Translations under genes and position numbers: made by a program | Notes under the pieces: model-generated | What the model was told of the DNA's origin: nothing | Database searches by the model: none | What the model saw: only the letters and a program-made list of their open reading frames with translations | In this document: positions 1 through 64,000 of the stretch, piece after piece | Position numbering within the stretch: position 1 is the stretch's first letter | How the letters are laid out: every line of letters begins with the position of its first letter | IMG/VR virus record: IMGVR_UViG_2923073944_000003 | Location: 1-64,000 of that record | Source: an uncultured virus (IMG/VR IMGVR_UViG_2923073944_000003) | Taxonomy: Duplodnaviria > Heunggongvirae > Uroviricota > Caudoviricetes | DNA: 64,000 bases | Reading direction: 5' to 3' (one strand)

Positions 1-924
1 CTAACCCTCTTGAACCCTTGTCACATCAAGGGTTTTTTTCGTTTTAGGAATCATGTTATAAACAATATTCAAAATCACGGCGGTAAAGCTTCCGGCGACG
101 ATTCCGTTTGTGGTCAGCAGATTTAAGTAAGACGGCAGGTGCTTAAACATATCGGGAACGACGGTTACACCGAGTCCCAATCCGACCGAACACGCGACGA
201 TCAGAAGGTTTTCCTGCTTTTTAAAGTCAATTTGACTGAGCATTTTAATGCCATAGGAAATGACCATGCCGAACATGGCCACCATCGCGCCTCCCAGTAC
301 GGAAGACGGGATAATTGTCGTGAAGGCTGCGATTTTCGGAAAAAGGCCGAAGAGCATTAAAAGTGCGCCCGTGACACCGATAACCCCGTTTTTCTTAATT
401 CCTGTCAGCTGCACGAGGCCGACGTTTTGGGAATAAGCCGTGTACGGAAAAGCATTAAAAATGCCGCTGATGAATACCGCCAAGCCTTCCGCACGGTAGC
501 CTTTTGCTAAATCACGTTCAGACAGGCGCCGGTTTGTCAGGTCACCGAGAGCGAAATAGACGCCGGTTGATTCAACAAGGCTGACAATGGCAACGATGGA
601 CATCGTAATAATCGGTGCCGCATGAAATGTCGGCGTCCCGAAGTAAAACGGTTTAATCATTTGAATTGCGTCAGCATTCGCCACATTGTCAAATTGCACT
701 TTTCCCATAAAATATGCGATGGCCGTCCCGATGACAATGCCGATTAAAATCGAAATGGATTTCAAAAATCCTTTTGTAAACCGATAAAGCAGCACGATGA
801 TGACGAGCACCGTAAATCCGAGGGCAAGGTTAGCCGGATCACCGAAATCCTTGCTGCCTTCCCCGCCGGCAATATGATTCATCGCGACCGGCATTAAGGT
901 CATCCCGATAATCGTCACAAGCAT
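1..924 (-). pseudogene. pbuX: Xanthine permease PbuX, 3' part (split by prophage)
   Basis: NCS2 signature SQNVGLVQLTG; host-like higher GC; begins abruptly at (ML)VTIIG, so roughly the N-terminal 130 aa are missing. Confidence 0.9.
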
Positions 925-945
925 TATAGTTTAGGTACAACAAAA
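915..945. other. Prophage-host junction (att site)
   Basis: pbuX homology ends near 919-921 and AT-rich phage DNA starts; exact core cannot be fixed without the other end. Confidence 0.75.
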
Positions 946-975
946 AAAGAGCCGGTTTAATGGCTCTTTTCTTTT
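945..975. terminator. Intrinsic terminator at prophage end
   Basis: AAAAGAGCC-8 nt-GGCTCTTTT with A/T runs on both sides. Confidence 0.75.
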
Positions 976-1121
976 GCTAATAAATTAGACATTACTTCAT
1001 TCACTTTTAGGTTGACTTTCTTAATTGCTTCAGCTGATGGTTGATTCATGCTTTCAATCGTTATATGATATTTTTCTATTTCAAACGATTGCTTTGAAGA
1101 TGATTTAACGAATTCACTCAT
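957..1121 (-). CDS. 54-aa candidate recombination directionality factor (sprB position)
   Basis: Hand-translated MSEFVKSSSKQSFEIEKYHITIESMNQPSAEAIKKVNLKVNEVMSNLLAKEKSH; ATGA overlap with recU stop; last gene before att. Confidence 0.65.
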   Translation of the reverse strand: MSEFVKSSSKQSFEIEKYHITIESMNQPSAEAIKKVNLKVNEVMSNLLAKEKSH

Positions 1122-1672
1122 ACAGCGCTCACACTCTGCTGTTCTTTTTTAATCAAATCATTGCAAAGCTTGTTCAGATAATATGTATAGTTAACTTTTT
1201 TCTTCATCGAACGGACTTCTGTGCCGATCTCTTCGCAAATTGCAATTGGAATACTGGATTTGTTTACTTTATTCTTATATGTATGTGACAACTGATTTTC
1301 AGCTATGTTCTTATATGTAAGGAAATCATTAATATGTACGAAATAAACTTTGTTTTCCGGCTCTCTAAACTGAAATAGAAAACCAGGAATTATGTTTGGA
1401 TATTGCGTTGCCTCTTTTAAGTGTTTAATCTGTTGTGGCTTGATGATCTTTTCACTGAAAGATACAGACTTGTTCTTTGTTGATTTAAGTTCAAAAGGAA
1501 AAAGATAACCTTTAAAGTGCAGGAAACAATCGTATTTGTTTTTTGATACAGCTGCTCCCCTTTTCAAAAACATTGGGTTAACATCTTTAATTCTATAGAA
1601 GAACAGCTTTTGATCTGCAGCTGATTTTTCTATATTTGCTTCAAAAACCTTGCCTTGGTTTGTACCTCCCAA
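1118..1672 (-). CDS. yotM: RecU-like Holliday junction resolvase
   Basis: NQGKVFE, YDC..FELKST, HQ-like PQQIKHL motifs; synteny. Confidence 0.85.
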   Translation of the reverse strand: MGGTNQGKVFEANIEKSAADQKLFFYRIKDVNPMFLKRGAAVSKNKYDCFLHFKGYLFPFELKSTKNKSVSFSEKIIKPQQIKHLKEATQYPNIIPGFLFQFREPENKVYFVHINDFLTYKNIAENQLSHTYKNKVNKSSIPIAICEEIGTEVRSMKKKVNYTYYLNKLCNDLIKKEQQSVSAV

Positions 1673-1769
1673 TCAATCACTCTCCTAAAATATTGAAACT
1701 AAAATTGAAATTAGAATAAACCTTTGCTACACTGTTTTATGTTAATTAATATTGAAAGAAGTGTTCGAA

Positions 1770-2009
1770 ATGAAGCAATGGACACCCCTGCGCCCTCGTT
1801 TAAATGAATTAATGTTTGAATATGACCTCACAGTTGATGACCTTTTCAAACGCACAGGATACCCCAGACAACGTATCCACGATTATATAAGTGGAGCTAA
1901 AGCAAACATGAACTTGGCTACGGGCATGACTTTTGCTGATGCCATTGGTTGCTCAATTGAAGAGTTGTACGAATGGAACCATGAAGAAAGAAGAAAAGTT
2001 AAATCTTAA
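1770..2009 (+). CDS. yotL: XRE-family HTH regulator
   Basis: HTH ending ADAIGCSIEELY; synteny. Confidence 0.8.
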   Translation: MKQWTPLRPRLNELMFEYDLTVDDLFKRTGYPRQRIHDYISGAKANMNLATGMTFADAIGCSIEELYEWNHEERRKVKS

Positions 2010-2190
2010 TCCCTTTCCGAGCCCACCTGATTTCCTGCATTAATTCTTCATTGTTATCTGAAAGGTTGATTAGGTTACGGTGGGCTCTTTCGTATTCTTT
2101 GTTCTCGAGAGCTTCTTTCACCGTACCCATTTGTCTTTCCATTTTGTTGAACAGTATTTGAATAGTTTTATATTCTTCAGCTATTACCAT
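1999..2190 (-). CDS. yotK: Hypothetical phage protein
   Basis: ORF with RBS; synteny. Confidence 0.6.
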   Translation of the reverse strand: MVIAEEYKTIQILFNKMERQMGTVKEALENKEYERAHRNLINLSDNNEELMQEIRWARKGIKI

Positions 2191-2253
2191 CCACCTCTAA
2201 TTCTCTTATTTTATTTTTATCCTAAAATTAGTTTTAATCTAACTTGTAAATTG

Positions 2254-2685
2254 TCACATCGTAGCCCCGAAAATGGATTCGATCATTTTGTTTACCTCAT
2301 TCCAATTTCGACCTGCCAAACCGCACCCGATTCCATAAGGCAAGGCAATGGATCTTCTATTTGTCATGGCTGAGGTTTTAATTAGCTCTAAGCCACACTT
2401 TAAAGCCTCATAGTCAGTGAATACCCTTCCTCTTCCATAAGAGAGTTGTCCAAAGATATGGGCGATAATCTTTCCGTCATGCTCTTTTACTTCTCGAACC
2501 TTTCCCAACAAGTCAGGCTTGTACACTACGTTGTCGCACATGTATTTATAAACTCTGTATGCAGATGGATACTTTTCTTTGATTTGCTTCGCCAATCCAG
2601 CCCCCATAACTCCTTGACAATTTACTTGATGACAAATAATATCTTCAGAGGCATTTAAAATATTGCCATTTACAACTTTAATCAA
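2254..2685 (-). CDS. Macro domain (Poa1p/TARG1/DarG-like) protein, probable C-terminal frameshift
   Basis: CHQVNCQGVMGAGLAKQI and IALPYGIGCGLAG motifs. Confidence 0.85.
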   Translation of the reverse strand: MIKVVNGNILNASEDIICHQVNCQGVMGAGLAKQIKEKYPSAYRVYKYMCDNVVYKPDLLGKVREVKEHDGKIIAHIFGQLSYGRGRVFTDYEALKCGLELIKTSAMTNRRSIALPYGIGCGLAGRNWNEVNKMIESIFGATM

Positions 2686-3355
2686 AAAACCATTCCTTTC
2701 TTTTTAAAAATAGTTGAGAATTTATTTTTTTGAGTTCTGTTAAGAAAACTAATTTTCTAAGTATCTTATACATATTTGAGCTATTGACTCGGATAAACAT
2801 CATATCCTTGTCGTTTATATGATCTAAAATGCCATTTTGTCTATGATTATCATTTATTGCAACCGAATTGCGCTTATGATATTCTTCATCGTACTCAATA
2901 AATATTTTTAATTCAGGTATAAATAAATCAACAAAATAGTTTAACACCCTATATTGTGGTTCAACTTTTATGCTTGGCATTAATTTTTTCATTAAAGTGA
3001 TAAACTGATTTTCAGAAAAAGTCTTTGGCATATATCTTTCCTTATCATTATCACTCATGTAATCTAGCATTTGAGTTGCTTTTATGTAATTTTTTCTTGT
3101 ACACGTCTTAAGAAGTTCTAATACAACCTCTCTAGACACTACATACATCTTTTGTTGTTTATTTTGTGAATTAATATAGAACGATGTTTTTATAAATTCA
3201 TTTGGACTATTTAGTGATATCAGCATTCTTTCAGCTATAAGTCTTACTTTTTTCAATATATCTTTATGATCGTTATCCAATCTTCTTGAAATTTCAAGAG
3301 TGCTTATGTAAAAGGATTCCGCCTCAGAAATAGACTCTTTCTCTTTACTATCCAT
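2678..3355 (-). CDS. Rha-like N-terminus fused to DUF559/PD-(D/E)xK-like nuclease domain
   Basis: ISTLEISRRLDNDHKDILKKVR; QYRVLNYFVDLFIPELKIFIEYDEEYH. Confidence 0.7.
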   Translation of the reverse strand: MDSKEKESISEAESFYISTLEISRRLDNDHKDILKKVRLIAERMLISLNSPNEFIKTSFYINSQNKQQKMYVVSREVVLELLKTCTRKNYIKATQMLDYMSDNDKERYMPKTFSENQFITLMKKLMPSIKVEPQYRVLNYFVDLFIPELKIFIEYDEEYHKRNSVAINDNHRQNGILDHINDKDMMFIRVNSSNMYKILRKLVFLTELKKINSQLFLKRKEWFFD

Positions 3356-3358
3356 TGA

Positions 3359-3523
3359 TTAGGAAAATTCCTCTCCTTTCCTCAAAAGCTCGTTTAAACG
3401 CTCAACTTCAGCAACCAACCATTCAGCATAACTAATGTGAATTTTTATCACCCTTGTTGATCTAAATTGTCTAGACATTACTTCAACAAATTTCTTAACT
3501 TCATCAAATTCAATCTCTTTCAT
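3359..3523 (-). CDS. 54-aa hypothetical protein
   Basis: Hand-translated MKEIEFDEVK...; RBS AAGGGGG. Confidence 0.55.
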   Translation of the reverse strand: MKEIEFDEVKKFVEVMSRQFRSTRVIKIHISYAEWLVAEVERLNELLRKGEEFS

Positions 3524-3572
3524 TAAACTTACCCCCTTCTAAATGAAATCAACATTTTAACTAGTTCTTTAC

Positions 3573-3806
3573 CTAAACCTCATTATGGACACCTGTTAAT
3601 TTCTCATAAAAAGACTCGTCGCATCCGCAATAAGGGCATACTTTTATCTCTTCGTTAAAACCATCGTAGTCCTGAACTGTCTGAGCTCGAGGCTTACTAA
3701 ATAGATGTCCGTTATGGCATTTGTAACAATGATCCTCGTGTCCTTTCCCGATCAATATTAAAATAGACAATACGAAAAGCGTGCTTATTAAAATTATAAA
3801 AGTCAC
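3573..3806 (-). CDS. Small membrane-anchored Zn-ribbon protein
   Basis: N-terminal hydrophobic helix; CHNGH and CPYC. Confidence 0.55.
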   Translation of the reverse strand: MTFIILISTLFVLSILILIGKGHEDHCYKCHNGHLFSKPRAQTVQDYDGFNEEIKVCPYCGCDESFYEKLTGVHNEV

Positions 3807-3903
3807 TTCCTTTCGGGTTATTTACAGGACTGTTGACGATGTGGGGACTGCTTTCGTACTTAAAAGCTCCCTGTATAAAATTTGAAAGCTCTTTGCTGCT
3901 CTT

Positions 3904-4203
3904 TTAAATGCTACTATCTATTTCTTCAATATCGTTTCCTTCGCATTTTGGACAATCAAAATCTGTTTCATCACCAGTCCAAGCATAACCGCAATCATTG
4001 CATTGCCATGTACAAGTGTGCTGATGTTCATTTTTATGTTCTTCTTTTTGTGCGCGCATATTTCTTACCAAATTCATAAATTCAGAGAACTCACCATACC
4101 CTTGACTTCCCCACGTAAAGTCATTTAATAACCGTTCATTTGTTTTTGATAAATATTCATCTAATTTACCCACGCCATCCCTCTTTCTTGTACGAAGTCT
4201 CAA
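3904..4203 (-). CDS. Zn-ribbon hypothetical protein (start probably downstream)
   Basis: CNDC...CPKC. Confidence 0.55.
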   Translation of the reverse strand: MRLRTRKRDGVGKLDEYLSKTNERLLNDFTWGSQGYGEFSEFMNLVRNMRAQKEEHKNEHQHTCTWQCNDCGYAWTGDETDFDCPKCEGNDIEEIDSSI

Positions 4204-4334
4204 AGTAAGAAGAAACTTTTGTTGTTGCAGTTAAATAACATGTTTTGCAAAAATACCAATAAAAAATTCCGTATGAGTGTTTTTGCAAATGCCCAAAATG
4301 AAAACATTTATCGCATTTCCCATACGACATGGTT

Positions 4335-4574
4335 TCACTTTTCAAAGTCATCAAGATCGATTCCATAAATGCTCTCAATCCAATCTTTAATTATGTGATA
4401 CCATCCTCCAAGAAGGCCATTCCACGCTAGAACATCTCTAAACACTTCCGAGTTCGTCATTTCTAAAATTTCTTTATCCATGGCGCCGTCTTTCTTTTCT
4501 AAACCCTCTCTCTGTCTTACATACTGAATAATACTAATTGGGTACTTTTCTTCTAACAGTTTTGTGTAATCCAT
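4335..4574 (-). CDS. Hypothetical phage protein
   Basis: ORF with RBS. Confidence 0.6.
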   Translation of the reverse strand: MDYTKLLEEKYPISIIQYVRQREGLEKKDGAMDKEILEMTNSEVFRDVLAWNGLLGGWYHIIKDWIESIYGIDLDDFEK

Positions 4575-4612
4575 ATCATTTCCCCTCTCTGGATAAAATC
4601 AGAAAAAACATT

Positions 4613-4978
4613 TTATCTTGAAACGTATTCGAAACACCCATCCAATACCTTTTTCAATAAGTATCTCTGTCCCCAAATACCCCACGTATCTCTATCTCCT
4701 GTATGCCACCCGCCGCACTCTGTAGGATAATGATCAAAGAACAGCATATTTTCTTCTTCTTTTGTCAACTCAACCAAAGGAAAGTAAAATCCTTTAGGGA
4801 ATGAATTTAAGACCTCTCCTAATGCTTCATATTCAGGATGTAAAGGGCGTGCATGCGATGGTACTTCTCCAAACTTGTTTATACCCAGTGAATTATATGA
4901 CCCATTAGGATTCTTATAAATAATCCACGATTCAACTCTATTTCGAGTCTTCTTCTTTATTCTCTTATTCAAAACCAT
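4613..4978 (-). CDS. Hypothetical phage protein
   Basis: ORF with RBS. Confidence 0.6.
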   Translation of the reverse strand: MVLNKRIKKKTRNRVESWIIYKNPNGSYNSLGINKFGEVPSHARPLHPEYEALGEVLNSFPKGFYFPLVELTKEEENMLFFDHYPTECGGWHTGDRDTWGIWGQRYLLKKVLDGCFEYVSR

Positions 4979-5020
4979 AACCCCCTTTTCAATCGCTTTA
5001 GAGATTAAACCAATATTTTA

Positions 5021-5230
5021 TCAATCTAAGCGTAGTTTCGTTGTTTTTCTATCTATTTTTGCTGTTGTGAAATCAACATTTAAGCCATTAAGAATCTCAC
5101 CAACTTCATTTAATATGCTGTTATCTACAACGGTAGCACTTTCTTTTGACATTTCCTTAATTGCTTTTGAAACATTAAACATATTATCACTCCCCCTTTT
5201 AAATAAAATTAGAATTTCATTTGACCTCAA
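5021..5230 (-). CDS. Small hypothetical protein (likely start at MFNVSK)
   Basis: RBS AGGGGAG before internal ATG. Confidence 0.5.
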
Positions 5231-5864
5231 ATGTCTTCAGCTCAAACGTTTTATACGTATCAACTTGATTGCCTGGTATCTCATTTACTCTTGGGTACAT
5301 ATCGTAGTCATACGGATATCCAATGCAGTTCATGTGAAAGCTCGTTCCTTCTTTATCAAACTCGGCTTGTAAATGGTCGTGTCCACAAACCCAATGTTCA
5401 GCATTAATGAAAGGCAAATCGACCATATAGCAGCTGTTAGGCTCAAATGGTGAATATGGATTGTGAACAGGAGGGACATGCGAAACAAATACATCAATGT
5501 GAGTGTTTTGAAGGGTATCATACCAGTCCATTGATTCTTTCCACATTGCTCTTACCGCATCTTCTTTGCTGTATCCATTAAGACTGATATAGTTTGAGTC
5601 ATTTGAGACTCCTTTGAAGAAATCCCATCCTTCTTTTCCTTTAGGAAGATACCACATAACATCTCCAGCAAAGATTTTCCCTTTGTATGTATCCGTTGAC
5701 TTTATCAATGGAGTGACATTCTTGATATCTGCAGCCTTTTGAATTAAATCATTTAACCTTCCCAATGAATCTGAGTATTTTCGTTGCTGATTTTTGCTGA
5801 GTAAATAAAGATCATGATTACCATACGTGAAATATACCCTTTCATATTGCTTCGCTACTTCATC
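5217..5864 (-). pseudogene. yotB: Metallophosphoesterase YotB, 5'-truncated
   Basis: Frame reads [18 protein letters not shown]...SHVPP...CGHDH; the DxH and GD motifs and the start codon are absent. Confidence 0.75.
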
Positions 5865-6802
5865 CCCCTTTCTTTTAAGTACATAAACAATTGCATATAA
5901 TTGTTGTTAGTGTATCCATATGTATTATGAAAATGTTCATGGCAAGAATCACACAAGGTCAACCCGTTATCAACTTCTAGTCGAATATCTTTATGCTCCA
6001 TATAATTATAGATATGGTGAGCAGTTAAATATTTTTTCTTTTTAAGCCAGCATTTTTGACATGTGTAATCATCCCTCTGTAGAACTTTCTTTCTCCACTG
6101 TAAATATTCATGATACTTTCTGTCATTTATCCTCTGAGTATCAGTTTTATTCTTATTCCACCTCGGATTACCTTCTCTAAATCGACTCTTCCTATAGCAC
6201 TGCTGGCATCCCCCTCCTTGTTGAAAATAGTTCCACGCAATTTCTCCATAGTGTCCATTCTCACATTTAAAAGCTAACTTGCTCTTTTCGTTGGCGTATT
6301 CATTTGATAAGAGCAATAGGTTTTTCTTTAAGAATTCCTCTTTAATATAATCAATGCTCAATTTCAGGCTTTCCTGATGACATTTTAAACATTTAGATCC
6401 ATTATTAATTTGAGACCACAATTTTGTTGATTTATGACCATTCTTTAAACAGATCAAATCAACTTTACCTTTTACACCTTTGTATTCTGATGTTAAAATA
6501 AATCCTCTTTCCCTTGCTTTACCCTTATAATAAGAATGGCTATGTCTTTTACATTCGTATTTTTTATTTTTGTACAACCGGTTAAATTCCTCATATTTAA
6601 CCGACTTAACATTTGTGCATTTCTCTTTATCACAAGAAACTAAAACCGTTTTTTCAGAAGTAAGTGGTAAATGATAATATGGCACATGAAATTTATCCCT
6701 CCAGAAGGTAAATTCATATCCTAGTTTTTGATAATGGCTCGATGTCATAGGATTCCAACTGACCTCAATCTTTTGTTCTTTAATAATTCCTATACATTTC
6801 AC
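5855..6802 (-). CDS. Free-standing HNH endonuclease with Zn-ribbon repeats
   Basis: RDDYTCQKC...AHHI...[10 protein letters not shown]; two C-x-NGH...CxxC repeats. Confidence 0.85.
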
Positions 6803-6920
6803 TCCTTTGTTTATTGTTCATGATCACAAAACGTTTAGTTCGATTAGCTCAACAAAGTATGAATGGCCAATTTCATTAATTTATGAGGGGAGCAATTCCC
6901 TCTCTCTATATGCTCCTTTC

Positions 6921-7226
6921 CTAAACCCGTACACCTAGATCATCAAAACTGCTAAATTCTTTTCTCAACCATTTATTAATTTTTTCTCTGACCTCTGTGT
7001 CATTCCATCCCCATTCTTCTGCTAGCAAATGAATATCTCTCGGCAGGTGTTTATGTATTTGAACCGCAGATGTTGGGTCTGGTTTTTTGCCATAGTAATC
7101 ATAATAACAATCGAAAATCTGGTCATACGCATCTTCGTCTATCCACAAATAATGACAAACGGCACATCCTGAAATTCCCTTTGGACAAGGTATTTTAATC
7201 CTATACCTGCCATTGATTTTCTCCAT
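6921..7226 (-). CDS. Hypothetical phage protein
   Basis: ORF with RBS. Confidence 0.65.
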   Translation of the reverse strand: MEKINGRYRIKIPCPKGISGCAVCHYLWIDEDAYDQIFDCYYDYYGKKPDPTSAVQIHKHLPRDIHLLAEEWGWNDTEVREKINKWLRKEFSSFDDLGVRV

Positions 7227-7443
7227 AGCTACTGCTCCTTCCCATAAAATACAGATTTTATATTAACTTAGTCGTAATAACTAATTTCTTTTTTATCCAT
7301 CACTTTTCGGATTATTCGCTCATGCTTCGATCGCTTTCTTTTATCGCTGCCTTTCACTCTTGGTTTTTCAAACATTCCATCGCAAGTCCAATCATATCCG
7401 CTATACTTTTTAAACACCTCCGTCTTCAGGCGTCTATGATACG

Positions 7444-8163
7444 TCACTCACCTCCCACCTCTTCACCTGAGTCGTTGATGATTTTTACATAATGCGATGG
7501 GTACTGTATAATCCTACCCGGCAAATGCACATTTAGACTTCCTGCTTTTAAAGAAATAACCGGCTTTTTCTCTATTTCTCCGCTATCTAATGTAACTTCT
7601 ATAACATCGCCTACACGAACCTCAGTCGGCTGCGGAGCGTTCAAGTATTCGTCTGGCACCGCCAAGCATAGCGCACGTCTTAGCGCAATCGCCTTTCCGA
7701 TGTGAACGTTGAAGCAGTCGTTAGGTGCGGCTTTGGCGATTCCTTTTGCGTAGACTTTACCGGAATACTCCCCTTTAATTAGCGCAACAACGGTACGTTT
7801 GATACGATTAAGAACGAAATAAACGACGCGATCTAACGCGTTATTCGTGATCCGTTTTTCAACGTCCGCCTTCGCCTGCTCAACGATTTCATCACGGCGG
7901 GCTTGGGCGCTAACAATCGGAGCCTGACCTTGTGTAGCGACTTTCTTCATTTCCTCGTTGTGGAGAAACGCAGTATATTCAATTGTCTGCGGAATCACGA
8001 GGACATCTTTTCGTTCGTTTGCGTAGGCTTTTACGAATGCTTCCGAATATGGCGCCCCGATTAGAATATCGCCGAACCTCGACTTGCTTCCGATATAATC
8101 CTCGCCTACCTTTTCGAATACTGTGCTCGCACTATCAATAGCCGTTTGATTCACGCTTTCCAT
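7444..8163 (-). CDS. Conserved phage protein (GIAK..P.D.FNVHIGKAIALRRA motif)
   Basis: ORF with RBS; higher GC than neighbours. Confidence 0.65.
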   Translation of the reverse strand: MESVNQTAIDSASTVFEKVGEDYIGSKSRFGDILIGAPYSEAFVKAYANERKDVLVIPQTIEYTAFLHNEEMKKVATQGQAPIVSAQARRDEIVEQAKADVEKRITNNALDRVVYFVLNRIKRTVVALIKGEYSGKVYAKGIAKAAPNDCFNVHIGKAIALRRALCLAVPDEYLNAPQPTEVRVGDVIEVTLDSGEIEKKPVISLKAGSLNVHLPGRIIQYPSHYVKIINDSGEEVGGE

Positions 8164-8507
8164 TCCTTATCTCCTCCACTTACAATTAAATTAATTTGAT
8201 CCTCAATTTCCTCAATAAACCCCTCTAAAGCTGCTTCATCAACCATAACTCGTTCATCATGGACTTTGATAATTTCTTTCATTCGGTCATCCATATTTCT
8301 AATTTCTTCTGCTTGCTGCACAGTAAACATTGCTCTGTATTTCTTTATGTATAAAAGAAAATCTTTGAGTACACCGATCTCCCCAATTTTGTGGAGATTG
8401 GAATCTTCTTGTTCCACTTCTAGCCGGAGTAAAGCTATTTCCTTTTCTAAAACATCAACTTCAAGCTGTTCTTTCTTTGACAACAATTCTCGCTCTTTTT
8501 GCTGCAA
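8151..8507 (-). CDS. Coiled-coil hypothetical protein
   Basis: ORF with RBS AAGGAGG. Confidence 0.6.
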   Translation of the reverse strand: MQQKERELLSKKEQLEVDVLEKEIALLRLEVEQEDSNLHKIGEIGVLKDFLLYIKKYRAMFTVQQAEEIRNMDDRMKEIIKVHDERVMVDEAALEGFIEEIEDQINLIVSGGDKEWKA

Positions 8508-8566
8508 TCCGTCACCTCCTTATAAGGATTAAATATGTATTCACAATGTGAATGTGGATTATGGTT

Positions 8567-8989
8567 TTAAACTGATTCATACTGTAAATGCTTGTTTTTC
8601 TTTTTGCTAATTTTATACTCTGCAATTTTTAGTGATTCAAGAGTCCATCCGTTATTGTTTAAGCTGCCGAAAAGCGTGTTCAGTAATTGGAGCTCTTGTT
8701 TTAGGCTTCTTCGCTTTCTCAATATCTTTTGACCTTTTAACGAAAGGTGATATCCCTCTGAAGCATTAAATTTGTTCTCTTCTAGCTTGTGATAAAATTC
8801 ATTGAGCTCTTTATCAACTTTCCCTAGCTCTTTATAAAGGTTATCAATTTCATTTTGAAGTCGTTGTTTAGTCTCCTCAATTGCTACAAGAGGTTTTGAA
8901 ATGGAAACAAGGTATTCTGTTGCAGTTTTCATATCGTCACTCCTATTTGTTATTTTATTTTTATTCTTAAAGTATGTAAAAAAAGACAA
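8567..8989 (-). CDS. Coiled-coil hypothetical protein (likely start at MKTAT)
   Basis: RBS AGGAG before internal ATG. Confidence 0.6.
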   Translation of the reverse strand: MSFFTYFKNKNKITNRSDDMKTATEYLVSISKPLVAIEETKQRLQNEIDNLYKELGKVDKELNEFYHKLEENKFNASEGYHLSLKGQKILRKRRSLKQELQLLNTLFGSLNNNGWTLESLKIAEYKISKKKNKHLQYESV

Positions 8990-9006
8990 GCTTTTAACTT
9001 GTCTTT

Positions 9007-9057
9007 ATCTTATCATTCAACTTCTCAAAAGTCTATAACTATTTTATTTTTATTCTT
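9007..9057 (-). promoter_or_regulatory. SPbeta repeated element with sigA promoter
   Basis: AGAATAAAAATAAAATAGTTA-TAGACT-17 nt-TAAGAT. Confidence 0.7.
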
Positions 9058-9060
9058 AAT

Positions 9061-9567
9061 TTATTTTGAGTAAGTCACAAATGAATAATTAAATGTGGTA
9101 TTGTTGTGTGCTTTCCTGTGATCCTTTTCAATTACTCTCCAATCATCATTTAACCTTGGAAAATATGAATCTGCCTTCTCAGCAACTGAGTCAACAATCG
9201 TCAAATAAACCTTATCAGCATGTGGCAAGAATGCCTCGTATATAGTGCCTCCTCCGATGACCATTACTTCTTCATCTGTATCCAATTGTCCTCGTATGAG
9301 CTTTAATACATCATCAATCGAATGATAAACAAATGAAGAATGATCAGGCTTGAAATCCTTATTTTTAGTCAATATGATATTCCTTCGATTTTGAAGTGAT
9401 TTACCTGTAATATTTACGATCGATTCGTATGTAAGCCTTCCCTGTATACACAGCTTTCCTGTAGTGAGTTCTTTAAAACGTTTCATGTCTTCAGGAATAT
9501 GGTACAGCAAATTATTCTCATACCCGATGGCCATTGATTTGTCGCAGCAAGCAATAAGAGATAGCAT
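9061..9567 (-). CDS. dfrA: Dihydrofolate reductase
   Basis: IGYENNL, GRLTYES, VIGGGTIY, ADSYFP. Confidence 0.93.
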   Translation of the reverse strand: MLSLIACCDKSMAIGYENNLLYHIPEDMKRFKELTTGKLCIQGRLTYESIVNITGKSLQNRRNIILTKNKDFKPDHSSFVYHSIDDVLKLIRGQLDTDEEVMVIGGGTIYEAFLPHADKVYLTIVDSVAEKADSYFPRLNDDWRVIEKDHRKAHNNTTFNYSFVTYSK

Positions 9568-10406
9568 TATACTGCTACCTCAAAGTAAAGCTTGTCTCCA
9601 TGTTTATAATTAATCAATTTGAAATCATCAATTGTGAAATCATAAAAGTCTTTTACGTTTGGATTGATCCATAGTTCAGGTGCTTCATATTGCTCTCTGT
9701 CCATTTGAATTTTTAAATTGTCTATATGACGAGTGTACACGTGACAGTCTCCAATATTGAAGATATACTCACCTAGCTCATATCCAGTAACTTGAGCAAT
9801 CATACGCTGCAATACATTGTACTGGAATACATTAAACGGATTCCCGAGCGCGAGATCATTACTGCGACAGAAAACTTCTAAATGCAACTTCCCGCCTTTT
9901 ACAAGCCATTGAGTACCATAAACACAGGGCGTCAATGCCATCGAGTCTAATTCATCAGGATTCCAAAGCGTAGTAATATGTCTGCGTGATGATGGATTAT
10001 TTTTCAACTGATGAAGAAGATAATCAACCTGATCAACCTTTTCTCCGTTTAGTATTCTGTTCTTCTTACCAAGCTGATAGCCATAGGCATTGCCGATCGT
10101 ACCGTCTTCTTGTTTCCATTGATCCCAGATATGCACGCCCATCTTGTTTAATTCGTTAACATTGTTTGATTTAAGCTGCCAGATCCAAAGTAATTCCTTG
10201 ATCGCCGTTTTCCAGGCGACTTTTTTAGTCGTTAAAATTGGCACTTCGGAATTATCAAAACGCATTTGCTTACTGATTACACTTAATGTATGTGCTGGTG
10301 TTCCATCAGTATCCCATTTGGTTCTGACATCGAATTCTTCGTCAGATACTCCATTATTAATTATGTCATTTATGATTGTGTTGTACTGCATATCAAACTG
10401 AGTCAT
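9567..10406 (-). CDS. thyA: Thymidylate synthase (ThyA/ThyP3 type)
   Basis: MALTPC, RSND, GNPFN, GDCHVY. Confidence 0.96.
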   Translation of the reverse strand: MTQFDMQYNTIINDIINNGVSDEEFDVRTKWDTDGTPAHTLSVISKQMRFDNSEVPILTTKKVAWKTAIKELLWIWQLKSNNVNELNKMGVHIWDQWKQEDGTIGNAYGYQLGKKNRILNGEKVDQVDYLLHQLKNNPSSRRHITTLWNPDELDSMALTPCVYGTQWLVKGGKLHLEVFCRSNDLALGNPFNVFQYNVLQRMIAQVTGYELGEYIFNIGDCHVYTRHIDNLKIQMDREQYEAPELWINPNVKDFYDFTIDDFKLINYKHGDKLYFEVAV

Positions 10407-10420
10407 AATTCTATTCTCCT

Positions 10421-10768
10421 TTATCTAAACCAACTGATAATAAAGTTAACCACGAAGACAATATTACCGCAAACAAACAACATGTACACGAACTTGTTTT
10501 GCTTATTGTTTGAGTCACCTTCCATAACATCAAGAATTTTAAACATTGTTAAACCGGTATAAATTAAAGCAAAGGCTGTCCAAGCTAACATTAGCAAGTT
10601 ACCGTGCGTAATCAATCCAATAGTAGCCAAGGGGATAATGAACGAAATCCCCTTGAACAATGTCATGACATACACTAAGTTCTTATTTTTCTTCAGATCT
10701 TTATACGGTGTGTTAGAAAGCATATGCGTAACTTTAGCGTATACGTTCTGTTCTCCTCGAATAATCAA
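10421..10768 (-). CDS. Membrane protein
   Basis: About 3 hydrophobic segments. Confidence 0.5.
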   Translation of the reverse strand: MIIRGEQNVYAKVTHMLSNTPYKDLKKNKNLVYVMTLFKGISFIIPLATIGLITHGNLLMLAWTAFALIYTGLTMFKILDVMEGDSNNKQNKFVYMLFVCGNIVFVVNFIISWFR

Positions 10769-10896
10769 TCTAATTTCATTAATGTTTAATGCAAATAAGT
10801 ATGCTGCAAGTAATAACGTAAAGTATGTAATTACAATACATCTCCTTATTTTATTTTTTAGAGCAGAGGAATTAAATCCAACTGCTCTGTTTAAGT

Positions 10897-11079
10897 TTAT
10901 CGATAGATTGGGCCGTAGCAGTTTCTATGACACCATTCAGCATTACCATGAGTTTGGTACATACATTGTTGAAAACATCGTTCAGCACTATTCAAGTAAG
11001 CAATGTATGGTGAAAATTGTGGCAAGTAATTCAAAGTATACAGCGACGGTGTGTACCATATTGGATATTGTCTAAACAC
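10897..11079 (-). CDS. Small Tyr/Pro/Cys-rich protein
   Basis: RBS GGAGG; CxxxC twice; hairpin downstream at 10860-10888. Confidence 0.6.
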   Translation of the reverse strand: MFRQYPIWYTPSLYTLNYLPQFSPYIAYLNSAERCFQQCMYQTHGNAEWCHRNCYGPIYR

Positions 11080-11181
11080 ATTAAGACCTCCAGTTGTTCA
11101 AAGTATTCAATGTATTGTATTTAAGCTCACACCCAATCGATACTTGTCACTGTTTATATAGGCATGTTTAAAATTCAAACA

Positions 11182-11481
11182 TCAATCAAAAAGCTCGCCG
11201 GCTCTCTTCATGTCTTTGATTTCTTCACTTACACTTTCTTTGATTGCATGAGGTAACTGGTCAATTCCCCGTTGAATTCTTTTCTGACCTGTATTTCTTA
11301 TTTGTAATGTTAGTTCTTTAAAGACCTCCATTGCTTCGTCGGATATAAAATAAAATTGCTCCTGAATCTTAGCTAATAAGCTTATATATTCTTCTTCATC
11401 TTCATTGAATAATTGGAGGCCTTGTTTAAAATTTTCTATTTCTTTTAGATGGGCTTGTATTTTCTCTATATGTTTATCCAT
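11182..11481 (-). CDS. Hypothetical protein
   Basis: ORF overlapping the upstream gene. Confidence 0.6.
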   Translation of the reverse strand: MDKHIEKIQAHLKEIENFKQGLQLFNEDEEEYISLLAKIQEQFYFISDEAMEVFKELTLQIRNTGQKRIQRGIDQLPHAIKESVSEEIKDMKRAGELFD

Positions 11482-11788
11482 TTTTCTTCACATACTCTTT
11501 GACAACATCGACAATTTCATGAGTATTGTGGAATACAGTTTGCCCTAATGAAGTGGCATGAGAATAAAGAGGGTGATTATCAATATTTTTAATTTCTTCT
11601 TGTAAACAATCAAGAAGGATTCTTTCTGTTTTCACTGACACTTGTTCTAACAGCCAACTGTTCCCATTGTCCATAGAAAGCTGAATTCTTATTTCTGGCG
11701 GCAAGTTCTTAAATGCATTAATAAAGTCGTCAACCTTATATTGATCAGTCGGATTTAGCCTTGTTTTAATTGAAATTTTCATTTTCAA
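11474..11788 (-). CDS. Hypothetical protein
   Basis: ORF with RBS. Confidence 0.6.
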   Translation of the reverse strand: MKMKISIKTRLNPTDQYKVDDFINAFKNLPPEIRIQLSMDNGNSWLLEQVSVKTERILLDCLQEEIKNIDNHPLYSHATSLGQTVFHNTHEIVDVVKEYVKKNG

Positions 11789-11802
11789 ATCTCCTTTTTG
11801 TT

Positions 11803-12002
11803 TTAATTTGATTCTAATAAACTCAAAAAATTAACTGCTGCAACTCTATACCTTTGGTCTTCTTCATAAGCTACAACTTGTTTCATATGCTCCAAAAACA
11901 CATCTTCAAGCCCATGTTTTTGAATAAATCCTAAACACAGACCATTCCTGAAGAGCATGTCGTATATTTTGCTTGCAAATCTTTATAATTGTTATTGTTT
12001 AT
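11803..12002 (-). pseudogene. Decayed small gene (ATA start, frameshift)
   Basis: AAGGAGG RBS then ATA; protein-like frame resumes at YDMLFRNGLCLGF. Confidence 0.45.
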
Positions 12003-12053
12003 CGTCTTTTTCCTCCTTATTGTTTAGATAAAAGTCTTCTTTTATAGAGATGT

Positions 12054-12335
12054 TCATTTATTTATGACTACAAAAACCTCTTTAATATGCGATTTACCTT
12101 TGTCATACCAGTCCCATCCTTGACACCATAGATTCTTTTTTTTGTTATAAACTAATTCACCATTATTGTTGATATACACCCACTCATTAATTGCAAAGGC
12201 TCGATCCTCTTTAGTAACAAGAACAATGGGGACTCCTCTTGTCCATTGCTTTCCTCCGTGGTGAACATTTGATGTGTTAGGGTCTTCGTATTTAACCATT
12301 TCTTCTAATTTGTTTATTTTAAGAAGTTTAACCAT
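12054..12335 (-). CDS. Hypothetical protein
   Basis: ORF with RBS. Confidence 0.6.
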   Translation of the reverse strand: MVKLLKINKLEEMVKYEDPNTSNVHHGGKQWTRGVPIVLVTKEDRAFAINEWVYINNNGELVYNKKKNLWCQGWDWYDKGKSHIKEVFVVINK

Positions 12336-12447
12336 ATTCTAATCTCCTTTCTTTTTTAAATAAAATCCAAGGGTTAGCATTACCTCAAAGTGTCAATCAT
12401 TTGGTATAATTTAATTATTATAAAATTCATACAAAGGTGGTTAATAG

Positions 12448-12891
12448 ATGAAAGTTACTAGACACAATACTGAAAATACCATTGAAGGCTATATCTACGA
12501 AGCTGGTTTCGATCAAAAAAGTCAATTTAAATACGTCTATGAAATCGAAAAGAAAATTCTTCATATTTACGACGATGCTTCCTATCATGGCACTAGCGCT
12601 GAAAACTCAGTTAGTGAAATTGTGGTCGAAATCGATAAGATCACTAAAGGAGATTCAAAAGGGTTTAAAGGAATTGCTCAAAATTTCATCTCCCTTTTCT
12701 CTAAAAGCGAACCCGTTAAAATTATTTTTTATACAGAAGCTGGGCCGTCTGGCTTTTCGGGTACAAGTAAATTCGGGGAACCTCTAAGTATTATTGGATA
12801 CGACTTTCAAAACAGAGAATACACAGGATATACCAAAGACGAGCTTTTTCACGAATTTGTAGATATCAATTCAATTGTAGAAACCCACTAA
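12448..12891 (+). CDS. Moron-like hypothetical protein
   Basis: Opposite strand; TGGTATAAT upstream; RBS AAGGTGG. Confidence 0.75.
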   Translation: MKVTRHNTENTIEGYIYEAGFDQKSQFKYVYEIEKKILHIYDDASYHGTSAENSVSEIVVEIDKITKGDSKGFKGIAQNFISLFSKSEPVKIIFYTEAGPSGFSGTSKFGEPLSIIGYDFQNREYTGYTKDELFHEFVDINSIVETH

Positions 12892-12896
12892 TTTGA

Positions 12897-12957
12897 ATAC
12901 TTGGCTGTGTTATTCTACGACATGGTATATCTAGTCATCGTATACACAGCCAAGTAT
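12897..12957. terminator. Long hairpin between convergent genes
   Basis: ATACTTGGCTGTGTA ... TACACAGCCAAGTAT. Confidence 0.65.
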
Positions 12958-12962
12958 GTTAC

Positions 12963-13397
12963 TTACTTAGTTCCAGTTGATCCGTGACCACCTCGGTCAT
13001 CGTTGCCAAGATGATCCACCTCAATCAATTCAACTTCAGGCATCTTCTTCATAATTCTGAACTGACAGATACGATCCCCTTTTTTAATTTCTGTATCCCG
13101 TAATGCATAAGCCGGAAAGAACCAGAAATCATTGTCTCCCTTGTAGGACTCATCGATAACACCCATTGAGTTTGTTTCAATAATGCCGAAGTTTTTAAAT
13201 GTGCTTGAACGTGGAACAACATGAGCCTCATATCCTTCTGGTAGCTCCATCGCTACTCCTAATGGAATGAGTTTGAATTCATGCTTTTTGATTGTGATAT
13301 CTTCAGCTGCTCGAAGATCAATCCAATCCCCTTGCTCAATTTTGCTAATTCTCGTTTGAGTTTCGTCTAGATATTTGATTTTAATTTGAAATGTCAT
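12963..13397 (-). CDS. yosS: Trimeric dUTPase
   Basis: [21 protein letters not shown]. Confidence 0.95.
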
Positions 13398-13621
13398 TCT
13401 GACTCCTCTTTGGAAATAGTATCTTTTACTTCTTGAACTGTATTTGAAATTTTCGTCAATCCTTCGGTAATTTGATTTCTTAAATTCTGATCAGTTTTAA
13501 CATCATTATTTTCATTCAAGAAATCAACAATTTCGTTTACTTTGTCATAGATTTGTTCCATTGTTGTTTTTGCTCCGCCTTCATCTCTGGAAAATTTAAT
13601 ATTAAGTTTTTCAATAGTCAT
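13394..13621 (-). CDS. Hypothetical protein
   Basis: ORF with RBS. Confidence 0.55.
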
Positions 13622-13647
13622 TTATTTCCTCTCCTTTTAAATAGTTT

Positions 13648-13887
13648 TTATAATTTGGAAATTAAATCTTCTAATTCTTCAGGTTTAAAACCAGTACTGC
13701 GTTTTACTTCACCTCCCTTGCTATCAATAAGAATTGTAACTGGAACTCCCATCACTCCATATTCTGCTGCTACTTCAGGGTTTTCTATTACATTAATAAT
13801 ATTATACTCTACACCCATATCTTTCAAATAGTTAGATACCATTCTACAGGGGTTGCAATCCGGTTGCTCAAGTTTGATTAGTTTCAT
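13648..13887 (-). CDS. yosR: Thioredoxin/NrdH-like redoxin
   Basis: CNPC, GVPVT. Confidence 0.9.
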
Positions 13888-15684
13888 TGAGTATCTCCTT
13901 TGTTATCGAAAATGAAATCAGAATCCTTTAATGGTTCAACAGTTGCTTTTTTGTATCCATTTCCTTTAGTTGAAAAGAAGTCATGGGATTTGGTTTTAGT
14001 GCTTAATCCATTAATAACAATTGGGTTAACATCCTCTTCCTCAAACCAATGTTCAAACCCAAGGTTGTTTAAAGCTTTATTTGCGTTGTATCTGATGAAT
14101 TTCTTTACATCTGGAGCTAGACCAACCTGATCATAGACATCTTCTGTATACTCCAGTTCATTTTCATAAAGATCCTGGAGCAAGCTTAAAGCCCATGTAT
14201 ACATTTCTTTTTGCTTCTTAGGCGTTTGTTTCTTGTATATCTCTTGAGCTAACAATCCGATATAAACGCCGTGAATCGCTTCGTCTCTAATACCCTTAGT
14301 TCAACCGAGTTCGCTACTCTCAGCTCGTTGCCCTGATGCAACCGCCTTACGTTACCGTAAGGAGCAGACTATATCATCATCCCTGTAGGATGCCTCCCGT
14401 TTCGATTTAAGGGGTTCTCACCCACGCCAATAGCTTGCGCCCTACTCGTTTTGCGGAATTTCGCCGCCTATGCGATAGTCGTTGAACGTTCTATGCGATC
14501 CCATAAAGTCTTCCATCTTCTTTTATGTCGAATCAGACTAACGTAACGAGGATGAAGGCTGTATTTTTCACCTGCTTCAACATTATTCATTCCAGCAAGC
14601 AAATCATAGATTAAATTTGTTGCCTCTGAGTCTGTGAGCTTTGACATTGAATTACTTTCTCCAGGTTGTCCTGACATTAATCCAATTTTCATTGCATGTA
14701 GAGTATTTTCTTTAGGTGTAACTATCTCTAAGTTCCGAACGTGATTGTTTAGTTTATTTCCATCTATGTGGTTTACAAACATTCCTTTTGGTATTTCATT
14801 AATAAAATATTTTGCGACTAACCTATGTACTAAAAAGTTCTGTGTTCCTTTTTTCGGATGCGTGTATCCTATCATTTCATAACCATGTGGAGTAATAAAT
14901 GTCTTTCTTGGTTTCTTTAATTTTTTTGATATGATAACTCCCGTTTCCGTTATCCACCAAGGCGCTTCTTCGACTTCTTTCCTTATCATTTTCACCTCCT
15001 TTGGGTTCGCATAGCTTCGCTGCTGATTGTCCTAAAAAGGATTTTCCAGCAATTAGAGAGGTTCACATTTGCCGTTGCCGACAAAAGGGACTATTAAATA
15101 ATCAGGTTAATGATCTCCCCGCTCTGCATAAGTTTCCCTTGTCCATAAAAGTAAAGTGGATAATAAAACCCTGAGTAGAAAAGGAAACTTTCCAGAAACA
15201 CAGACGCAACCATTGCTTTGAATAAGGAAATATCTTCGTTTTTCTGAACTGCTTTATAAATTGAAACAATTGTTTTTGCTTTCTTTTGAAGAAATTTATT
15301 GTTTTTAACCCATTCAAACACTTCGTTGATCTGCTCGGTTGGAGCTAATGTAAGAAAGATGTTGCTGTAAGACTTTGCATGAACAGCATTTTCCATCATG
15401 GCCATGAAATTTAAAACTGCCTTTCTTTGATGTCCATCTACATGTTCAGCAATTATAGGCATGCCAGTGTTACCTTGTTCTGTGTCCAACAACGTCAACC
15501 CAGCTAACACTTTCATATAAGTATCCTGCTCGTTTTTCCCGAGGTACTTCCATGTGAGGATATCGCCGTTTAAAGCAATCTCTTCCGGAAGCCAAAACTG
15601 CTTTACGTTTTGGTTGTAAAACATTTGGGTGAAATCATCTTCATGCTTTGACCAGTTTGCTGCGTCATAAATTCTATCAGTCAT
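13884..15684 (-). CDS. nrdF: Class Ib ribonucleotide reductase beta subunit, spliced: 15684-15101 + 14292-13884 (330 aa)
   Basis: Joined exons read [15 protein letters not shown]. Confidence 0.93.
14293..15100 (-). mobile_element. Group I intron in nrdF (808 nt) encoding an HNH endonuclease
   Basis: 5' exon ends in U with P1 GAU|UAUU:AAUAGUC wobble; terminal G. Confidence 0.9.
14468..14995 (-). CDS. yosQ: Intron-encoded HNH homing endonuclease
   Basis: VHRLVA...[17 protein letters not shown]. Confidence 0.9.
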
Positions 15685-15889
15685 TTACGCTGTGCTCCTG
15701 ATCTTTACGCTCTAAAATATCCGCATCTGCTCCATCCTCCACAAGCCATTGAAGTAGCGTAGAAATGTCTCCTGAATTTTTCACTTGCTCCCATGCAACG
15801 CCCTCATAGCCGAAAGCTGCCTCACATACCTCAACTGCATGGTCAAATCCACGTATAACAAGGTTTAGTAACAAAATTTTATCAGTCAT
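15677..15889 (-). CDS. 70-aa hypothetical protein between nrdE and nrdF
   Basis: RBS GAGGAGG before MTDKIL. Confidence 0.6.
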
Positions 15890-15890
15890 C

Positions 15891-16067
15891 TTAGTTGTCC
15901 TCCTCTTCAACAAATACTTCTTCATCCGATACAGCTTTGAACACCCACTCATGCGGAAAATCCGTCTGACTGAACAACCAATGATCGATTTCATGCGTTA
16001 CACATGATCCATGAATTAACTCATCCTCGTTATAAATCACGTAACCTTCGATTTTAACCTTTCGCAT
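15891..16067 (-). CDS. 58-aa hypothetical protein
   Basis: Hand-translated MRKVKIEGYVIYNEDEL...; RBS GAGGAGG. Confidence 0.6.
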   Translation of the reverse strand: MRKVKIEGYVIYNEDELIHGSCVTHEIDHWLFSQTDFPHEWVFKAVSDEEVFVEEEDN

Positions 16068-16088
16068 ATATCTTCGCCTCCTCTTCGT

Positions 16089-18721
16089 TTAAACAACACA
16101 ACTTAAGCATGAATCCTGTCCAGTGTCTTTTGTTCGCGCATAGTACAACGTTTTAATCCCCTTATGATGCGCGTATAAGTCAATCCGGTTTAGATCGCGC
16201 GTCGTCATCGTATCCTTTAAGAAAAGTGTAAATGAAATCCCTTGATCGACGTGCTGCTGTATAGTTGCAATAAGATCAACTACCTTAAACATGTCCATAT
16301 CATAAGCTTCCTTATAGAAGAACCAATTTTGAGCCGATAAACCTGGCATTGGATAATATGTCTTACTGTTTCCGTATGTACGTTCCTCAATTCTCTCCAT
16401 AATAGGCATTACACCGGCCGTAGATGATTGAACATATGAGATGCTTCCAGTAGGTGCAACAGCTTGCCTGTATGAATGATACAAGCCATATTTCATAACA
16501 TTCTCTTTAAGCTTCATCCAATCTTCAATGTTAGGAATATGTTGATCTCCAAACAGGTTTTTAACCTTTTCATATTTAGGGCTATAATCATTTGTCACGT
16601 ACTTATCAAAATACTCACCTTTTTTGTAGGTTGATCCATCAAACTTGTAGTACGTCTCCCCTGTTTCTCTTGCAATTTCCATTGAACGTTGCAGGGAGTA
16701 GAAATTAACCATCATAAAGTATGTATTAGCAAAGTCCTTAGCTTCTTCACTTTCATAAGAAATTTTATTTTGAGCTAGAAAACCGTGCAGGTTCATCTGC
16801 CCTAGACCAATTGATCGCATTTGTGTATTTGCTCTCGCAACAGCTGGGGCATTTACAATGTTTGTTTTCCTTGTGACAGTTGTCAGTGAGTCAATTGCTA
16901 TTCTGACCGTTGAAGCAATTGATTGGTTACTCATTACATTTACAATGTTCATGGATCCAAGATTACATGAGATATCTAATCCAATTTCATCTTCCTGATC
17001 GTAATCTGTATAAACTGACACTTGTGATGCTTGGAGTACTTCTGACTTTAATATTCAACGAAAGGCGCAACACTCTCGTCCGTTCTTTTATGAACTGCTT
17101 ACGATCACTCGTAAGAATAGACTATATCATCGACCTATAAGGCCGCCCGCCGTTTCCATCGCCATATGCTTGCGATGTACTCTACTCCCTTACGCGTATG
17201 CGTGGTTTCGATAGTCGTTCGGCATTTCCGCAAGGTGCGGTTTAGCACGGTATTGTCTATTGAATAGAGTTTCACCGTTTAGACGGGTTTGCTACGATCA
17301 TTACTGACCGAAGGTGCTACAGTTAACACAAATTAGAAAACTTCACTTTTGAAATATGTTCATTTGGATGCACTTTATTTACATTGTCAGCAAACATAAT
17401 ATAAGGATAGCCAGATTCACTTCTCAGAATGGCCAATTGCTCCAACAGCTTCCGAGCATTCCCCTTTGCTTTTCTAACCCTTGGATTTTCAACAAGCTCA
17501 TCATACATTTTATTGATGTCCATCTCATCAAGATACTGTCCATATTCTTTGTAAACTGAATGAGGATAGAACATGTAAAAGTCCTTATCTTCTCTTGCCA
17601 ATTCAATGAATTTATCAGGAACCACTACACCAATGGATAGTGTTTTAACTCGGACATCCTCATCTGCTGAAATTTTTTTGGTATCAAGGACGTCTATAAT
17701 ATCGGGATGGAATACACTTAGATAAGCTGCTCCTGATCCTTGTCTTTGCAGACCATTCAGACGTGTTCGCTAAGCACGCCCCGCCATATGGCTGCTTCAT
17801 GTTACCATGAAGGTTAGACTATATCTTCACCCTAAGAGGGTGCCTCCTGTTTCGACTGCCAATAGCTTGCAGCCTACGCCTTTCGGCTAGTCGTTGCACG
17901 TTCAAGACTTTAGTCTAGCTTCGCTCATGATTGTCCTTGTAGGAGTTCCCATGAATTAAAGAGGTTTTCGATCGCCATTACTGACGAAAGGGGCCAAATC
18001 AACCCATCTGATCTGCATATCTAAAAGCATTATCCAATAGCTTCATAACACCTACGACACCTTTAGTTGCATTCTCTACGTCTTTTATCGCTTCACCTTT
18101 GGCTCTTAATTTGTTTAGATTAAGCGCTACGCCACCACCCACTTTAGACAGCTGCATGGAAATATCGATCGCCCGTGAAATATCATTCAAACTGTCTCCC
18201 ACTTCAAGTAGGAAGCAGCTCACCATTTCACCTCTACGCTTACGTCCGGCATTTAGAAAAGTAGGTGTTGCCGGCTGATATTCTTGTTTCATCATGACGT
18301 GTACTTCCTCAACAGCCTTTTCATAATCACCATCTGCACAATACAAAGCTACAATTGAGACGCGATCTTCATATCTTTCCAGAATCTTTGTTTTGTCGTT
18401 TGTCTTCAATGCATAGTCATTGTAGAACTTAAAGGCACTCATGAAAGATGGGAATCTGAATTTGTAACTGTAAGCAATTTTATAAATTGATTTAATCTGT
18501 TCAAATGTGTATTTACTTAAGAATTCTTCTTCGTAATAATCGTTTTTAATCAGGTAATCCAGTTTTTCTTTTAAGTCATGGAAAAAGACTGTGTTTTGAT
18601 TAATGTAATCAACAAAGTAACTGTGTACTGCCTCCTTATCCTTCTCAAATTGAAACTTCCCGTCTTTCTGAATCATGATCTCATTATTGAGCTTGATCCA
18701 CTTTGGTATTGTGTTTGTCAA
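16089..18721 (-). CDS. nrdE: Class Ib ribonucleotide reductase alpha subunit, spliced: 18721-18002 + 17748-17326 + 17045-16089 (699 aa)
   Basis: Joins read ADQMG|QRQGSG and SNLC|SEVLQ; PATPT, APTGSIS and terminal CLSC motifs. Confidence 0.93.
17046..17325 (-). mobile_element. Group I intron 2 in nrdE (280 nt, no ORF)
   Basis: Exon ends UGU; P1 GUGU:GCAC; terminal G; core shared with the other two introns (AGACTATATC on + strand). Confidence 0.85.
17749..18001 (-). mobile_element. Group I intron 1 in nrdE (253 nt, no ORF)
   Basis: Exon ends GGU; P1 GGGU:GCCC; terminal G. Confidence 0.88.
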
Positions 18722-19079
18722 TAAGTTGTACCTCCCGATTAATCTTCTGCAAGTCTTGTTTTGTTCCACTTAGTTCAAACTTTAATAACAATGGTACATG
18801 GAACATTGCTGAAAGCTTGTCCCCAGCTAAACCATAGTTATCACCCCAAACCTTGTTACCACTCACAACAACTCCTTTTATTTTATTTTTATTCTTAATA
18901 ATAAAATGCCAAGTCCTTTCAGGTACTTCCCCAAAGCCTATCGTATATGTAATATGTATGAATTCTTCTTCAACAATTAAGTCATCTGTTATTTCAATGA
19001 CATCGAAGTTTAACTCCCTTTGTAATGCTTGAGCAAACCTTTTCACATTACCTGTCTTGCTTTCATATGTAATAATCAA
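18684..19079 (-). CDS. nrdI: Flavodoxin-like NrdI
   Basis: YESKTGNVKRF, SGNKVWG, KFELSG. Confidence 0.95.
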   Translation of the reverse strand: MIITYESKTGNVKRFAQALQRELNFDVIEITDDLIVEEEFIHITYTIGFGEVPERTWHFIIKNKNKIKGVVVSGNKVWGDNYGLAGDKLSAMFHVPLLLKFELSGTKQDLQKINREVQLIDKHNTKVDQAQ

Positions 19080-19432
19080 TATTCTTTATATTCCCCGTTA
19101 ACTAAGCTATTCGTGGTTGTTTCTGCTTCATTTTCAGCATAATGGAATGCTTCAGACATTTCTAAATTGATCTCAGCCATCTCAGCATAGCCTTTGGCCA
19201 TCTTAGCTCTAAGAGGGGATAAGTCCTCCATCTCCAAATCAACTGGTACATATTTATGCTTTTGACTCTGCGGGATAACCATTTGGTTGCCATCTAAGTC
19301 AGTTGCAATAAGCTCTCCCTTAAAAACCATAAACGACTCACCATTTTGCAAATGTATTTTCGTATTATCTTTCGCATCATCTAAATTCACCAAGTCACTA
19401 CGCTTCACGTATAACTGTTTAGTAGCTCCCAT
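19076..19432 (-). CDS. yosL: YosL-like protein with MazE-mimic C-terminus
   Basis: MAKGYAEMAEINLEMSEAFHYAENEAE; position upstream of nrdI. Confidence 0.8.
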   Translation of the reverse strand: MGATKQLYVKRSDLVNLDDAKDNTKIHLQNGESFMVFKGELIATDLDGNQMVIPQSQKHKYVPVDLEMEDLSPLRAKMAKGYAEMAEINLEMSEAFHYAENEAETTTNSLVNGEYKEY

Positions 19433-19616
19433 TCCACAACTCCCTTTTCTCTATTTTTTGTTTTTACCTTTTTCGTGCCTTACGTCCAACTCATCCATAT
19501 CATTGAGAATTTGGTCAATAACAAAATCACTGAACTTACCGAATGCCTTATATCCAATTAACTTGCTTCTCAAATCTCTCCACTTTCTTGTTGCACTCAT
19601 ATAACTTCTCCTTCCT

Positions 19617-19907
19617 TTAATTATTTTTATAAGTCGCCAAATATTTTTCAATCGCCTCTTGTCCTCTTCTATTAAAGGCATTGAATCCAAAAATGACTTT
19701 TTTCCCGGAAAGTTCGTTATAGTTGTAATGACAGCCTTTGTTTTCATTCCACTCTATTAATCCAGTTTGAGATAACGAATAGCCCGATCTCACTTTTAAA
19801 AGGAGTGGTTCACCCAAGAGTTGCACTATACCCAGGTCAACTAAATCTAAAATTCTTTTACTTGGTAAGGATGTCCTCAATACTTCTACTAATTGTTTTT
19901 TATTCAT
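19617..19907 (-). CDS. Hypothetical protein
   Basis: ORF with RBS. Confidence 0.5.
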   Translation of the reverse strand: MNKKQLVEVLRTSLPSKRILDLVDLGIVQLLGEPLLLKVRSGYSLSQTGLIEWNENKGCHYNYNELSGKKVIFGFNAFNRRGQEAIEKYLATYKNN

Positions 19908-19941
19908 GCCTTCTCTCCATTCTTTAAAACTGTGATTTTAT

Positions 19942-20283
19942 TTAAACTAAAACCAAAACATTGTTTTTGATGTACTTGTCTATATCTGATTTTGCATAAG
20001 TAAGAGTACTGTCGGTTGTAGAGTCTGTTATTTCGAATTGTTCAGTATTATGATTCATTCTTGCTGTGTATACAGTATTGCTGACTACAGCAATAGCTTC
20101 TTCTGATAGCTTAAATTTAAATTCGTTTAAATCAGTTACTTCCTCAATTTCTCTTACCTCATGCGGTACTCCGCTTTCTTCTTGAGCAAACACAGCATCA
20201 TTATGCGCCTCAATAGCGTCATCATAAGTGTTGACAAGTGTTCCCATGCAATAAAGTCCATATTTTTTATTCATTTTCATCAA
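19942..20283 (-). CDS. Hypothetical protein
   Basis: ORF with RBS. Confidence 0.6.
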   Translation of the reverse strand: MMKMNKKYGLYCMGTLVNTYDDAIEAHNDAVFAQEESGVPHEVREIEEVTDLNEFKFKLSEEAIAVVSNTVYTARMNHNTEQFEITDSTTDSTLTYAKSDIDKYIKNNVLVLV

Positions 20284-20286
20284 CTC

Positions 20287-20628
20287 CTAATCTATTTTTG
20301 TAAATCTCTTAATCTCTTTACCATCAATAATCACTTTTCCAAAGAACATTTCTTTAGGTCTTGCCCAAAGAACTCCGTCATGGTCTTCATATATAACCAG
20401 CTTTTCTTCTGTTTCAGTGTGAATAGCCTCTCCAATAACCTTATACAGACCGCCTTTATAATGTCTAAACCGGCAACCGACTACATCGTATGTATCCTTT
20501 AAAGCATTCAACAACTTCTGTGCATCTTGAGCACTTTTTGAACTGCTGTCATATTTGTTGAGATGTAAAACCGCTTCCTGCATTTTCAAATTCATTTTGT
20601 TCATCCTTCCCGGTTCCTCGAAGTGCAT
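20287..20628 (-). CDS. DUF1653-domain protein
   Basis: FRHYKGGLYKV...HTET...LWARPKEMF. Confidence 0.8.
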   Translation of the reverse strand: MHFEEPGRMNKMNLKMQEAVLHLNKYDSSSKSAQDAQKLLNALKDTYDVVGCRFRHYKGGLYKVIGEAIHTETEEKLVIYEDHDGVLWARPKEMFFGKVIIDGKEIKRFTKID

Positions 20629-20767
20629 TAATTCTATTCACCATTTTTCTAAGCTCTTCAAGCTTCACTTTTGCATTTTCATATTCCCACTCTGGATAAT
20701 ACAAAGTTTCCAGCTCCAAAATTCTTCTCTTGAGTAGATTGAGAACTTCTGATAATGCCTTATCCAT
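20549..20767 (-). CDS. Hypothetical protein
   Basis: ORF. Confidence 0.45.
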   Translation of the reverse strand: MDKALSEVLNLLKRRILELETLYYPEWEYENAKVKLEELRKMVNRINALRGTGKDEQNEFENAGSGFTSQQI

Positions 20768-20865
20768 TCCAATTTCCTCAGCAGTTGTGTTTGAATTTAT
20801 CAGAGCTTCTCGAATACGTTGAGACTGCCTTTGACTTATACTAATGTCTAATCAACTCCTTAAAA

Positions 20866-21228
20866 TCATCCTTTTATGGAGAACGAATGAATGCCAGCTA
20901 CGCCCTCAATGCTCCGAAATGGACTGAGTACATTAAATTCTATTTCCACCGCCAAACCTCTGTCTGAGTTCGTTTGGATTTTTTCGATTTTCACGTTAAC
21001 CTCCTTTGTTTCATCCTCTAAGCTTGTCATTTTCATTTTATAAGAACCCTTTAATACCCCGCCTAGTTCAAGCCATTTATACACCAATGAATCAATACCA
21101 AACCTTAATGTGATTTTATCTTCGTTTTCAGTTGCCTCTACATTTCTGTAATGAAGAACCATTTTTGTTTCATTTGGCAAATGTTTATTTAGTGTTTCTT
21201 CATATAAAGCAATTTCTTTTAAGATCAT
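20866..21228 (-). CDS. Hypothetical protein
   Basis: ORF. Confidence 0.6.
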   Translation of the reverse strand: MILKEIALYEETLNKHLPNETKMVLHYRNVEATENEDKITLRFGIDSLVYKWLELGGVLKGSYKMKMTSLEDETKEVNVKIEKIQTNSDRGLAVEIEFNVLSPFRSIEGVAGIHSFSIKG

Positions 21229-21280
21229 ATCTGACTCTCATTTTGCAAAATCGGTTTAAAATAAAACTTTTAATTAAATT

Positions 21281-21502
21281 TCAATCAACTGCTTCATATC
21301 TAACCTTTGGATAGGTTGTTTTCATATAAACTTTTTTCATGCACAATGGGCATTGAAACGGATACTTCGGCGGGTTTGATGTGAGCATCATATTTGAAAA
21401 TACAAGCTCTGGAGCTTCATCACATTCATCACAATGTAACGTCTCTCTAAAAACATTAACTTTCTGAGATTTAATCATTTTCAGATGCCTCCTTTTTTTC
21501 AT
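21281..21502 (-). CDS. Zn-ribbon protein
   Basis: CDEC...CPLC. Confidence 0.6.
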   Translation of the reverse strand: MKKRRHLKMIKSQKVNVFRETLHCDECDEAPELVFSNMMLTSNPPKYPFQCPLCMKKVYMKTTYPKVRYEAVD

Positions 21503-21911
21503 TACGACAATATATTTGCCACCACTTTATTTTTAAATCTCCATTTTCCAAAGCCCTTAAATTATTGTGAAGGTTGTCGGGATGAATTCCAAAAACCATT
21601 TTTCCTTTAATGAAGACAGCCGCCCCTTCATTTTTATAAAAATCATAAGACAGCTCTCCGCTGTAGTCCTCCTCTTCTAATACCGTAAAATCATTAGATA
21701 AAGCATTATAGTATGCAATTCGATTTTTCTCTGAACTTCTTACAAAATCAACGACTGTTGAAATTTGTTTTTGAGTTTCTCCCTCATACTTATTGCTGTG
21801 TTTGTAATGACATAATAAATTTTCAAATTTATAAAGCTCAGCTTTTCCAATCGTTTTGACTAACTCCTTTAATGCAGTCCCAACCTTATAATTAAGTTTG
21901 ATATTATTCAT
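21471..21911 (-). CDS. Hypothetical protein
   Basis: ORF in operon. Confidence 0.6.
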   Translation of the reverse strand: MNNIKLNYKVGTALKELVKTIGKAELYKFENLLCHYKHSNKYEGETQKQISTVVDFVRSSEKNRIAYYNALSNDFTVLEEEDYSGELSYDFYKNEGAAVFIKGKMVFGIHPDNLHNNLRALENGDLKIKWWQIYCRNEKKEASEND

Positions 21912-22340
21912 TCAAAATTCCCCTTTGTCATTCTTTAATTTAGAAAACCAAAACCTCTTCCACCAGAAAGTTTTACGTTTTTCTTCCTCTTTAAAGCGTT
22001 CATAGTTTTCTTTAACTTGCTGATTCCATTTCTCTATTTTTTCTTGTGTTTGAATCGCTTTTTCAAGGCTCTCTTTATCTTCAATTGTTTTAATTACCTT
22101 GTCAGTCTGATATGTCCATTCATTTTTTGTATTGCGCTGCCTGTCTGTTACGACTACGTATTCGTTAAACCCTGGGATATACACTTTCCCTTCGATTTCA
22201 ATTGGGTCTAAGTCAATGATCCCTTCAAAAAATGGCTGGTATTCACATTGCTGCTCAATTGGGACAAGGGCATCACACAAACCTAATGTCCAACTTTTCT
22301 TAATTACCTTCCCTTCAAATGTTGCTTTATGGCGTACCAC
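21912..22340 (-). CDS. Hypothetical protein
   Basis: ORF in operon. Confidence 0.6.
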   Translation of the reverse strand: MVRHKATFEGKVIKKSWTLGLCDALVPIEQQCEYQPFFEGIIDLDPIEIEGKVYIPGFNEYVVVTDRQRNTKNEWTYQTDKVIKTIEDKESLEKAIQTQEKIEKWNQQVKENYERFKEEEKRKTFWWKRFWFSKLKNDKGEF

Positions 22341-22814
22341 TTATTCACCTCCTTGTAAAAGATGTTTCTTTACAAATTGAAGGAGTGTATCAACGTCTTT
22401 CGTAGTTGCCTTGTCATTGATCAAGAAGAAATCTGCCATAACATATTTTGAATAGTCGCCACTGCCATGATATTCATCTGTCACAATTACTTTTAATTGA
22501 ATATTTTCGGTTATAGGAATCAAATAAACATCTGTTCCATCTGTAATTGGAAAGTCTAAAGGGTACATATCAATTTTGTTTTCTGCTATGTATTCGTTAA
22601 TTGAATATAGGATTTCTTCCCCTTCATTTTCATCATAGCTACCAGTATAACCGGGGAGTTGTTTTCTAAAATAATCACTTAATTCATTGTTTAAATCGGT
22701 TCGCTTTCTTTCAATTCGACCTGTCATACCAACCATTAAGCCTTGTTCTTCCGCTTCTCGGACAATAACCCAGTCTGCTTTTTTGAGCTTCATTTTAGTT
22801 GCCTCCCTTCTCAC
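22341..22814 (-). CDS. Hypothetical protein
   Basis: ORF in operon. Confidence 0.6.
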   Translation of the reverse strand: MRREATKMKLKKADWVIVREAEEQGLMVGMTGRIERKRTDLNNELSDYFRKQLPGYTGSYDENEGEEILYSINEYIAENKIDMYPLDFPITDGTDVYLIPITENIQLKVIVTDEYHGSGDYSKYVMADFFLINDKATTKDVDTLLQFVKKHLLQGGE

Positions 22815-23026
22815 ATTTCATTAAATGCTGCTATTGCCACCAATAGTTGCTTAGCCTCTACTTCTGCCATTTGATCTCCAATTTGCACCTTTACCCATGT
22901 ATCTGGATAATCGACACTCTTAGTTGCTAGGAGTTTCAAAGTTTTTCTGTTTACTCCCCTTAATGTGAATTCGGATGTAATGTCTCTCATGGTTTTCTCC
23001 TTTTCTTTATAAAAATCGAATTTCAT
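22811..23026 (-). CDS. Hypothetical protein
   Basis: ORF; start probably at MRDIT. Confidence 0.5.
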   Translation of the reverse strand: MKFDFYKEKEKTMRDITSEFTLRGVNRKTLKLLATKSVDYPDTWVKVQIGDQMAEVEAKQLLVAIAAFNEM

Positions 23027-23500
23027 TTAAAATTTATTCAAATGGCTCAAAATCGCTTACAGGAACCCATTTCCAACCCCCATAATGTTTTTTATAAATC
23101 AAAAATTCTTCTTGGTTTTTATCGTTTCTTCTCGTTCCATACACCTCAAAAATGTCCTCTTCGTGAGTAATATGCTTAATCATAGCCATTAATTTTTTCT
23201 CTCCTTTGGTTCTAATTTGTCGTATACTGCGGTTGCCCGGGAAATTATGAATATTGCCTTCTGACTATTTCCCTTCACATTGTTCATATCACTGTAAGAA
23301 TAACTCCAAGAATGAGTGAACACCCTCCAATTAAGAAAACCGTAAAATAGAATGGTCTGCCTTCTTTAAAGTTCTTATTCTCAACCAAGCATGCCATTCC
23401 ATTACCTAAGAATATTGAGCCGAATAAGATCAGACCCAGTACTAAATATGAAATTTCATTCACCTCGATTCTCGATAAAAGGAATATTTTATTTTTACTC

Positions 23501-23686
23501 TTAAAGTAGTTGCAAGTATTCCAATGTCTTTTCTAATTTCATGTCTTTACAGTTTTCAATACATTCTGTCTTGATTGCTTCCCCACATTCTTTGTGTACC
23601 GGATATTCCTTATAATCTTTGTGGTCAGCTATTCTTATGTAATAAACGATCTCGCCAATGTGATCCTTGCATTTAACACACTCCAA
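23501..23686 (-). CDS. yorY: Small Cys-rich protein
   Basis: CVKC...HKEC; follows SPBRE promoter; synteny. Confidence 0.55.
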   Translation of the reverse strand: MECVKCKDHIGEIVYYIRIADHKDYKEYPVHKECGEAIKTECIENCKDMKLEKTLEYLQLL

Positions 23687-23712
23687 TGCATCACCTCGCT
23701 TCCTATATTTCT

Positions 23713-23763
23713 AATATACTCGCATCTCATCAATTAATCAATAACTATTTTATTTTTATTCTA
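23713..23763 (-). promoter_or_regulatory. SPbeta repeated element with sigA promoter
   Basis: AGAATAAAAATAAAATAGTTA-TTGATT-17 nt-TATATT. Confidence 0.7.
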
Positions 23764-23818
23764 AATATTTTTTAAAAAGTAGGAGAGTTTCCTCCCCTAC
23801 AGTACAATAAGGCTGCTG

Positions 23819-23983
23819 CTAATGGTTTTGAGTTCGTTTATGAAATACACGAACAATTATTGCCGCTATGAAGAATAAGGCAAACAATCCAAAAGCCATT
23901 GATCCATCCTTTAAAATTATCCCAAAGATCAACAATGCGCAACCAGACAAAATAAATAGTATTTTACTCAAGATATTGATCAT
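23819..23983 (-). CDS. 54-aa two-helix membrane protein, candidate bacteriocin immunity
   Basis: Hand-translated MINILSKILFILSGCALLIFGIILKDGSMAFGLFALFFIAAIIVRVFHKRTQNH; ATGA overlap. Confidence 0.65.
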   Translation of the reverse strand: MINILSKILFILSGCALLIFGIILKDGSMAFGLFALFFIAAIIVRVFHKRTQNH

Positions 23984-24738
23984 TTACACTTCTCCATACA
24001 ATCAAAGAATGCATTTACACCAATAATACCAGCAGAATTTACACAAGCATAACAAGCAGTCCCCGCTGTTGCTGGAACACCAGCTGTACATGCAGCTCCA
24101 CATAAAATAGCTAAACCAGTAATTGCCCATTGGCTAATATTTTTATCACCTAAGCAATCTGATACGCACCCAGTCCAACTCTTCTGAGCACTCATCATGT
24201 TAGATGAGCTTCCTTTGTCTTCTGAAGTTTGTTTTGTTTCAAAGACCCCAGACTTGTCCTCATCCTTAACACCATTAACCCAATAAGTCATTTCGTTTTG
24301 AGTACTGCTGATTTTCTTCATGTCAACTTCATAGTATTCTTCAATATTCATATCGCTATCAAACGAAACATTAAATGAGCTAACTCTGTCTACTTTTTCA
24401 GTGTCCACGTATAAATAAGAAACTGAATAAGTTACTGTACCATCATCATACTTAATAGCTCTAACTGATGCATTATCAAATACCTTTTCGTTTGATTTAT
24501 GATACTTAATGTCTCCATCTTCAATTGCTTTTTCTGCCTTGGATAGAAGTTTTTCCTTAGTCTTTTTACTCACATCAATAGTGTGATCTACAATAAATTC
24601 TGCCTCTGATTTTACTTTATCCTTGTCGACATTATCTGTTGAGATTGTGCTCTTTGCATCACTGTTCGGAGGAAATGTTGAAAAGGCCAGGACAAATACG
24701 GCAACTAGTGCTAAGATCGTTCGATAAAAATTGTTCAT
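23980..24738 (-). CDS. Secreted precursor with halocin C8-like Cys-rich bacteriocin domain
   Basis: Signal peptide; C-terminal hydrophobic domain with 8 Cys in four CxxC/CxxxC pairs. Confidence 0.7.
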   Translation of the reverse strand: MNNFYRTILALVAVFVLAFSTFPPNSDAKSTISTDNVDKDKVKSEAEFIVDHTIDVSKKTKEKLLSKAEKAIEDGDIKYHKSNEKVFDNASVRAIKYDDGTVTYSVSYLYVDTEKVDRVSSFNVSFDSDMNIEEYYEVDMKKISSTQNEMTYWVNGVKDEDKSGVFETKQTSEDKGSSSNMMSAQKSWTGCVSDCLGDKNISQWAITGLAILCGAACTAGVPATAGTACYACVNSAGIIGVNAFFDCMEKCK

Positions 24739-24925
24739 TAAAATATCCCCTTTGTAAAAATATAATTCTCATCTGGCACCAATACTCATCAAACAAACAA
24801 TCTCATAAATCACCTTCTTTCAATAATAAATGCTACCAATCATATAAATAATTGTTAAGAAATACTGATGATTTTGAATATTAAGTAACACAGAAGTCCT
24901 TATATCAAGGGGATATTGCTCACCT

Positions 24926-25123
24926 TTATAAACAACTTATGTAATTTTGTAATTCCTTAGATTTAGTAAAAATCTCACCGAATTTTTTGTCTATAGTTTT
25001 CCATTGTCTTTCAGATGTTGACGGCAACTCATTTTCAAGATAAATGAACAACTCATCAACTCTGCTACTAAGTTGATCTATATTTTGCACAAGTGTTTCT
25101 TTTATTGGATCAGATATGCGCAC
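24926..25123 (-). CDS. Hypothetical protein
   Basis: ORF with RBS. Confidence 0.6.
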   Translation of the reverse strand: MRISDPIKETLVQNIDQLSSRVDELFIYLENELPSTSERQWKTIDKKFGEIFTKSKELQNYISCL

Positions 25124-25135
25124 GGACGTCCTCCC

Positions 25136-25363
25136 TTATGAAAAGATAATTACCGCCTTGCTGTTGTTATTTTTTATGTATGGAGCATATTTTCGTTCAA
25201 GATAATTCCTTGACTTTCCTTCTCCCAGACTCACATTATAAATATCTCTTACTTTATGTACTTCACATGCTTGTTCTTTTGCCTGTTCAGGTGATAACGC
25301 CTCAATTATTAAAGACGTATTTTCGTCTTTGTGATCTTTACATCTAACATAGTACCTTTTCAA
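25136..25363 (-). CDS. yorX: Hypothetical protein
   Basis: Synteny, recalled similarity. Confidence 0.55.
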   Translation of the reverse strand: MKRYYVRCKDHKDENTSLIIEALSPEQAKEQACEVHKVRDIYNVSLGEGKSRNYLERKYAPYIKNNNSKAVIIFS

Positions 25364-25400
25364 TAAACATCCCTTTATCCTTTCTTTTAATCCTGTTATA

Positions 25401-25628
25401 TTAATCCTCTTTTAGATAAGACTTAAAGAAATCTTCTAGGTTTGCAGCAATTGCACCGACAACTTCTGCATAATGTGTATGGCTCTTCTCTTCGGATCTT
25501 AAAAGTTCAACTGCAGACTTAGCAATCGCTTTTATTTTCTCCTCGTCTAATTTTCCGCTTCTTACTTCGTCTTTAATCTTTTCGGCTTTCTCTTTTAAGC
25601 TTTCTGGATAGTTCACCGCAGACTCCAC
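25401..25628 (-). CDS. yorV: Hypothetical protein
   Basis: Synteny after the MTase. Confidence 0.55.
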   Translation of the reverse strand: MESAVNYPESLKEKAEKIKDEVRSGKLDEEKIKAIAKSAVELLRSEEKSHTHYAEVVGAIAANLEDFFKSYLKED

Positions 25629-25669
25629 CTCTTATATTTTATTTTTACTCTTTAAAAGACAAATTTTAT

Positions 25670-26587
25670 TTAAATTGCCGCTTCTGTTTGCACTCCCTTT
25701 GACGTTGAAAAATCAGCGTAGCTTAAAATATGAGCTATTACATCAACTGTCCATCCGTCCCCAAGCATGTTGTATCTATGACTGTCTGCAACACCTTTTG
25801 TATAACCTTCAGGCACCGTTTGCAGTCTCTCGTATTCCAGAGGAGTAAGCTTTCTAACTCTATCATTATGTATAACTTTCTTTTGCTTATGACCACCTCT
25901 ACATGCTGTTAAGGTTGGAGCTTTAAAATGAGGACTGTATACCCTTTGTAAAATATCATAGTTGTATAAATCGAGCCTTGCAGCTACTCGCTTATGCAAC
26001 CCATAAAAATCATAATTAAGATTGTAATAATATTTTTCATCAACGTTTTCCTCAAGAATATCTGCTAAGACCTGGTGCCTTTCATTGGGTTGTTTAACGT
26101 TTGGAATGTTAGTCCAGTAATATCTTTTTCTTTCCTGTGCAGAAAGTAGTCCACTGTCTATCATTATTGGTTCAACGCCTAAGTTCTTAGTAATCGTTTC
26201 TTTATCCTTCTCTTTCATGCTCTCAACATTTTCATATAAAAAATACCTGGGCTTAACTGTTTTTAAGGCCCTCACATACTCAAAGAACAATTTTGATTTA
26301 TCTCCTGCCAATCCTGTAAAATGCTCTTCTCGATCAGCTACAGTTATAGTGAGGTTCTGACATGGACTCCCGCCTAGCAAAAGATCAATTTTATTTAATC
26401 CTTTTAATTTTTGTTCATCTAATTCTAAAATATCACCTAGTTGAATTGTGAATGGATAGTTCCTTTGTGTTACTGCGATACTCGATTTTTCGATTTCACT
26501 CGCATAATATACATAATCAGTAATGCCAATTTTATTTAGGGCAATCTGTCCGCAGCTCATTCCGTCAAATAAACTTAGTACTTTCAC
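25670..26587 (-). CDS. Orphan DNA (cytosine-5) methyltransferase
   Basis: SLFDG, GGSPCQ, ENV, Q.RKR, RKLTPLEYERLQ. Confidence 0.93.
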   Translation of the reverse strand: MKVLSLFDGMSCGQIALNKIGITDYVYYASEIEKSSIAVTQRNYPFTIQLGDILELDEQKLKGLNKIDLLLGGSPCQNLTITVADREEHFTGLAGDKSKLFFEYVRALKTVKPRYFLYENVESMKEKDKETITKNLGVEPIMIDSGLLSAQERKRYYWTNIPNVKQPNERHQVLADILEENVDEKYYYNLNYDFYGLHKRVAARLDLYNYDILQRVYSPHFKAPTLTACRGGHKQKKVIHNDRVRKLTPLEYERLQTVPEGYTKGVADSHRYNMLGDGWTVDVIAHILSYADFSTSKGVQTEAAI

Positions 26588-26726
26588 TAAATCACTCCAT
26601 ATAATTTATTTTTATTCTAAATAAAATTGATCTTTTAATCGGTTTCACAAACACTTCACACATTTCAAATATTTTACATGTTAGACTAGGGTTGTACTTA
26701 CAATCAAAACCTAGGAGGTAATCCTT

Positions 26727-27074
26727 ATGAAAAAGTTTTACAAAGGATTGATTGTTTCTGCTCTATCGCTTACAACACTAGCTCTCCCTGCATTCACATC
26801 ACAAGCTTCAGCCCTAACACCTGTCAAATCATTTGACCAAGTTAAGCAGCTAGGCGATCCGCTCGGTACAGTTGATTACCACATGCTTAGGAATTCTAAC
26901 GTATCTCTATTAAAAGGTTACACCCGGTGGGAAATAGTTTCTGGAAGCAACCTTATTAGCATTAGTTCCAGTGGTGTCGTATCCTCTCATTCAACATTGG
27001 GCACAGCACTGGTTTATGCGTATGACATTAACGACAATTATGTGATTTATAAAATTACAGTAGAAGCACGTTAG
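26727..27074 (+). CDS. Secreted small beta-rich (Ig-like?) protein
   Basis: Signal peptide ending ASA; RBS AGGAGG; own terminator. Confidence 0.75.
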   Translation: MKKFYKGLIVSALSLTTLALPAFTSQASALTPVKSFDQVKQLGDPLGTVDYHMLRNSNVSLLKGYTRWEIVSGSNLISISSSGVVSSHSTLGTALVYAYDINDNYVIYKITVEAR

Positions 27075-27080
27075 TTTACT

Positions 27081-27104
27081 AAGGAGTGTTAATTCACTCC
27101 TTTT
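27081..27104 (+). terminator. Intrinsic terminator
   Basis: AAGGAGTG-TTAATT-CACTCCTT then T run. Confidence 0.75.
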
Positions 27105-27136
27105 AACTTTATTTTCACTCTAAATATAATGATATT

Positions 27137-27655
27137 TCAAAGTAATTTCCGTTCAATCTCTTCCCAATTCATAACACGAATAAATCTATTGTCATTCCTG
27201 TTATGCGGTGCATCAAATAGTATCTTTATTCCATCAAATGATTCTAAGTTATGTATTCCGTCATCAATCATGATGTCTGCTTTAATTATGTTTTTATTGC
27301 CACAAAGCACAACGTTGCTATGCGGAATGAATGGAAAATTCTCTGTAAGCCATTCAAGCTTTGCTTTAAGGGATTCCGGATGGTTTGTTGCTGTAGTAAC
27401 AACATATACTTCATATTTCTTCGTCAGCTCCTCAACTACCCTCTGACTTCCTTCTATAACATCCAGATTTCTGAACAATTCGTAATCCAAATGTCTATAA
27501 ACATTGTTTTGGGTATTTGTATATTTGCTAATATTCCAACACAGTATATCTTCCTCTTTTAGAAAAGGATCATCATAGACGTTAATGTAGGCTACCCAAT
27601 CACTTAGTAAATCAGCTAAAACTTGATCCATATCAATTGCAATTACCTTCTTCAT
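27137..27655 (-). CDS. yorS: 5'(3')-deoxyribonucleotidase (HAD)
   Basis: IAIDMDQVL, IMIDD. Confidence 0.9.
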   Translation of the reverse strand: MKKVIAIDMDQVLADLLSDWVAYINVYDDPFLKEEDILCWNISKYTNTQNNVYRHLDYELFRNLDVIEGSQRVVEELTKKYEVYVVTTATNHPESLKAKLEWLTENFPFIPHSNVVLCGNKNIIKADIMIDDGIHNLESFDGIKILFDAPHNRNDNRFIRVMNWEEIERKLL

Positions 27656-27663
27656 AAATCACC

Positions 27664-28161
27664 CTATTCCACTAAAAAGATTATGTCTTCAGCAATTTCT
27701 TTACTAGACCGCTGCTCTGTATCCCATGAATATGTATGTAATTCCGCATTGCTCATAACTTCTCTGTATAGCTCTAATACCGGCTCAATATCACGATCAT
27801 TTATGTATTCATCACCACGTTCAAGTAAACGCTGCTTAATAACTTTTGGATCAGCATGTAAGTAGATCACTTTTGCTTTATCTCTAACCTTCTCCTCGAT
27901 TGCCCTTTGTTGCTCTTCTGTTAAGATTGAGTAATCCTTGAACTTCTTCGCATAAACTAAATTTGAATATATGTATCGGTCAATAATTACATTGTCCTCA
28001 TCGGCAAGCTTGTTAAAGTGTTCAAACAGGTGCTCATTACCACTCTTAGCTAATTCAAAGCTGGATCCCTTTATTACCGGATATCCGAGTTCTTTACTTA
28101 GCTTTTCCGCTACTGTTGATTTGTAGCAGCAGTCAGTGCCCTCTAAAATAATCATCGTCAT
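27664..28161 (-). CDS. yorR: Nucleotide (dTMP-like) kinase
   Basis: ILEGTDCCYKST, IIDR. Confidence 0.85.
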   Translation of the reverse strand: MTMIILEGTDCCYKSTVAEKLSKELGYPVIKGSSFELAKSGNEHLFEHFNKLADEDNVIIDRYIYSNLVYAKKFKDYSILTEEQQRAIEEKVRDKAKVIYLHADPKVIKQRLLERGDEYINDRDIEPVLELYREVMSNAELHTYSWDTEQRSSKEIAEDIIFLVE

Positions 28162-28316
28162 TTATCTTCCACCCTTCTCACATTGCTGAAGCCAATCACT
28201 CTATATGAGCCGTCTGGATACTCAACTTCTAATTGCTCATGTCCTTTATCAACTTGTGCAACAACACCAATTTCTTCTGTGAAACCAGCAATCACCTTCT
28301 CTCCCTTTTTAAACAT
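28158..28316 (-). CDS. yorQ: 52-aa SH3-like protein
   Basis: Hand-translated MFKKGEKVIAGFTEEIG...; synteny. Confidence 0.6.
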   Translation of the reverse strand: MFKKGEKVIAGFTEEIGVVAQVDKGHEQLEVEYPDGSYRVIGFSNVRRVEDK

Positions 28317-28320
28317 ACAA

Positions 28321-28524
28321 TTAACCTCCTTTAGCTGGATTTAATTCATGCTCCTTGAAGAATGTAATATCACCTGTTTCATCACTAACTGCGTAATCAT
28401 ATGTGGCAGAGTGAAGCAACTCAATAATTTTCCCTTTCCGTCCAACATGATGAGGACAAGCGTTCTTTGCATTCTCATTTATGATGACTTTTAACCCTTC
28501 TGGATAAGACCAAAACTTCGGCAA
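28321..28524 (-). CDS. yorP: YorP family protein
   Basis: Recognised sequence; synteny. Confidence 0.75.
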   Translation of the reverse strand: MPKFWSYPEGLKVIINENAKNACPHHVGRKGKIIELLHSATYDYAVSDETGDITFFKEHELNPAKGG

Positions 28525-28535
28525 TTAACCGCCTC

Positions 28536-29243
28536 CTAACTAATAATCGAGATTGTCCCATTTTGCTTGCCAAAATTAATTGCGTCACGCTCGGTTGCTA
28601 CAAGCAAGTCCACTTTATTTCCTACGATTGCGCCGCCAGTATCTATTGCAATTGCTTTGAACGTTTTCCCACCAATGCTCACTTCAACAATTGAATTCAG
28701 GGGAATGACACTTGGATCGGTTGCAATAACACGATACCCTTTGTAATAGATTGATTGAGTAACATCAACACCTGTTCTAGTTGTTCCTGTGCATCCTTCT
28801 TGGCAGTGGGCAATATAAGCACTCAGCTTAACCTGGATGGTTTCCTTTGCGGCCGGTGGCTTGTTTTCTTTTTCTTTAATATAAATTTTATTTTTACTCT
28901 TAAAAACTCTATGCTTTGCCTTTTCACCTCCTCTCATGTGCCTTTTCTTACTTTGCTTAGGTTTAATGAGTTTTGCTGACATAATCTTCTCAGTATGCCT
29001 TTTTAATTGTTGTTCTTTGTTCGTTTGAGCTTTTTTAAATAACCGCAAGACAATATTCTCACTTGATGGGATCCTAATCTGTCTAGGCTTCTTATAAAAT
29101 GATTCTTTTATTAAGTCTTCATTTCCCTCTGTTTTATGTAAATGCTGTTCATAACTTATGTAAGAAAAAGTGGTTAAGGGAATTAAAATCATCATACCAT
29201 AAACGGACTTGAAAATGTTCATTTTTATTTTATTTTTATTCAT
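28536..29243 (-). CDS. yorM: Membrane-anchored 3D-domain protein
   Basis: IATDPSVIPL, AIDTGGAI.GNKVD. Confidence 0.85.
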   Translation of the reverse strand: MNKNKIKMNIFKSVYGMMILIPLTTFSYISYEQHLHKTEGNEDLIKESFYKKPRQIRIPSSENIVLRLFKKAQTNKEQQLKRHTEKIMSAKLIKPKQSKKRHMRGGEKAKHRVFKSKNKIYIKEKENKPPAAKETIQVKLSAYIAHCQEGCTGTTRTGVDVTQSIYYKGYRVIATDPSVIPLNSIVEVSIGGKTFKAIAIDTGGAIVGNKVDLLVATERDAINFGKQNGTISIIS

Positions 29244-29269
29244 AAAATTTTTATTGATAATCCTGCCTC

Positions 29270-32200
29270 CTATGCCTCAGCTCTTTTGGTTGTTAGGCTG
29301 ATATTCCCTTTCCTATCAACATGATCAATTCTACAGACCGTGTGGCTATAGATGCTGTTCTTATATACTTTAGGAATAAAGTTGTTGCCTCTTCTGAAAC
29401 CAGTGAACATGAGCAAAGTTCCTCTGGTATACCAAGACTTCTCAACAACCTCTTTCTTGCCGCCGGCAACAGGTCGAGAAATCTGTTTATTATAATGTCC
29501 AAAGCTGCCAGCCCACTGTTTAACTGTAACCACTCCTGTAGGTGTAAGGAGTGTGATGGTGTGCTTGTTTTTATCCCTGTCTAATACGGTTCCTATAATT
29601 CGAGTCGTTTCATATTCATACAGAGTTTTTCCTCGCCATTGATATGGTTTCCCTTTGATCGGCTCTTCTGGCAACTCATAGAAATCAGCAATATCATACT
29701 TAGCAAAGTTAACACCAGCAAGTTCATGATCGTTATAATAATAACTCAATGAATCCATCTCCCATTTACCAAGAGATCCATCGGCATACTTAGACCACTC
29801 TTTCTTAAGCAAGCAATTGTTAAGTCCACTTAAGGCTTCTTCAGTCGATATCCAGTTTTTGATTTTGGACATTTTACTGTCATATTCTTTTTTAAACAAT
29901 CTTTCTGATACAACAAGTTGACCATTAATCATATCAACGATTCCGCTTTCACTGAAATGTTGATTGTAAAAGTCGGAAGACATATCATCTAATAAGAAAA
30001 GCCTGTCTTTTGGAGATTTCATTGTCTTGTAAACCTTTTTGCTGATGTATTCTTTGAAACGGAAGAATCTAATTTCTAAAGCATATTCCTGGGGAACAAT
30101 ATTGTTTTCGATTAGCATTTTTAAATTCGATAAAGTCAGTTTGGTTTTAGGCTCAGATATCAAACTAATAAAAGATTTCATTATTTTTTGTCTATCACCA
30201 AAAGAATCAAAACAACCACCTTTTATTAGTTGGATCATCTGTCCTTTTTTAAGGATGCTACTTTTGAACATTCTTTCGATGAAGTCGTCAAAGTCACTGT
30301 ATGGCCTATTTACAATTATTTGATGAACAACATCGTCACCAATTCCATTCATTCCTTTTAATCCAAATATAATAGAGTTACTTTCCGTATCTGCTTTAAA
30401 ACCAAAATTTGCGCTATTGATATCAGGTAAATCAACTTTAATTCCTCTTTTTCTGATATTCCCTATAGCTGCAGCCACTTTCCCATAGTTTGTGGCGGCT
30501 GATTTTTTGGTGGACTGATCTTCTTCGCTCTCAATTCCACCACTGTTGACCGTTAAACAAGCTGTGCTCCAATACAATGGGTTGTACTTATAGTTAAGGT
30601 TCAATTCTTGAAGAGCAATAATAGAATATGCAAGAGTATGCAGGCTGCTGAACGAGTATCCGAATTGTCTTTTAAATTGTACTTCCCAGACATATTTTAA
30701 AAGGTTTTCAGATGTTCCCAAGCTTCGCCCTTTCTCAAAAAACATTGTCTTTATTGCATCAATCATTTTTTTGATTTTTTTGGCTATCCCTTTTCTTAGC
30801 TTATTAGATTCTTCAATGGTAAACCCAGCAATTTCTTTGTCCATGGATAGCATCATAACTGATTCCTGTGTATCTGCGATCCCGTATAGACCTTCTTCTG
30901 GTTTATATAGATGTTTTTTAAGTACATCCATTTCTTCTGAACTTAAATTGTAATTTCTCATTTCTTGATACCAGTGGTCGATGTCTTTTTTAAATCTTAC
31001 ATATGTATCTACAGGCTGTTCTTCCCCTTCTGACATCAGTCTCATTAAAGAATTTGTTACGGCTGTTTCCAATAAGTTTTTCGGCTTAACTTTAACAACG
31101 GATTGGTTGCCCACTTCTGTATCAAACTGAAACAAATCCATTATTTCTCCTTCGCCAGCCATTTCCCATATTCTCTTAGAGTTATACTCCAAAGTATCTG
31201 GATGCAAATACTTAGTATAAGTTCTTTTTAAAGTTCCTTGGGACTCTATTTGATTGTCTTCGATAAGCTGGTCTAAGGCTACTCGAATTTTATCTAATCC
31301 CTCAATAGTCAACAGATCATACTTAACTGAACCCATTGCTTCACTGTCGCCCATATTGAACTGTGTGATATATGCTCCTTTTGGTGTCCTCATCATTGCG
31401 TTTGATTTGGTGTATTCATCATTGAATATTAGGACGCCGGCTGCATGAGAAGATCGTTTGTTAGTTAAACCTTCAATTTTCAGACAGGTTTCTTTCAGAT
31501 TGGGATATCCCTCGACCTCTCTAATAAATTCCTTGATAGGCTTTCTACCTAATTTTTCATTGCCAAAGAAGCAATCGGAGAGAGTCCAGTTTGCTCCCCT
31601 TTCAAATGGAATCATTCCACTTAAATATTGAGAGATATCATTATCAATTCCTAAGCCTCTGCAAGCAGTTTGAAGTGCGGATTTAGATTTCTCAGTTCCA
31701 AAAGTGCAAATCTGCAGTACTCTTTTTTCTCCAAACTTGTCCCTTAATGCTTTTAAGATTCTTGGACGCTTAGATCCTTCAGTATCAATATCGATATCCG
31801 GCAAATCTGGTCTCGATTTATGTATGTGACGCCAATGAGGAAGGTTGTACTGCATTGGGTTAATTTGCGTAATGTCTAACAAGTAATTTACTAAAAAACC
31901 TGCTGCGCTCCCCCTTGCTGCTCCAACTAAGCTGTCTCCTCCACACTCATCATCCCAAATTGTATTGATGATTTCCCGGACAGTAACATAATAAGATGAC
32001 ATGGCCTGTTTTAGCTTCTCACTAATTTCCCAAAGCTCACCCAATTCCAGATCAATCCGTTTTAAAATTGAGTGCAATTCTTTTTTAGACATATCCTTTT
32101 TCATTAGCTTTGCCTTAAAACCATCTTCAATTAGCTTTAACAAATACCTGTCCTGTTCTTCATCAGATTCCGCCATTAATTTTATATATTTATATTTCTC

Positions 32201-33199
32201 ATATGCCGGCTTGAACAAATGGGATAATTCAAACTCAGGTAAAGCCATTTTTGGAATAATTGGTTCGTGCTCAATAGTATAATCTTCAATCATCTCTCCA
32301 ATTAGCAATGTGTTTTCAATAGCCTCATTGATGAGCTCTTCGTCCATGTAGTCCATTCTCTCATGAATTTCATCAACGTTCTGAACAAAACATGCTTCAT
32401 AAAAAGAATCGACTTCTCTCTCTCCATCCTTGGCGTTTAAAAAGGCTTGATGAATTGCCCTGTCTTCCGGTCTAAGAAAGTGTGCATCGGTTGTGACAAT
32501 CACTTTTAATCCATAGCCGTTAGCTATATCAACAAGTTTCTTATTACAATAAATTTGCTCTTCACTTAAAGCTGGCTGAAGCTCAATAAAGAACTTATCT
32601 TTCCCAAAGACTTTAATACACCATGTTAAAAACTCATGAATTTTTAATTTGTGCTGCTTGATTGACTGAATGTCTCCGTTTTCTTCGCATTCTTTGATTC
32701 TGAGTAAATTGATATTCACCTCGGAGCCAAGACAAGCTGTTGTAGCAATAATATGACCTGGATCTTTGCTAAGCAGTCCTTCTACATTCTTTTTAACTGT
32801 TGGCACTCTTTCCATTGTTCCTGTGTAAAATGAATTTCCCCAGGCTTGTGAAGACAGTATTCTTAGCTGCTCATGTCCTATAGGGTCAATTGCTAACATT
32901 AAAAAGTGCGGAAACTTTGTCTGTCCTGACCTATAGTTATCGCGGACTTCTTCTAGTGAATCGACTAAATATACTTCATTCCCAAGTAAGAGTTTAAAAT
33001 CTGCAGGCATATCCCCTTCCTTCTTCATTTCTCTGACAGTCTTAATTGCTTCCAAATGTGCTGAAAGAACCTCATGGTCAGTTATGGCCAATCCTTTATA
33101 ATTCATCTGAACCGCTGTTTTAAGCAATTCTCCTACTGAATTTGTTGAATCGAGAAGCCTTATGTTACTTTTATCAGTGTGACAGTGGCATCCAATCAA
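29270..33199 (-). CDS. yorL: DNA polymerase III alpha (DnaE type)
   Basis: PHP domain HCHT/ITDH, RGSAAG, PDIDID. Confidence 0.95.
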   Translation of the reverse strand: MIGCHCHTDKSNIRLLDSTNSVGELLKTAVQMNYKGLAITDHEVLSAHLEAIKTVREMKKEGDMPADFKLLLGNEVYLVDSLEEVRDNYRSGQTKFPHFLMLAIDPIGHEQLRILSSQAWGNSFYTGTMERVPTVKKNVEGLLSKDPGHIIATTACLGSEVNINLLRIKECEENGDIQSIKQHKLKIHEFLTWCIKVFGKDKFFIELQPALSEEQIYCNKKLVDIANGYGLKVIVTTDAHFLRPEDRAIHQAFLNAKDGEREVDSFYEACFVQNVDEIHERMDYMDEELINEAIENTLLIGEMIEDYTIEHEPIIPKMALPEFELSHLFKPAYEKYKYIKLMAESDEEQDRYLLKLIEDGFKAKLMKKDMSKKELHSILKRIDLELGELWEISEKLKQAMSSYYVTVREIINTIWDDECGGDSLVGAARGSAAGFLVNYLLDITQINPMQYNLPHWRHIHKSRPDLPDIDIDTEGSKRPRILKALRDKFGEKRVLQICTFGTEKSKSALQTACRGLGIDNDISQYLSGMIPFERGANWTLSDCFFGNEKLGRKPIKEFIREVEGYPNLKETCLKIEGLTNKRSSHAAGVLIFNDEYTKSNAMMRTPKGAYITQFNMGDSEAMGSVKYDLLTIEGLDKIRVALDQLIEDNQIESQGTLKRTYTKYLHPDTLEYNSKRIWEMAGEGEIMDLFQFDTEVGNQSVVKVKPKNLLETAVTNSLMRLMSEGEEQPVDTYVRFKKDIDHWYQEMRNYNLSSEEMDVLKKHLYKPEEGLYGIADTQESVMMLSMDKEIAGFTIEESNKLRKGIAKKIKKMIDAIKTMFFEKGRSLGTSENLLKYVWEVQFKRQFGYSFSSLHTLAYSIIALQELNLNYKYNPLYWSTACLTVNSGGIESEEDQSTKKSAATNYGKVAAAIGNIRKRGIKVDLPDINSANFGFKADTESNSIIFGLKGMNGIGDDVVHQIIVNRPYSDFDDFIERMFKSSILKKGQMIQLIKGGCFDSFGDRQKIMKSFISLISEPKTKLTLSNLKMLIENNIVPQEYALEIRFFRFKEYISKKVYKTMKSPKDRLFLLDDMSSDFYNQHFSESGIVDMINGQLVVSERLFKKEYDSKMSKIKNWISTEEALSGLNNCLLKKEWSKYADGSLGKWEMDSLSYYYNDHELAGVNFAKYDIADFYELPEEPIKGKPYQWRGKTLYEYETTRIIGTVLDRDKNKHTITLLTPTGVVTVKQWAGSFGHYNKQISRPVAGGKKEVVEKSWYTRGTLLMFTGFRRGNNFIPKVYKNSIYSHTVCRIDHVDRKGNISLTTKRAEA

Positions 33200-33211
33200 T
33201 TTTCATCCCCC

Positions 33212-34939
33212 TTAAAACACAAGCTCTTTTTTCTTTGTGCGAACCACCTCCAAGTCATAAATTTCAATTTGAGGTGTTTGTCTGCCCTTATATTCATTTA
33301 CCCTTGCCTTACCAACAACATTAAGTATTAAAGTTCCATTTGATTGAGTAAGTTTCTCAAAGTATTCTGTATCGCTTTTAAAGCGTATGTATTCAATATC
33401 TCCATGTTTAAACTTGACTGTTGTCTTGTTCTTTTTCCCGATGTGTTCAATTTGATCAACATCAACTTCTAGTTCTGTTATTGCTACCAATGGTTCTTCG
33501 ACCTTATAGCCCCAATAATCTTTACAGCTATACAGCTTAATTAAAAATTCCTTTCTAAGTTGATTAGCCGGTATCTCAAAGTCAACATTTTGAACTTCTT
33601 CACCTGTCTCTGCATCTTTAAATTTTTCATTTAGAACTTCATTAACCAAAATCAAGTTTTCACGCTTGATTGCAAATCCGGCTGCATTTGGATGGCCTTC
33701 AACAAATTCAAACAGCCCTGTATCTGTTAGCTCTTTTTTAAAGTCTTTGATGTAGCCAGTCTCATACCCTCGAATAGACCCGCTCAACACCCCTTCTTCT
33801 TCATCACTTTTTCTAGCCAGCAAAACTGGCTTTTTATATTCACCTGCAAGTACATTTGCTACTAGCCCAGTCAAGCTTTTATCCAAAATCCTCTCAGTGT
33901 AGACTATAAGCACTTTATTAGCTGCCAAATTCTTTTCTTCAATTCTGTTTTTAATTTCAACAGTAGCTGCATCAACAATGCGTTTCTGTTTAGCTTTAAG
34001 GTTCCCCAATACCCTAACTGTGTCATCGTGAATTGAGACCAGGTTGATTTCATCTTGTCCACGTTTTTTGTATGGAACTTTTTCTTTAGACAACAGAAAC
34101 GATCTCAACAATTGATCTTTTTCTTCACCGCTACCGACCCTTATAGCTGCGTTAATTAATGGATTAATATAGAACTGTGTATTCTGTATGTTTTGGCAAC
34201 CCTTAGTTGAAAACTCTTGCTTTTTAAACAGCTTCTTGATTAACGGGTGTCTAATGTTCTTCAAGCCTTCATTCATAAAGTACCTGGTCTCTAAATTTCT
34301 TGAATCAGCTGAATCGGCTATGTTACCAATAGAAACAAGATCCAAAAATTGTTCCGCTTTGGTTTTACCAAGCTTATAATCAATGGCCTGGCAAAGCTTA
34401 TATGCCATACCAGCACCCGTTAATGTTTTGTTTGAATACTCATTTGAGAGTTGATTATTGACCACTATAGCGTGCTCAGATTCTTTTTCACACTCATGAT
34501 GGTCAATAACAATTACTTCTACGCCATTCTTTTTTAGCTCCTCATGCTCATCAAATTGACTTGATCCAGCATCCGGAATTAAAACTAAGTCGACATCTTC
34601 AGGAATTGTATCAATGAAAATACCGTGCTCTTTACCTTCATGAATTCGGTATCGTATATCAGCTTTCGGATAAATTGCTTTTATGTAATTGATAATGATT
34701 GAACTGGATGTGTACCCATCTACGTCGCTATCCACTTGGACAAATATTTTATTTTTATTCTCTAAATGCTTTATTAAACAATCAACAGCTTTATCAATGT
34801 TATTTAGTTTTGAAAAATGAATTACTGCACTTTGATTCACATCAATAAAGCTCTTCGGATTTTCCATCCCTCTGTTTTTTAAGATTGTTAATAATGGGTT
34901 GAAATTATAATCATTGTTACCAATGAGCTTATAAGCCAC
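33212..34939 (-). CDS. yorK: RecJ-like DHH exonuclease
   Basis: DSDVDG, IDHH, GHPNAAG. Confidence 0.92.
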   Translation of the reverse strand: MAYKLIGNNDYNFNPLLTILKNRGMENPKSFIDVNQSAVIHFSKLNNIDKAVDCLIKHLENKNKIFVQVDSDVDGYTSSSIIINYIKAIYPKADIRYRIHEGKEHGIFIDTIPEDVDLVLIPDAGSSQFDEHEELKKNGVEVIVIDHHECEKESEHAIVVNNQLSNEYSNKTLTGAGMAYKLCQAIDYKLGKTKAEQFLDLVSIGNIADSADSRNLETRYFMNEGLKNIRHPLIKKLFKKQEFSTKGCQNIQNTQFYINPLINAAIRVGSGEEKDQLLRSFLLSKEKVPYKKRGQDEINLVSIHDDTVRVLGNLKAKQKRIVDAATVEIKNRIEEKNLAANKVLIVYTERILDKSLTGLVANVLAGEYKKPVLLARKSDEEEGVLSGSIRGYETGYIKDFKKELTDTGLFEFVEGHPNAAGFAIKRENLILVNEVLNEKFKDAETGEEVQNVDFEIPANQLRKEFLIKLYSCKDYWGYKVEEPLVAITELEVDVDQIEHIGKKNKTTVKFKHGDIEYIRFKSDTEYFEKLTQSNGTLILNVVGKARVNEYKGRQTPQIEIYDLEVVRTKKKELVF

Positions 34940-36075
34940 TAAATTCCTCCTTCGTTCGTATTGATTTCAATTTTTCTTCTCATCAGCTCCTCTAAAATGT
35001 CTTTTCCTTTATCAGCTGGACTATCTTTACATTCCAACATATTTTCAAAATCCCATAAAACATACACACGAACATACGGCGTGAATTTTGCTGCAAGCTT
35101 CAAGATTTTTTTCTGATACTCTAGCAGTTTACGTTGATACATCTCCTCTGTCTCATGTTCTTTCGGTGGTCTATATTTATCTAGAGCAATAAAAACTTCT
35201 TCCACTCCAAGAGATAGTAAGATATCACGGTGAAAATTTGAAATGTTGTTTGAACAGACTGCACACGTGAAATTTGCTTCTCCATAAAAATCCTGGCATT
35301 TTAACACAGACTTTTCTGATTCAAAAATTAAAGCTTTTTTAAACCTTTCAATAGAATCTTTTGTTTTATGTAATCCATATAGATTCATCATGGTCTGATG
35401 ATTATACAAGGTGTTTCCAACTTTTAAAGGCATATATTTATAACCGGCATCAACTTCCTCTTTAATAAGTGATCGTCTACGTATGCCAATCAATCTATTA
35501 TTTAAATCCCGATGTGGGATGGTTATCCCTTCTGTGTGGGTTCTAAAATAATAGCCAATTTCAAAATCATTTAATGTTTGCATGCTTATTCCCTCTTCCA
35601 ACCACATTTGATGAGGATAAGGCATAAACACATCTAAAACAGTCTCATTGAAACTGGGAAGCTCAATGTCTATTTTTTTCTTCTTATTGAACTTCCCTAT
35701 CCATTCCCAGTCATCAATTAATTCATTGTTCGTGAATGTCTCTCTATTACCAAAGCCAAATGTTCTCCCAGCTATCCTTGCAACATACTCAATGGCTTGA
35801 TTAAAAGATATATTGATCCCTTTTTGACTTTTTGCTCGTATAACAAGCTCAAAGACATCGAATGTGTCTCCACATTCTGTATAGCAATGAAATTGCTTTG
35901 CTTCGTGATAATAATACAGCTTGTAGCTTCCCCCAGAAGCGTTATGGCAAACGGTTTTGTATATTGGGTTTCCTTGTTGATCCCATTGATTATTTTCGCT
36001 ACCCAGTTCTTTTAATATTTTATTTATATTTTCAAGCGTAAGACTTTCTTTTATTTTGTCCTTATCATATTTCAA
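34939..36075 (-). CDS. yorJ: DNA primase
   Basis: Zn-binding CH...CYTEC; TOPRIM-like C-terminus. Confidence 0.85.
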   Translation of the reverse strand: MKYDKDKIKESLTLENINKILKELGSENNQWDQQGNPIYKTVCHNASGGSYKLYYYHEAKQFHCYTECGDTFDVFELVIRAKSQKGINISFNQAIEYVARIAGRTFGFGNRETFTNNELIDDWEWIGKFNKKKKIDIELPSFNETVLDVFMPYPHQMWLEEGISMQTLNDFEIGYYFRTHTEGITIPHRDLNNRLIGIRRRSLIKEEVDAGYKYMPLKVGNTLYNHQTMMNLYGLHKTKDSIERFKKALIFESEKSVLKCQDFYGEANFTCAVCSNNISNFHRDILLSLGVEEVFIALDKYRPPKEHETEEMYQRKLLEYQKKILKLAAKFTPYVRVYVLWDFENMLECKDSPADKGKDILEELMRRKIEINTNEGGI

Positions 36076-36090
36076 AGGGTGCTACACCCC

Positions 36091-37605
36091 TTATCCTGCT
36101 TTAATATTCAATTTTTCAACTGTAATTAATTCGTTATCGAGATTTGTTGTGAAACAATCCTTGATCCGCATATTTCCCATATTTATATGGGAGAAGACTT
36201 TTACTTTGTCGTACTCATTTCCCCTGTTTTTAAACACGTGTGTAACAAAATTTGGCTCTGGGTAAAATCCTGCTTTTAAGATTGGCTCAATTGCATCGTT
36301 CTCTTTTTTACTTAAAGGAAGAATAATCATTGCACCATCAGTCTTATCGGCAATAGCTTTACTTCCTCTCAGGTAAGATGCGTCTATTACTTGTCCTTTT
36401 TGCCATGCCTCTTTCCAATCACCATTTAACTGAGTAGCGCTCATCATATAAACATCGTATTTGTTACATAAACCCTTTAACTTATCAGACATAAGCAAAA
36501 GGATTTGATCCTCTCTTAGGTTGACCCCGCTTTTTTTACTCATCTCCGAAAAAATTGTCACTGATGAGTGAATATAATCAAAGTAAATGTACTCAACATT
36601 ATTTTTAATTACATTCTTTTCAATCGTTCTCTCGATCTCTTGGATATTGAAATCAGGAAGATGCTCGAACCAAATATTAGACTGCTGAAGTACTTTAGCA
36701 GCTTTGCGCACAAGTTGTTTTTCTTGCTCATTGATCGTATTTCTAAGTATTTTTTTCTCTTCTACGCCACTAATATAGGCAAGTGCCAAGCTTTGCAATT
36801 CCTCTGCCATCATTTCCGTTGAGATGACCGTGGAACTTTTATCCCAAGGATTTTTCACCCATTCCTTCTTTTTAAGGTCGTACAACTCAGTTGCACTTAA
36901 TCGACAAGCATCAGCAACCATATTTCTTGTTTTACCTCCGCCAGTAATACTTGAACGAATGTAAAACTTTTTCTTACGAGACCCACGGAAAATTGAAGTA
37001 AGCATTTCGCTATTTAGTGGCACTCCAATATCTGGCGACTCCTCAAAAGAATCTAATAACTCATCAATGCCTTCCCCACCTTGAATTCCCACACTTTCAG
37101 ATGAGGTTCGAAACTTCTCTTTTACATCTACAATCTTCATTTCATAAGCTGCTAGAATTTCGTCAATCGATTTCTTATCAAACTGTTCTTGCATTTTTTC
37201 TTGTTCTTTTGGATCAATTATAGTTTCATCATAAATCTCCTTGATATCGAAACCTAAGCCGCTCATTTCTCTGAGCAAACTAAACTTTTTTAGTCTTTTG
37301 TAGTGGTAATCAAAGTTTTCGACTACAGCCAGATCTTGAATTCTCTCGATGTATTCAAGGCCATTGTTATCATGAAAAATCTTATATTGAATGTCGTAAT
37401 CTTTTAGATATCCATCTATCTCAACCTCATTCAATACTTCCGTCCCTTGCTGGAATAAGTTACTCATAGCAAAAAACAGTATTGAGTGAAATCTTGAAGG
37501 GAAATCATCCGAAGTAATCCTATACTTGTTGCTTTCAGACAAGATTGTGGGATCCTTGAGTATGCTTCCTAAAACCTGAATAATTGCTTTTTTGTCTTGT
37601 AGCAA
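36091..37605 (-). CDS. yorI: DnaB-like helicase
   Basis: GGGKT, STEM, FDYI, ATQLN. Confidence 0.9.
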   Translation of the reverse strand: MLQDKKAIIQVLGSILKDPTILSESNKYRITSDDFPSRFHSILFFAMSNLFQQGTEVLNEVEIDGYLKDYDIQYKIFHDNNGLEYIERIQDLAVVENFDYHYKRLKKFSLLREMSGLGFDIKEIYDETIIDPKEQEKMQEQFDKKSIDEILAAYEMKIVDVKEKFRTSSESVGIQGGEGIDELLDSFEESPDIGVPLNSEMLTSIFRGSRKKKFYIRSSITGGGKTRNMVADACRLSATELYDLKKKEWVKNPWDKSSTVISTEMMAEELQSLALAYISGVEEKKILRNTINEQEKQLVRKAAKVLQQSNIWFEHLPDFNIQEIERTIEKNVIKNNVEYIYFDYIHSSVTIFSEMSKKSGVNLREDQILLLMSDKLKGLCNKYDVYMMSATQLNGDWKEAWQKGQVIDASYLRGSKAIADKTDGAMIILPLSKKENDAIEPILKAGFYPEPNFVTHVFKNRGNEYDKVKVFSHINMGNMRIKDCFTTNLDNELITVEKLNIKAG

Positions 37606-37619
37606 ATGGACTCTCCTTC

Positions 37620-38090
37620 CTATAGTGTTGAGATGTCAACAAGTCCTCTTTTCTTCCTCAATCCCTTTTTTATAATTAATGTGATTTCTTCTCTTTTGTG
37701 ATTCTTAGGGTCTTCAGCTGATTTTTGGATTGCCTTTTGTTTTATGTAATGGCGCTTAGCCTCGTCATATACAAAAGGGACGATTCCAATGCCGTCTCCT
37801 TCTCTTGGGTGATTCTCTAGTGTTTCATAAAAGTACTTAAGTGCAAGCTCAATTCCTTTTAGCTTATAACCATAATCCTCTTGAAACTCCTTGATCTGTT
37901 TTAACATCATACCGGTCGGAGATGTAAGGCCATATAAATTGCATATGTATTGAAGTAACTCTTTTCGGTGGTCTGATTCTTGCTTCCACGTGTTAAAACA
38001 CTGTTCATGATAATATCTTTTTTTATAAGGAATCGCTAAATCTTTATCTAATTTAGTCTCACAATATGGACATTTAACTTGTCTACCCAA
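37620..38090 (-). CDS. yorH: Zn-finger replication protein
   Basis: CPYC...HEQC; synteny. Confidence 0.75.
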   Translation of the reverse strand: MGRQVKCPYCETKLDKDLAIPYKKRYYHEQCFNTWKQESDHRKELLQYICNLYGLTSPTGMMLKQIKEFQEDYGYKLKGIELALKYFYETLENHPREGDGIGIVPFVYDEAKRHYIKQKAIQKSAEDPKNHKREEITLIIKKGLRKKRGLVDISTL

Positions 38091-38131
38091 TTAATCACCC
38101 CTAAAAAGGAGGAGGGAATAATCCCTCCTGT

Positions 38132-39103
38132 TTATTTAGTGAGAAGATCCTTTAAGTCATCCAAGATTACAGACATAACGTTTACTTGTTTGCGGCTGCA
38201 TTCAGTCACTTTTACTCCCTTGCCTAAATGTTTCTCTGTAATCTGATTAACCTCTTCCAGTCGTCCTTCTTCATTGAGCTTAATTCCAACTTCTTTAATT
38301 TGCTCCATCAATGAGTCGTAATCAAGCACTTCTGAAGAATTATTTTGTTTTTGCTCTTCATATGTAACGGCAACAATACCTTCTGCTTCTTCCTGTCTTT
38401 CAACTGCTTCGATAATGGCCTTCTCCAGGTTCTCTGCAGTGAATTCAGGAAGGTATGTGTCAATGTAATCGAATCGGCTCCGTGCAAAATGCTCAGCTGT
38501 TTCAGCCAACCAGGCGCTTGATTTGATAACCTTTCTATCTTCATCAACACCATTAGAACTTAGATAAAGTACAATATCACTGTTATCAATAACAGGGGCC
38601 AAGACACGTTTATCACCTTTAGGATAAACTTTTCCTTTTTTGTCCTCTGCAGCATGAGCAATAAAGATTACGGTAAACCCTACCCCAATCAGTTTATTAA
38701 TTTCTTCCCATACTTCTGTTTCATACTCTTTCCAAAGACCAAACCCATCATTTCCATCTTTAATCCGTTCTACATCATATTGTTCGCAAACATATCTAGT
38801 TGCATATTTAGCAAATGCATCTACTTCATCAACAATAATTGTCTGATACGTTTCTTTTGCCTTTTCTGCATTTTTGGTTAATTGTTTATTAACCTTCTTA
38901 AAATCCGCCCAGCTATTAATAGCCATAAATTTAACGCCTGCGATGGCATTCAAACCTTTTTCAAATGGCAAGTATAATGGCTTCTTCATTCGTGTGCTTT
39001 GTTTTGTCTTACCCAAGTTATTAGAACCATAGATAGTAATAACTTTTCCTTCTAAACCTTTTGCGACTACTGAAACTTGAGGGTTGAAAATATCGATTGC
39101 CAT
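38132..39103 (-). CDS. yorG: AAA_24/Sak4-like ATPase
   Basis: GSNNLGKT, IIVDE. Confidence 0.85.
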   Translation of the reverse strand: MAIDIFNPQVSVVAKGLEGKVITIYGSNNLGKTKQSTRMKKPLYLPFEKGLNAIAGVKFMAINSWADFKKVNKQLTKNAEKAKETYQTIIVDEVDAFAKYATRYVCEQYDVERIKDGNDGFGLWKEYETEVWEEINKLIGVGFTVIFIAHAAEDKKGKVYPKGDKRVLAPVIDNSDIVLYLSSNGVDEDRKVIKSSAWLAETAEHFARSRFDYIDTYLPEFTAENLEKAIIEAVERQEEAEGIVAVTYEEQKQNNSSEVLDYDSLMEQIKEVGIKLNEEGRLEEVNQITEKHLGKGVKVTECSRKQVNVMSVILDDLKDLLTK

Positions 39104-39191
39104 TTAAACTCTCCTTTAATTATGATTTGATGGGTGAGTCAAAGCCCACCCCAGCTATGTATTCTCAGGTGAATTATTTTATTTTTATCCA

Positions 39192-40106
39192 TTAAAAAGG
39201 GAGGTCATCATCTGAAATTTCAACCGGCTTTGAAGGCTTGTTATTAGGAGCGCTTCCTCCAAACCCAGACTTTTTATTATTCTCATTGCCACTTTCACTC
39301 TTAAGCTCATCTAGGTAAATCTCTCTTTCAGTCAACGCTTTTTTAATTGCATCTGCATTAAAAGCATTTTTGCTATCCTCGTCATATGGATCATTGCCAC
39401 CTGTAATTAGGTACTCTCTTTTCGAATTAATTGTGATTTCTTTCTTGTCTTCGCCAAATGCTGCTGTTTTGGTCGTTACTTTTTGCTCTTTAAAGTTAAT
39501 AATCTTTCCAAAAACATTAACCGTAGACCCTTTTTCATAATTATTTTCAACGTATTGAGACCCTTCTTTTGTGACTACAAATTCAAACGGAATTACTTTC
39601 CCACCATATAAAGGAATATAACCATTTAAATTAACTCTGCCCGTTTCTTCACCTTTTACTTTTTCTTCGATTACATTCTTTACAAACAACTCAACATCAA
39701 ATTCTGCTCTTGGATTGAATTCTTCATTGGCGTCCAGTCTATTTACAAAGTTAGTCGTTAACTGTGGATATGCCTTTAAAATCCCTTGTGAGTAATATTC
39801 GTTTAATCCAATCTTTCCTTGGGTAATTCTCACTTTATCAGCTTGATCTCTCCCGTGTTCTGCAATGGACTTATAATCACTGATAATAGTTTGATACCCT
39901 TTGGCAATAGCATTATCTGTGCCATCAGCTTTCTTATATTTTGAAAAGCCCTTCACTGTATGTACTTCATTTGGCGCAACCTCAATGTCTAATTCAATAT
40001 TTAACCCCTTGCCGCTTTTCCACTCAGTGTGTCTTACCTCAGCAAGTGTACCCTCAATAGTTACAACATTTGATGCTTCACGTAATACTGTTTTATTTTC
40101 TGCCAT
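39192..40106 (-). CDS. yorF: Single-stranded DNA-binding protein
   Basis: Acidic tail DDDLPF. Confidence 0.8.
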
Positions 40107-40134
40107 TTAAATAATCAACCTCTTTCTTTTTCGT

Positions 40135-40509
40135 TTATATTTTATTTTTACTCTTAAAATGCCTATAATGAGACTTACTACTAAACTTACAATCCTTGAT
40201 ACCCAGTAGCTTGTTTAATTCTATGTATCTCTTTTTTGGAAAGTCCCAAGGTTCAGGATCACCTTTTACATTTTCAATCCTTATTACTGTTCCATGCCGG
40301 ATTGTGATCTTTAAGTTTCCATATGAATATGTTTTAGAAAAAAGACCTCTTCTAATTCCTCTTGGTTTAAATTCCTTAACCAACATTACATTCCTGGTTA
40401 ATTTTCTTCTTGCTTGGTCTTCGTCAATGTTGTAATTCCTTTTTACATCATTTTTGTAGGTATGCAAGGCTTCGGCAGATACTTTCAGTATCTTTAATTC
40501 CTTTTTCAT
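40135..40509 (-). CDS. yorE: Hypothetical protein
   Basis: Synteny. Confidence 0.7.
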   Translation of the reverse strand: MKKELKILKVSAEALHTYKNDVKRNYNIDEDQARRKLTRNVMLVKEFKPRGIRRGLFSKTYSYGNLKITIRHGTVIRIENVKGDPEPWDFPKKRYIELNKLLGIKDCKFSSKSHYRHFKSKNKI

Positions 40510-40542
40510 CTCTTTCCTCCTTTCTCTCTTTGGGATAACTTA

Positions 40543-40593
40543 ATCTTACATCATTAAAATGGCATGGTCAATAACTATTTTATTTTTATTCTG
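40543..40593 (-). promoter_or_regulatory. SPbeta repeated element with sigA promoter of the replication operon
   Basis: AGAATAAAAATAAAATAGTTA-TTGACC-17 nt-TAAGAT. Confidence 0.8.
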
Positions 40594-41014
40594 AAAAGTT
40601 TTAATGAGTATCTTTACAATTGGGGTACAGACTGCATCTGAAGAATGATTTTCTTGTTTCCACCCCCAACAGCGTAATTTTATAAAATCATATCGAGAGT
40701 TAAGAAGCACCTTTGCTTAGGCGCTTCTGTATAACAAACTATCCTATACCCGAAATTCAGCTACGTATCTCTTATCTGATCCTTCATTACCGTAATCAGA
40801 AACTTTTGCAAAGTCCGTTGTGAAAGTTTCATCTGGGTACTCACGGATCATTTTTCTACATAGGTTAGACAAAGCTTCTTGCTTCGTTCTGCCATATTCA
40901 TATACCAACACATTAAACACCCCTTAACATTATAATGAGAGAACCTTTTCCTTCTCATCCTTAATGTACCCACTTAACGATATGACAAATCAAAACAAGT
41001 GAAAATTCATAAAA

Positions 41015-41407
41015 TTAAACAACTTCACTCCATGACCACATGTTCATTGTTTGTAGCGTAAAACCGTCAGGAAGCTTTTTCATTTTTATATTTACGTTAT
41101 ATCTCTTCCCAGTGGTCTTATGAATTACAGCAAGTTCTTCACCATCATAGAACCGCACAATTGCTTCATTAAATTCAATTGGCTGATCAACCACGTAACC
41201 TTCTTTGAGCGCTTTGATATACAGATAAGGATCTGCCTTATAAAGCTCATATAGTCTATTACCAAAGTCTTCGTGTTTATCTCTAAGCAGGTTAAAATTA
41301 ATTAGGGATATGTACAGTTTTTCAGATAAGCTCAGCTTGTTTTTGAAATACCGGATTGCTTCATCTTGTTCTTCACTTAAAATATTGGCCATATATCCAT
41401 CTCCCAA
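41015..41407 (-). CDS. yorC: Hypothetical protein
   Basis: Synteny. Confidence 0.6.
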   Translation of the reverse strand: MGDGYMANILSEEQDEAIRYFKNKLSLSEKLYISLINFNLLRDKHEDFGNRLYELYKADPYLYIKALKEGYVVDQPIEFNEAIVRFYDGEELAVIHKTTGKRYNVNIKMKKLPDGFTLQTMNMWSWSEVV

Positions 41408-41430
41408 TCTTGTTAAAACTACAATTTTAT

Positions 41431-43173
41431 TTAGACTACAACATCTCCTTCTGCTGTCTTCAGCGTTCCACTATCATATGTGTTATGAATTAACGTTGTA
41501 TTCTTTGCTTTATCTGTGCAATAAGGGTGAGATAATAGCTTACCTCCAATTCCCCGCGCATCATTTCTTACAAGCCGTACTTTGTCCGTATTCTCCAAAT
41601 ACACTCCATATCCCTGGTCTGTTGAACGATTAAACATGATCTCATTATTGTTTAACATGTGTTCTGAACCACCTGTCAGGTGGATAGCAATCAATGACTT
41701 ACAGAAATAAATCTGATTCTCACTGATCTGACAGCTGTATTTCTCGGATGTACCTTTGATTGCAACATTTCTTGGATTATGAATTTCATTTCTGTTGAAA
41801 TACACTTCAGAATCCTTATCCCAAAAGATGCCGTATCCACTTCCGCTTAAGAATAGGTCATTCAACATTAAACGAACTGATTGAGACCTCTCACAATAAA
41901 TTCCCCCGTGCACATTTGCAAATTCATTAATTGCAAAGCTTACACGGTTCGAATCCATGATTTTAATGGCATAAGCAGATGTGGTATTTCCCCCTTTATT
42001 ATTTGTAACTCTCACATCTTTTGAGTTTCGCACTTGAACTTGTATACAATCGCTGTTTTCAATATGATTATTCGAAATAAAAACATCTTCAGCTTCATGT
42101 GTTGCAATCGGACAAGCCGCGATGTTTTCAAGTATATTGTTCGTTACATCAATCCCTTTACCTCTTACACATATGCCTATTTCAAACCCTCTTACAGTGT
42201 TACCGCTGATTTGTACTCTATTTCCTGACTCCGTGCTTGAAACACCCACCGAGTCAATTCCATATTTCTTGGATTTTCCCTTATTAATAATCTTGTTGTC
42301 CTTAACACTGACATCAGTGCTGTATCCATAAGAGATAACATTGTCACTAAAGTTTCCTTCTAAGTTTACTTCACCGCTTGTGTGAGCTGTAACGGATCCA
42401 CGCCCATTATTTTTAAACCGGCAGTTTCGTACAGTTAATTTGTATGGGTGATCATACTTAATTCCGTTTTCTCCAAAACCCTCTAAATCAATTCCTAATT
42501 GTGGCCCAATGGTATCTCCCCCAGCTTCCTCTATATCACAGTCGTCTACAAGAAGACCTTCACAACCATTGGTAGCCAGATTATTTCTTCTCCCTCTTAA
42601 AAGAGTACACTTTCGAACGGTTACATTCTTTGAAGGCGTATACGCTCCTGAAGTGTTCATCATCCCATCGGCTGCTATCCAAATGTTATCTCCAATACAG
42701 TCAGAGACTTGCACATTTTCAATTAACACATTACTGCTGCCATGAATATGAATTCCGTATCCCCATTCATGTGTCCTTTTAATTGAAGTTACTTTTGAAT
42801 AATCATGCTCGTATCGATCCCCTATAATTTGACCGCCACGAATCGTTACATTGCTCGCTTGGCCAATATAAAAACAGGAGTAGCCTTGAGAATCATTAGG
42901 CAACACTTTAAAAACAGCCTCTGGATGAAGTATTAACTCAATATTCGAAGGAACATTAATACCTCCACCGAATTCAGGCAACCGCCTTGACATATTCACA
43001 GCATCAATTAGATAGGTACCTTTTGGAATATGTACTTTATAGAATGATTTTGAGCTTGCATACTCTAAAGCTCGGTTTATTCCTTCTGTTGTTTCAATTG
43101 CATTTGACCCTTTATCATCAATTCCCCAATCCAGAGCATCAACAAAATAGTATAAGGACTGCTCCATGTTCAT
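41431..43173 (-). CDS. yorA: Right-handed beta-helix (pectin lyase-like) protein
   Basis: Parallel beta-helix repeats; IPKGTY. Confidence 0.88.
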   Translation of the reverse strand: MNMEQSLYYFVDALDWGIDDKGSNAIETTEGINRALEYASSKSFYKVHIPKGTYLIDAVNMSRRLPEFGGGINVPSNIELILHPEAVFKVLPNDSQGYSCFYIGQASNVTIRGGQIIGDRYEHDYSKVTSIKRTHEWGYGIHIHGSSNVLIENVQVSDCIGDNIWIAADGMMNTSGAYTPSKNVTVRKCTLLRGRRNNLATNGCEGLLVDDCDIEEAGGDTIGPQLGIDLEGFGENGIKYDHPYKLTVRNCRFKNNGRGSVTAHTSGEVNLEGNFSDNVISYGYSTDVSVKDNKIINKGKSKKYGIDSVGVSSTESGNRVQISGNTVRGFEIGICVRGKGIDVTNNILENIAACPIATHEAEDVFISNNHIENSDCIQVQVRNSKDVRVTNNKGGNTTSAYAIKIMDSNRVSFAINEFANVHGGIYCERSQSVRLMLNDLFLSGSGYGIFWDKDSEVYFNRNEIHNPRNVAIKGTSEKYSCQISENQIYFCKSLIAIHLTGGSEHMLNNNEIMFNRSTDQGYGVYLENTDKVRLVRNDARGIGGKLLSHPYCTDKAKNTTLIHNTYDSGTLKTAEGDVVV

Positions 43174-43994
43174 GTTGTCAAACCGTTCCCTTCTACATTT
43201 TCACTGAGAAACCGTGAAAGAGTGTCAATGAAATTATAAAAGGTCTCATTTCTTGTTCCTGAGCGCCCTTTGAGAGAAAAGGTGTTAAACATTGATTTTC
43301 GCAGTCCAGTACTTAACTCAAGTTGAATGCTCTTTCCTGTTTTATTTTTATTGGCCACGTTATTTGGACTGCTACCGGATAACCTCGTCCCCTCATCAAG
43401 AAGCTCTGCAGAGTAACCGGCATTATTTAATGTGTTTGTTATCGCTTCAGCTTTCTCCCGATCTGTGCCGCCAACTAAAACATGTTGATCATTACTTGCG
43501 TACCCGTGAAGTGAAAGTGTGAACTCATGTTCCTTCAACATTTCAAGTGCTTGTGGTTCATCAAAATTCGTACTGGTTAAGTGTAAATCAAATGCTCCTG
43601 GTGTCTTTAAAGCTTCAAAAAGATATGTAGAGTATGCTTCGCTTAATTCCTTTGCAAGCTCACTTGTTCCCCCTTCTATGCCACCTCCATGGGGAGCAAG
43701 AATTAATACATCGGTGTCTTTCTCTTTTGAGAATACACTGAAATTGAACGGGGATTCATTAGCTTTAAGCTCTTCAAAGTTCCGATACTTGTCCGCTGCT
43801 AAAATACTCACTGGATTCAGGAATGAAACCAGAGCAGTCACCAAGACTGGAAAAGTCTTCTTAACTGTGCTATACTTTAATAGCTTCGCTTCAGGGTGAA
43901 GTGTGCAGATTAGAGTGTACCGTCCAAAGTCTCTCTTTTCTGCTCCTTTAGTCTTTTTTAACAGTTCCTCTATTCTGTTTTTAATCCTCAACAA
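43170..43994 (-). CDS. pghZ: Poly-gamma-glutamate hydrolase
   Basis: APHGGGIEGGTSE, HLTSTNFDEP, SLHG. Confidence 0.9.
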   Translation of the reverse strand: MLRIKNRIEELLKKTKGAEKRDFGRYTLICTLHPEAKLLKYSTVKKTFPVLVTALVSFLNPVSILAADKYRNFEELKANESPFNFSVFSKEKDTDVLILAPHGGGIEGGTSELAKELSEAYSTYLFEALKTPGAFDLHLTSTNFDEPQALEMLKEHEFTLSLHGYASNDQHVLVGGTDREKAEAITNTLNNAGYSAELLDEGTRLSGSSPNNVANKNKTGKSIQLELSTGLRKSMFNTFSLKGRSGTRNETFYNFIDTLSRFLSENVEGNGLTT

Positions 43995-44089
43995 TTAACA
44001 ACCACTCCTTTTTATTTTTGTTTTATTCTTAAAACTCAAATCACATAGATAACTCACATGTTATCACCCCCTTAAATAAAATATCGTTT

Positions 44090-44440
44090 TTATTCAGTTT
44101 CCAAAAGCTCAGGATCTTCGTAAATGTTTCCTGCTACATCCCACCAGACTGACTCGAGTTCTATGAGATGCTGATCATCATTCATTTCTCCACCCTTAGC
44201 CCAAAAAGATCCGTCTTTCCAGTAGACTCTCCAATGAAAACCATCTACATCTTGGATGATATCCCCCTCATAAATCTCTCTGTGGTATTTGTCCTTCATC
44301 CCCGTGTATTGCATCCATGAACTGTATTTTTCATTTTCATCATTATCATCTAGCGCTGCCAACTGAAACTGCTTTATATGATCCCAATAGTGCATTACTT
44401 TTTTCTTTTTTGAATACATCCGAAACTTAATTTCTCTCAT
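44090..44440 (-). CDS. YopX family protein
   Basis: MREIKFR...MQYTGMKD...EIYEGDI...GNIYEDPELL. Confidence 0.9.
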   Translation of the reverse strand: MREIKFRMYSKKKKVMHYWDHIKQFQLAALDDNDENEKYSSWMQYTGMKDKYHREIYEGDIIQDVDGFHWRVYWKDGSFWAKGGEMNDDQHLIELESVWWDVAGNIYEDPELLETE

Positions 44441-44475
44441 TCTGCGACCTCCGTTTTTTTCTTCACTAATACCAT

Positions 44476-44736
44476 TTAACTCAGTATACTTATTTTATTT
44501 TTATCAAATAAATCAATTATATAGGCTTCGTACATCTCATCCCAATAAGGTTCTGTTCTTGCTATGTATTTTGCTGATTTCCCATTTTCCTCAATCTTAA
44601 ATGTTTGTCCCTTTTGAATATCCGTGAACTTCTTCTTTGTCCATATCCCTCTGATCAACACTTCAACTTCTTTAACCTCAACTGTTTGCTGCATCACATT
44701 CCTCCTTTTTGATTTTCGTGTATCAAGCCTGTACAA
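44476..44736 (-). CDS. yoqX: Hypothetical protein (likely start near MQQTV)
   Basis: Synteny. Confidence 0.6.
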
Positions 44737-44755
44737 TATTCAAAAACCCTAAAGG

Positions 44756-45439
44756 ATGATGAACATGTGTGGCAGGTTCACTTTATTCTCTGAGTTCGAT
44801 GACATCATTGAGCAATTCAATATAGATCAATTTTTGCCTGAAGACGAATACCATCCAAGTTATAACGTCGCTCCTTCACAAAACATCCTGACAATCATTA
44901 ATGATGGGTCAAACAATCGTCTGGGTAAGCTTAGATGGGGTCTTATTCCTCCTTGGGCTAAGGATGAAAAGATCGGGTATAAAATGATTAATGCTCGTGC
45001 TGAAACATTGGCCGAGAAACCCAGCTTTCGAAAGCCACTCGTAAGCAAACGTTGTATCATCCCAGCTGACAGTTTTTATGAATGGAAGCGTCTTGATCCA
45101 AAGACTAAGATTCCTATGCGTATTAAGCTCAAATCCTCCAATCTCTTTGCTTTTGCCGGCTTATATGAAAAGTGGAACACGTCAGAAGGCAATCCGTTGT
45201 ATACTTGCACAATCATCACAACAAAGCCTAATGAGCTTATGGAAGACATTCATGATCGGATGCCAGTTATCCTTACAAATGAGAATGAAAAGGAATGGCT
45301 AAATCCTAAAAACACTGACCCTGATTATCTTCAAAGCTTACTGTTGCCGTATAACTCTGATGACATGGAAGCTTATCAAGTTTCATCCTTAGTTAACTCA
45401 CCTAAAAACAACTCACCGGAGCTCATTGAATCCCATTAA
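44756..45439 (+). CDS. yoqW: SRAP abasic-site processing protein
   Basis: MCGRF, NARAET, HDRMP. Confidence 0.93.
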   Translation: MMNMCGRFTLFSEFDDIIEQFNIDQFLPEDEYHPSYNVAPSQNILTIINDGSNNRLGKLRWGLIPPWAKDEKIGYKMINARAETLAEKPSFRKPLVSKRCIIPADSFYEWKRLDPKTKIPMRIKLKSSNLFAFAGLYEKWNTSEGNPLYTCTIITTKPNELMEDIHDRMPVILTNENEKEWLNPKNTDPDYLQSLLLPYNSDDMEAYQVSSLVNSPKNNSPELIESH

Positions 45440-45508
45440 GTACCACAGTCATTTTGCTTTATATATCACCTTCGCTTAGCTATTATGTTCTAAGTAGGAG
45501 GTGATATT

Positions 45509-46321
45509 TTGTTTGTATCGCCAATGTTATTGCATTCGATAAAGGAACCATTTGATGACGAGAACTATATCACTGAGCTGAAATTTGATGGAATTAGACT
45601 GATTCTCTCCAAGTTTAATGATCAGATAAAGCTTTATACTCGTCACAACAATGAGGTAACAAGCAAGTTCCCAGAACTCTTGAATCTCGATATACCCAAT
45701 GGAACTGTTTTAGATGGTGAAATTATTGTTGCTGCCCCAGGCGGCGCTCCTGATTTCGAGGCTGTAATGGAACGCTTTATGTCTAAGAAATCAGCCCATA
45801 AGGTGGTTTACTGTGTATTCGATGTAATTTATATTGATGGGCATTCAATCGCTAATAAGCCGCTCAATGAACGTAAAAACATGCTTTTAAATCTTAACCT
45901 TGATCACGATAATGTATATGTTATTGAGGGCCTGCAAGGAAAAGGGTTAGCTTACTTTAATCTAGCCAAAGAAAAGCATCTTGAAGGAATCGTACTAAAG
46001 AAAGCTAACTCCCCTTATGAAATCAATAAACGTTCCCACAGCTGGCTGAAAGTGATTAACTATGATTACACAGATGTCCTTATCACTGGCTACACCAAAG
46101 AGGATATAAAATTTCTTCTGTCTTATCCTGATGGTACGGCAGCTGGATTTATGGAATTCATGCCGAACGCAGAACGAAGTAAGTTCCACTCTATGAAACA
46201 TGTAAAGTCTGAATCTGATGAATATGTATTTATAGAACCGATCTTATGTAAGGTTAAGCACAGATTTAAGACTAAGCATGGTAAACTCCGCATACCTTCC
46301 TTTGAATCCTGGAGAGTCTAA
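45509..46321 (+). CDS. ligB: ATP-dependent DNA ligase
   Basis: ELKFDGIR, LDGE, EGIVLK. Confidence 0.93.
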   Translation: MFVSPMLLHSIKEPFDDENYITELKFDGIRLILSKFNDQIKLYTRHNNEVTSKFPELLNLDIPNGTVLDGEIIVAAPGGAPDFEAVMERFMSKKSAHKVVYCVFDVIYIDGHSIANKPLNERKNMLLNLNLDHDNVYVIEGLQGKGLAYFNLAKEKHLEGIVLKKANSPYEINKRSHSWLKVINYDYTDVLITGYTKEDIKFLLSYPDGTAAGFMEFMPNAERSKFHSMKHVKSESDEYVFIEPILCKVKHRFKTKHGKLRIPSFESWRV

Positions 46322-46556
46322 TCTCTCCGTTACATAATTCCTTAGTGACTTGCCATCGCACATTAAATGAAAATTTAGTACATGGATCAATTAGATAATT
46401 CATCGTTAAAATAACTATTTTATTTTGATCCCAAAATAATTTACCAAATATCATAGCCCACAAAATCATTTAAAATATTCGTCATTTCCTCATTCTCTTC
46501 TTCTGTCAATCCATATTCATCAAGTCTCTTTAAATAATCTTCTCGTTCGTTCTTGG

Positions 46557-47417
46557 TCAATTCCCTTCCTCCTTTAATTCCACATTAATATTCAATACTT
46601 TTGCAATCCGTTTACCCACCTCATCGGAAACTGTTTGTGACACCCTTTCTTTAAATCCATGTAGTAGCTGGCCTCCGTTTTCAAAACCTTCTTCAATAAG
46701 TGATTCAATCTTTTCTCCCGCAATTCTATCCAGTTTTCCTGACTTAGACATCTTCTGAACTTCATTAGAAACCGCAATGCTAATCATATCTTGTACATCT
46801 TGTCTTGAAATACTTAATTCATTATGTATGTAGTTTTTGACTTCTTTGTATGCACTATTTTTATTTTCAAAGGTCTTCTTATGTTTACCTAATGGGACGA
46901 GGACACGGTATTCATCGCCAAACACCAACCCAATAGTTTCTACGCTTACGTCTCCAGCAGAATGGCGTGATTTTACCGTTCCAACTCTCCCTGTATCATA
47001 ATCGTCCCCTATTACTCCGTCAGGCCTAACAATGATAATCTTCTCGCCTACTTCCCCCTCACGTTCGACCATTTCGTAGCTGCCGTCGTCAATATGAACG
47101 ATGTCGGTCGGTTCGAGTACGTGATATTCTTCGCGAATGATAAATCCGCTGAGATTTGTACCGCTACGAGCTTCGTCACTTTCTACGTGCGCCTTTCCCG
47201 GGCAGGCACGATCAACTGTAAAAATAGCGCCGTTCTCGTACCATTCATCGCAATCAGCCTTCTCTACAATTACGATCTTCTCGCCAACCTCCGCCTTCCG
47301 ATCGACCTCTACATATTCGCGCTTGATGCCGCCAAGTTTTTCGTCAGCCAATACGTGAATCTTTGTATTTGTGTTTGCCTTAGTTTCGCTCATTTGCTCC
47401 ACCTCAATTTTCTTCAT
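46557..47417 (-). CDS. Phage protein with two internal repeats
   Basis: EYVEVDRKAEVGEKIVIV and SYEMVEREGEVGEKIIIV. Confidence 0.7.
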   Translation of the reverse strand: MKKIEVEQMSETKANTNTKIHVLADEKLGGIKREYVEVDRKAEVGEKIVIVEKADCDEWYENGAIFTVDRACPGKAHVESDEARSGTNLSGFIIREEYHVLEPTDIVHIDDGSYEMVEREGEVGEKIIIVRPDGVIGDDYDTGRVGTVKSRHSAGDVSVETIGLVFGDEYRVLVPLGKHKKTFENKNSAYKEVKNYIHNELSISRQDVQDMISIAVSNEVQKMSKSGKLDRIAGEKIESLIEEGFENGGQLLHGFKERVSQTVSDEVGKRIAKVLNINVELKEEGN

Positions 47418-47535
47418 GTTTTTTTCAATTCTTTTTGATTTTCATATTACTTTTCACTCTTTTATTAATAGGAGCGTGTCATACACACGCCACCTAAAAG
47501 AGATAGGACATTTTTGTCTCGGGAGGTGAAAGGTA

Positions 47536-47688
47536 ATGAAAATTCTTATGGATCTTTTCACAAATTGGACTTTTGATAAAGTCATGGATTACATGCTGGC
47601 TGCTGTAATTTGGTTTGTATTCAAGTCCAAGTCAAAGCAGAATGAGTATCCCGATGACTTGGAGGAAAGAAGGCGCTATAGAGATTAA
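47536..47688 (+). CDS. yoqT: 50-aa small membrane protein
   Basis: Hand-translated MKILMDLFTNWTFDKVMDYMLAAVIWFVFK...; RBS GGGAGGTG; hairpin at 47701-47738. Confidence 0.65.
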   Translation: MKILMDLFTNWTFDKVMDYMLAAVIWFVFKSKSKQNEYPDDLEERRRYRD

Positions 47689-47773
47689 CATCCCCTCTGC
47701 GATCGTTATCAGATTTGCTTATAATTTCGATAACGATCCATCCTTATATGTTTAGTTGAAAACTATCTTTTAT

Positions 47774-48034
47774 TTAGACTCTCTCATAAGTCTGATGAAA
47801 TATGTCTGGTTTACATGGATAAAACTCACCTTGGACTCCTTTTATTACATAATCATTAGGTGAAATGATCATGTTGCCTTCTAAAGTTTGTATATAAATA
47901 ACACGTATTGTTGTAAGTGAATCAGACCAGATACCCACTATATCACCGCAGAAGTCCCTTAACTTATCGTAAGAATCTTGTGATCCATCATATTGAATAG
48001 CATCAATGACAACTGGTTTTTTTCTATATTTCAC
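47774..48034 (-). CDS. Conserved phage protein (PGDYG-like)
   Basis: KYRKKPVVI...TLEG...GEFYPCKPDIF. Confidence 0.75.
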   Translation of the reverse strand: MKYRKKPVVIDAIQYDGSQDSYDKLRDFCGDIVGIWSDSLTTIRVIYIQTLEGNMIISPNDYVIKGVQGEFYPCKPDIFHQTYERV

Positions 48035-48483
48035 TTCCCCACCTCTTCCTTTAAAATCACGATTTCATTTAGAGTAAACCTTTTTCTTACTGTCACGCGT
48101 TCACTTTCGGAAAACATATTAATCTACTAACTTTAATAACTCATCGACTTCATAATTATATTCACCATATTCACCAGAGCCCCATTCAACACCTACAGAA
48201 CCTCGATTTGTCGTCCACAATATAATTCCCATCTCCCCACATTCATGCCACCTTACTTGCTTCCCTTTCTGATAACCAAGCATGTTTTCAACCCCATTCG
48301 ATTCTAATGAATGATATTTTGTTATCTTTCCACCAGGCTTCGAGCAATTTTTTCAATTCTTATTCTGCGTTTTTCATCTAGTATCTCTCTTTCGTTAACT
48401 TCTAACATCTTCTTTAAGCTTAGATTTTTTCTAATAAGCTCTTTCATTCTGTTCATGCGTTTTCTCCTTCTCGATTCTTTATA

Positions 48484-48684
48484 TTACTTATATTCAAACA
48501 TAGACCCTTCTTCTTCCTTAGGAATTTGTGAACACTCATTTGTGTCCGGCTTAGAATTTACATAAATGAACCCTTTATCCTCGCTCAATATTTCATACTC
48601 CTTACCCTTTTTAAAAATAGGACAACTGTGTTCATCCTCAAAGAAAACATCTTTTTTAAAGACAACTAAATCCATTCTTTTCAA
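48484..48684 (-). CDS. Hypothetical protein
   Basis: ORF. Confidence 0.55.
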   Translation of the reverse strand: MKRMDLVVFKKDVFFEDEHSCPIFKKGKEYEILSEDKGFIYVNSKPDTNECSQIPKEEEGSMFEYK

Positions 48685-48707
48685 CCTTTCTCATCGTATT
48701 TTTTTAT

Positions 48708-48938
48708 TCAAATGACGAGCTTAGACCTGTGAGGTCTTTTATGTATAAAATTAAATGGGATATCCAACTCTTTATTTACTTTATCCTCATTTATGTGCTC
48801 CATCTCTAAAATCAAATGTCCACTTTCCTGGCGGTCAATGCTATGGACTGAATATCCTTTAGCAGCGTAATATTCACCAATAATCTCATCAACGTGGTTG
48901 CTAAGCAGATTCCTCTTTATCACCTTAATAACCTCCAC
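48708..48938 (-). CDS. Hypothetical protein
   Basis: ORF. Confidence 0.55.
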   Translation of the reverse strand: MEVIKVIKRNLLSNHVDEIIGEYYAAKGYSVHSIDRQESGHLILEMEHINEDKVNKELDIPFNFIHKRPHRSKLVI

Positions 48939-49109
48939 TTATTTTATTTTTATCCTTTAAGTATTTATATGTATTCCATCCGCAGCCATCAAATATGCTT
49001 ATGTCCGCTCCAAGATGCCATCTAAACCAAACTAAGTTAAACCAGGCTGTATCAATTATGTGCTTTAAATAACCTATGTGCCTTCCTCCTTACAATGAAA
49101 ATAGTCCTT

Positions 49110-49502
49110 TTACACGAATAATAAAGTAGGTTTTTTGTCCTCTTCATATCGTTCATACCCTATAAAATAATTATCGTAGTCCTTCCGAATATAAGGAGAG
49201 ACCCATTCAATGAAATTTTCAATTTCATCATCATAGTTTTTTAAATTGCATCTAATTGTCACGTAACAACCGCCTATAGTGTCATTTACAATTTCACTAT
49301 GAGTTGTTCCATCGAAGTAGTAACTATCTGATTGAAGCATCCATTTCCATCTGGTTTCTTTAGAGAATAGCTTGTGGTCAGGTAATTCATTCGGATGATC
49401 CTCTCTCTGACCACACATGAATTCAAGTGTTTCAATAATATGCCTCGGAGTCTCCTGTATAAGCTCAAAAGCACAAACCAATTCTGTGTACATTCCCATC
49501 AT
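49110..49502 (-). CDS. Hypothetical phage protein
   Basis: ORF with RBS. Confidence 0.65.
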   Translation of the reverse strand: MMGMYTELVCAFELIQETPRHIIETLEFMCGQREDHPNELPDHKLFSKETRWKWMLQSDSYYFDGTTHSEIVNDTIGGCYVTIRCNLKNYDDEIENFIEWVSPYIRKDYDNYFIGYERYEEDKKPTLLFV

Positions 49503-49534
49503 TACATCTCCCTCTCTTTAAAACAGTCTTTTTA

Positions 49535-50131
49535 TTAAATCCCAATCACACTTTCCCTTAGATTCTTTATCCATTCGTTTCGTCTGTTTACTCTCTCAAC
49601 TTCTTCCTGGTGCATTTGTTTGTACCACTCGATATTATCCCTTGTTTTCTCAATTTTCATTTTCAACCATTCTTCAGGATCATGTCGTACGACCTCTCTA
49701 ATGAGACTGGGATTACAGTCAGTTTTAATACTGCCTTTTAACTGCTCAATTGCAAACTCTTTAAGGCTTATGTGCTCACTTGTAGGCGGCTCCCATTCTT
49801 TGATACATTCTAATAATTTCGTATACCGTTTTAGGAGTTTCTTTTGGTTATCAGAGATTTTCTTATATTCATTTAATTGATTTCGATACAGGGTGTCTAC
49901 AGCCATCTCCGCTTCTTTTAGTGACATATTTGAATACCTGTCTAACTCTGATAACTCCTTGGTTAGAGCATCTTTATAGTAGCCACTCGGTTCAAACTCA
50001 GGTATTTCAGCATTTAAAGGTTCTTCCCTCATTGAAATGGTTGCACCAAAAGCCCGTGCACATGTCAATAAAAAGTCCTTAGGGGATACCTCTTCTCCAT
50101 GATAAATTTCGCTTGTATATCCTGTTGGCAT
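49535..50131 (-). CDS. Conserved phage protein (MPTGYT family)
   Basis: ORF with RBS. Confidence 0.7.
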   Translation of the reverse strand: MPTGYTSEIYHGEEVSPKDFLLTCARAFGATISMREEPLNAEIPEFEPSGYYKDALTKELSELDRYSNMSLKEAEMAVDTLYRNQLNEYKKISDNQKKLLKRYTKLLECIKEWEPPTSEHISLKEFAIEQLKGSIKTDCNPSLIREVVRHDPEEWLKMKIEKTRDNIEWYKQMHQEEVERVNRRNEWIKNLRESVIGI

Positions 50132-50174
50132 ATATAAACTTCCTTTCTCTTTAAAATTTTACTTTTAATCTAAT

Positions 50175-52373
50175 TCATCTTGTTTCCTGGGCCACAGTTT
50201 CTTTTTCAAAATCGTTTCTCAATTTGATAATGGAGGTTGATTTTAAATACCCTCTGTCCTTTGTCTTAGCCCATGCGAAAAATCTATTGTGTAAAGGAGT
50301 ATAAAGGCTTCCTGTGTTAACCATATGCTCATGTTTGTTGCTGATCTTATGCTTTAATCCCCTCATTTGTTTCCAAAAGTTATAGTAAGGGAGCTTAAGT
50401 TTTGTCATGAAGCCGGCAGCATCTTCAATTACATAACCCTCTTCCTCAATTGAAAAATCTTGTGACACGTCCAGATACCATCTATAGAAATCTGTCCAGT
50501 TACTAAACTCTGCAACTTGTTTTTTACACTCAATGTTTAGATGCTCGGCTACAGCTTTCAATTCCCAATAAGGAAGTTTTGTATACACAACCTGCCTTTT
50601 AACAATATCTAAAAGCACCAGTTTATCTTTGTCGTATTCAATGATATGCGGGTCTTTTTCTGGAAGTATTACTTCAAAAACGAATGAAACATTGTTAAGC
50701 TTCAGGTAAGTTTTGATAAAAGACACTTGATTTTCATTAAAAGATTTGAAAAACAGTTCTTCGACCCATTTCGCATGTTCATTTGATATTTGTGACGTAA
50801 AGGATTTAGAAGTGAATACCAACTGATCTGACAAAGAGTCATACCCTACAATTCCTAAATATCCATTTGCCTTATCGAAGACTGTTACTGGAAATTTCAT
50901 CGTATCTACGAGATGATGCATTCTTGTTTCAGATCGTTCTCCAATGTTGAAAAATTTATCATAGCTTCTGCTTACAATTTCATTGCTCTCAGTGTTAATA
51001 AACAAACCTCTTGCCTTAATATTTGTTTCATCCCACTTTTTCTTTCTAAATGCTTGCTTTGTAAAATTAAATGATGAGATATTGTTTGGCATTTTATTCT
51101 CTTGCACATATTCATGACCACGTAAGTGGGAAATCAATTCATCAATTGTTCCAACAGTTGCGCTGTTACTCGGTACTTCACTTGAAATTTGTTTAAAGAC
51201 TTTATTCTTCACTTCATGCGTTTCAATTCCGTTCTCAGACAGTGTAACGACTCTAAGATGTCCTCCTCTTTCCACTTGCCCTTCCAGGTTATATGATCTA
51301 TCTGCTGCTACCACAGGCAGACGGTACATGTTTCTATGTCCATGAATCTGTACAACATTTTGACCTGCAGTATTATTTGCAAATTCATAATCAATATCGT
51401 CTGAATAATCTCCAACTCCATTGATGAATTGTGTTGTTGCAGTCATCAAAAGATTTTCTGGTACGGTTGAAACTCCGCCATGGGTTACAATGTATGTAGT
51501 GTTTTTATATGTAAAGTAAGCTAACTGATGAAACTTTCTGGCCAGCTGTCTAATATCTTTTTTATCAATGTTGGATTGTTCAATTTCTGGCTTAGTTTTG
51601 TTGTTAAATGTGCTGCTAGGTGTTTCTTCATCATTCCCATACATATTGATATATCTATCATGATTCCCTTCGAGAATAATCACATTTTTATAATCTTTAA
51701 TTTTGATCATGAATTCTAACAGCTGTGCATTTTCAATACCTCTGTCGATAAGATCTCCTACAAAGATGTATAGTTCATTTTCATTCAAATCACCGTTTAA
51801 ATACTCTTGAAGCACAGTATTGCAGCCATGAACATCTCCGAAAATATGTATCTTTTTATAATCGTCAAAACATCTTGGCTTATAAGTCATCGTGTTTTCG
51901 AACTCATCTGGTTTTAGAACAGTTACCCAAGATGGCACTTTTTCTGTTGTCATTCTTTCATAAATATTTAGAATACTGCTTTCAGGAACATGCTTATGTT
52001 CGGCCCTCATTTTATTTCTTTTTAAGATTCTCCGAACATCAACATCAGAAAAATCAATTACATATACACGGTATCTGTATTTTTGAGCTAGTGGCTTATA
52101 TCTTGAAATCATACTTTGCTTTGAATGAGTTGCATCGACAATTGTGAATTCACCGCGATCCATCCTGTCTTCAAGCAATTTCATTAATAAATCCCACACC
52201 TTGTTATCGTGTTTTGGAGAGATTTCATATTTCCCACTTTTGTTTAACACAGGTGACTGAAACAGCAATCTAATGTTGTCCGCAGAAAGTGTGTATTGCT
52301 CAAGTCCATTTTCTTTAACCCAAGTTGATTTCCCTACTCCTGGGCAGCCTCTTAATAGCACTAATGTTCTCAA
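50175..52373 (-). CDS. Polynucleotide kinase / metallophosphatase / Rnl1-type RNA ligase fusion
   Basis: GCPGVGKS; GDVHG, GDLIDRG, GNHD; RGLF...YDKFFN, KANG, EGYV, KLK. Confidence 0.85.
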   Translation of the reverse strand: MRTLVLLRGCPGVGKSTWVKENGLEQYTLSADNIRLLFQSPVLNKSGKYEISPKHDNKVWDLLMKLLEDRMDRGEFTIVDATHSKQSMISRYKPLAQKYRYRVYVIDFSDVDVRRILKRNKMRAEHKHVPESSILNIYERMTTEKVPSWVTVLKPDEFENTMTYKPRCFDDYKKIHIFGDVHGCNTVLQEYLNGDLNENELYIFVGDLIDRGIENAQLLEFMIKIKDYKNVIILEGNHDRYINMYGNDEETPSSTFNNKTKPEIEQSNIDKKDIRQLARKFHQLAYFTYKNTTYIVTHGGVSTVPENLLMTATTQFINGVGDYSDDIDYEFANNTAGQNVVQIHGHRNMYRLPVVAADRSYNLEGQVERGGHLRVVTLSENGIETHEVKNKVFKQISSEVPSNSATVGTIDELISHLRGHEYVQENKMPNNISSFNFTKQAFRKKKWDETNIKARGLFINTESNEIVSRSYDKFFNIGERSETRMHHLVDTMKFPVTVFDKANGYLGIVGYDSLSDQLVFTSKSFTSQISNEHAKWVEELFFKSFNENQVSFIKTYLKLNNVSFVFEVILPEKDPHIIEYDKDKLVLLDIVKRQVVYTKLPYWELKAVAEHLNIECKKQVAEFSNWTDFYRWYLDVSQDFSIEEEGYVIEDAAGFMTKLKLPYYNFWKQMRGLKHKISNKHEHMVNTGSLYTPLHNRFFAWAKTKDRGYLKSTSIIKLRNDFEKETVAQETR

Positions 52374-52394
52374 ATTCTATCAACCTTTCTAATT

Positions 52395-52646
52395 TTATTT
52401 ATCTAATTCCCTCATGTCTTCTCGCTGCTCAATATAACTTTTAAAATGCTCCCAATCTCTATCAATTTCTTTAACATTTCTAGCAATATAGGATTCTGCA
52501 ATTTCTGGATCCACCAACTTTTGAAGAGAAAGTTGGTACATAAGCTCAATCTTTGTTACTGTTTCTAAAAATGATCGAGCGCAACTTTTAGCACTATTTA
52601 AGCGATATTGACTCATTCCATGTTTTGATTCCATTATTATTCTCAC
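52395..52646 (-). CDS. Hypothetical protein
   Basis: ORF with RBS. Confidence 0.6.
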   Translation of the reverse strand: MRIIMESKHGMSQYRLNSAKSCARSFLETVTKIELMYQLSLQKLVDPEIAESYIARNVKEIDRDWEHFKSYIEQREDMRELDK

Positions 52647-52705
52647 TCCCTTTTAATCACGTTAAAATGCATCTTTTATATTGATCTCAATACTTCTCGG
52701 CAAGC

Positions 52706-52903
52706 TTACCAGCCTTGTTCATAGTAAACATCATCATATATAACCTTTGATTCATCGGCCATTTCTTTCTCATCTTGGTATTCATCCATATTCTTAGTGA
52801 TAAATTCGCTTGCTTCTCTAATTGTATTACCGGTGAATCTTTCACTTATAAATTGCTCCATGTTTCGAATTAATCTCAATTGTTTCTCTGTTGCTCTAAT
52901 CAC
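52706..52903 (-). CDS. Hypothetical protein
   Basis: ATEKQL motif ORF. Confidence 0.6.
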   Translation of the reverse strand: MIRATEKQLRLIRNMEQFISERFTGNTIREASEFITKNMDEYQDEKEMADESKVIYDDVYYEQGW

Positions 52904-53277
52904 TCCGCGCCCTCCACTAACTCAGGATTTTGATATACGTTGCCGCCGATGTCGCGTTCTCCCCAAACTATCCAAGCGTCAATATGGTAATCGCAATCGC
53001 TGGGAAATCTAAGACCGAAATTACCCCCAGCTCGAGCAACGATCATCGGTTCGTTATTCACCATGTCGATGTCGTACTCATAAATCATCTTTTCGTTTCT
53101 ATCTTTCAACCCTATGCCCCACATGAGAACGGATTTTCCGTCGTAACTTTCCGCAACGATAATCCTGCAACCATCACGCCATAAAATCCATTTATCTCCT
53201 TTGATTTCAAGACTCAACCCTTCATCATCCCAATGATGCATTTGCTCGCCGTCCCACACTCTGTATGCTGTGTTCAT
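52900..53277 (-). CDS. YopX family protein
   Basis: YRVWD...GLKDRN...GNVYQNPEL. Confidence 0.8.
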   Translation of the reverse strand: MNTAYRVWDGEQMHHWDDEGLSLEIKGDKWILWRDGCRIIVAESYDGKSVLMWGIGLKDRNEKMIYEYDIDMVNNEPMIVARAGGNFGLRFPSDCDYHIDAWIVWGERDIGGNVYQNPELVEGAE

Positions 53278-53948
53278 CAATATCCCTCCTGCTGCCGCTG
53301 ATGATTGACGGCGTTTTTGTCCATGTAAGCCGCTTCGATTTGCTCCCATTTAAATCCGAGCCGCTCACCGAGAATGAAGAAGCTTACACAAAGGTCGAGA
53401 AACTGCGCTTCTTTTCCATTCATCACCTGTAAACGGTAAGCAGTAGACATCAAAGAAGAAAAAAGCCGCTCAGTGTTAAAACCAATGGTAGAACTCAAGT
53501 AACTTAAATGGATGGAGGATATTGTCTTTTTGCTATTTAAGCCCAACTTGTTCCCAATGCTCAAGATAAAATGCAGGCAGTCCACGTATTCCTCAAGTAG
53601 TGGATTCGATTCACCTATCTTTCCTGAGCCGTTGCAGTCTTGGCATTCGGAATATGGTTCAGTTGCATGTCCTTCTTCGAGATATTGCAAATTAATATCG
53701 TGGTTTTCATCGCCAGTGCCATCACACGTCGGACAAAAATGCTCTATTTTCGTCCGCGGCTCCCGGTCATTGCTCCAATGCTTAAAGCCGCGCCATTCAT
53801 TCGCACACTCGGCAAGCTCCACCTGTAGAGCAAGAATGAGGTTTGGGAGCAAGTCCTGCCCCTCAAGCCCCTTTTCTTTGATGATCCGATCATCAAGCAC
53901 CTTTTGAATTTCAAACATTTTTTGTAGATTCATTGCCCGCTCTCCCAT
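53277..53948 (-). CDS. Dimeric dUTPase with inserted CxxCxGxG zinc finger
   Basis: QVELAECANE, FKHWS, EEYVDCLHF, KNAVNHQRQ. Confidence 0.88.
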   Translation of the reverse strand: MGERAMNLQKMFEIQKVLDDRIIKEKGLEGQDLLPNLILALQVELAECANEWRGFKHWSNDREPRTKIEHFCPTCDGTGDENHDINLQYLEEGHATEPYSECQDCNGSGKIGESNPLLEEYVDCLHFILSIGNKLGLNSKKTISSIHLSYLSSTIGFNTERLFSSLMSTAYRLQVMNGKEAQFLDLCVSFFILGERLGFKWEQIEAAYMDKNAVNHQRQQEGY

Positions 53949-54145
53949 CCGATCTTTTTCTTATACTCTGCTGCTGTACCTTTTACAACGAATGTACTAC
54001 CATTTTTGAAGGATACTTTGCTCCCGTCTTCTGTGTCAGTAATGCTTTCGATATCGTCATAATTAAAACGGTAAAACGGTATTAACTCTCCATCCGTCTT
54101 GCGTTTACGGTAGACCACAAATTCCTTAAATTTTGATTCACTCAC
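53930..54145 (-). CDS. Hypothetical protein
   Basis: ORF with RBS. Confidence 0.6.
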   Translation of the reverse strand: MSESKFKEFVVYRKRKTDGELIPFYRFNYDDIESITDTEDGSKVSFKNGSTFVVKGTAAEYKKKIGWESGQ

Positions 54146-54146
54146 T

Positions 54147-54413
54147 CTATAACCTCCTTTCGGCAGATAGTTTCTCTTTGCCTGCTGCTGTTACCCTGAA
54201 ATAAGCCATATCCTCTTCCCACCCAGCGTGTTTGGTGGCGAGTCCTTTCGAAACAAGTTCATTCCAATGAATATCGTTCGATTCCTCGTAGAATCTATTT
54301 CCGTTTTTCAAGGCATGTTTCATGTAATCAATTTGAATTTCATTCATTACTTTTCCCTCCTTATTTGAATCTCTATAAAACTTACATTTTATTTTTATCC
54401 TCAAAATATTCAT
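54147..54413 (-). CDS. Hypothetical protein (likely start at MNEIQ)
   Basis: RBS GGAGG before internal ATG. Confidence 0.55.
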   Translation of the reverse strand: MNILRIKIKCKFYRDSNKEGKVMNEIQIDYMKHALKNGNRFYEESNDIHWNELVSKGLATKHAGWEEDMAYFRVTAAGKEKLSAERRL

Positions 54414-54606
54414 GCTGGTTTACCACATCACGAAGTATGTATTGTATTTCCTCTAAATTGTCTTTAACAAAGTCCAGGTCTCCTATTGCCATTCTGATTT
54501 CATTGTTCTCTATGCTGCGCAAAGATCTTTCACATGATACTAAGAGCTTTGCATATTTCCTTAAAACCATAGTTCTTATTTGATCGTTAATTGGTTCATT
54601 AATCAA
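54382..54606 (-). CDS. Hypothetical protein
   Basis: ORF after SPBRE promoter. Confidence 0.6.
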   Translation of the reverse strand: MINEPINDQIRTMVLRKYAKLLVSCERSLRSIENNEIRMAIGDLDFVKDNLEEIQYILRDVVNQHEYFEDKNKM

Positions 54607-54641
54607 TAATTAAAGCTATCTCCTTTCCTTATTCTAATTCG

Positions 54642-54692
54642 ATTATATAACCTCAACCAAATGTTGTAAACAATTATTTTATTTTTACTCTA
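54642..54692 (-). promoter_or_regulatory. SPbeta repeated element with sigA promoter
   Basis: AGAGTAAAAATAAAATAATTG-TTTACA-17 nt-TATAAT. Confidence 0.75.
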
Positions 54693-54714
54693 AATAATTT
54701 CAAAAAAATCAGCT

Positions 54715-54960
54715 TTACTCATACTGTAAAGCTGCTGTCTTCATAAACGTCTTCATGCCGTCCAGTTTCCAAAGAGTTTCATTTATTTTGTCTCTAAATT
54801 CTAAAACTGAAGCATGATCCATTCTAATCCTCAAACAATCCCCATTGTTTTTAAAAATAATGTCTATGTAGTACTCTCCACTTTGGATGTTCTTAGAACC
54901 AACACTCATGGAAACTGATCTCATAATGTCTTTCAAGTCAATTTCAAGATTAAAATCCAT
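54715..54960 (-). CDS. Hypothetical protein
   Basis: ORF with RBS. Confidence 0.6.
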   Translation of the reverse strand: MDFNLEIDLKDIMRSVSMSVGSKNIQSGEYYIDIIFKNNGDCLRIRMDHASVLEFRDKINETLWKLDGMKTFMKTAALQYE

Positions 54961-55034
54961 TGTATGCTCCAGTCTGACTAAAAAGTCACCAATTTTTTAT
55001 GTCTCATGATGACTGACAAGATGTGTATGTATTT

Positions 55035-55334
55035 TTACTTCGATGATAACAATTGTGAAGATTTATAATCCTCATTTTCAAACGAATCGTCTATTTCTTC
55101 GGCATAAGAGGTTGTTAATTCAGCATCCTCTGTACACATGATATCTACATCAAATAGTGCCTCATATTTTTCATGATCTTTTTGAAGAAACCCCATTTTT
55201 CCTGTTTTATTTCTCAATTTCTTTTTAATTGATTGATATGCGAACAAAAGTGCTTCCTCTTCATTCTTGGCTTTTATTCTGCCGAAAAAAGGTATGCACA
55301 GCTCCCCTTGAATGAAATAATCCTTTTCTGACAT
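55035..55334 (-). CDS. Hypothetical protein
   Basis: ORF with RBS. Confidence 0.6.
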   Translation of the reverse strand: MSEKDYFIQGELCIPFFGRIKAKNEEEALLFAYQSIKKKLRNKTGKMGFLQKDHEKYEALFDVDIMCTEDAELTTSYAEEIDDSFENEDYKSSQLLSSK

Positions 55335-55363
55335 ACGTTTCCCTCTCTCTGGTAGTAATTAAC

Positions 55364-55377
55364 CGAACCTACGTTCC
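55364..55377. promoter_or_regulatory. Putative LexA (DinR) box
   Basis: CGAACCTACGTTCC just downstream of a TTGCCA-17-TATAAT minus-strand promoter. Confidence 0.55.
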
Positions 55378-55499
55378 CTTTTTTGTTGACTTAATTATAA
55401 CCTTTTACCTAGTTAGTGGCAAATCTTTTTTCTTTCATTTAAAAACTTGGAAAGAATTGATATAGTATGATAAGCAATACTATATCAGGAGGTTGTCCG

Positions 55500-55721
55500 A
55501 TGCTTGAGGTTGAAATCGGACAATGTTTGATATCCATTCTCCTTGAACGTAGAGGAATGTCCCTAGGGCAGCTTTCGAACCTAACAGGCATCAGTAAGCA
55601 AAGGTTAAGTGATTACGCTAATGGCGTTAGACCTTCTATGAATATAAAAACAGCGAGAATCATTGCTATTGCCCTAAACTGTTCGATTGAAGACCTCTAT
55701 GAATGGAAAATCAAACATTGA
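55500..55721 (+). CDS. yopS: XRE-family HTH regulator
   Basis: HTH; synteny. Confidence 0.85.
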   Translation: MLEVEIGQCLISILLERRGMSLGQLSNLTGISKQRLSDYANGVRPSMNIKTARIIAIALNCSIEDLYEWKIKH

Positions 55722-55941
55722 CTTAATCGCTAGGGAGTTTGACCTAGCGAACCTCCTTGTACCCTTTTTAGTGTATAGAACTATTTTACTGCATATGTAC
55801 AAATTTGTCTCTGTCTAACTTTGTCGAATTCTGAAAAATATGAACAAAATCCTGATATTTTTTTAAAAATACCACGAGTTAACTCACATTTGTTTTATTT
55901 TTACTCTGAAAGTTATGTAAAGTTAATCCCTGTAACAGGGA

Positions 55942-56925
55942 TTAAGAATTAGTCTCAATTACTTCAGACTTGATACAATATTTTTCTAAGTTCTCCATAT
56001 TCACTACTTTCCTCAGTGTTTGTGAATTAAACTCCGCGTCTTCATTCAAGAACCCATATTGTCGAGTTATTTGTTTATAATCAGGTACTTTTAATTCACC
56101 CTTCTCTTTATATATCGCATACGCCATGTTGAGCTTTCCTGAATTGATAAGATTTTTAGGTGTAAAGAAGGGTTCTTCTAAAAATTTTTGAAACTGACTA
56201 AAAGAACGATGAACTAAAAATTTGTCAGCTTTCATACTCTGATTAGAGCTCTTATATTTTAGCCTAAAAATATTTTCGCTTTTAACTAATGTGGCAAATT
56301 TGTTTTTAAGGCTACTATCTGGCGAACCATTGCTAAGATGATATGTTCTTTGGTCATTAGCACGCTTAAGTAACTCATAACATTTATCGCTTACAGTAAT
56401 TATTCTTACACCATGTTTATCATCTACTAGCTTTACCTTGTTATCATCGAGTAAATCGTCACCTGTTAAATTCAATAACTCTGAATGCTGATAACCATCT
56501 ATACCTTCATAAATAGCCTGTATCATGGCCTTATCCTGATAATTAATCATAAAATCAACATACTCTTCTACTTCTTTATTGGTGAATAGTGTTTTTTTGT
56601 TTTTATCTATAAACTGCTTTAAGTCACCATCCTGTATCTGATACACTTTGTTGATGTTACTGTTTGCCAAGCCATTTTCCATTGCCCAGGTTGTGTATTG
56701 TCCAATTACAGCTCGTGCTCCTCTTAATGAGTCTATAGATTTGCTATCCAAATCGAAAAATAACGTACGCAGCTCTTCCAAAGAAAAATTAAATATGTCT
56801 TTTTGAAGTATTTTTTCTGTAGCTGAGAAATCCCTTAGCCTTAGCCAATAATGGTTTCTTGTTGCTTCACTTTCGTATTTCTCTAAAAACTTTTCCTTCA
56901 ATTCAGCATTATATATTTCACTCAT
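55942..56925 (-). CDS. yopR: Master repressor MrpR (recombinase fold, SroF)
   Basis: Integrase-like fold lacking canonical HxxR; last gene of sro operon. Confidence 0.85.
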
Positions 56926-56945
56926 ATTAAATTCTCCTTTAGGCT

Positions 56946-58295
56946 TTAAACAACAGCAATTTCATCATAAAACATTCGCTTAAGTTTCTTCTTCATAATA
57001 TTCTTTAGTTGATTCTCATTATTTTGTCTTCCTAATTCTTCAAACACTCTTCCGCTTTTACTAAAGTCAATCGTATTAAGGATATTTTCAAGCTTGTTTA
57101 GTTCTACATTGTTTTCCTTCATCTTCTTGGCCAAATAAACATAACCGTAAAACATTACGTTATGATTAATGTATGATTGCTTTCTAATGGACGATAAATC
57201 ATCTTCAAGAAATTCGTCTGGGAAGGCATAAAAAAGGTTATCAAAAAAGTCTACCAAGTATTTCGCAATTTTCAACGCATCTTTTCGAGATTTCAGCTCA
57301 AATGCATCGTCTATAGCTTCTGATAAAGTATAATATGTTACAAGGAAATTGCTATCGATACCAATTTCACTTTGTGGGCTTATTTTATTTTTAAGTTCAC
57401 TTTTAAATTTCAGCTGCTCGACAACGGTTGAAGAATACCGTTTTTGTCCCAATTCTTCAATTCTGGATTTTTCAACTGGGTTTATGGTATTCATTTGAGC
57501 AAAGTGAACCTTAGCCTTTTCTTCATCGTAATTGAGCACATTTAAAATGAATGGTTGATCTAATTCAGGGACTTCAGCAATGGCCTTAACAATACCTGAA
57601 ATTCGATGATATCCATCAAGAGCATCTAATAAGGTTCCTCGTGTTACAGTGAGGGTTTGGTCGCTTGGATCATATTCAACTTCTTCATCACCATCAGATG
57701 TTCCAAGACGAGCGTTAAAAGTTAACATTGATACAATTAAATCGCCTTTAATAAACAATTCTTTGATCTCATCAACTGATTTAGGGTTTGTTTTAGGTAC
57801 AGGGATAAGGCTGCCCTTAATGTATTTTCCTTCACGCTGAGTATTGTAATTGTACTGCAGGATGGAGCTATTATATAACTCGCTAAGTTCCTTGGCAGTA
57901 ATGGAAGTGACATAGTTATCCTCTTTAATTTTAATCACATTTTTGAACTTGTATGGTAGCTTAACTACTTCTTCACCGGCGAATACTCTCCCACCTTCAA
58001 GCTCTTTTGCCAATCTGGTTGGAAAATAATTTGAGGGATCTAAAGCTGGAGCCCCAAGAATTGAATACATCTCTTTTGAAACAATGTACACTTCTTTTTC
58101 GTTTAAACGCTGTACGTTGTTATCATTATTATTTAAAATTTCTTGGATATAACCAGGGAGTGCCTTGTATTTGTCCGCCATTGTGGCTTTTAATTCCTTC
58201 ACCATATTGGAATCACTTTTAATATCAATAAGATTTTTCTCTATTTCAGTTTTTAACTTATAAAGTTTATCCGTTGTTAACAAAACTTCAGACAC
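56946..58295 (-). CDS. yopQ: DndB/ParB-like (DGYHR) protein, SroE
   Basis: LDGYHR; synteny. Confidence 0.8.
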
Positions 58296-58371
58296 ATTAT
58301 CACCTCACATAATCATATTAAATTTATCATTATTTTCATAAGCAAGTAAAGCTTTTATGTGATTATTTATA

Positions 58372-59430
58372 TCACTTGTTCAAAAACATTTTAAGTTTAC
58401 TCTGTATATACATGTCTGATTTTAAAAAGAATTCTTTATATTGCTCTAAGGTAACATCTTCTAAAAAGGACATGTCTTCTTTTTGATCAACCAAAACCCC
58501 TGGATCTTGAGAATAATCCCTTTCATTGACTAAATAATGGTCATTTAAAGTATTGATATTGCTGTGACCAGAGAATGCTGCCACTTTTTTAATATCACTA
58601 TTAACGCTGTAAGAAAAGTTTGTTGCAGTATTGCGTAAACTATGCGGAGTTATCTTTCTTTCTTTGGGAATACCCATAACTCTACATACGCGATTCCACA
58701 TATCCTGTATTGAATCAACTGTTAACTTATGAAATAACAGTTCATGTTCCCCATACTCTTGCTTTAACAGCAACAACTCTTCATAGAAAGCTGTGGAAAT
58801 TCCAACTGGCCTAGCCTTTTTTTGCTTAGTTTTTTTAAAGTTGACGAGATAGCATTGGTGCTTTTCTGAATAAGTAATATCATCCCACCCAACTCTAAGC
58901 ACCTCTGATTTACGCCCACCAGTACGTGCACTAAACAAAATAAACATCTTTTTCATTAATCTGTTCTGACGCTCAGTAACATACGCTGCCTCAGCAAATT
59001 CATCAGCTTCAGATATTCCTTCAAAAGACCCTGCTGGGTTCTTTTCTGTTGGAAGAGGTCTAAAATTAAATACAGATGAATCACACTCATGTTCAGATTC
59101 AAGATACTTAATCATACTTTTCAGTGCGGCAATCTTATTGTTAATTGTTGAATTGGAGTTACTTTTATTTTTAGCCAAATGAGTTCGATAATCATACAGG
59201 TCGCTCTTCTTGATCGCCAGGTCACTCTCAGTTAAATATTCAATATCCTTGGCAGCATAGTGGTTGAAAAACTCTCTTATATGCCTTTCATACGTGGCTC
59301 TAGTATTAGACTTTTCAATTTCTCCAGTTTCTCGATCCCTGTTTCTTAAATCTAATTCATCAAACCACCTATTTATGTTATTGTATATTGAATAATCCCT
59401 TAGTGTTGACGCTTTCTTTTGAGCTTCCAT
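58372..59430 (-). CDS. yopP: Tyrosine recombinase-family protein, SroD
   Basis: TGGRKSE, KTK, HSLR, GHS, HY. Confidence 0.85.
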   Translation of the reverse strand: MEAQKKASTLRDYSIYNNINRWFDELDLRNRDRETGEIEKSNTRATYERHIREFFNHYAAKDIEYLTESDLAIKKSDLYDYRTHLAKNKSNSNSTINNKIAALKSMIKYLESEHECDSSVFNFRPLPTEKNPAGSFEGISEADEFAEAAYVTERQNRLMKKMFILFSARTGGRKSEVLRVGWDDITYSEKHQCYLVNFKKTKQKKARPVGISTAFYEELLLLKQEYGEHELLFHKLTVDSIQDMWNRVCRVMGIPKERKITPHSLRNTATNFSYSVNSDIKKVAAFSGHSNINTLNDHYLVNERDYSQDPGVLVDQKEDMSFLEDVTLEQYKEFFLKSDMYIQSKLKMFLNK

Positions 59431-59439
59431 AATGACACC

Positions 59440-59604
59440 TCATATCATTTTTTTCATTAAGTATTGATCAAATTCTTTCCACGCAACAATCCATTCATTC
59501 TCACCTTGAATATTACTCAGCAGCATTATATTGGCGTTACAGATTTCCATTTGCTTTAACATGTCGTATTCTTTAAGAGCGTTAATTAAGATGTCTGTAT
59601 TCAT
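59440..59604 (-). CDS. 54-aa sro operon protein (SroC position)
   Basis: Hand-translated MNTDILINALKEYDML... Confidence 0.6.
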   Translation of the reverse strand: MNTDILINALKEYDMLKQMEICNANIMLLSNIQGENEWIVAWKEFDQYLMKKMI

Positions 59605-59642
59605 TTTATCACACCTAATTTATTTTTATCCTATAATAAAAT

Positions 59643-59873
59643 TCAGTTTAGGACATTTACCCTCTCGTCCTTACAGACGTTTATAATTGGCATCCCCGTC
59701 AATTCCTCATAAAGCTCCTCTTCGAACCCAACCCATTCATCACTTGTCGCTTCTCTTCGTAGGAACTCATTATAAGCTACTGCTATCTCAGGCTGCTCTA
59801 GAAACTTTAAAACGATCATATGCTTTTTCCAAACTTTAGCCTTGTTTTCTTCTGTATAATATTTATTATTCAT
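59643..59873 (-). CDS. sro operon protein (SroB / phi3T_93-like position)
   Basis: Position; helical acidic protein. Confidence 0.6.
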   Translation of the reverse strand: MNNKYYTEENKAKVWKKHMIVLKFLEQPEIAVAYNEFLRREATSDEWVGFEEELYEELTGMPIINVCKDERVNVLN

Positions 59874-59887
59874 TTTATTTTTACTCC

Positions 59888-60100
59888 TTAAATACATTTT
59901 ATAGAATTTTTTTGTTCTTTAATGAGGTTGTATTCTTTATGATTTTTTCTCATTGTAGTTACATTATTAGGTGTAAACACATCTGGATCCTCTAGGTGGA
60001 GATTGACTCGTGTGAAGTTCTTTAGTTGTTTTATGTATTGATATTGTCTTAATGATGTAATCTTCAACTCTTCCTTTTGAGTGGCACTGGTTGTTTCCAT
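59888..60100 (-). CDS. sro operon first gene (SroA position)
   Basis: Position after SPBRE promoter. Confidence 0.6.
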   Translation of the reverse strand: METTSATQKEELKITSLRQYQYIKQLKNFTRVNLHLEDPDVFTPNNVTTMRKNHKEYNLIKEQKNSIKCI

Positions 60101-60136
60101 TGTTTCATCTCCCAACAACGTTCATCTTGTAACTTC

Positions 60137-60186
60137 ATTATATATGTTGCTAGAATAATATGCAACAATTTATTTTATTTTTATCC
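60137..60186 (-). promoter_or_regulatory. sro operon sigA promoter with repeated element
   Basis: GGATAAAAATAAAATAAATTG-TTGCAT-17 nt-TATAAT. Confidence 0.75.
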
Positions 60187-60249
60187 AAGACAAATAACAC
60201 ATCCCCTTTGTATGTGTTAAAATGTCTGCTGATTTGTCTTTAATCTTCA

Positions 60250-60405
60250 TTAGGATACCTTTGCTTTATATTTTGATCTAACCATATCTGCTTCATTTTC
60301 AAGATGATTATCTTCCTGGGAAATTTCTAAGTTAAGGTCTCCCATTTCCATGTATCCCTTAGCCATATCCTCATAAGAAAGTGATTGTCCGAAATGCTTT
60401 TTCAT
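60250..60405 (-). CDS. aimX: AimX, 51-aa MazE-mimic
   Basis: Hand-translated MKKHFGQSLSYEDMAKGYMEMGDLNLEISQEDNHLENEADMVRSKYKAKVS. Confidence 0.88.
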   Translation of the reverse strand: MKKHFGQSLSYEDMAKGYMEMGDLNLEISQEDNHLENEADMVRSKYKAKVS

Positions 60406-60417
60406 TTTAATTCCTCC

Positions 60418-60454
60418 ATGTTCTTGTTTTTTATATTATGAATTTCTGGAACAT
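60418..60454. promoter_or_regulatory. AimR operator
   Basis: Perfect ATGTTC-25 nt-GAACAT, the 6-25-6 AimR architecture. Confidence 0.85.
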
Positions 60455-60465
60455 TCTCTTAAAAT

Positions 60466-60500
60466 TAGAAAAGACGCCTGATCCACTGGATCAAACGTCT
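60466..60500 (-). terminator. Terminator between aimP and aimX
   Basis: AGACG..TGATCC-ACT-GGATCA..CGTCT with T run on minus strand. Confidence 0.8.
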
Positions 60501-60532
60501 AACCATTGATTATGTAGTATCCTGTTGTATTA

Positions 60533-60664
60533 TTAAGCTCCCCGAATTGCACTTGCTACAGAGATCTCATCAGAAGCTGATGCCGTATTAACTGAATGTT
60601 GACCTGCAATGAATGAAATTGCTAATGATGCTAAAATGGCTGTACCGAAAATAATTTTTTTCAT
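60533..60664 (-). CDS. aimP: Arbitrium peptide precursor, mature SAIRGA
   Basis: Hand-translated MKKIIFGTAILASLAISFIAGQHSVNTASASDEISVASAIRGA. Confidence 0.95.
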   Translation of the reverse strand: MKKIIFGTAILASLAISFIAGQHSVNTASASDEISVASAIRGA

Positions 60665-60693
60665 TAAATTCACCTCCTTTCAAGTACTAAATT

Positions 60694-61833
60694 CTAAATT
60701 AAATTTAGCAGCTCCGGGTCACAGCCTAATTTTTCGAGTTCTATTATTGCCAATTGGATAAAATATTTATCATCTGATTCTTTAAAATATGTTATTGATT
60801 TAAAAAAATCAGATTTTTGCCTCGATATTAAACCTTTATAATAAAAATAAAATCCTAATTCATTTTCATCTTGATCTCTTTTTGATAAGCTTTCTAATAA
60901 TTCGTTAGCCTTGTCGAGATTATTACTTTTTATGTAATAAAAAGCCCTTAGCTGTTGATATTTGATTTCATTTGATTCATAGTTAACCCATAGATTTTCC
61001 TTGTTCCATACATTAGCTAAGAAGCAAAGAGCGCCATTTAGCATTTCTTCATGAGTATCATTCAGAACATACTTCTTTGCCTCAACATACGCCAGCATAG
61101 CTTCTTCATAATTTTCGAAAATTAGGGTATTACCTATTGTCAGATGTGCAAAGAAACATATTCGGTTCACATTGGACTGCATTATTGCAATATTTGAATG
61201 TTTCCTTGCTTCGATTAAATTGTTTTCGTTTAAGCTTATATTCGCTTTTAACATTGACACTCTACTTTTGTACGAATCTTTTATAAATCCTTCTGGTAAG
61301 CTTTTAAAATCTAAAAGTGTTAAGGTGCTTTTCATCAATCCGAACTCACCAATATTCAAGTATTTATACATCAGCATTGCATCTGAAAAAAATGACATTT
61401 CTGGAGCTTTACATCTCCCACATTCTCTTATTGCTTCTGGTATTGAGATTTCGTTTTTATATAGCTTTCTATGTATGTTGTAGATGTTACCCCATTCTTG
61501 ACTTGTTGTGTTTTTTGAGTGGCATAAATTTAAAATAATCTTGTCTGTTAATGAATCCCATTGATTGATATCGGAGTATTCAACAGATTGTCTAGCGCAT
61601 TTTTTGTTGGGATCCAGTGATAAGAAGTAATCACTTAGAAGCTGCTCCTCATTATCAGGAAACAAGCTTTTAACAATATTAATTAAACCGCCTAAGTTGT
61701 CCATTTCTTTCTCTGGGGTGTTGATGAATTTGTAAAAACCATTAACCTTTTCGTACCCTGCTATTTTTGAGAGTTTCGCTGCGAGCTGGCTGTCTTTTTC
61801 ACATTCATTCTTAATCATCTGCTTAAGATTCAT
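60694..61833 (-). CDS. aimR: Arbitrium receptor
   Basis: 379-aa HTH plus TPR protein directly upstream of aimP. Confidence 0.95.
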   Translation of the reverse strand: MNLKQMIKNECEKDSQLAAKLSKIAGYEKVNGFYKFINTPEKEMDNLGGLINIVKSLFPDNEEQLLSDYFLSLDPNKKCARQSVEYSDINQWDSLTDKIILNLCHSKNTTSQEWGNIYNIHRKLYKNEISIPEAIRECGRCKAPEMSFFSDAMLMYKYLNIGEFGLMKSTLTLLDFKSLPEGFIKDSYKSRVSMLKANISLNENNLIEARKHSNIAIMQSNVNRICFFAHLTIGNTLIFENYEEAMLAYVEAKKYVLNDTHEEMLNGALCFLANVWNKENLWVNYESNEIKYQQLRAFYYIKSNNLDKANELLESLSKRDQDENELGFYFYYKGLISRQKSDFFKSITYFKESDDKYFIQLAIIELEKLGCDPELLNLI

Positions 61834-61874
61834 TGGTTACTCCACCCCTTCCCAACTAATGTTCCCTTGTTTAT

Positions 61875-61924
61875 AATATACATTAGAGTTGTCAGAATTA
61901 CAAGTATTTATTTTATTTTTATGC
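61875..61924 (-). promoter_or_regulatory. aimR sigA promoter with repeated element
   Basis: GCATAAAAATAAAATAAATAC-TTGTAA-17 nt-TATATT. Confidence 0.7.
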
Positions 61925-62017
61925 TAATTATTTTTTAAGGAATACTTATCTGTTTAAAATTCGTATTTTATAAAGACACAATTTTTCTTCACAACTGTGT
62001 CTTTTATTATTGTAATT

Positions 62018-63067
62018 TTATTTAGCTAAGGCTTCTTCTAATTTAATATCTAAATCTGTATTTTGATTAAGATTAGTAATAGCAATAACCTTTCCAACGG
62101 AGGTCATTCTAAACTCAGGAAGAGTAGTTCTGTCCCATATTTCATTTACTTTACGGATACTTTCATATCTGCTTATAGCCAAACTTATTTCATTTTCTGA
62201 TTTAAGATGGTTTTTATAAAAATCAATAATCTTACTTTGATGCTGAATAAACACTGAACCCAAAATTTCAATTTTATCTAATAAATGAAAAAATCCCTGA
62301 ACATTGAACTTATATAAATTATTTTCGTCTGAAAGAGGCGTAACCATTTCTTTTAGGATATTTGAATCTAGATAAGGAAATGTCTTAAGATAGTGCTCAA
62401 GATCAAAACCAGCTTGAAATATCCCACCGTATGCCATGTGAATCAAATAAGAAAAATGCTCATTTTGACCTTTTGTTAAGTTCTCGCATTTACAATACTC
62501 TAAATGCATCATCTGGTTTAATGAAGGGATTTTTTTTGGCAGAAACGGCACTGCATATTTATTTAACAAACAATTTAATTCTCCTATTGTTTGGCACGGA
62601 AAAGTTACTTCAGATAAAAGGAAGTGCAGACTTAGTAAATTAATGTGTTCAGTATTTAGCTTAGAAGAAACTTCTATTGCTTCATTGAGAACTACCTGTT
62701 TAAACGATCTATCCTTTTCTTTAGTCCGTTCAACTAATAATTCTTTTAACATCTGGTATAGATATTTTTCGCCAGACCTTACAAAATCCCTTTGTGCTAC
62801 ATAAATTATATATTGCAAGTCAGGATCAGAAAACCGATTAGGTAAATTGGGATTCTTAGAAAATTGTTCTAGAAAACCTTCAATTAAAGTATTTGCTCTT
62901 TCTGTAGCAATCTTATTAGCTTCTTGAGAAAGCTTATAAAAATTTTCTTTGAAAATATCGTTACATATTTGTTTTGCATCTCCATATGATAGCCCCGTTA
63001 CATGTACAGTCTCTCCTTGGATATTGACGGAGTGATCTCCTCCACTTTGCGAGCAAGTCTTTTTCAT
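62018..63067 (-). CDS. LPO_1073/Vpar_1526-like protein with N-terminal QSGGDHSVNIQG motif
   Basis: GLSYGDAKQIC..FKENFYKL..ERA; DPDLQY; family call from memory. Confidence 0.65.
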   Translation of the reverse strand: MKKTCSQSGGDHSVNIQGETVHVTGLSYGDAKQICNDIFKENFYKLSQEANKIATERANTLIEGFLEQFSKNPNLPNRFSDPDLQYIIYVAQRDFVRSGEKYLYQMLKELLVERTKEKDRSFKQVVLNEAIEVSSKLNTEHINLLSLHFLLSEVTFPCQTIGELNCLLNKYAVPFLPKKIPSLNQMMHLEYCKCENLTKGQNEHFSYLIHMAYGGIFQAGFDLEHYLKTFPYLDSNILKEMVTPLSDENNLYKFNVQGFFHLLDKIEILGSVFIQHQSKIIDFYKNHLKSENEISLAISRYESIRKVNEIWDRTTLPEFRMTSVGKVIAITNLNQNTDLDIKLEEALAK

Positions 63068-63274
63068 CTATTTATCACCCTTGTTTTTAAAATCATTTAT
63101 TTCTACATTACACCCTTGAATATTAACTGAATTGTCCCCGCCTTGTTGATTATATTTTGTATCATGAATGTCTTCCTTTTTTGTTTTCTTCCACTTTAAG
63201 CATATCCAACCTACAATAGGTAGACCGACACCGCTAAAAATCCACTGAATATTATTATATAAAAAGTCAATCAA
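63068..63274 (-). CDS. 68-aa single-helix membrane protein with C-terminal QQGGDNSVNIQG motif
   Basis: WIFSGVG hydrophobic helix then basic patch; RBS AAGGAAGG. Confidence 0.75.
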   Translation of the reverse strand: MIDFLYNNIQWIFSGVGLPIVGWICLKWKKTKKEDIHDTKYNQQGGDNSVNIQGCNVEINDFKNKGDK

Positions 63275-63316
63275 AATCTAACCTTCCTTTCTTGAATACG
63301 AGTTAATTTCATCCGT

Positions 63317-63448
63317 TCACAAGGTATTCCATTCAACATATTCAAATCGCTGCTGATAAAGGTCTTCCAGGATTGTGGCCCATTCAATCCATCCATCCGC
63401 AACAATGCTTTTTTTCTCTCCATCCTCAATCCATTCAATCCAGTACAC
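63317..63448 (-). CDS. yopG: 43-aa Trp-rich protein
   Basis: Hand-translated MYWIEWIEDGEKKSIVADGWIEWATILEDLYQQRFEYVEWNTL; RBS GAGGAG. Confidence 0.7.
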   Translation of the reverse strand: MYWIEWIEDGEKKSIVADGWIEWATILEDLYQQRFEYVEWNTL

Positions 63449-63459
63449 CTGAACACTCC

Positions 63460-63675
63460 TCACCTAGTAATAACTTCAATTTGCCTTATGGCAGAAGTGG
63501 CTTTAAACTCCGTATGTAGCTCATTTGCGATCACTAAAGCTTCTGACATTGTAGTGAACTTAGAAGCGCCATGAAGCCCCTTAGATGTCTTATAACCACT
63601 TCCATCTAATTTAAATGACTTGAAGTAATCATCATTTTCAAATTGAATAACAAAAAAGTTATCGATAACCGGCAT
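63460..63675 (-). CDS. yopF: Hypothetical protein
   Basis: Synteny. Confidence 0.65.
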   Translation of the reverse strand: MPVIDNFFVIQFENDDYFKSFKLDGSGYKTSKGLHGASKFTTMSEALVIANELHTEFKATSAIRQIEVITR

Positions 63676-63677
63676 AG

Positions 63678-63929
63678 CTAACTCCTCTTCAGCAGACCAG
63701 CAATTTTTATGGCCAGTGGCAGCAATCCAATTAATATGTAAAACACCATGATATTTATTTTATTCTTAAAGAACAGTTCAATCATATTCTGCTCCATACC
63801 TGGTGAAAATGAATCAATCAGTTCCTGTTTAAATTCTTCATCGTAAACCTGATCAACAAATAAAGCTTTAAACCCAGATAGAAAGCCAATACCCAGCCAG
63901 AGTATTAAGAAATATGCTATTCCAATCAA
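63678..63929 (-). CDS. yopE: Small membrane protein
   Basis: Two hydrophobic helices; synteny. Confidence 0.65.
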   Translation of the reverse strand: MIGIAYFLILWLGIGFLSGFKALFVDQVYDEEFKQELIDSFSPGMEQNMIELFFKNKINIMVFYILIGLLPLAIKIAGLLKRS

Positions 63930-64000
63930 ATTAAAGCCCTCCTTATATACATCGTCTGGTATTATAGTAGTGTTAAATACTTTGTGTAGGTGAAATTTAA

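What the first reader, a model, noticed from the sequence alone, without database searches (positions are those of the whole stretch)
3543..61971. About 22 palindromic 6-6-6 sites bracket accessory genes like cassette junctions
Seen: WTRAAA-N6-TTTYAW or near matches at about 3543, 5004, 5203, 7244, 12028, 19924, 20860, 23009, 23475, 25652, 26621, 41413, 44076, 46406, 47756, 48051, 49096, 49518, 50151, 52662, 54375 and 61954. The spacer is always 6 bp and differs in every copy. The sites sit in gene gaps, often overlapping the upstream stop codon and just before the next RBS. By eye I found none in the replication core (27.7-40 kb) or inside nrd. A rough independent-base estimate gives about 1 expected per 64 kb. 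Known: inverted arms with a 6-bp spacer are the geometry of Xer/Cre-type tyrosine recombinase sites. Inference: either an integron- or pdif-like gene-cassette exchange system behind the mosaic accessory regions, or a genome-wide operator array for a recombinase-fold repressor (SroD or MrpR).
Basis: partly seen in the sequence, partly recalled or inferred. Interest (0 to 1): 0.8.

Follow-up and report, generated by a model that had tools for sequence, protein, structure and literature searches.

The report
Address-coded palindromes at phage gene-cassette joints
This SPbeta-like Bacillus phage carries dozens of copies of one short palindrome between its genes, each with its own conserved middle, and related phages have swapped, gained or lost gene blocks at exactly these sites.

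Summary
WTRAAA-N6-TTTYAW occurs 22 times in the window against 1-2 expected, and only with a 6-bp gap. The whole 123-kb phage has 33 copies. SPBc2 and five related proviruses have 31-40 each.

With its flanks the site is a 28-bp 11-6-11 palindrome. Symmetric positions do not covary, so it reads as two protein half-sites, not a hairpin.

It is not the known SPBRE/MrpR operator, which is a different, asymmetric sequence.

Comparison of 97 related sequences supports the cassette-junction reading:
- The 18-mers are islands of identity between alternative flanks on both sides: 10 of 11, against 2-4% of control 18-mers.
- Arm variants follow their own flank.
- Each genome position has its own spacer, about as conserved as the arms while the flanks vary.
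- Contigs from public runs join at site edges.

The enzyme is unknown. The Xer-like YopP/SroD is a candidate, but it diverges while the arms do not. I found no description of the motif in the papers searched. Lazarevic 1999 was not available.

The parts
3543..3560 (.). junction palindrome, exact
   Evidence: lies between ORFs 3359-3523 and 3573-3806; a homology block shared with SPBc2 ends at 3560
   Evidence: lies between ORFs 4613-4978 and 5021-5182
5203..5220 (.). junction palindrome, exact
   Evidence: homology ends here in 3 of 5 genomes
7244..7261 (.). junction palindrome, exact
12028..12045 (.). junction palindrome, exact (spacer GAAGAC in gene orientation)
   Evidence: this 18-mer occurs in 32 sequences with 7 upstream and 5 downstream flank families and passes the four-gamete test
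19924..19941 (.). junction palindrome, exact
20860..20877 (.). junction palindrome, exact (spacer GGATGA)
   Evidence: 28 sequences, 16 upstream and 11 downstream flank families; an SPBc2 homology block runs 20856-21276
23009..23026 (.). junction palindrome, exact
23475..23492 (.). junction palindrome, exact (spacer TATTCC)
   Evidence: 35 sequences, 4 upstream and 7 downstream flank families, passes the four-gamete test
25652..25669 (.). junction palindrome, exact (spacer TTTGTC); downstream border of the DNA-methylase slot
26621..26638 (.). junction palindrome, exact (spacer GATCAA); upstream border of the DNA-methylase slot
   Evidence: in relatives the distance between the GATCAA and TTTGTC sites ranges from 243 to 1627 bp
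41413..41430 (.). junction palindrome, exact
44076..44093 (.). junction palindrome, exact
   Evidence: a piece of a related contig ends at 44094
46406..46423 (.). junction palindrome, exact
   Evidence: joints at 46407 (run X22, 180 other letters) and 46423 (run X23, 1049 other letters); homology ends here in G007 and SPBc2
47756..47773 (.). junction palindrome, exact
   Evidence: joints at 47759 and 47780
48051..48068 (.). junction palindrome, exact
   Evidence: joint at 49100 in the X23 contig
49518..49535 (.). junction palindrome, exact (spacer AGACTG)
   Evidence: 12 sequences, 8 upstream and 5 downstream flank families
50151..50168 (.). junction palindrome, exact; downstream border of the block holding the RNA-repair (kinase-phosphatase-ligase) gene
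   Evidence: the X23 contig piece begins exactly at 50151, and an X2 contig begins at 50154
52662..52679 (.). junction palindrome, exact; upstream border of the same block
   Evidence: the X23 contig piece ends exactly at 52679; 5 upstream and 4 downstream flank families
54375..54392 (.). junction palindrome, exact
61954..61971 (.). junction palindrome, exact; upstream of the aimR-like gene
58372..59430 (-). YopP/SroD-like tyrosine recombinase; a candidate enzyme or reader only, not shown to act on the sites
   Evidence: Pfam Phage_integrase 1.8e-14 plus a SAM-like N-terminal domain; the best NCBIfam matches are XerA/XerC/XerD, all far below cutoff; Tyr, Arg I and His II are invariant in 17 homologues, and Arg II is R or K
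1118..1672 (-). RecU-like Holliday-junction resolvase; conserved recombination gene, link to the sites unproven
   Evidence: PHROG 843 1.7e-37; weak matches to RecU in the PDB and in TIGR00648; 85-93% identical in 5 of 5 related genomes

Best explanation
The sites are 28-bp palindromes: 11-bp arms (TYTnnWTAAAA) around a 6-bp spacer. They are read on double-stranded DNA by a symmetric dimeric protein, and they are the points where SPbeta-like phages exchange, gain and lose gene blocks.

Every junction ('slot') along the genome has its own spacer. Relatives keep that spacer even when the DNA on either side has been replaced. Two phages can therefore swap the block between two slots while gene order is kept, and unlike sites within one genome rarely recombine.

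The most likely chemistry is site-specific exchange that needs matching spacers, as in tyrosine-recombinase systems of the Xer/Cre type. The phage's Xer-like YopP/SroD is the obvious candidate, but it is unproven.

Shown here:
- the enrichment and the 11-6-11 geometry;
- the absence of base-pair covariation;
- crossovers that map inside the site;
- spacers that are slot-specific and conserved.

Inferred: protein binding, the requirement for spacer identity, and the enzyme.
For: Enrichment and spread:
- 22 sites against 1-2 expected, and only with a 6-bp gap.
- 33 sites in the whole phage, 31 in 100 kb of SPBc2, and 32-40 in each of 5 proviruses.
- The host genome has about 1 per 100 kb on its largest listed contig.

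Structure of the site:
- Among 177 non-redundant sites the flanks extend the palindrome: T at -5 in 123, Y at -4 in 146, R at +22 in 168, A at +23 in 157.
- Watson-Crick pairs at variable symmetric positions match the count expected if the two positions vary independently, for example 74 against 71.6.

Sites as exchange points:
- Of exact 18-mers present in at least 5 of 97 sequences, 10 of 11 motif 18-mers have more than one flank family on both sides. The controls are 12 of 282 intergenic and 34 of 1836 genic 18-mers. The four-gamete test is passed by 3 of 11 against 0.
- Of 42 spacer alleles, 31 have several families on both sides.
- Left-arm variants follow the upstream flank (0.92 against 0.79). 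Right-arm variants follow the downstream flank (0.90 against 0.80).
- Breakpoints lie within 20 bp of 109 of 159 sites, against 152 of 565 site-less gaps.
- Window-wide, 12 of 104 homology ends fall in the 1.44% of the window covered by sites.
- In contigs of public runs, 6 of 10 joints lie at site edges.
- The same spacer pair brackets alternative cassettes, and a cassette is gained or lost together with one site.

Spacer conservation:
- 5 of 234 spacer positions segregate, against 124 of 780 and 112 of 780 in the flanks.
- Under matched conditions, 8.1% of site pairs differ in the spacer, against 39.7% of control middle 6-mers.

Candidate enzyme: the YopP family keeps Tyr, Arg I and His II in 17 of 17 sequences.
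Against: No binding or catalysis is shown.

YopP is only 29-34% identical between phages whose arms are the same. In one provirus it matches in two frames, so it may be broken. In the SPbeta-type proteins Arg II is Lys.

Many breakpoints lie elsewhere: 185 in site-less gaps and 132 inside genes, out of 511. With five whole genomes, only 6 of 22 window sites show a homology end, against 11 of 117 site-less junctions.

Some joins between unlike spacers exist: 7 of 72 upstream and 5 of 67 downstream flank families carry two unrelated spacers. One spacer, TATCAA, could be a chimera of its two neighbours. That would fit crossover by short homology better than a fixed cleavage point.

Selection for 'exchangeability' is second-order, so why the spacers are conserved is not really explained.

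Pair counts are not phylogenetically independent. My ORF map contains some wrong starts and spurious small ORFs.
Confidence: 0.42

Rival explanations
1. The sites are regulatory binding sites for a conserved dimeric DNA-binding protein of the phage or the host. They could act as a roadblock or insulator array like mycobacteriophage stoperators, or as a switch acting at each gene block. Exchange at the sites is then a by-product: ordinary recombination prefers these rare perfect matches between diverged genomes, as proposed for the PeSL cassettes of T4-type phages.
For: - The arms are invariant, with a sharp class boundary and no tail of weak sites.
- Positions lie between a stop codon and the ribosome-binding site, or between a terminator and a promoter.
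- The arms are identical in phages with different immunity modules, which points to a conserved reader. Conserved candidates include an HU-like protein, small HTH proteins and a RecU-like protein.
- Joins between unlike spacers, and a possible chimeric spacer, fit short-homology crossover.
- There is a PeSL precedent (abstract of PMC2839356) and a stoperator precedent (abstract of PMC9283540).
Against: It does not explain why a spacer with no consensus between slots is about as conserved within a slot as the arms. An exchange region of 14-18 bp is very short for general recombination; that it is too short is recalled knowledge and was not tested. No promoter or terminator signal accompanies the sites: promoter-like matches are at chance level and there is no base-pair covariation. 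No reader protein has been identified.
Confidence: 0.3
2. The palindromes are targets of a phage nuclease, or of a structure-specific enzyme such as the conserved RecU-like resolvase or one of the HNH or GIY-YIG endonucleases. Breaks at the sites then stimulate repair from a co-resident relative.
For: Interrupted palindromes suit dimeric nucleases. A RecU-like gene is 85-93% conserved in 5 of 5 relatives. HNH and GIY-YIG genes are present. Junctions cluster at the sites.
Against: Diversity steps up abruptly at the site edge, where a conversion tract would leave a gradient. There is no covariation, and the all-A/T 6-bp arms make an extruded cruciform unlikely. The phage would be cutting its own genome 33 times. 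Spacer conservation is not explained.
Confidence: 0.1
3. The sites are the operators of the master repressor MrpR (YopR/SroF), that is, the known SPBRE.
For: MrpR has a recombinase fold and binds a repeated element in intergenic regions of SPbeta (PMC10516654, passages read). A palindrome lies within 300 bp upstream of 3 of the 10 genes at whose promoters MrpR binds.
Against: - The element shared by the 10 bound regions is an asymmetric 14-15-mer, present in 11 copies in 100 kb of SPBc2. It does not resemble the palindrome.
- ChAP-seq gave ten peaks, while the same 100 kb holds 31 palindromes.
- The phi3T homologue binds a 26-bp asymmetric box as a monomer (preprint 10.1101/2025.11.27.690993, section read).
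- The palindrome arms are identical in phages whose MrpR is 28-32% identical.
- The SPbeta SPBRE is absent from this window: 5 loose matches against 2.9 expected.
Confidence: 0.02
4. The sites act in the mRNA, as a weak A/U hairpin or protein site just before the ribosome-binding site that directs processing or translation.
For: Most sites lie 18-34 nt before a start codon and often overlap the previous stop codon.
Against: No covariation or compensatory change occurs at any variable symmetric pair: A-C 14, G-T 4 and G-C 1 at positions 3/16. The stem would consist of six A-U pairs only. Some sites lie far from any start, after terminators and ahead of promoters. The symmetry extends over 28 bp, with sequence-specific arms. 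Only assembled RNA contigs were available, so transcript ends could not be read.
Confidence: 0.05

Closest known systems
dif modules bounded by pdif (XerC/XerD) sites on Acinetobacter plasmids (abstracts and listings of PMC6449649 and PMC13141974)
   Same: The sites are 28 bp with 11-bp arms and a 6-bp spacer. There are many copies per replicon. Accessory modules bounded by the sites turn up in different contexts. In both cases the enzyme is presumed rather than demonstrated.
   Different: - The two arms here are alike (homodimer-type), where pdif has distinct XerC and XerD halves.
- The arms are not the host dif arms: 11 of 18 consensus positions agree, and the profile score is -18 against 6 or more for real sites.
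- The replicon is a temperate phage.
- Each slot has its own conserved spacer and gene order is kept.
- The sites sit between stop codon and ribosome-binding site inside operons.
PeSL (promoter-early stem-loop) cassettes of T4-type phages (abstract of PMC2839356)
   Same: A short repeated intergenic motif flanks non-essential genes in plastic regions of a large phage, and lies at the borders of insertions, deletions and replacements between relatives.
   Different: A PeSL is a promoter plus a terminator hairpin, and it is exchanged by homologous recombination. Here there is no promoter signal and no structural covariation. The unit is only 18-28 bp, and it carries a slot-specific spacer.
Stoperators of Cluster A mycobacteriophages (abstract of PMC9283540)
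   Same: Dozens of copies of one short site are spread over a temperate phage genome in short gaps between genes.
   Different: Stoperators are asymmetric and are bound by a monomeric immunity repressor. The present sites are palindromic. Their arms do not change between phages whose lysogeny proteins are 28-39% identical.
SPBRE, the MrpR/SroF operator of SPbeta (PMC10516654; preprint 10.1101/2025.11.27.690993)
   Same: It belongs to the same phage family, is also a repeated intergenic element, and is read by a recombinase-fold protein.
   Different: SPBRE is a different sequence. It is asymmetric, lies at promoters, has about 10-11 copies, and is specific to each immunity type.
Integron attC sites and gene cassettes
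   Same: Single genes are gained and lost together with one flanking site, and arrays of cassettes lie in one orientation.
   Different: - No IntI, attI or Pc is present. The integron-integrase model scores 31 bits against a cutoff of 265.
- attC sites keep their structure rather than their sequence and are longer (recalled). Here the sequence is kept and no pairing covaries.

Membership tests
SPBRE / MrpR operator | Sequence shared by the ten MrpR ChAP-seq regions of SPbeta | tested here: not met
   The shared element is an asymmetric 14-15-mer (13-15 of 15 matches in 9 of 10 regions; the tenth copy lies at +27 of yorM). It is unlike the palindrome.
SPBRE / MrpR operator | Sites lie in the MrpR-bound promoter regions | tested here: not met
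   A palindrome lies within 300 bp upstream of 3 of the 10 genes. The same 100 kb of SPBc2 holds 31 palindromes but gave ten peaks.
Tyrosine-recombinase core site (Xer/Cre type) | Inverted arms of about 11-13 bp around a spacer of 6-8 bp | tested here: met
   The consensus of 177 sites is 11-6-11. Only the 6-bp gap is enriched.
Tyrosine-recombinase core site (Xer/Cre type) | A cognate recombinase with an intact catalytic set | tested here: inconclusive
   The YopP-like protein matches Phage_integrase at 1.8e-14. Tyr, Arg I and His II are invariant in 17 of 17 sequences, and Arg II is R or K. The catalytic assignment was made by eye from motif positions, not from a structural alignment. There was no PDB hit by sequence.
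Tyrosine-recombinase core site (Xer/Cre type) | Partner sites need identical spacers | tested here: inconclusive
   Indirect support only. Spacers are slot-specific and conserved. 65 of 72 upstream and 62 of 67 downstream flank families carry a single spacer type. A minority of joins between unlike spacers exists.
Tyrosine-recombinase core site (Xer/Cre type) | Cleavage and strand exchange at the spacer borders | not testable with these tools
   Needs biochemistry or in vivo assays.
pdif / Xer modules | Arms are binding sites of the host XerC and XerD (dif-like) | tested here: not met
   The B. subtilis dif site printed in PMC3025954 agrees at 11 of 18 consensus positions (chance 6.8, sd 2.1). 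Its profile score is -18.4, against 6.1-29.3 for real sites.
pdif / Xer modules | Modules bounded by the sites recur in different contexts | tested here: met
Integron | attC keeps a folded structure with variable sequence; IntI, attI and Pc lie next to the array | tested here: not met
   No covariation. The sequence, not a structure, is conserved. The integron-integrase model scores 31 bits against a cutoff of 265.
PeSL-type regulatory cassette | The unit holds a sigma-70-type promoter and a terminator stem-loop | tested here: not met
   No conserved -35 or -10 element around the sites. Promoter-like matches are at chance level, 71 against 71.6. There is no pairing signal.
PeSL-type regulatory cassette | Lies at the borders of insertions, deletions and replacements between relatives | tested here: met
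Stoperator-type operator array | Bound by the immunity repressor, with the site co-varying with immunity type | tested here: not met
   The arms are identical in genomes whose MrpR, YopQ and YopP homologues are 28-39% identical. Binding itself cannot be tested here.

The most novel reading that the evidence does not exclude
SPbeta-like phages run a dedicated, address-coded cassette-exchange system. A symmetric recombinase, most plausibly the Xer-like YopP/SroD that is expressed in lysogens, pairs 11-6-11 sites whose 6-bp spacers match. Only same-slot sites of two co-resident phages recombine. Anti-defence, methylase and other accessory genes are therefore swapped block by block without scrambling gene order. 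The spacers are kept because a junction with a changed address drops out of the exchange pool.
Probability: 0.27. Interest if true: 0.9.

Novelty: new variant of a known kind. Interest (0 to 1): 0.72.

Why it matters
How phage genomes become mosaics is a long-standing question. One view is random illegitimate joining followed by selection. The other is exchange at conserved boundary sequences.

This phage family offers sharply defined boundary sites, 30-40 per genome. Their spacers behave like addresses. The family includes SPbeta and phi3T in Bacillus subtilis 168, one of the best genetic model systems available. The blocks between the sites include methylases, an RNA-repair enzyme and many small genes of the kind that carry anti-defence functions in these phages.

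If a dedicated enzyme is involved, this would be a new kind of phage-borne gene-shuffling device and a possible tool for slot-specific cassette exchange. If no such enzyme exists, the sites still mark an unrecognised DNA-binding activity that touches most early gene blocks of SPbeta.

Tried and rejected
- **SPBRE/MrpR.** This was my first guess from recall. I rejected it after deriving the SPBRE from the ten ChAP-seq regions and reading the phi3T box.
- **Hairpin or cruciform.** No covariation.
- **Promoter.** No conserved -35 or -10 element. The consensus scan is at chance level. YonO transcribes the late operon from one start, according to passages of PMC5467207.
- **Host regulon.** The host genome of a related prophage has 105 matches in 4.5 Mb against 25 for the reversed control. 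Its largest listed contig has 8 in at least 723 kb, roughly 25-fold sparser than in the phage. I did not count how many of the 105 lie in the prophage.
- **Phyletic contrast.** Loci without sites proved to be large terminal-repeat phages that share only the NrdE N-terminal part used as bait, so they say nothing about a reader protein. More distant relatives of the 732-aa gene (46-54% identity) have 0-1 sites and no alternative palindrome.
- **Host dif mimicry.** Rejected.
- **RNA evidence.** Only assembled contigs were on offer. They cannot show transcript ends, and parts without cover are not evidence.
- **Earlier findings of this scan.** None on this genome.
- **Literature.** Lazarevic et al. 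1999 is not held. Brady et al. 2023 was found only as a citation.

Full report
**What the window is.** The window is the first 64 kb of a 123,288-bp phage genome. It is an SPbeta-like temperate Bacillus phage. Megablast finds 26 Bacillus phage records, including SPbeta, phi3T and the Goe and SPbetaL phages, at 85-92% identity over parts of the query. Nearly all genes lie on the minus strand. Pfam shows the usual SPbeta early region:
- nucleotide metabolism, with split ribonucleotide reductase genes;
- a C5 methylase and the replication genes;
- a ligase and a kinase-phosphatase-RNA-ligase;
- the lysogeny operon, with homologues of AimR, YopP (tyrosine recombinase family), YopQ (DndB-like) and MrpR.

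**The observation.** The pattern WTRAAA-N6-TTTYAW matches 22 times. Dinucleotide shuffles give 1.17, and 0 of 100 reach 22. Markov models up to order 5 give at most 2.2 on average. A model trained on the intergenic DNA alone gives 0.3-0.5, against 20 observed there. Only the 6-bp gap is enriched: 22 hits, against 0-4 for every other gap from 0 to 14. Everted or direct arrangements of the same arms give 1-5. Sites with one mismatch are no more common than chance, so the class is sharply bounded.

5004 and 49096 are degenerate copies, and 21256 and 29094 were missed. All 22 spacers differ. The sites lie in gene gaps. They typically overlap or follow the upstream stop codon and lie 18-34 nt before the next start. 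One of my ORF starts, for the DNA polymerase, was wrong, so some 'gaps' in my map are not real.

**Spread.**
- The whole phage has 33 sites, 26 in the early region and 7 in the late region.
- SPBc2 has 22 and 9 in two 50-kb stretches, against 1.2 and 1.0 expected.
- Fourteen IMG/VR loci of close relatives have 3.6-6.3 sites per 10 kb.
- Five complete or nearly complete proviruses have 32-40 each, against 1-3 for a reversed control.
- A host genome carrying such a prophage has 105 matches in 4.5 Mb against 25 for the control. Only 8 were listed across its largest contig of at least 723 kb.
- Relatives at 46-54% protein identity have 0-1 sites and no substitute palindrome.
- Large terminal-repeat phages that merely share the NrdE bait have none.

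**Anatomy.** I aligned 177 non-redundant sites in gene orientation. The conserved block extends to T-Y-T at -5 to -3 and A-R-A at +21 to +23. That makes a 28-bp palindrome with 11-bp arms and a 6-bp spacer. At every symmetric pair that varies, the number of Watson-Crick combinations equals the number expected if the two positions vary independently. Substitutions in the arms are not compensated. Sequence, not pairing, is conserved. This points to recognition of two half-sites on duplex DNA by a symmetric protein, and away from an RNA hairpin, a cruciform or an attC-like folded site.

**Not the known SPbeta element.** The published repeated element of SPbeta, SPBRE, is the operator of the master repressor MrpR (PMC10516654, passages read). 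The paper's text does not print it, so I derived it from the ten promoter regions named there. The result is an asymmetric 14-15-mer with 11 copies in 100 kb of SPBc2, one at each of the ten genes. It does not resemble the palindrome. Only 3 of the 10 regions have a palindrome within 300 bp. ChAP-seq gave ten peaks, while the same DNA holds 31 palindromes. The phi3T homologue binds a 26-bp asymmetric box as a monomer (preprint 10.1101/2025.11.27.690993, sections 3 and 5 read). This window does not carry the SPbeta SPBRE. That fits its MrpR homologue being about 30% identical to the others.

**Junction behaviour.** I compared 97 sequences (1.96 Mb): this genome, SPBc2 and 95 loci around two bait genes.
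- Homology blocks between this phage and SPBc2 repeatedly end at site edges.
- In 16 loci around the RNA-repair gene, 109 of 159 sites have a homology end within 20 bp, against 152 of 565 site-less gaps. Of 511 ends, 185 lie in site-less gaps and 132 inside genes.
- A stricter window-wide test against five whole genomes gives 6 of 22 sites, against 11 of 117 site-less junctions. Twelve of 104 ends fall in the 1.44% of the window covered by sites.
- The clearest test asks whether an exact 18-mer shared by at least five sequences has more than one family of flanks on both sides. This holds for 10 of 11 motif 18-mers, 12 of 282 other intergenic 18-mers and 34 of 1836 genic ones. Three of the 11 show all four combinations of two upstream and two downstream families. 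No control does.
- Of 42 spacer alleles seen in three or more sequences, 31 have several families on both sides and 11 pass the four-combination test.
- Variants in the left arm go with the upstream flank and variants in the right arm with the downstream flank. The exchange points therefore lie inside the site.
- Contigs of public runs give independent examples. Six of 10 joints lie at site edges. One 35-kb contig matches the window exactly from 50151 to 52679, from one site to the next, with other DNA on both sides.

**Slots and addresses.** Spacers are collinear between genomes. Pairs that share only the upstream flank have identical spacers in 97 of 112 cases. Pairs that share only the downstream flank do so in 60 of 67 (ungapped comparison, pairs not independent).

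Within 39 groups of orthologous sites, defined by their flanks alone, 5 of 234 spacer positions segregate. The figures are 124 of 780 and 112 of 780 in the flanks, and 22-23 of 195 in the five bases next to the arms. In a matched control I took windows whose two outer 6-mers are identical and whose flanks are 70-92% identical. The middle six bases differ in 39.7% of 47,193 such windows, but in only 8.1% of 260 site pairs; 62 pairs with an arm difference were set aside. So the spacer has no consensus across slots, yet within a slot it is about as conserved as the arms.

One region shows what a slot is. After one conserved gene the sites with spacers TATCTC, GATCAA and TTTGTC follow in that order. 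The distances between them take many values (151-890 bp and 243-1627 bp), which means alternative cassettes. The first cassette can be missing together with one site. In this window the GATCAA-TTTGTC slot holds the C5 methylase (25652-26638).

A minority of flank families (7 of 72 upstream, 5 of 67 downstream) carry two unrelated spacers, so joins between different slots also occur.

**Who reads the sites.** This is open.
- The YopP-like protein (58372-59430) belongs to the phage integrase family. Its best curated matches are XerA, XerC and XerD, all far below their cutoffs.
- In 17 distinct homologues the tyrosine, the first arginine and the histidine before the second arginine are invariant. 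The second arginine is R or K (assigned by eye).
- A preprint reports the SPbeta gene as transcribed in lysogens in one data set (10.1101/2021.11.22.469490, passage).
- Against it, YopP is 29-34% identical between phages whose site arms are the same, and it matches in two frames in one provirus.
- Better-conserved candidates are a RecU-like resolvase (85-93%), an HU-like protein (61-93%), a small HTH protein (53-84%) and a 60-residue protein of unknown function (79-86%).
- A host factor is also possible. The host dif site, as printed in PMC3025954, agrees with the consensus at 11 of 18 positions (chance 6.8) but scores far below real sites, so these are not dif copies.

**Reading.** That the sites are the places where blocks are exchanged, gained and lost is well supported. 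How that happens is inferred. I favour spacer-matched site-specific exchange (0.42), because it accounts for four things together: the 11-6-11 geometry, the sharp class, the crossover inside the site and the conserved addresses.

The main rival (0.30) is a regulatory protein-binding site at which ordinary recombination happens to cross over. It explains the invariant arms across immunity types and the joins between unlike spacers. It does not explain the conserved spacers.

**Literature.** Ten searches, and passages from the SPbeta papers that I opened, gave no description of this palindrome. The SPBc2 record annotates stem-loops and two 'palindromes', but not these sites as a class. The 1999 genome paper and the 2023 paper on the repression operon were not available, and I did not look at supplements. 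An earlier mention there cannot be excluded.

Noticed in passing
window 50151-52679: A 732-residue protein combines a kinase, a phosphoesterase and a T4-type RNA ligase domain (an RNA-repair enzyme). Together with a 79-residue ORF it forms one block bounded exactly by two palindromes. A related contig from a public run has the same block with different DNA on both sides.
   Followed up: partly
window 13884-18769: The ribonucleotide reductase genes are in pieces: the small subunit in two ORFs around an HNH endonuclease gene, the large subunit in at least four ORFs. SPBc2 annotates introns and an intein in these genes. This stretch of nearly 8 kb has no palindrome.
   Followed up: no
window 1-64000; SPBc2 locus L001/L002: The SPbeta MrpR operator (SPBRE) has 11 copies in 100 kb of SPBc2 but only one near match in this whole phage (at 1176). 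This phage's MrpR homologue is about 30% identical to SPbeta's. It should therefore have a different, still undefined, operator and immunity type.
   Followed up: partly
G000 64000-64182 (+ strand, starts at the last base of the window); SPBc2 locus L002 39290-39469: A 60-residue ORF on the strand opposite to the early genes is 79-86% identical in 5 of 5 related genomes (PHROG 8829, function unknown). The SPBc2 record does not annotate it. It lies next to a palindrome in SPBc2.
   Followed up: no
locus L021 15202-16712 (G000 77202-78712): A tubulin/FtsZ-family gene is followed by a small winged-helix protein. This looks like a TubZ/TubR-type DNA segregation or positioning pair in this phage.
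   Followed up: no
G009 60615-61570 (provirus fetched as L131-L138): The YopP homologue matches in two pieces in different frames, so it may be frameshifted. That provirus still has 38 palindromes.
   Followed up: no
loci L067, L072, L073 and neighbours: The spacer TATCAA could be a chimera of the neighbouring slots TATCTC and GATCAA, which share ATC in the middle. It could also be a single substitution of GATCAA. If it is a chimera, the crossover occurred inside the spacer.
   Followed up: partly
SPBc2 locus L001 26465-26629: In SPBc2 both the SPBRE copy (+27) and a palindrome (+147) lie inside the annotated start of yorM. In this window the 3D domain of the homologue lies in a shorter ORF (28536-28982). 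The annotated yorM start may therefore be too far upstream.
   Followed up: partly
handles G002-G006: Five phage genomes of 147-160 kb, three with direct terminal repeats, encode the N-terminal part of NrdE at 80-84% identity to this phage. They have no palindromes at all.
   Followed up: partly

Follow-up and report, generated by a model that had tools for sequence, protein, structure and literature searches.

Organization of the Locus

The window, i.e., the complete stretch of 64,000 nucleotides analyzed here, comprises the first 64 kb of a 123-kb SPbeta-type provirus record. Near its end, two collinear genes on the minus strand encode a 68-aa small membrane protein and a 349-aa protein, with the TAG of the small gene directly abutting the ATG of the large gene and a purine-rich stretch resembling a ribosome binding site 5′ of both. 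The original prediction had described two abutting reading frames with matching peptides at their junction, and both reading frames and both peptides are indeed present. The features of the locus are, in order of transcription:

63317–63463, minus strand: yopG ortholog, 84% amino acid identity to SPbeta YopG, upstream boundary of the slot
63068–63274, minus strand: gene of the 68-aa small membrane protein (TTG start), putative effector
63197–63250, minus strand: predicted transmembrane helix, residues 9–26 of the small protein (Kyte-Doolittle hydropathy 1.56 for a 17-mer to 2.02 for a 15-mer)
63095–63154, minus strand: motif copy 1, residues 41–60 of the small protein (31.1 bits)
62018–63067, minus strand: gene of the 349-aa LPO_1073/Vpar_1526 family protein, putative sensor
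62996–63055, minus strand: motif copy 2, residues 5–24 of the large protein (conservation in the family alignment)
62036–62995, minus strand: LPO_1073 domain with a long helix (residues 28–69), a helical bundle and a C-terminal LTSVG strand-helix
60694–61833, minus strand: aimR (NF038310, PF22871; 74% identity to phi3T AimR), downstream boundary of the slot

The pair had been assigned to the variable slot between yopG and aimR, which holds yopH-J in SPbeta, and this assignment is borne out by the identity of both boundary genes, the break in DNA similarity and the gene content of relatives. Similarity to phi3T, BUCT082, BUCT083 and SPbetaL3 ends at position 61936 and restarts at 63327. In five annotated relatives the slot contains different genes; SPbeta has yopH (SieB family), yopI and yopJ in it, and the genes of phi3T, BUCT082, BUCT083 and SPbetaL3 differ as well. 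No terminators were found within 61800–64000 and promoter-like sites are not in excess there. In two IMG/VR proviruses the module is 100% identical at the DNA level, yet their AimR is only 73% identical to that of the window, so the module is not tied to one arbitrium allele. When the region 60533–61833 was compared with relatives including L001/L002, aimR and aimP were found to differ next to an identical or nearly identical module, so the arbitrium genes have been swapped alongside a constant module.

The Two Proteins

The 349-aa protein is a member of the LPO_1073/Vpar_1526 family (NF045477, 220.1 bits against a cut-off of 45, model positions 1–254 of 257) and also matches PF28206. Its N-terminus reads MKKTCSQSGGDHSVNIQGETVHVT; the NCBIfam model NF045477 begins after this motif, at residue 25. 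A hydropathy scan gave no transmembrane segment (highest 19-residue value 1.18). The AlphaFold2 model is mostly helical with a mean pLDDT of 92.9, and the motif is modeled as coil with a pLDDT of about 74. Foldseek comparison of this model with the PDB and BFVD gave nothing at E ≤ 0.001. VIA-align returned a designed helical bundle as best match (Z 8.1 over 75 residues) and, only weakly at Z 5.2, two small winged-helix proteins, and an hmmsearch of PDB sequences with LPO_1073 gave no convincing match. Structure and PDB-sequence comparison revealed no catalytic fold, though the lack of a structural match does not make the LPO_1073 fold new. The 349-aa protein matches no P-loop family and no PADLOC model, and there is no P-loop family among the 25 listed of the 111 families matched by 110 homologs.

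A relationship of LPO_1073 to Abi-alpha and DUF2806 was suggested by eye. According to language-model (Atlas) features, DUF2806 is the nearest other named family (0.76, a lead only), and one of 110 family members matches Abi_alpha (PF14337) at E 0.0068. Profile comparison by hhalign with PF14337 and PF10987 gave no significant support (probability 0.2–0.3% with shallow profiles of 4–10 sequences, and a reversed control scored higher).

The 68-aa protein consists of a WxFSG-type helix, a basic linker and a C-terminal motif, YNQQGGDNSVNIQGCNVEIN, followed by a short basic tail. The 40 residues ahead of the motif hold one hydrophobic helix, and a Bell/HeLo-type helical bundle (about 80–100 aa) is absent. 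There are no K/R residues before the helix and five after it, where KWKKTKK follows, and the tail is predicted to lie inside from this asymmetry. No Pfam or NCBIfam family is matched, and a weak match to the PADLOC profile PDC-M43A covers positions 2–57 of 203 (E 1.5e-6). The small protein aligns with 29 partner proteins; used as a single query it found no longer homolog, whereas an alignment of the partners did find some.

The Shared Motif

Both copies conform to the consensus QxQxxGDxSxNxQ, which is common to the whole family, spans 14–20 residues and occurs in single copy. When the best 14-mer match between the last 45 residues of one ORF and the first 45 of another is taken (BLOSUM62), the window pair scores 52, compared to a mean of 14.3 (sd 4.7) over 12,432 ordered pairs of 112 window ORFs, and a single pair of two other phage genes scores higher (55). 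A profile built only from homologous large-protein N-termini singles out the two copies from the entire 123-kb provirus, at 32.1 and 31.1 bits compared to 9.7 for the next site. The match is far beyond chance. Codon comparison of the two copies agrees with the original prediction that 7 of the 9 identical residues of GGD/SVNIQG use different codons; over all 20 aligned residues, 11 are identical and 4 of these share a codon. The further claim that the match is held at the protein level and does not stem from a recent DNA duplication was also upheld, since across the family 240 of 618 identical residues have the same codon and 273 are expected from codon usage. With fewer shared codons than codon usage predicts, recent duplication or gene conversion is excluded as the general cause.

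Among 50%-identity representatives, the large protein has 1,832 relatives at E ≤ 0.001, and the motif is found in 142 of the best 150 of them, a proportion raised by a query that contained the motif and favored its carriers. In a 110-sequence family alignment, the motif columns rank among the most conserved (Q7 in 103, G10 in 105, S13 in 104, N15 in 101 and Q17 in 107 of the 110 sequences). The distribution of the family is patchy, with two of 401 Bacilli genomes having it, one of which is the seed, while the module itself was found in more than ten phyla. For protein P0004, no relatives were found in viral contigs. A short LPO_1073 form of about 285 aa (P0007, P0247, L211, L213) misses some 65 residues of the C-terminal half and keeps motif and partner.

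Pairing and Co-variation Across Loci

Pairing was counted in two sets of loci that overlap partly and are both biased to near-consensus members. Set 1 was collected with a 16-sequence near-consensus alignment as query and comprises the best 80 of 112 confirmed GTDB loci plus seven viral loci, of which two without upstream DNA were left out. The last 50 residues of each upstream ORF were scored with a motif profile built from LPO_1073 N-termini only. In 84 of the resulting 85 loci, including the frameshifted L073, a motif-bearing ORF ends at the start of the LPO_1073 gene with scores of 8.0–39.6, compared to at most 4.2 bits for background ORF tails in the same loci (n = 2,966 ORFs). In the 85th locus (L081) the motif ORF precedes a tandem LPO_1073 copy. 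In this Streptomyces locus (L081:1973-4568), a single small membrane gene stands ahead of two LPO_1073 genes, both of which carry the motif. Set 2 consists of the best 80 of at least 296 metagenome loci and one Bacilli locus, with at least 300 nt upstream in 72 loci. Here, a motif-bearing upstream gene is present in 67 of 72, the frameshifted L192 among them. Of the five misses, three are fusions (in two cases possibly an indel of the assembly), one is a three-gene cassette and one scores at threshold.

The partners are typically 58–90 aa long from their likely start. Their helices number one, of the NKEWIFSGIG type seen in the window, or two, and in one case four. In 83 of 84 partners K/R residues are more numerous behind the last helix than ahead of it, so the motif faces the cytoplasm. 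Compared to the LPO domain, the motif is enriched in Q (15.5 vs. 4.9%), N (9.5 vs. 5.5%), G (14.6 vs. 5.2%), V (9.3 vs. 5.5%) and I (8.6 vs. 6.9%), and depleted in K (4.4 vs. 6.7%), P (0.1 vs. 2.4%) and L (1.8 vs. 11.4%).

Two classes of motif can be distinguished, GGDNSTNIQ-like (A) and VAEGSTAIQ-like (B), and co-variation of the two copies in homologous pairs, the check proposed with the original prediction, is clearly visible at this level: partner and large protein belong to the same class in 80 of 82 pairs of set 1 and in 72 of 73 pairs of set 2. Eight loci do not enter the set 1 count: the two that have no upstream DNA, two that duplicate the window module, two that are wrongly anchored, a frameshifted one and a tandem one. 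Cognate motifs have a BLOSUM score of 38.8 against 25.5 for non-cognate ones at 70% dereplication, above all 10,000 permutations, and they are closer than shuffled pairings at every dereplication level. The cognate excess persists inside each class in set 1. For set 2, the p value is < 0.0001 in class A and, with just 6 pairs, 0.045 in class B. Disjoint sister-pair contrasts are significant in set 1 (25 positive, 9 negative, p 0.009), weaker within class (p 0.03–0.11) and not significant in set 2 (15 positive, 8 negative, p 0.21; 17 positive, 7 negative, p 0.06). Part of the co-variation reflects shared descent, since class B is mostly one clade and the two motifs, within about 100 nt of each other, are near enough for block recombination. 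The placement of class B in one clade comes from a quick, unrefined tree in which the window row forms a long branch, and the tree was used for this point only. Both helix types pair with class A motifs, which indicates that the anchor has changed while the motif stayed. Judged from these comparisons, the pair is a real, widespread and co-evolving two-gene module.

The same data bear on whether the tail of the small gene might simply be a functionless leftover of a duplicated start of the large gene. The copies are adjacent and collinear, as a vestige would be, but they are kept in nearly all loci across phyla, with invariant Q positions in either copy and shared codons no more frequent than expected. 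This explanation is largely refuted by conservation and we regard it as extremely improbable.

Fusions and Exchange of Modules

The sequences compared show that either part of the module, membrane or large, can be exchanged. Natural helix–LPO_1073 fusions carry two, one or no motif copies; a single-sequence structure model of one such fusion was unusable (pLDDT 35.7). In three representatives an HNH-like domain, assigned by one Pfam HNH match below cut-off and by eye in the other two, replaces the helix and motif of LPO_1073. HNH-like and two-helix domains fused to LPO_1073 come with no motif or just a remnant of it. The motif recurs in all three products of a gene row on a metagenome contig (L156:481-3053): first a membrane protein extended at its C-terminus, then an Abi_alpha protein (PF14337, E 7.6e-18), and last an LPO_1073 protein. 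The Abi_alpha protein begins with the motif, and the GLSYxDAK start of LPO_1073 is likewise present in it.

When the small-protein alignment was used in turn as query against viral contigs and about 1,000 genomes, further LPO_1073 pairs and four other arrangements were returned. In L220:129-1704 (minus strand), the gene after a WxFSG peptide encodes an unrelated protein of 461 aa that matches no known family and begins with the motif, in a private NFQVGG variant found in the peptide as well (score 66 vs. at most 43 for other pairings); this 461-aa protein has no relatives in viral contigs, plasmids or PDB sequences. L227 is a helix-motif-TPR fusion. In viral contigs L216/L217:2489-4599, the stop codon of a 62-aa WxFSG peptide, whose tail gives no motif score, overlaps the start of an NB-ARC gene, possibly as a split or frameshifted NLR. 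In L230:1405-2248, a WxFSG-like peptide and the product of the next gene seem, by eye, to share another tag (AERDIKITGG / AGRDIELIGG). The NKEWIFSGIG helix itself heads NACHT/FGE-sulfatase, SPFH, TPR, HTH, receiver-like (by eye), PDC-M43A and many unnamed proteins (P0157–P0245), of which the NACHT/FGE-sulfatase, SPFH and many unnamed ones lack the motif. This helix may be a general N-terminal membrane module of defense proteins.

Defense Context

An Escherichia coli pair (L237:3725-4837; NZ_CP148400.1) consists of an 81-aa two-helix partner and a 285-aa LPO_1073 protein with class B motifs, abuts a P2-type portal gene and is present in 6 of 5,426 complete genomes. The gpA-gpQ interval of P2 is an anti-phage hotspot according to Rousset et al. 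(2022; PMC9122126), and both proteins of the E. coli pair, WP_000687980 and WP_000490525, appear at least 14 times in its Table S5A, labeled "hypothetical." Across loci, 30 of 235 neighboring ORFs match PADLOC models at E ≤ 1e-8 compared to 5 of 120 control genes (p 0.009), a modest enrichment among neighbors that are not independent, with about 87% of them lacking a match and some matches being generic. The 235 were those scanned of 299 picked, leaving out short, partner, antisense and window-like ORFs, and the control genes were taken from four of the host genomes, in 20 regions chosen arbitrarily. The matches include Lamassu, Thoeris and restriction-modification genes. SPbeta, for its part, has a SieB gene in the yopG-aimR slot.

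Comparison With Known Systems

The closest counterpart is the Bab/Agp antiphage system with motif BASS11 (Ibarlosa et al., bioRxiv 10.1101/2024.11.07.622273), in which infection leads a large non-NLR protein to convert the motif carried by a small protein acting at the membrane. Both systems consist of adjacent prophage genes in a defense hotspot, with a C-terminal motif on the small membrane-acting protein and a matching N-terminal motif on the large non-NLR protein. Yet, Bab is a folded Babybell bundle of ~80 aa and Agp a TPR-GreA/B-PIN protein of 1,094 aa, compared to a bare one- or two-helix anchor and an LPO_1073 protein of about 285–350 aa here. Neither a TPR-GreA/B-PIN sensor nor a Babybell effector was detected in the window pair by family matches. 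The Q-to-DN spacing of BASS11 (Q92, D99 and N100, taken from the text of that paper alone) is one residue longer than the closest register of the present motif.

The Bell/NLR pairs with BASS1–10 (Dyrka et al., bioRxiv 10.1101/2020.01.06.895854), as far as the portion consulted describes them, resemble the present pair in having collinear, abutting genes whose products carry a common motif, one at its C-terminus and the other at its N-terminus, in a motif length of ~20–25 aa, and in combining split pairs joined by the motif, all-in-one fusions and exchangeable effectors. Composition is also alike, with Q, N, G, V and I up and K, P and L down, relative to a UniProt background for BASS and to the LPO domain here. 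The window pair differs by lacking both a Bell domain and NB-ARC/NACHT, and BASS1–10 occur mostly in multicellular Actinobacteria and Cyanobacteria, whereas the present pair is common in unicellular Pseudomonadota, Bacteroidota and Bacillota. By eye, the present consensus matches neither one BASS3 peptide nor the few BASS11 residues to which it was compared.

The core tetrad of RHIM motifs is (I/V)Q(I/V/L/C)G. The present motif resembles RHIM, PP and BASS3 in being short and rich in Q, G, V and I, and the tetrad occurs in 33 of 155 small partners. It is found in none of 82 large-protein motifs and is absent from both window copies, which read IQGC and IQGE. The original reading of the two genes as a signaling pair with a RHIM-like motif stands in part: conservation, co-variation at the protein level, BASS-like composition, cytoplasmic motifs and defense hotspots speak for a signaling pair, but the RHIM-like label has to be dropped for the window motif. 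By the features tested, the pair is not RHIM, Bell/NLR or Bab/Agp.

Abi-alpha (DUF4393/PF14337) acts as a single gene, with no partner or shared motif described in the accessible part of the report (PMC6356687), and Belisama (DUF2806) is anti-phage according to the excerpt consulted (bioRxiv 10.1101/2024.07.02.601686). Both resemble the large protein in size and in being borne by prophages or cassettes, and one Abi_alpha protein carries the present motif beside an LPO_1073 gene. The PADLOC candidate PDC-M43A has a WxFSG-type membrane helix at its N-terminus in common with the small protein (E 1.5e-6 to 2.3e-9), but the match covers just the first ~57 of its 203 profile positions, and the large protein has no PADLOC counterpart. 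Our literature search matched one proteome table and gave no described function or partner of the LPO_1073/Vpar_1526 family. The full-text literature searched, with subscription papers mostly outside its scope, held no description of the pair either, and BASS and PADLOC candidate tables may bear on its novelty. In the part of a 2026 review that was consulted, Bell/NLR pairs are the only BASS pairs covered.

Proposed Mechanism and Alternatives

We propose, at a probability of about 0.5 and on sequence grounds, that the two genes form a prophage-borne, BASS-like amyloid-signaling module for abortive infection, composed of a non-NLR sensor and a bare membrane-helix effector. Its elements differ in strength. 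The two motifs very likely bind each other and the module is quite likely anti-phage, both judged from sequence; binding by templated cross-beta, amyloid-type assembly would be fairly probable by analogy with Bab/Agp and HET-S/NWD2. The course of events we regard as likely starts with the LPO_1073 protein, which would sense a phage cue and oligomerize. The oligomer would nucleate assembly of the motif, and the membrane helices, clustered by this assembly, would form a lesion, with death or arrest of the cell as the outcome. Before infection the effector would be kept off by its dispersal in the membrane and it would be switched on through clustering alone; clustering would have to be the activation route since the effector has no folded bundle to hide its helix. 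LPO_1073 is given the role of sensor because effectors, either a TM or an HNH-like domain, are swapped at its N-terminus, and the helix that of effector because of its position in NLR-type proteins.

Against an amyloid module stand the short, single-copy motif, the missing RHIM tetrad in the window copies, the absence of a Bell/HeLo bundle and the helix–LPO_1073 fusions, which are equally explained by a constitutive tether. In that case a small, finite complex of beta-strands or solenoid rungs would anchor LPO_1073 to the inner membrane, and the pair would be a split form of the fusions, still probably defensive but not a prion-like switch. Such an arrangement, which we hold to be rather unlikely, fits with fusions carrying one, two or no motif copies, with an effector that has no auto-inhibitory domain, and with co-variation, which needs binding only. 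Weak support comes from the reported presence of Vpar_1526 in whole-cell, outer-membrane and surface fractions of Veillonella parvula, in a dataset with many reported false positives (PMC5491611, accessible part). The HNH-like/LPO_1073 fusions argue against it, as they have no membrane anchor and LPO_1073 thus does not always need a membrane location; one small gene ahead of two motif-bearing partners (L081, L156) suits a polymer better than a 1:1 complex, and composition and gene layout match BASS.

Toxin-antitoxin loci commonly place a small gene ahead of a large one. The roles might be reversed, with LPO_1073 as an Abi-alpha-like toxic effector and the membrane peptide as a sensor, for instance of DNA ejection, holin insertion or depolarization, or as an antitoxin that uses the motif to sequester LPO_1073. 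Since Abi-alpha acts alone, the large protein could itself be the toxic part. The feature-based proximity to DUF2806, the motif on a true Abi_alpha protein (L156) and the standing of Belisama and Abi-alpha as tested anti-phage genes point in the same direction. The helix, however, holds the N-terminal effector position in a NACHT protein, precedes an NB-ARC gene and gives way to HNH-like domains in fusions with LPO_1073. Structure and PDB-sequence comparison showed no catalytic fold in LPO_1073, and the Abi-alpha homology has no statistical support. Reversed roles are unlikely in our view. Quite improbable is a non-abortive function as a lysogeny-related or superinfection-exclusion accessory, e.g., with a link to arbitrium or as a block to DNA entry at the membrane. 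The module does abut aimR, and the SPbeta slot holds a membrane gene of the SieB family; however, the same module sits beside divergent AimR alleles, occurs in more than ten phyla, where arbitrium would not be anticipated, and is missing from other SPbeta-like phages.

Under the amyloid-signaling reading, the module might tentatively be viewed as part of a widespread new family of amyloid-signaling immunity in unicellular bacteria, in which one motif serves as a plug-in connector of bare helices to several non-NLR sensors. LPO_1073, with more than 1,800 clusters at 50% identity, could possibly be one of these sensors and an Abi-alpha protein another, alongside further ones. If so, LPO_1073 gains a function, a route of Abi-alpha-type proteins to the membrane is suggested, and the WxFSG helix would be a MADA/MEPIS-like cell-death module. 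Among the papers found, bacterial anti-phage amyloid signaling is demonstrated for one system, Bab/Agp. With the present pair, such signaling would reach more than ten phyla through a large family that lacks annotation, and its effector would be the smallest possible, a 60–85-aa membrane peptide often annotated as hypothetical. The pair is directly testable in Bacillus subtilis as a 1.26-kb fragment from an SPbeta-like prophage and as the 1.1-kb E. coli version listed in the P2 hotspot tables, and the natural motif variants provide ready matched and mismatched pairs for specificity.

A minor observation concerns the adjoining arbitrium genes. A 51-aa gene after aimP, at the position of AimX (60250–60405, minus strand), has a weak match to MazE (E 0.0024), and the 14-residue start of its product recurs near the end of a 118-aa ORF (19076–19432, minus strand); aimX of phi3T is annotated as similar to yosL.
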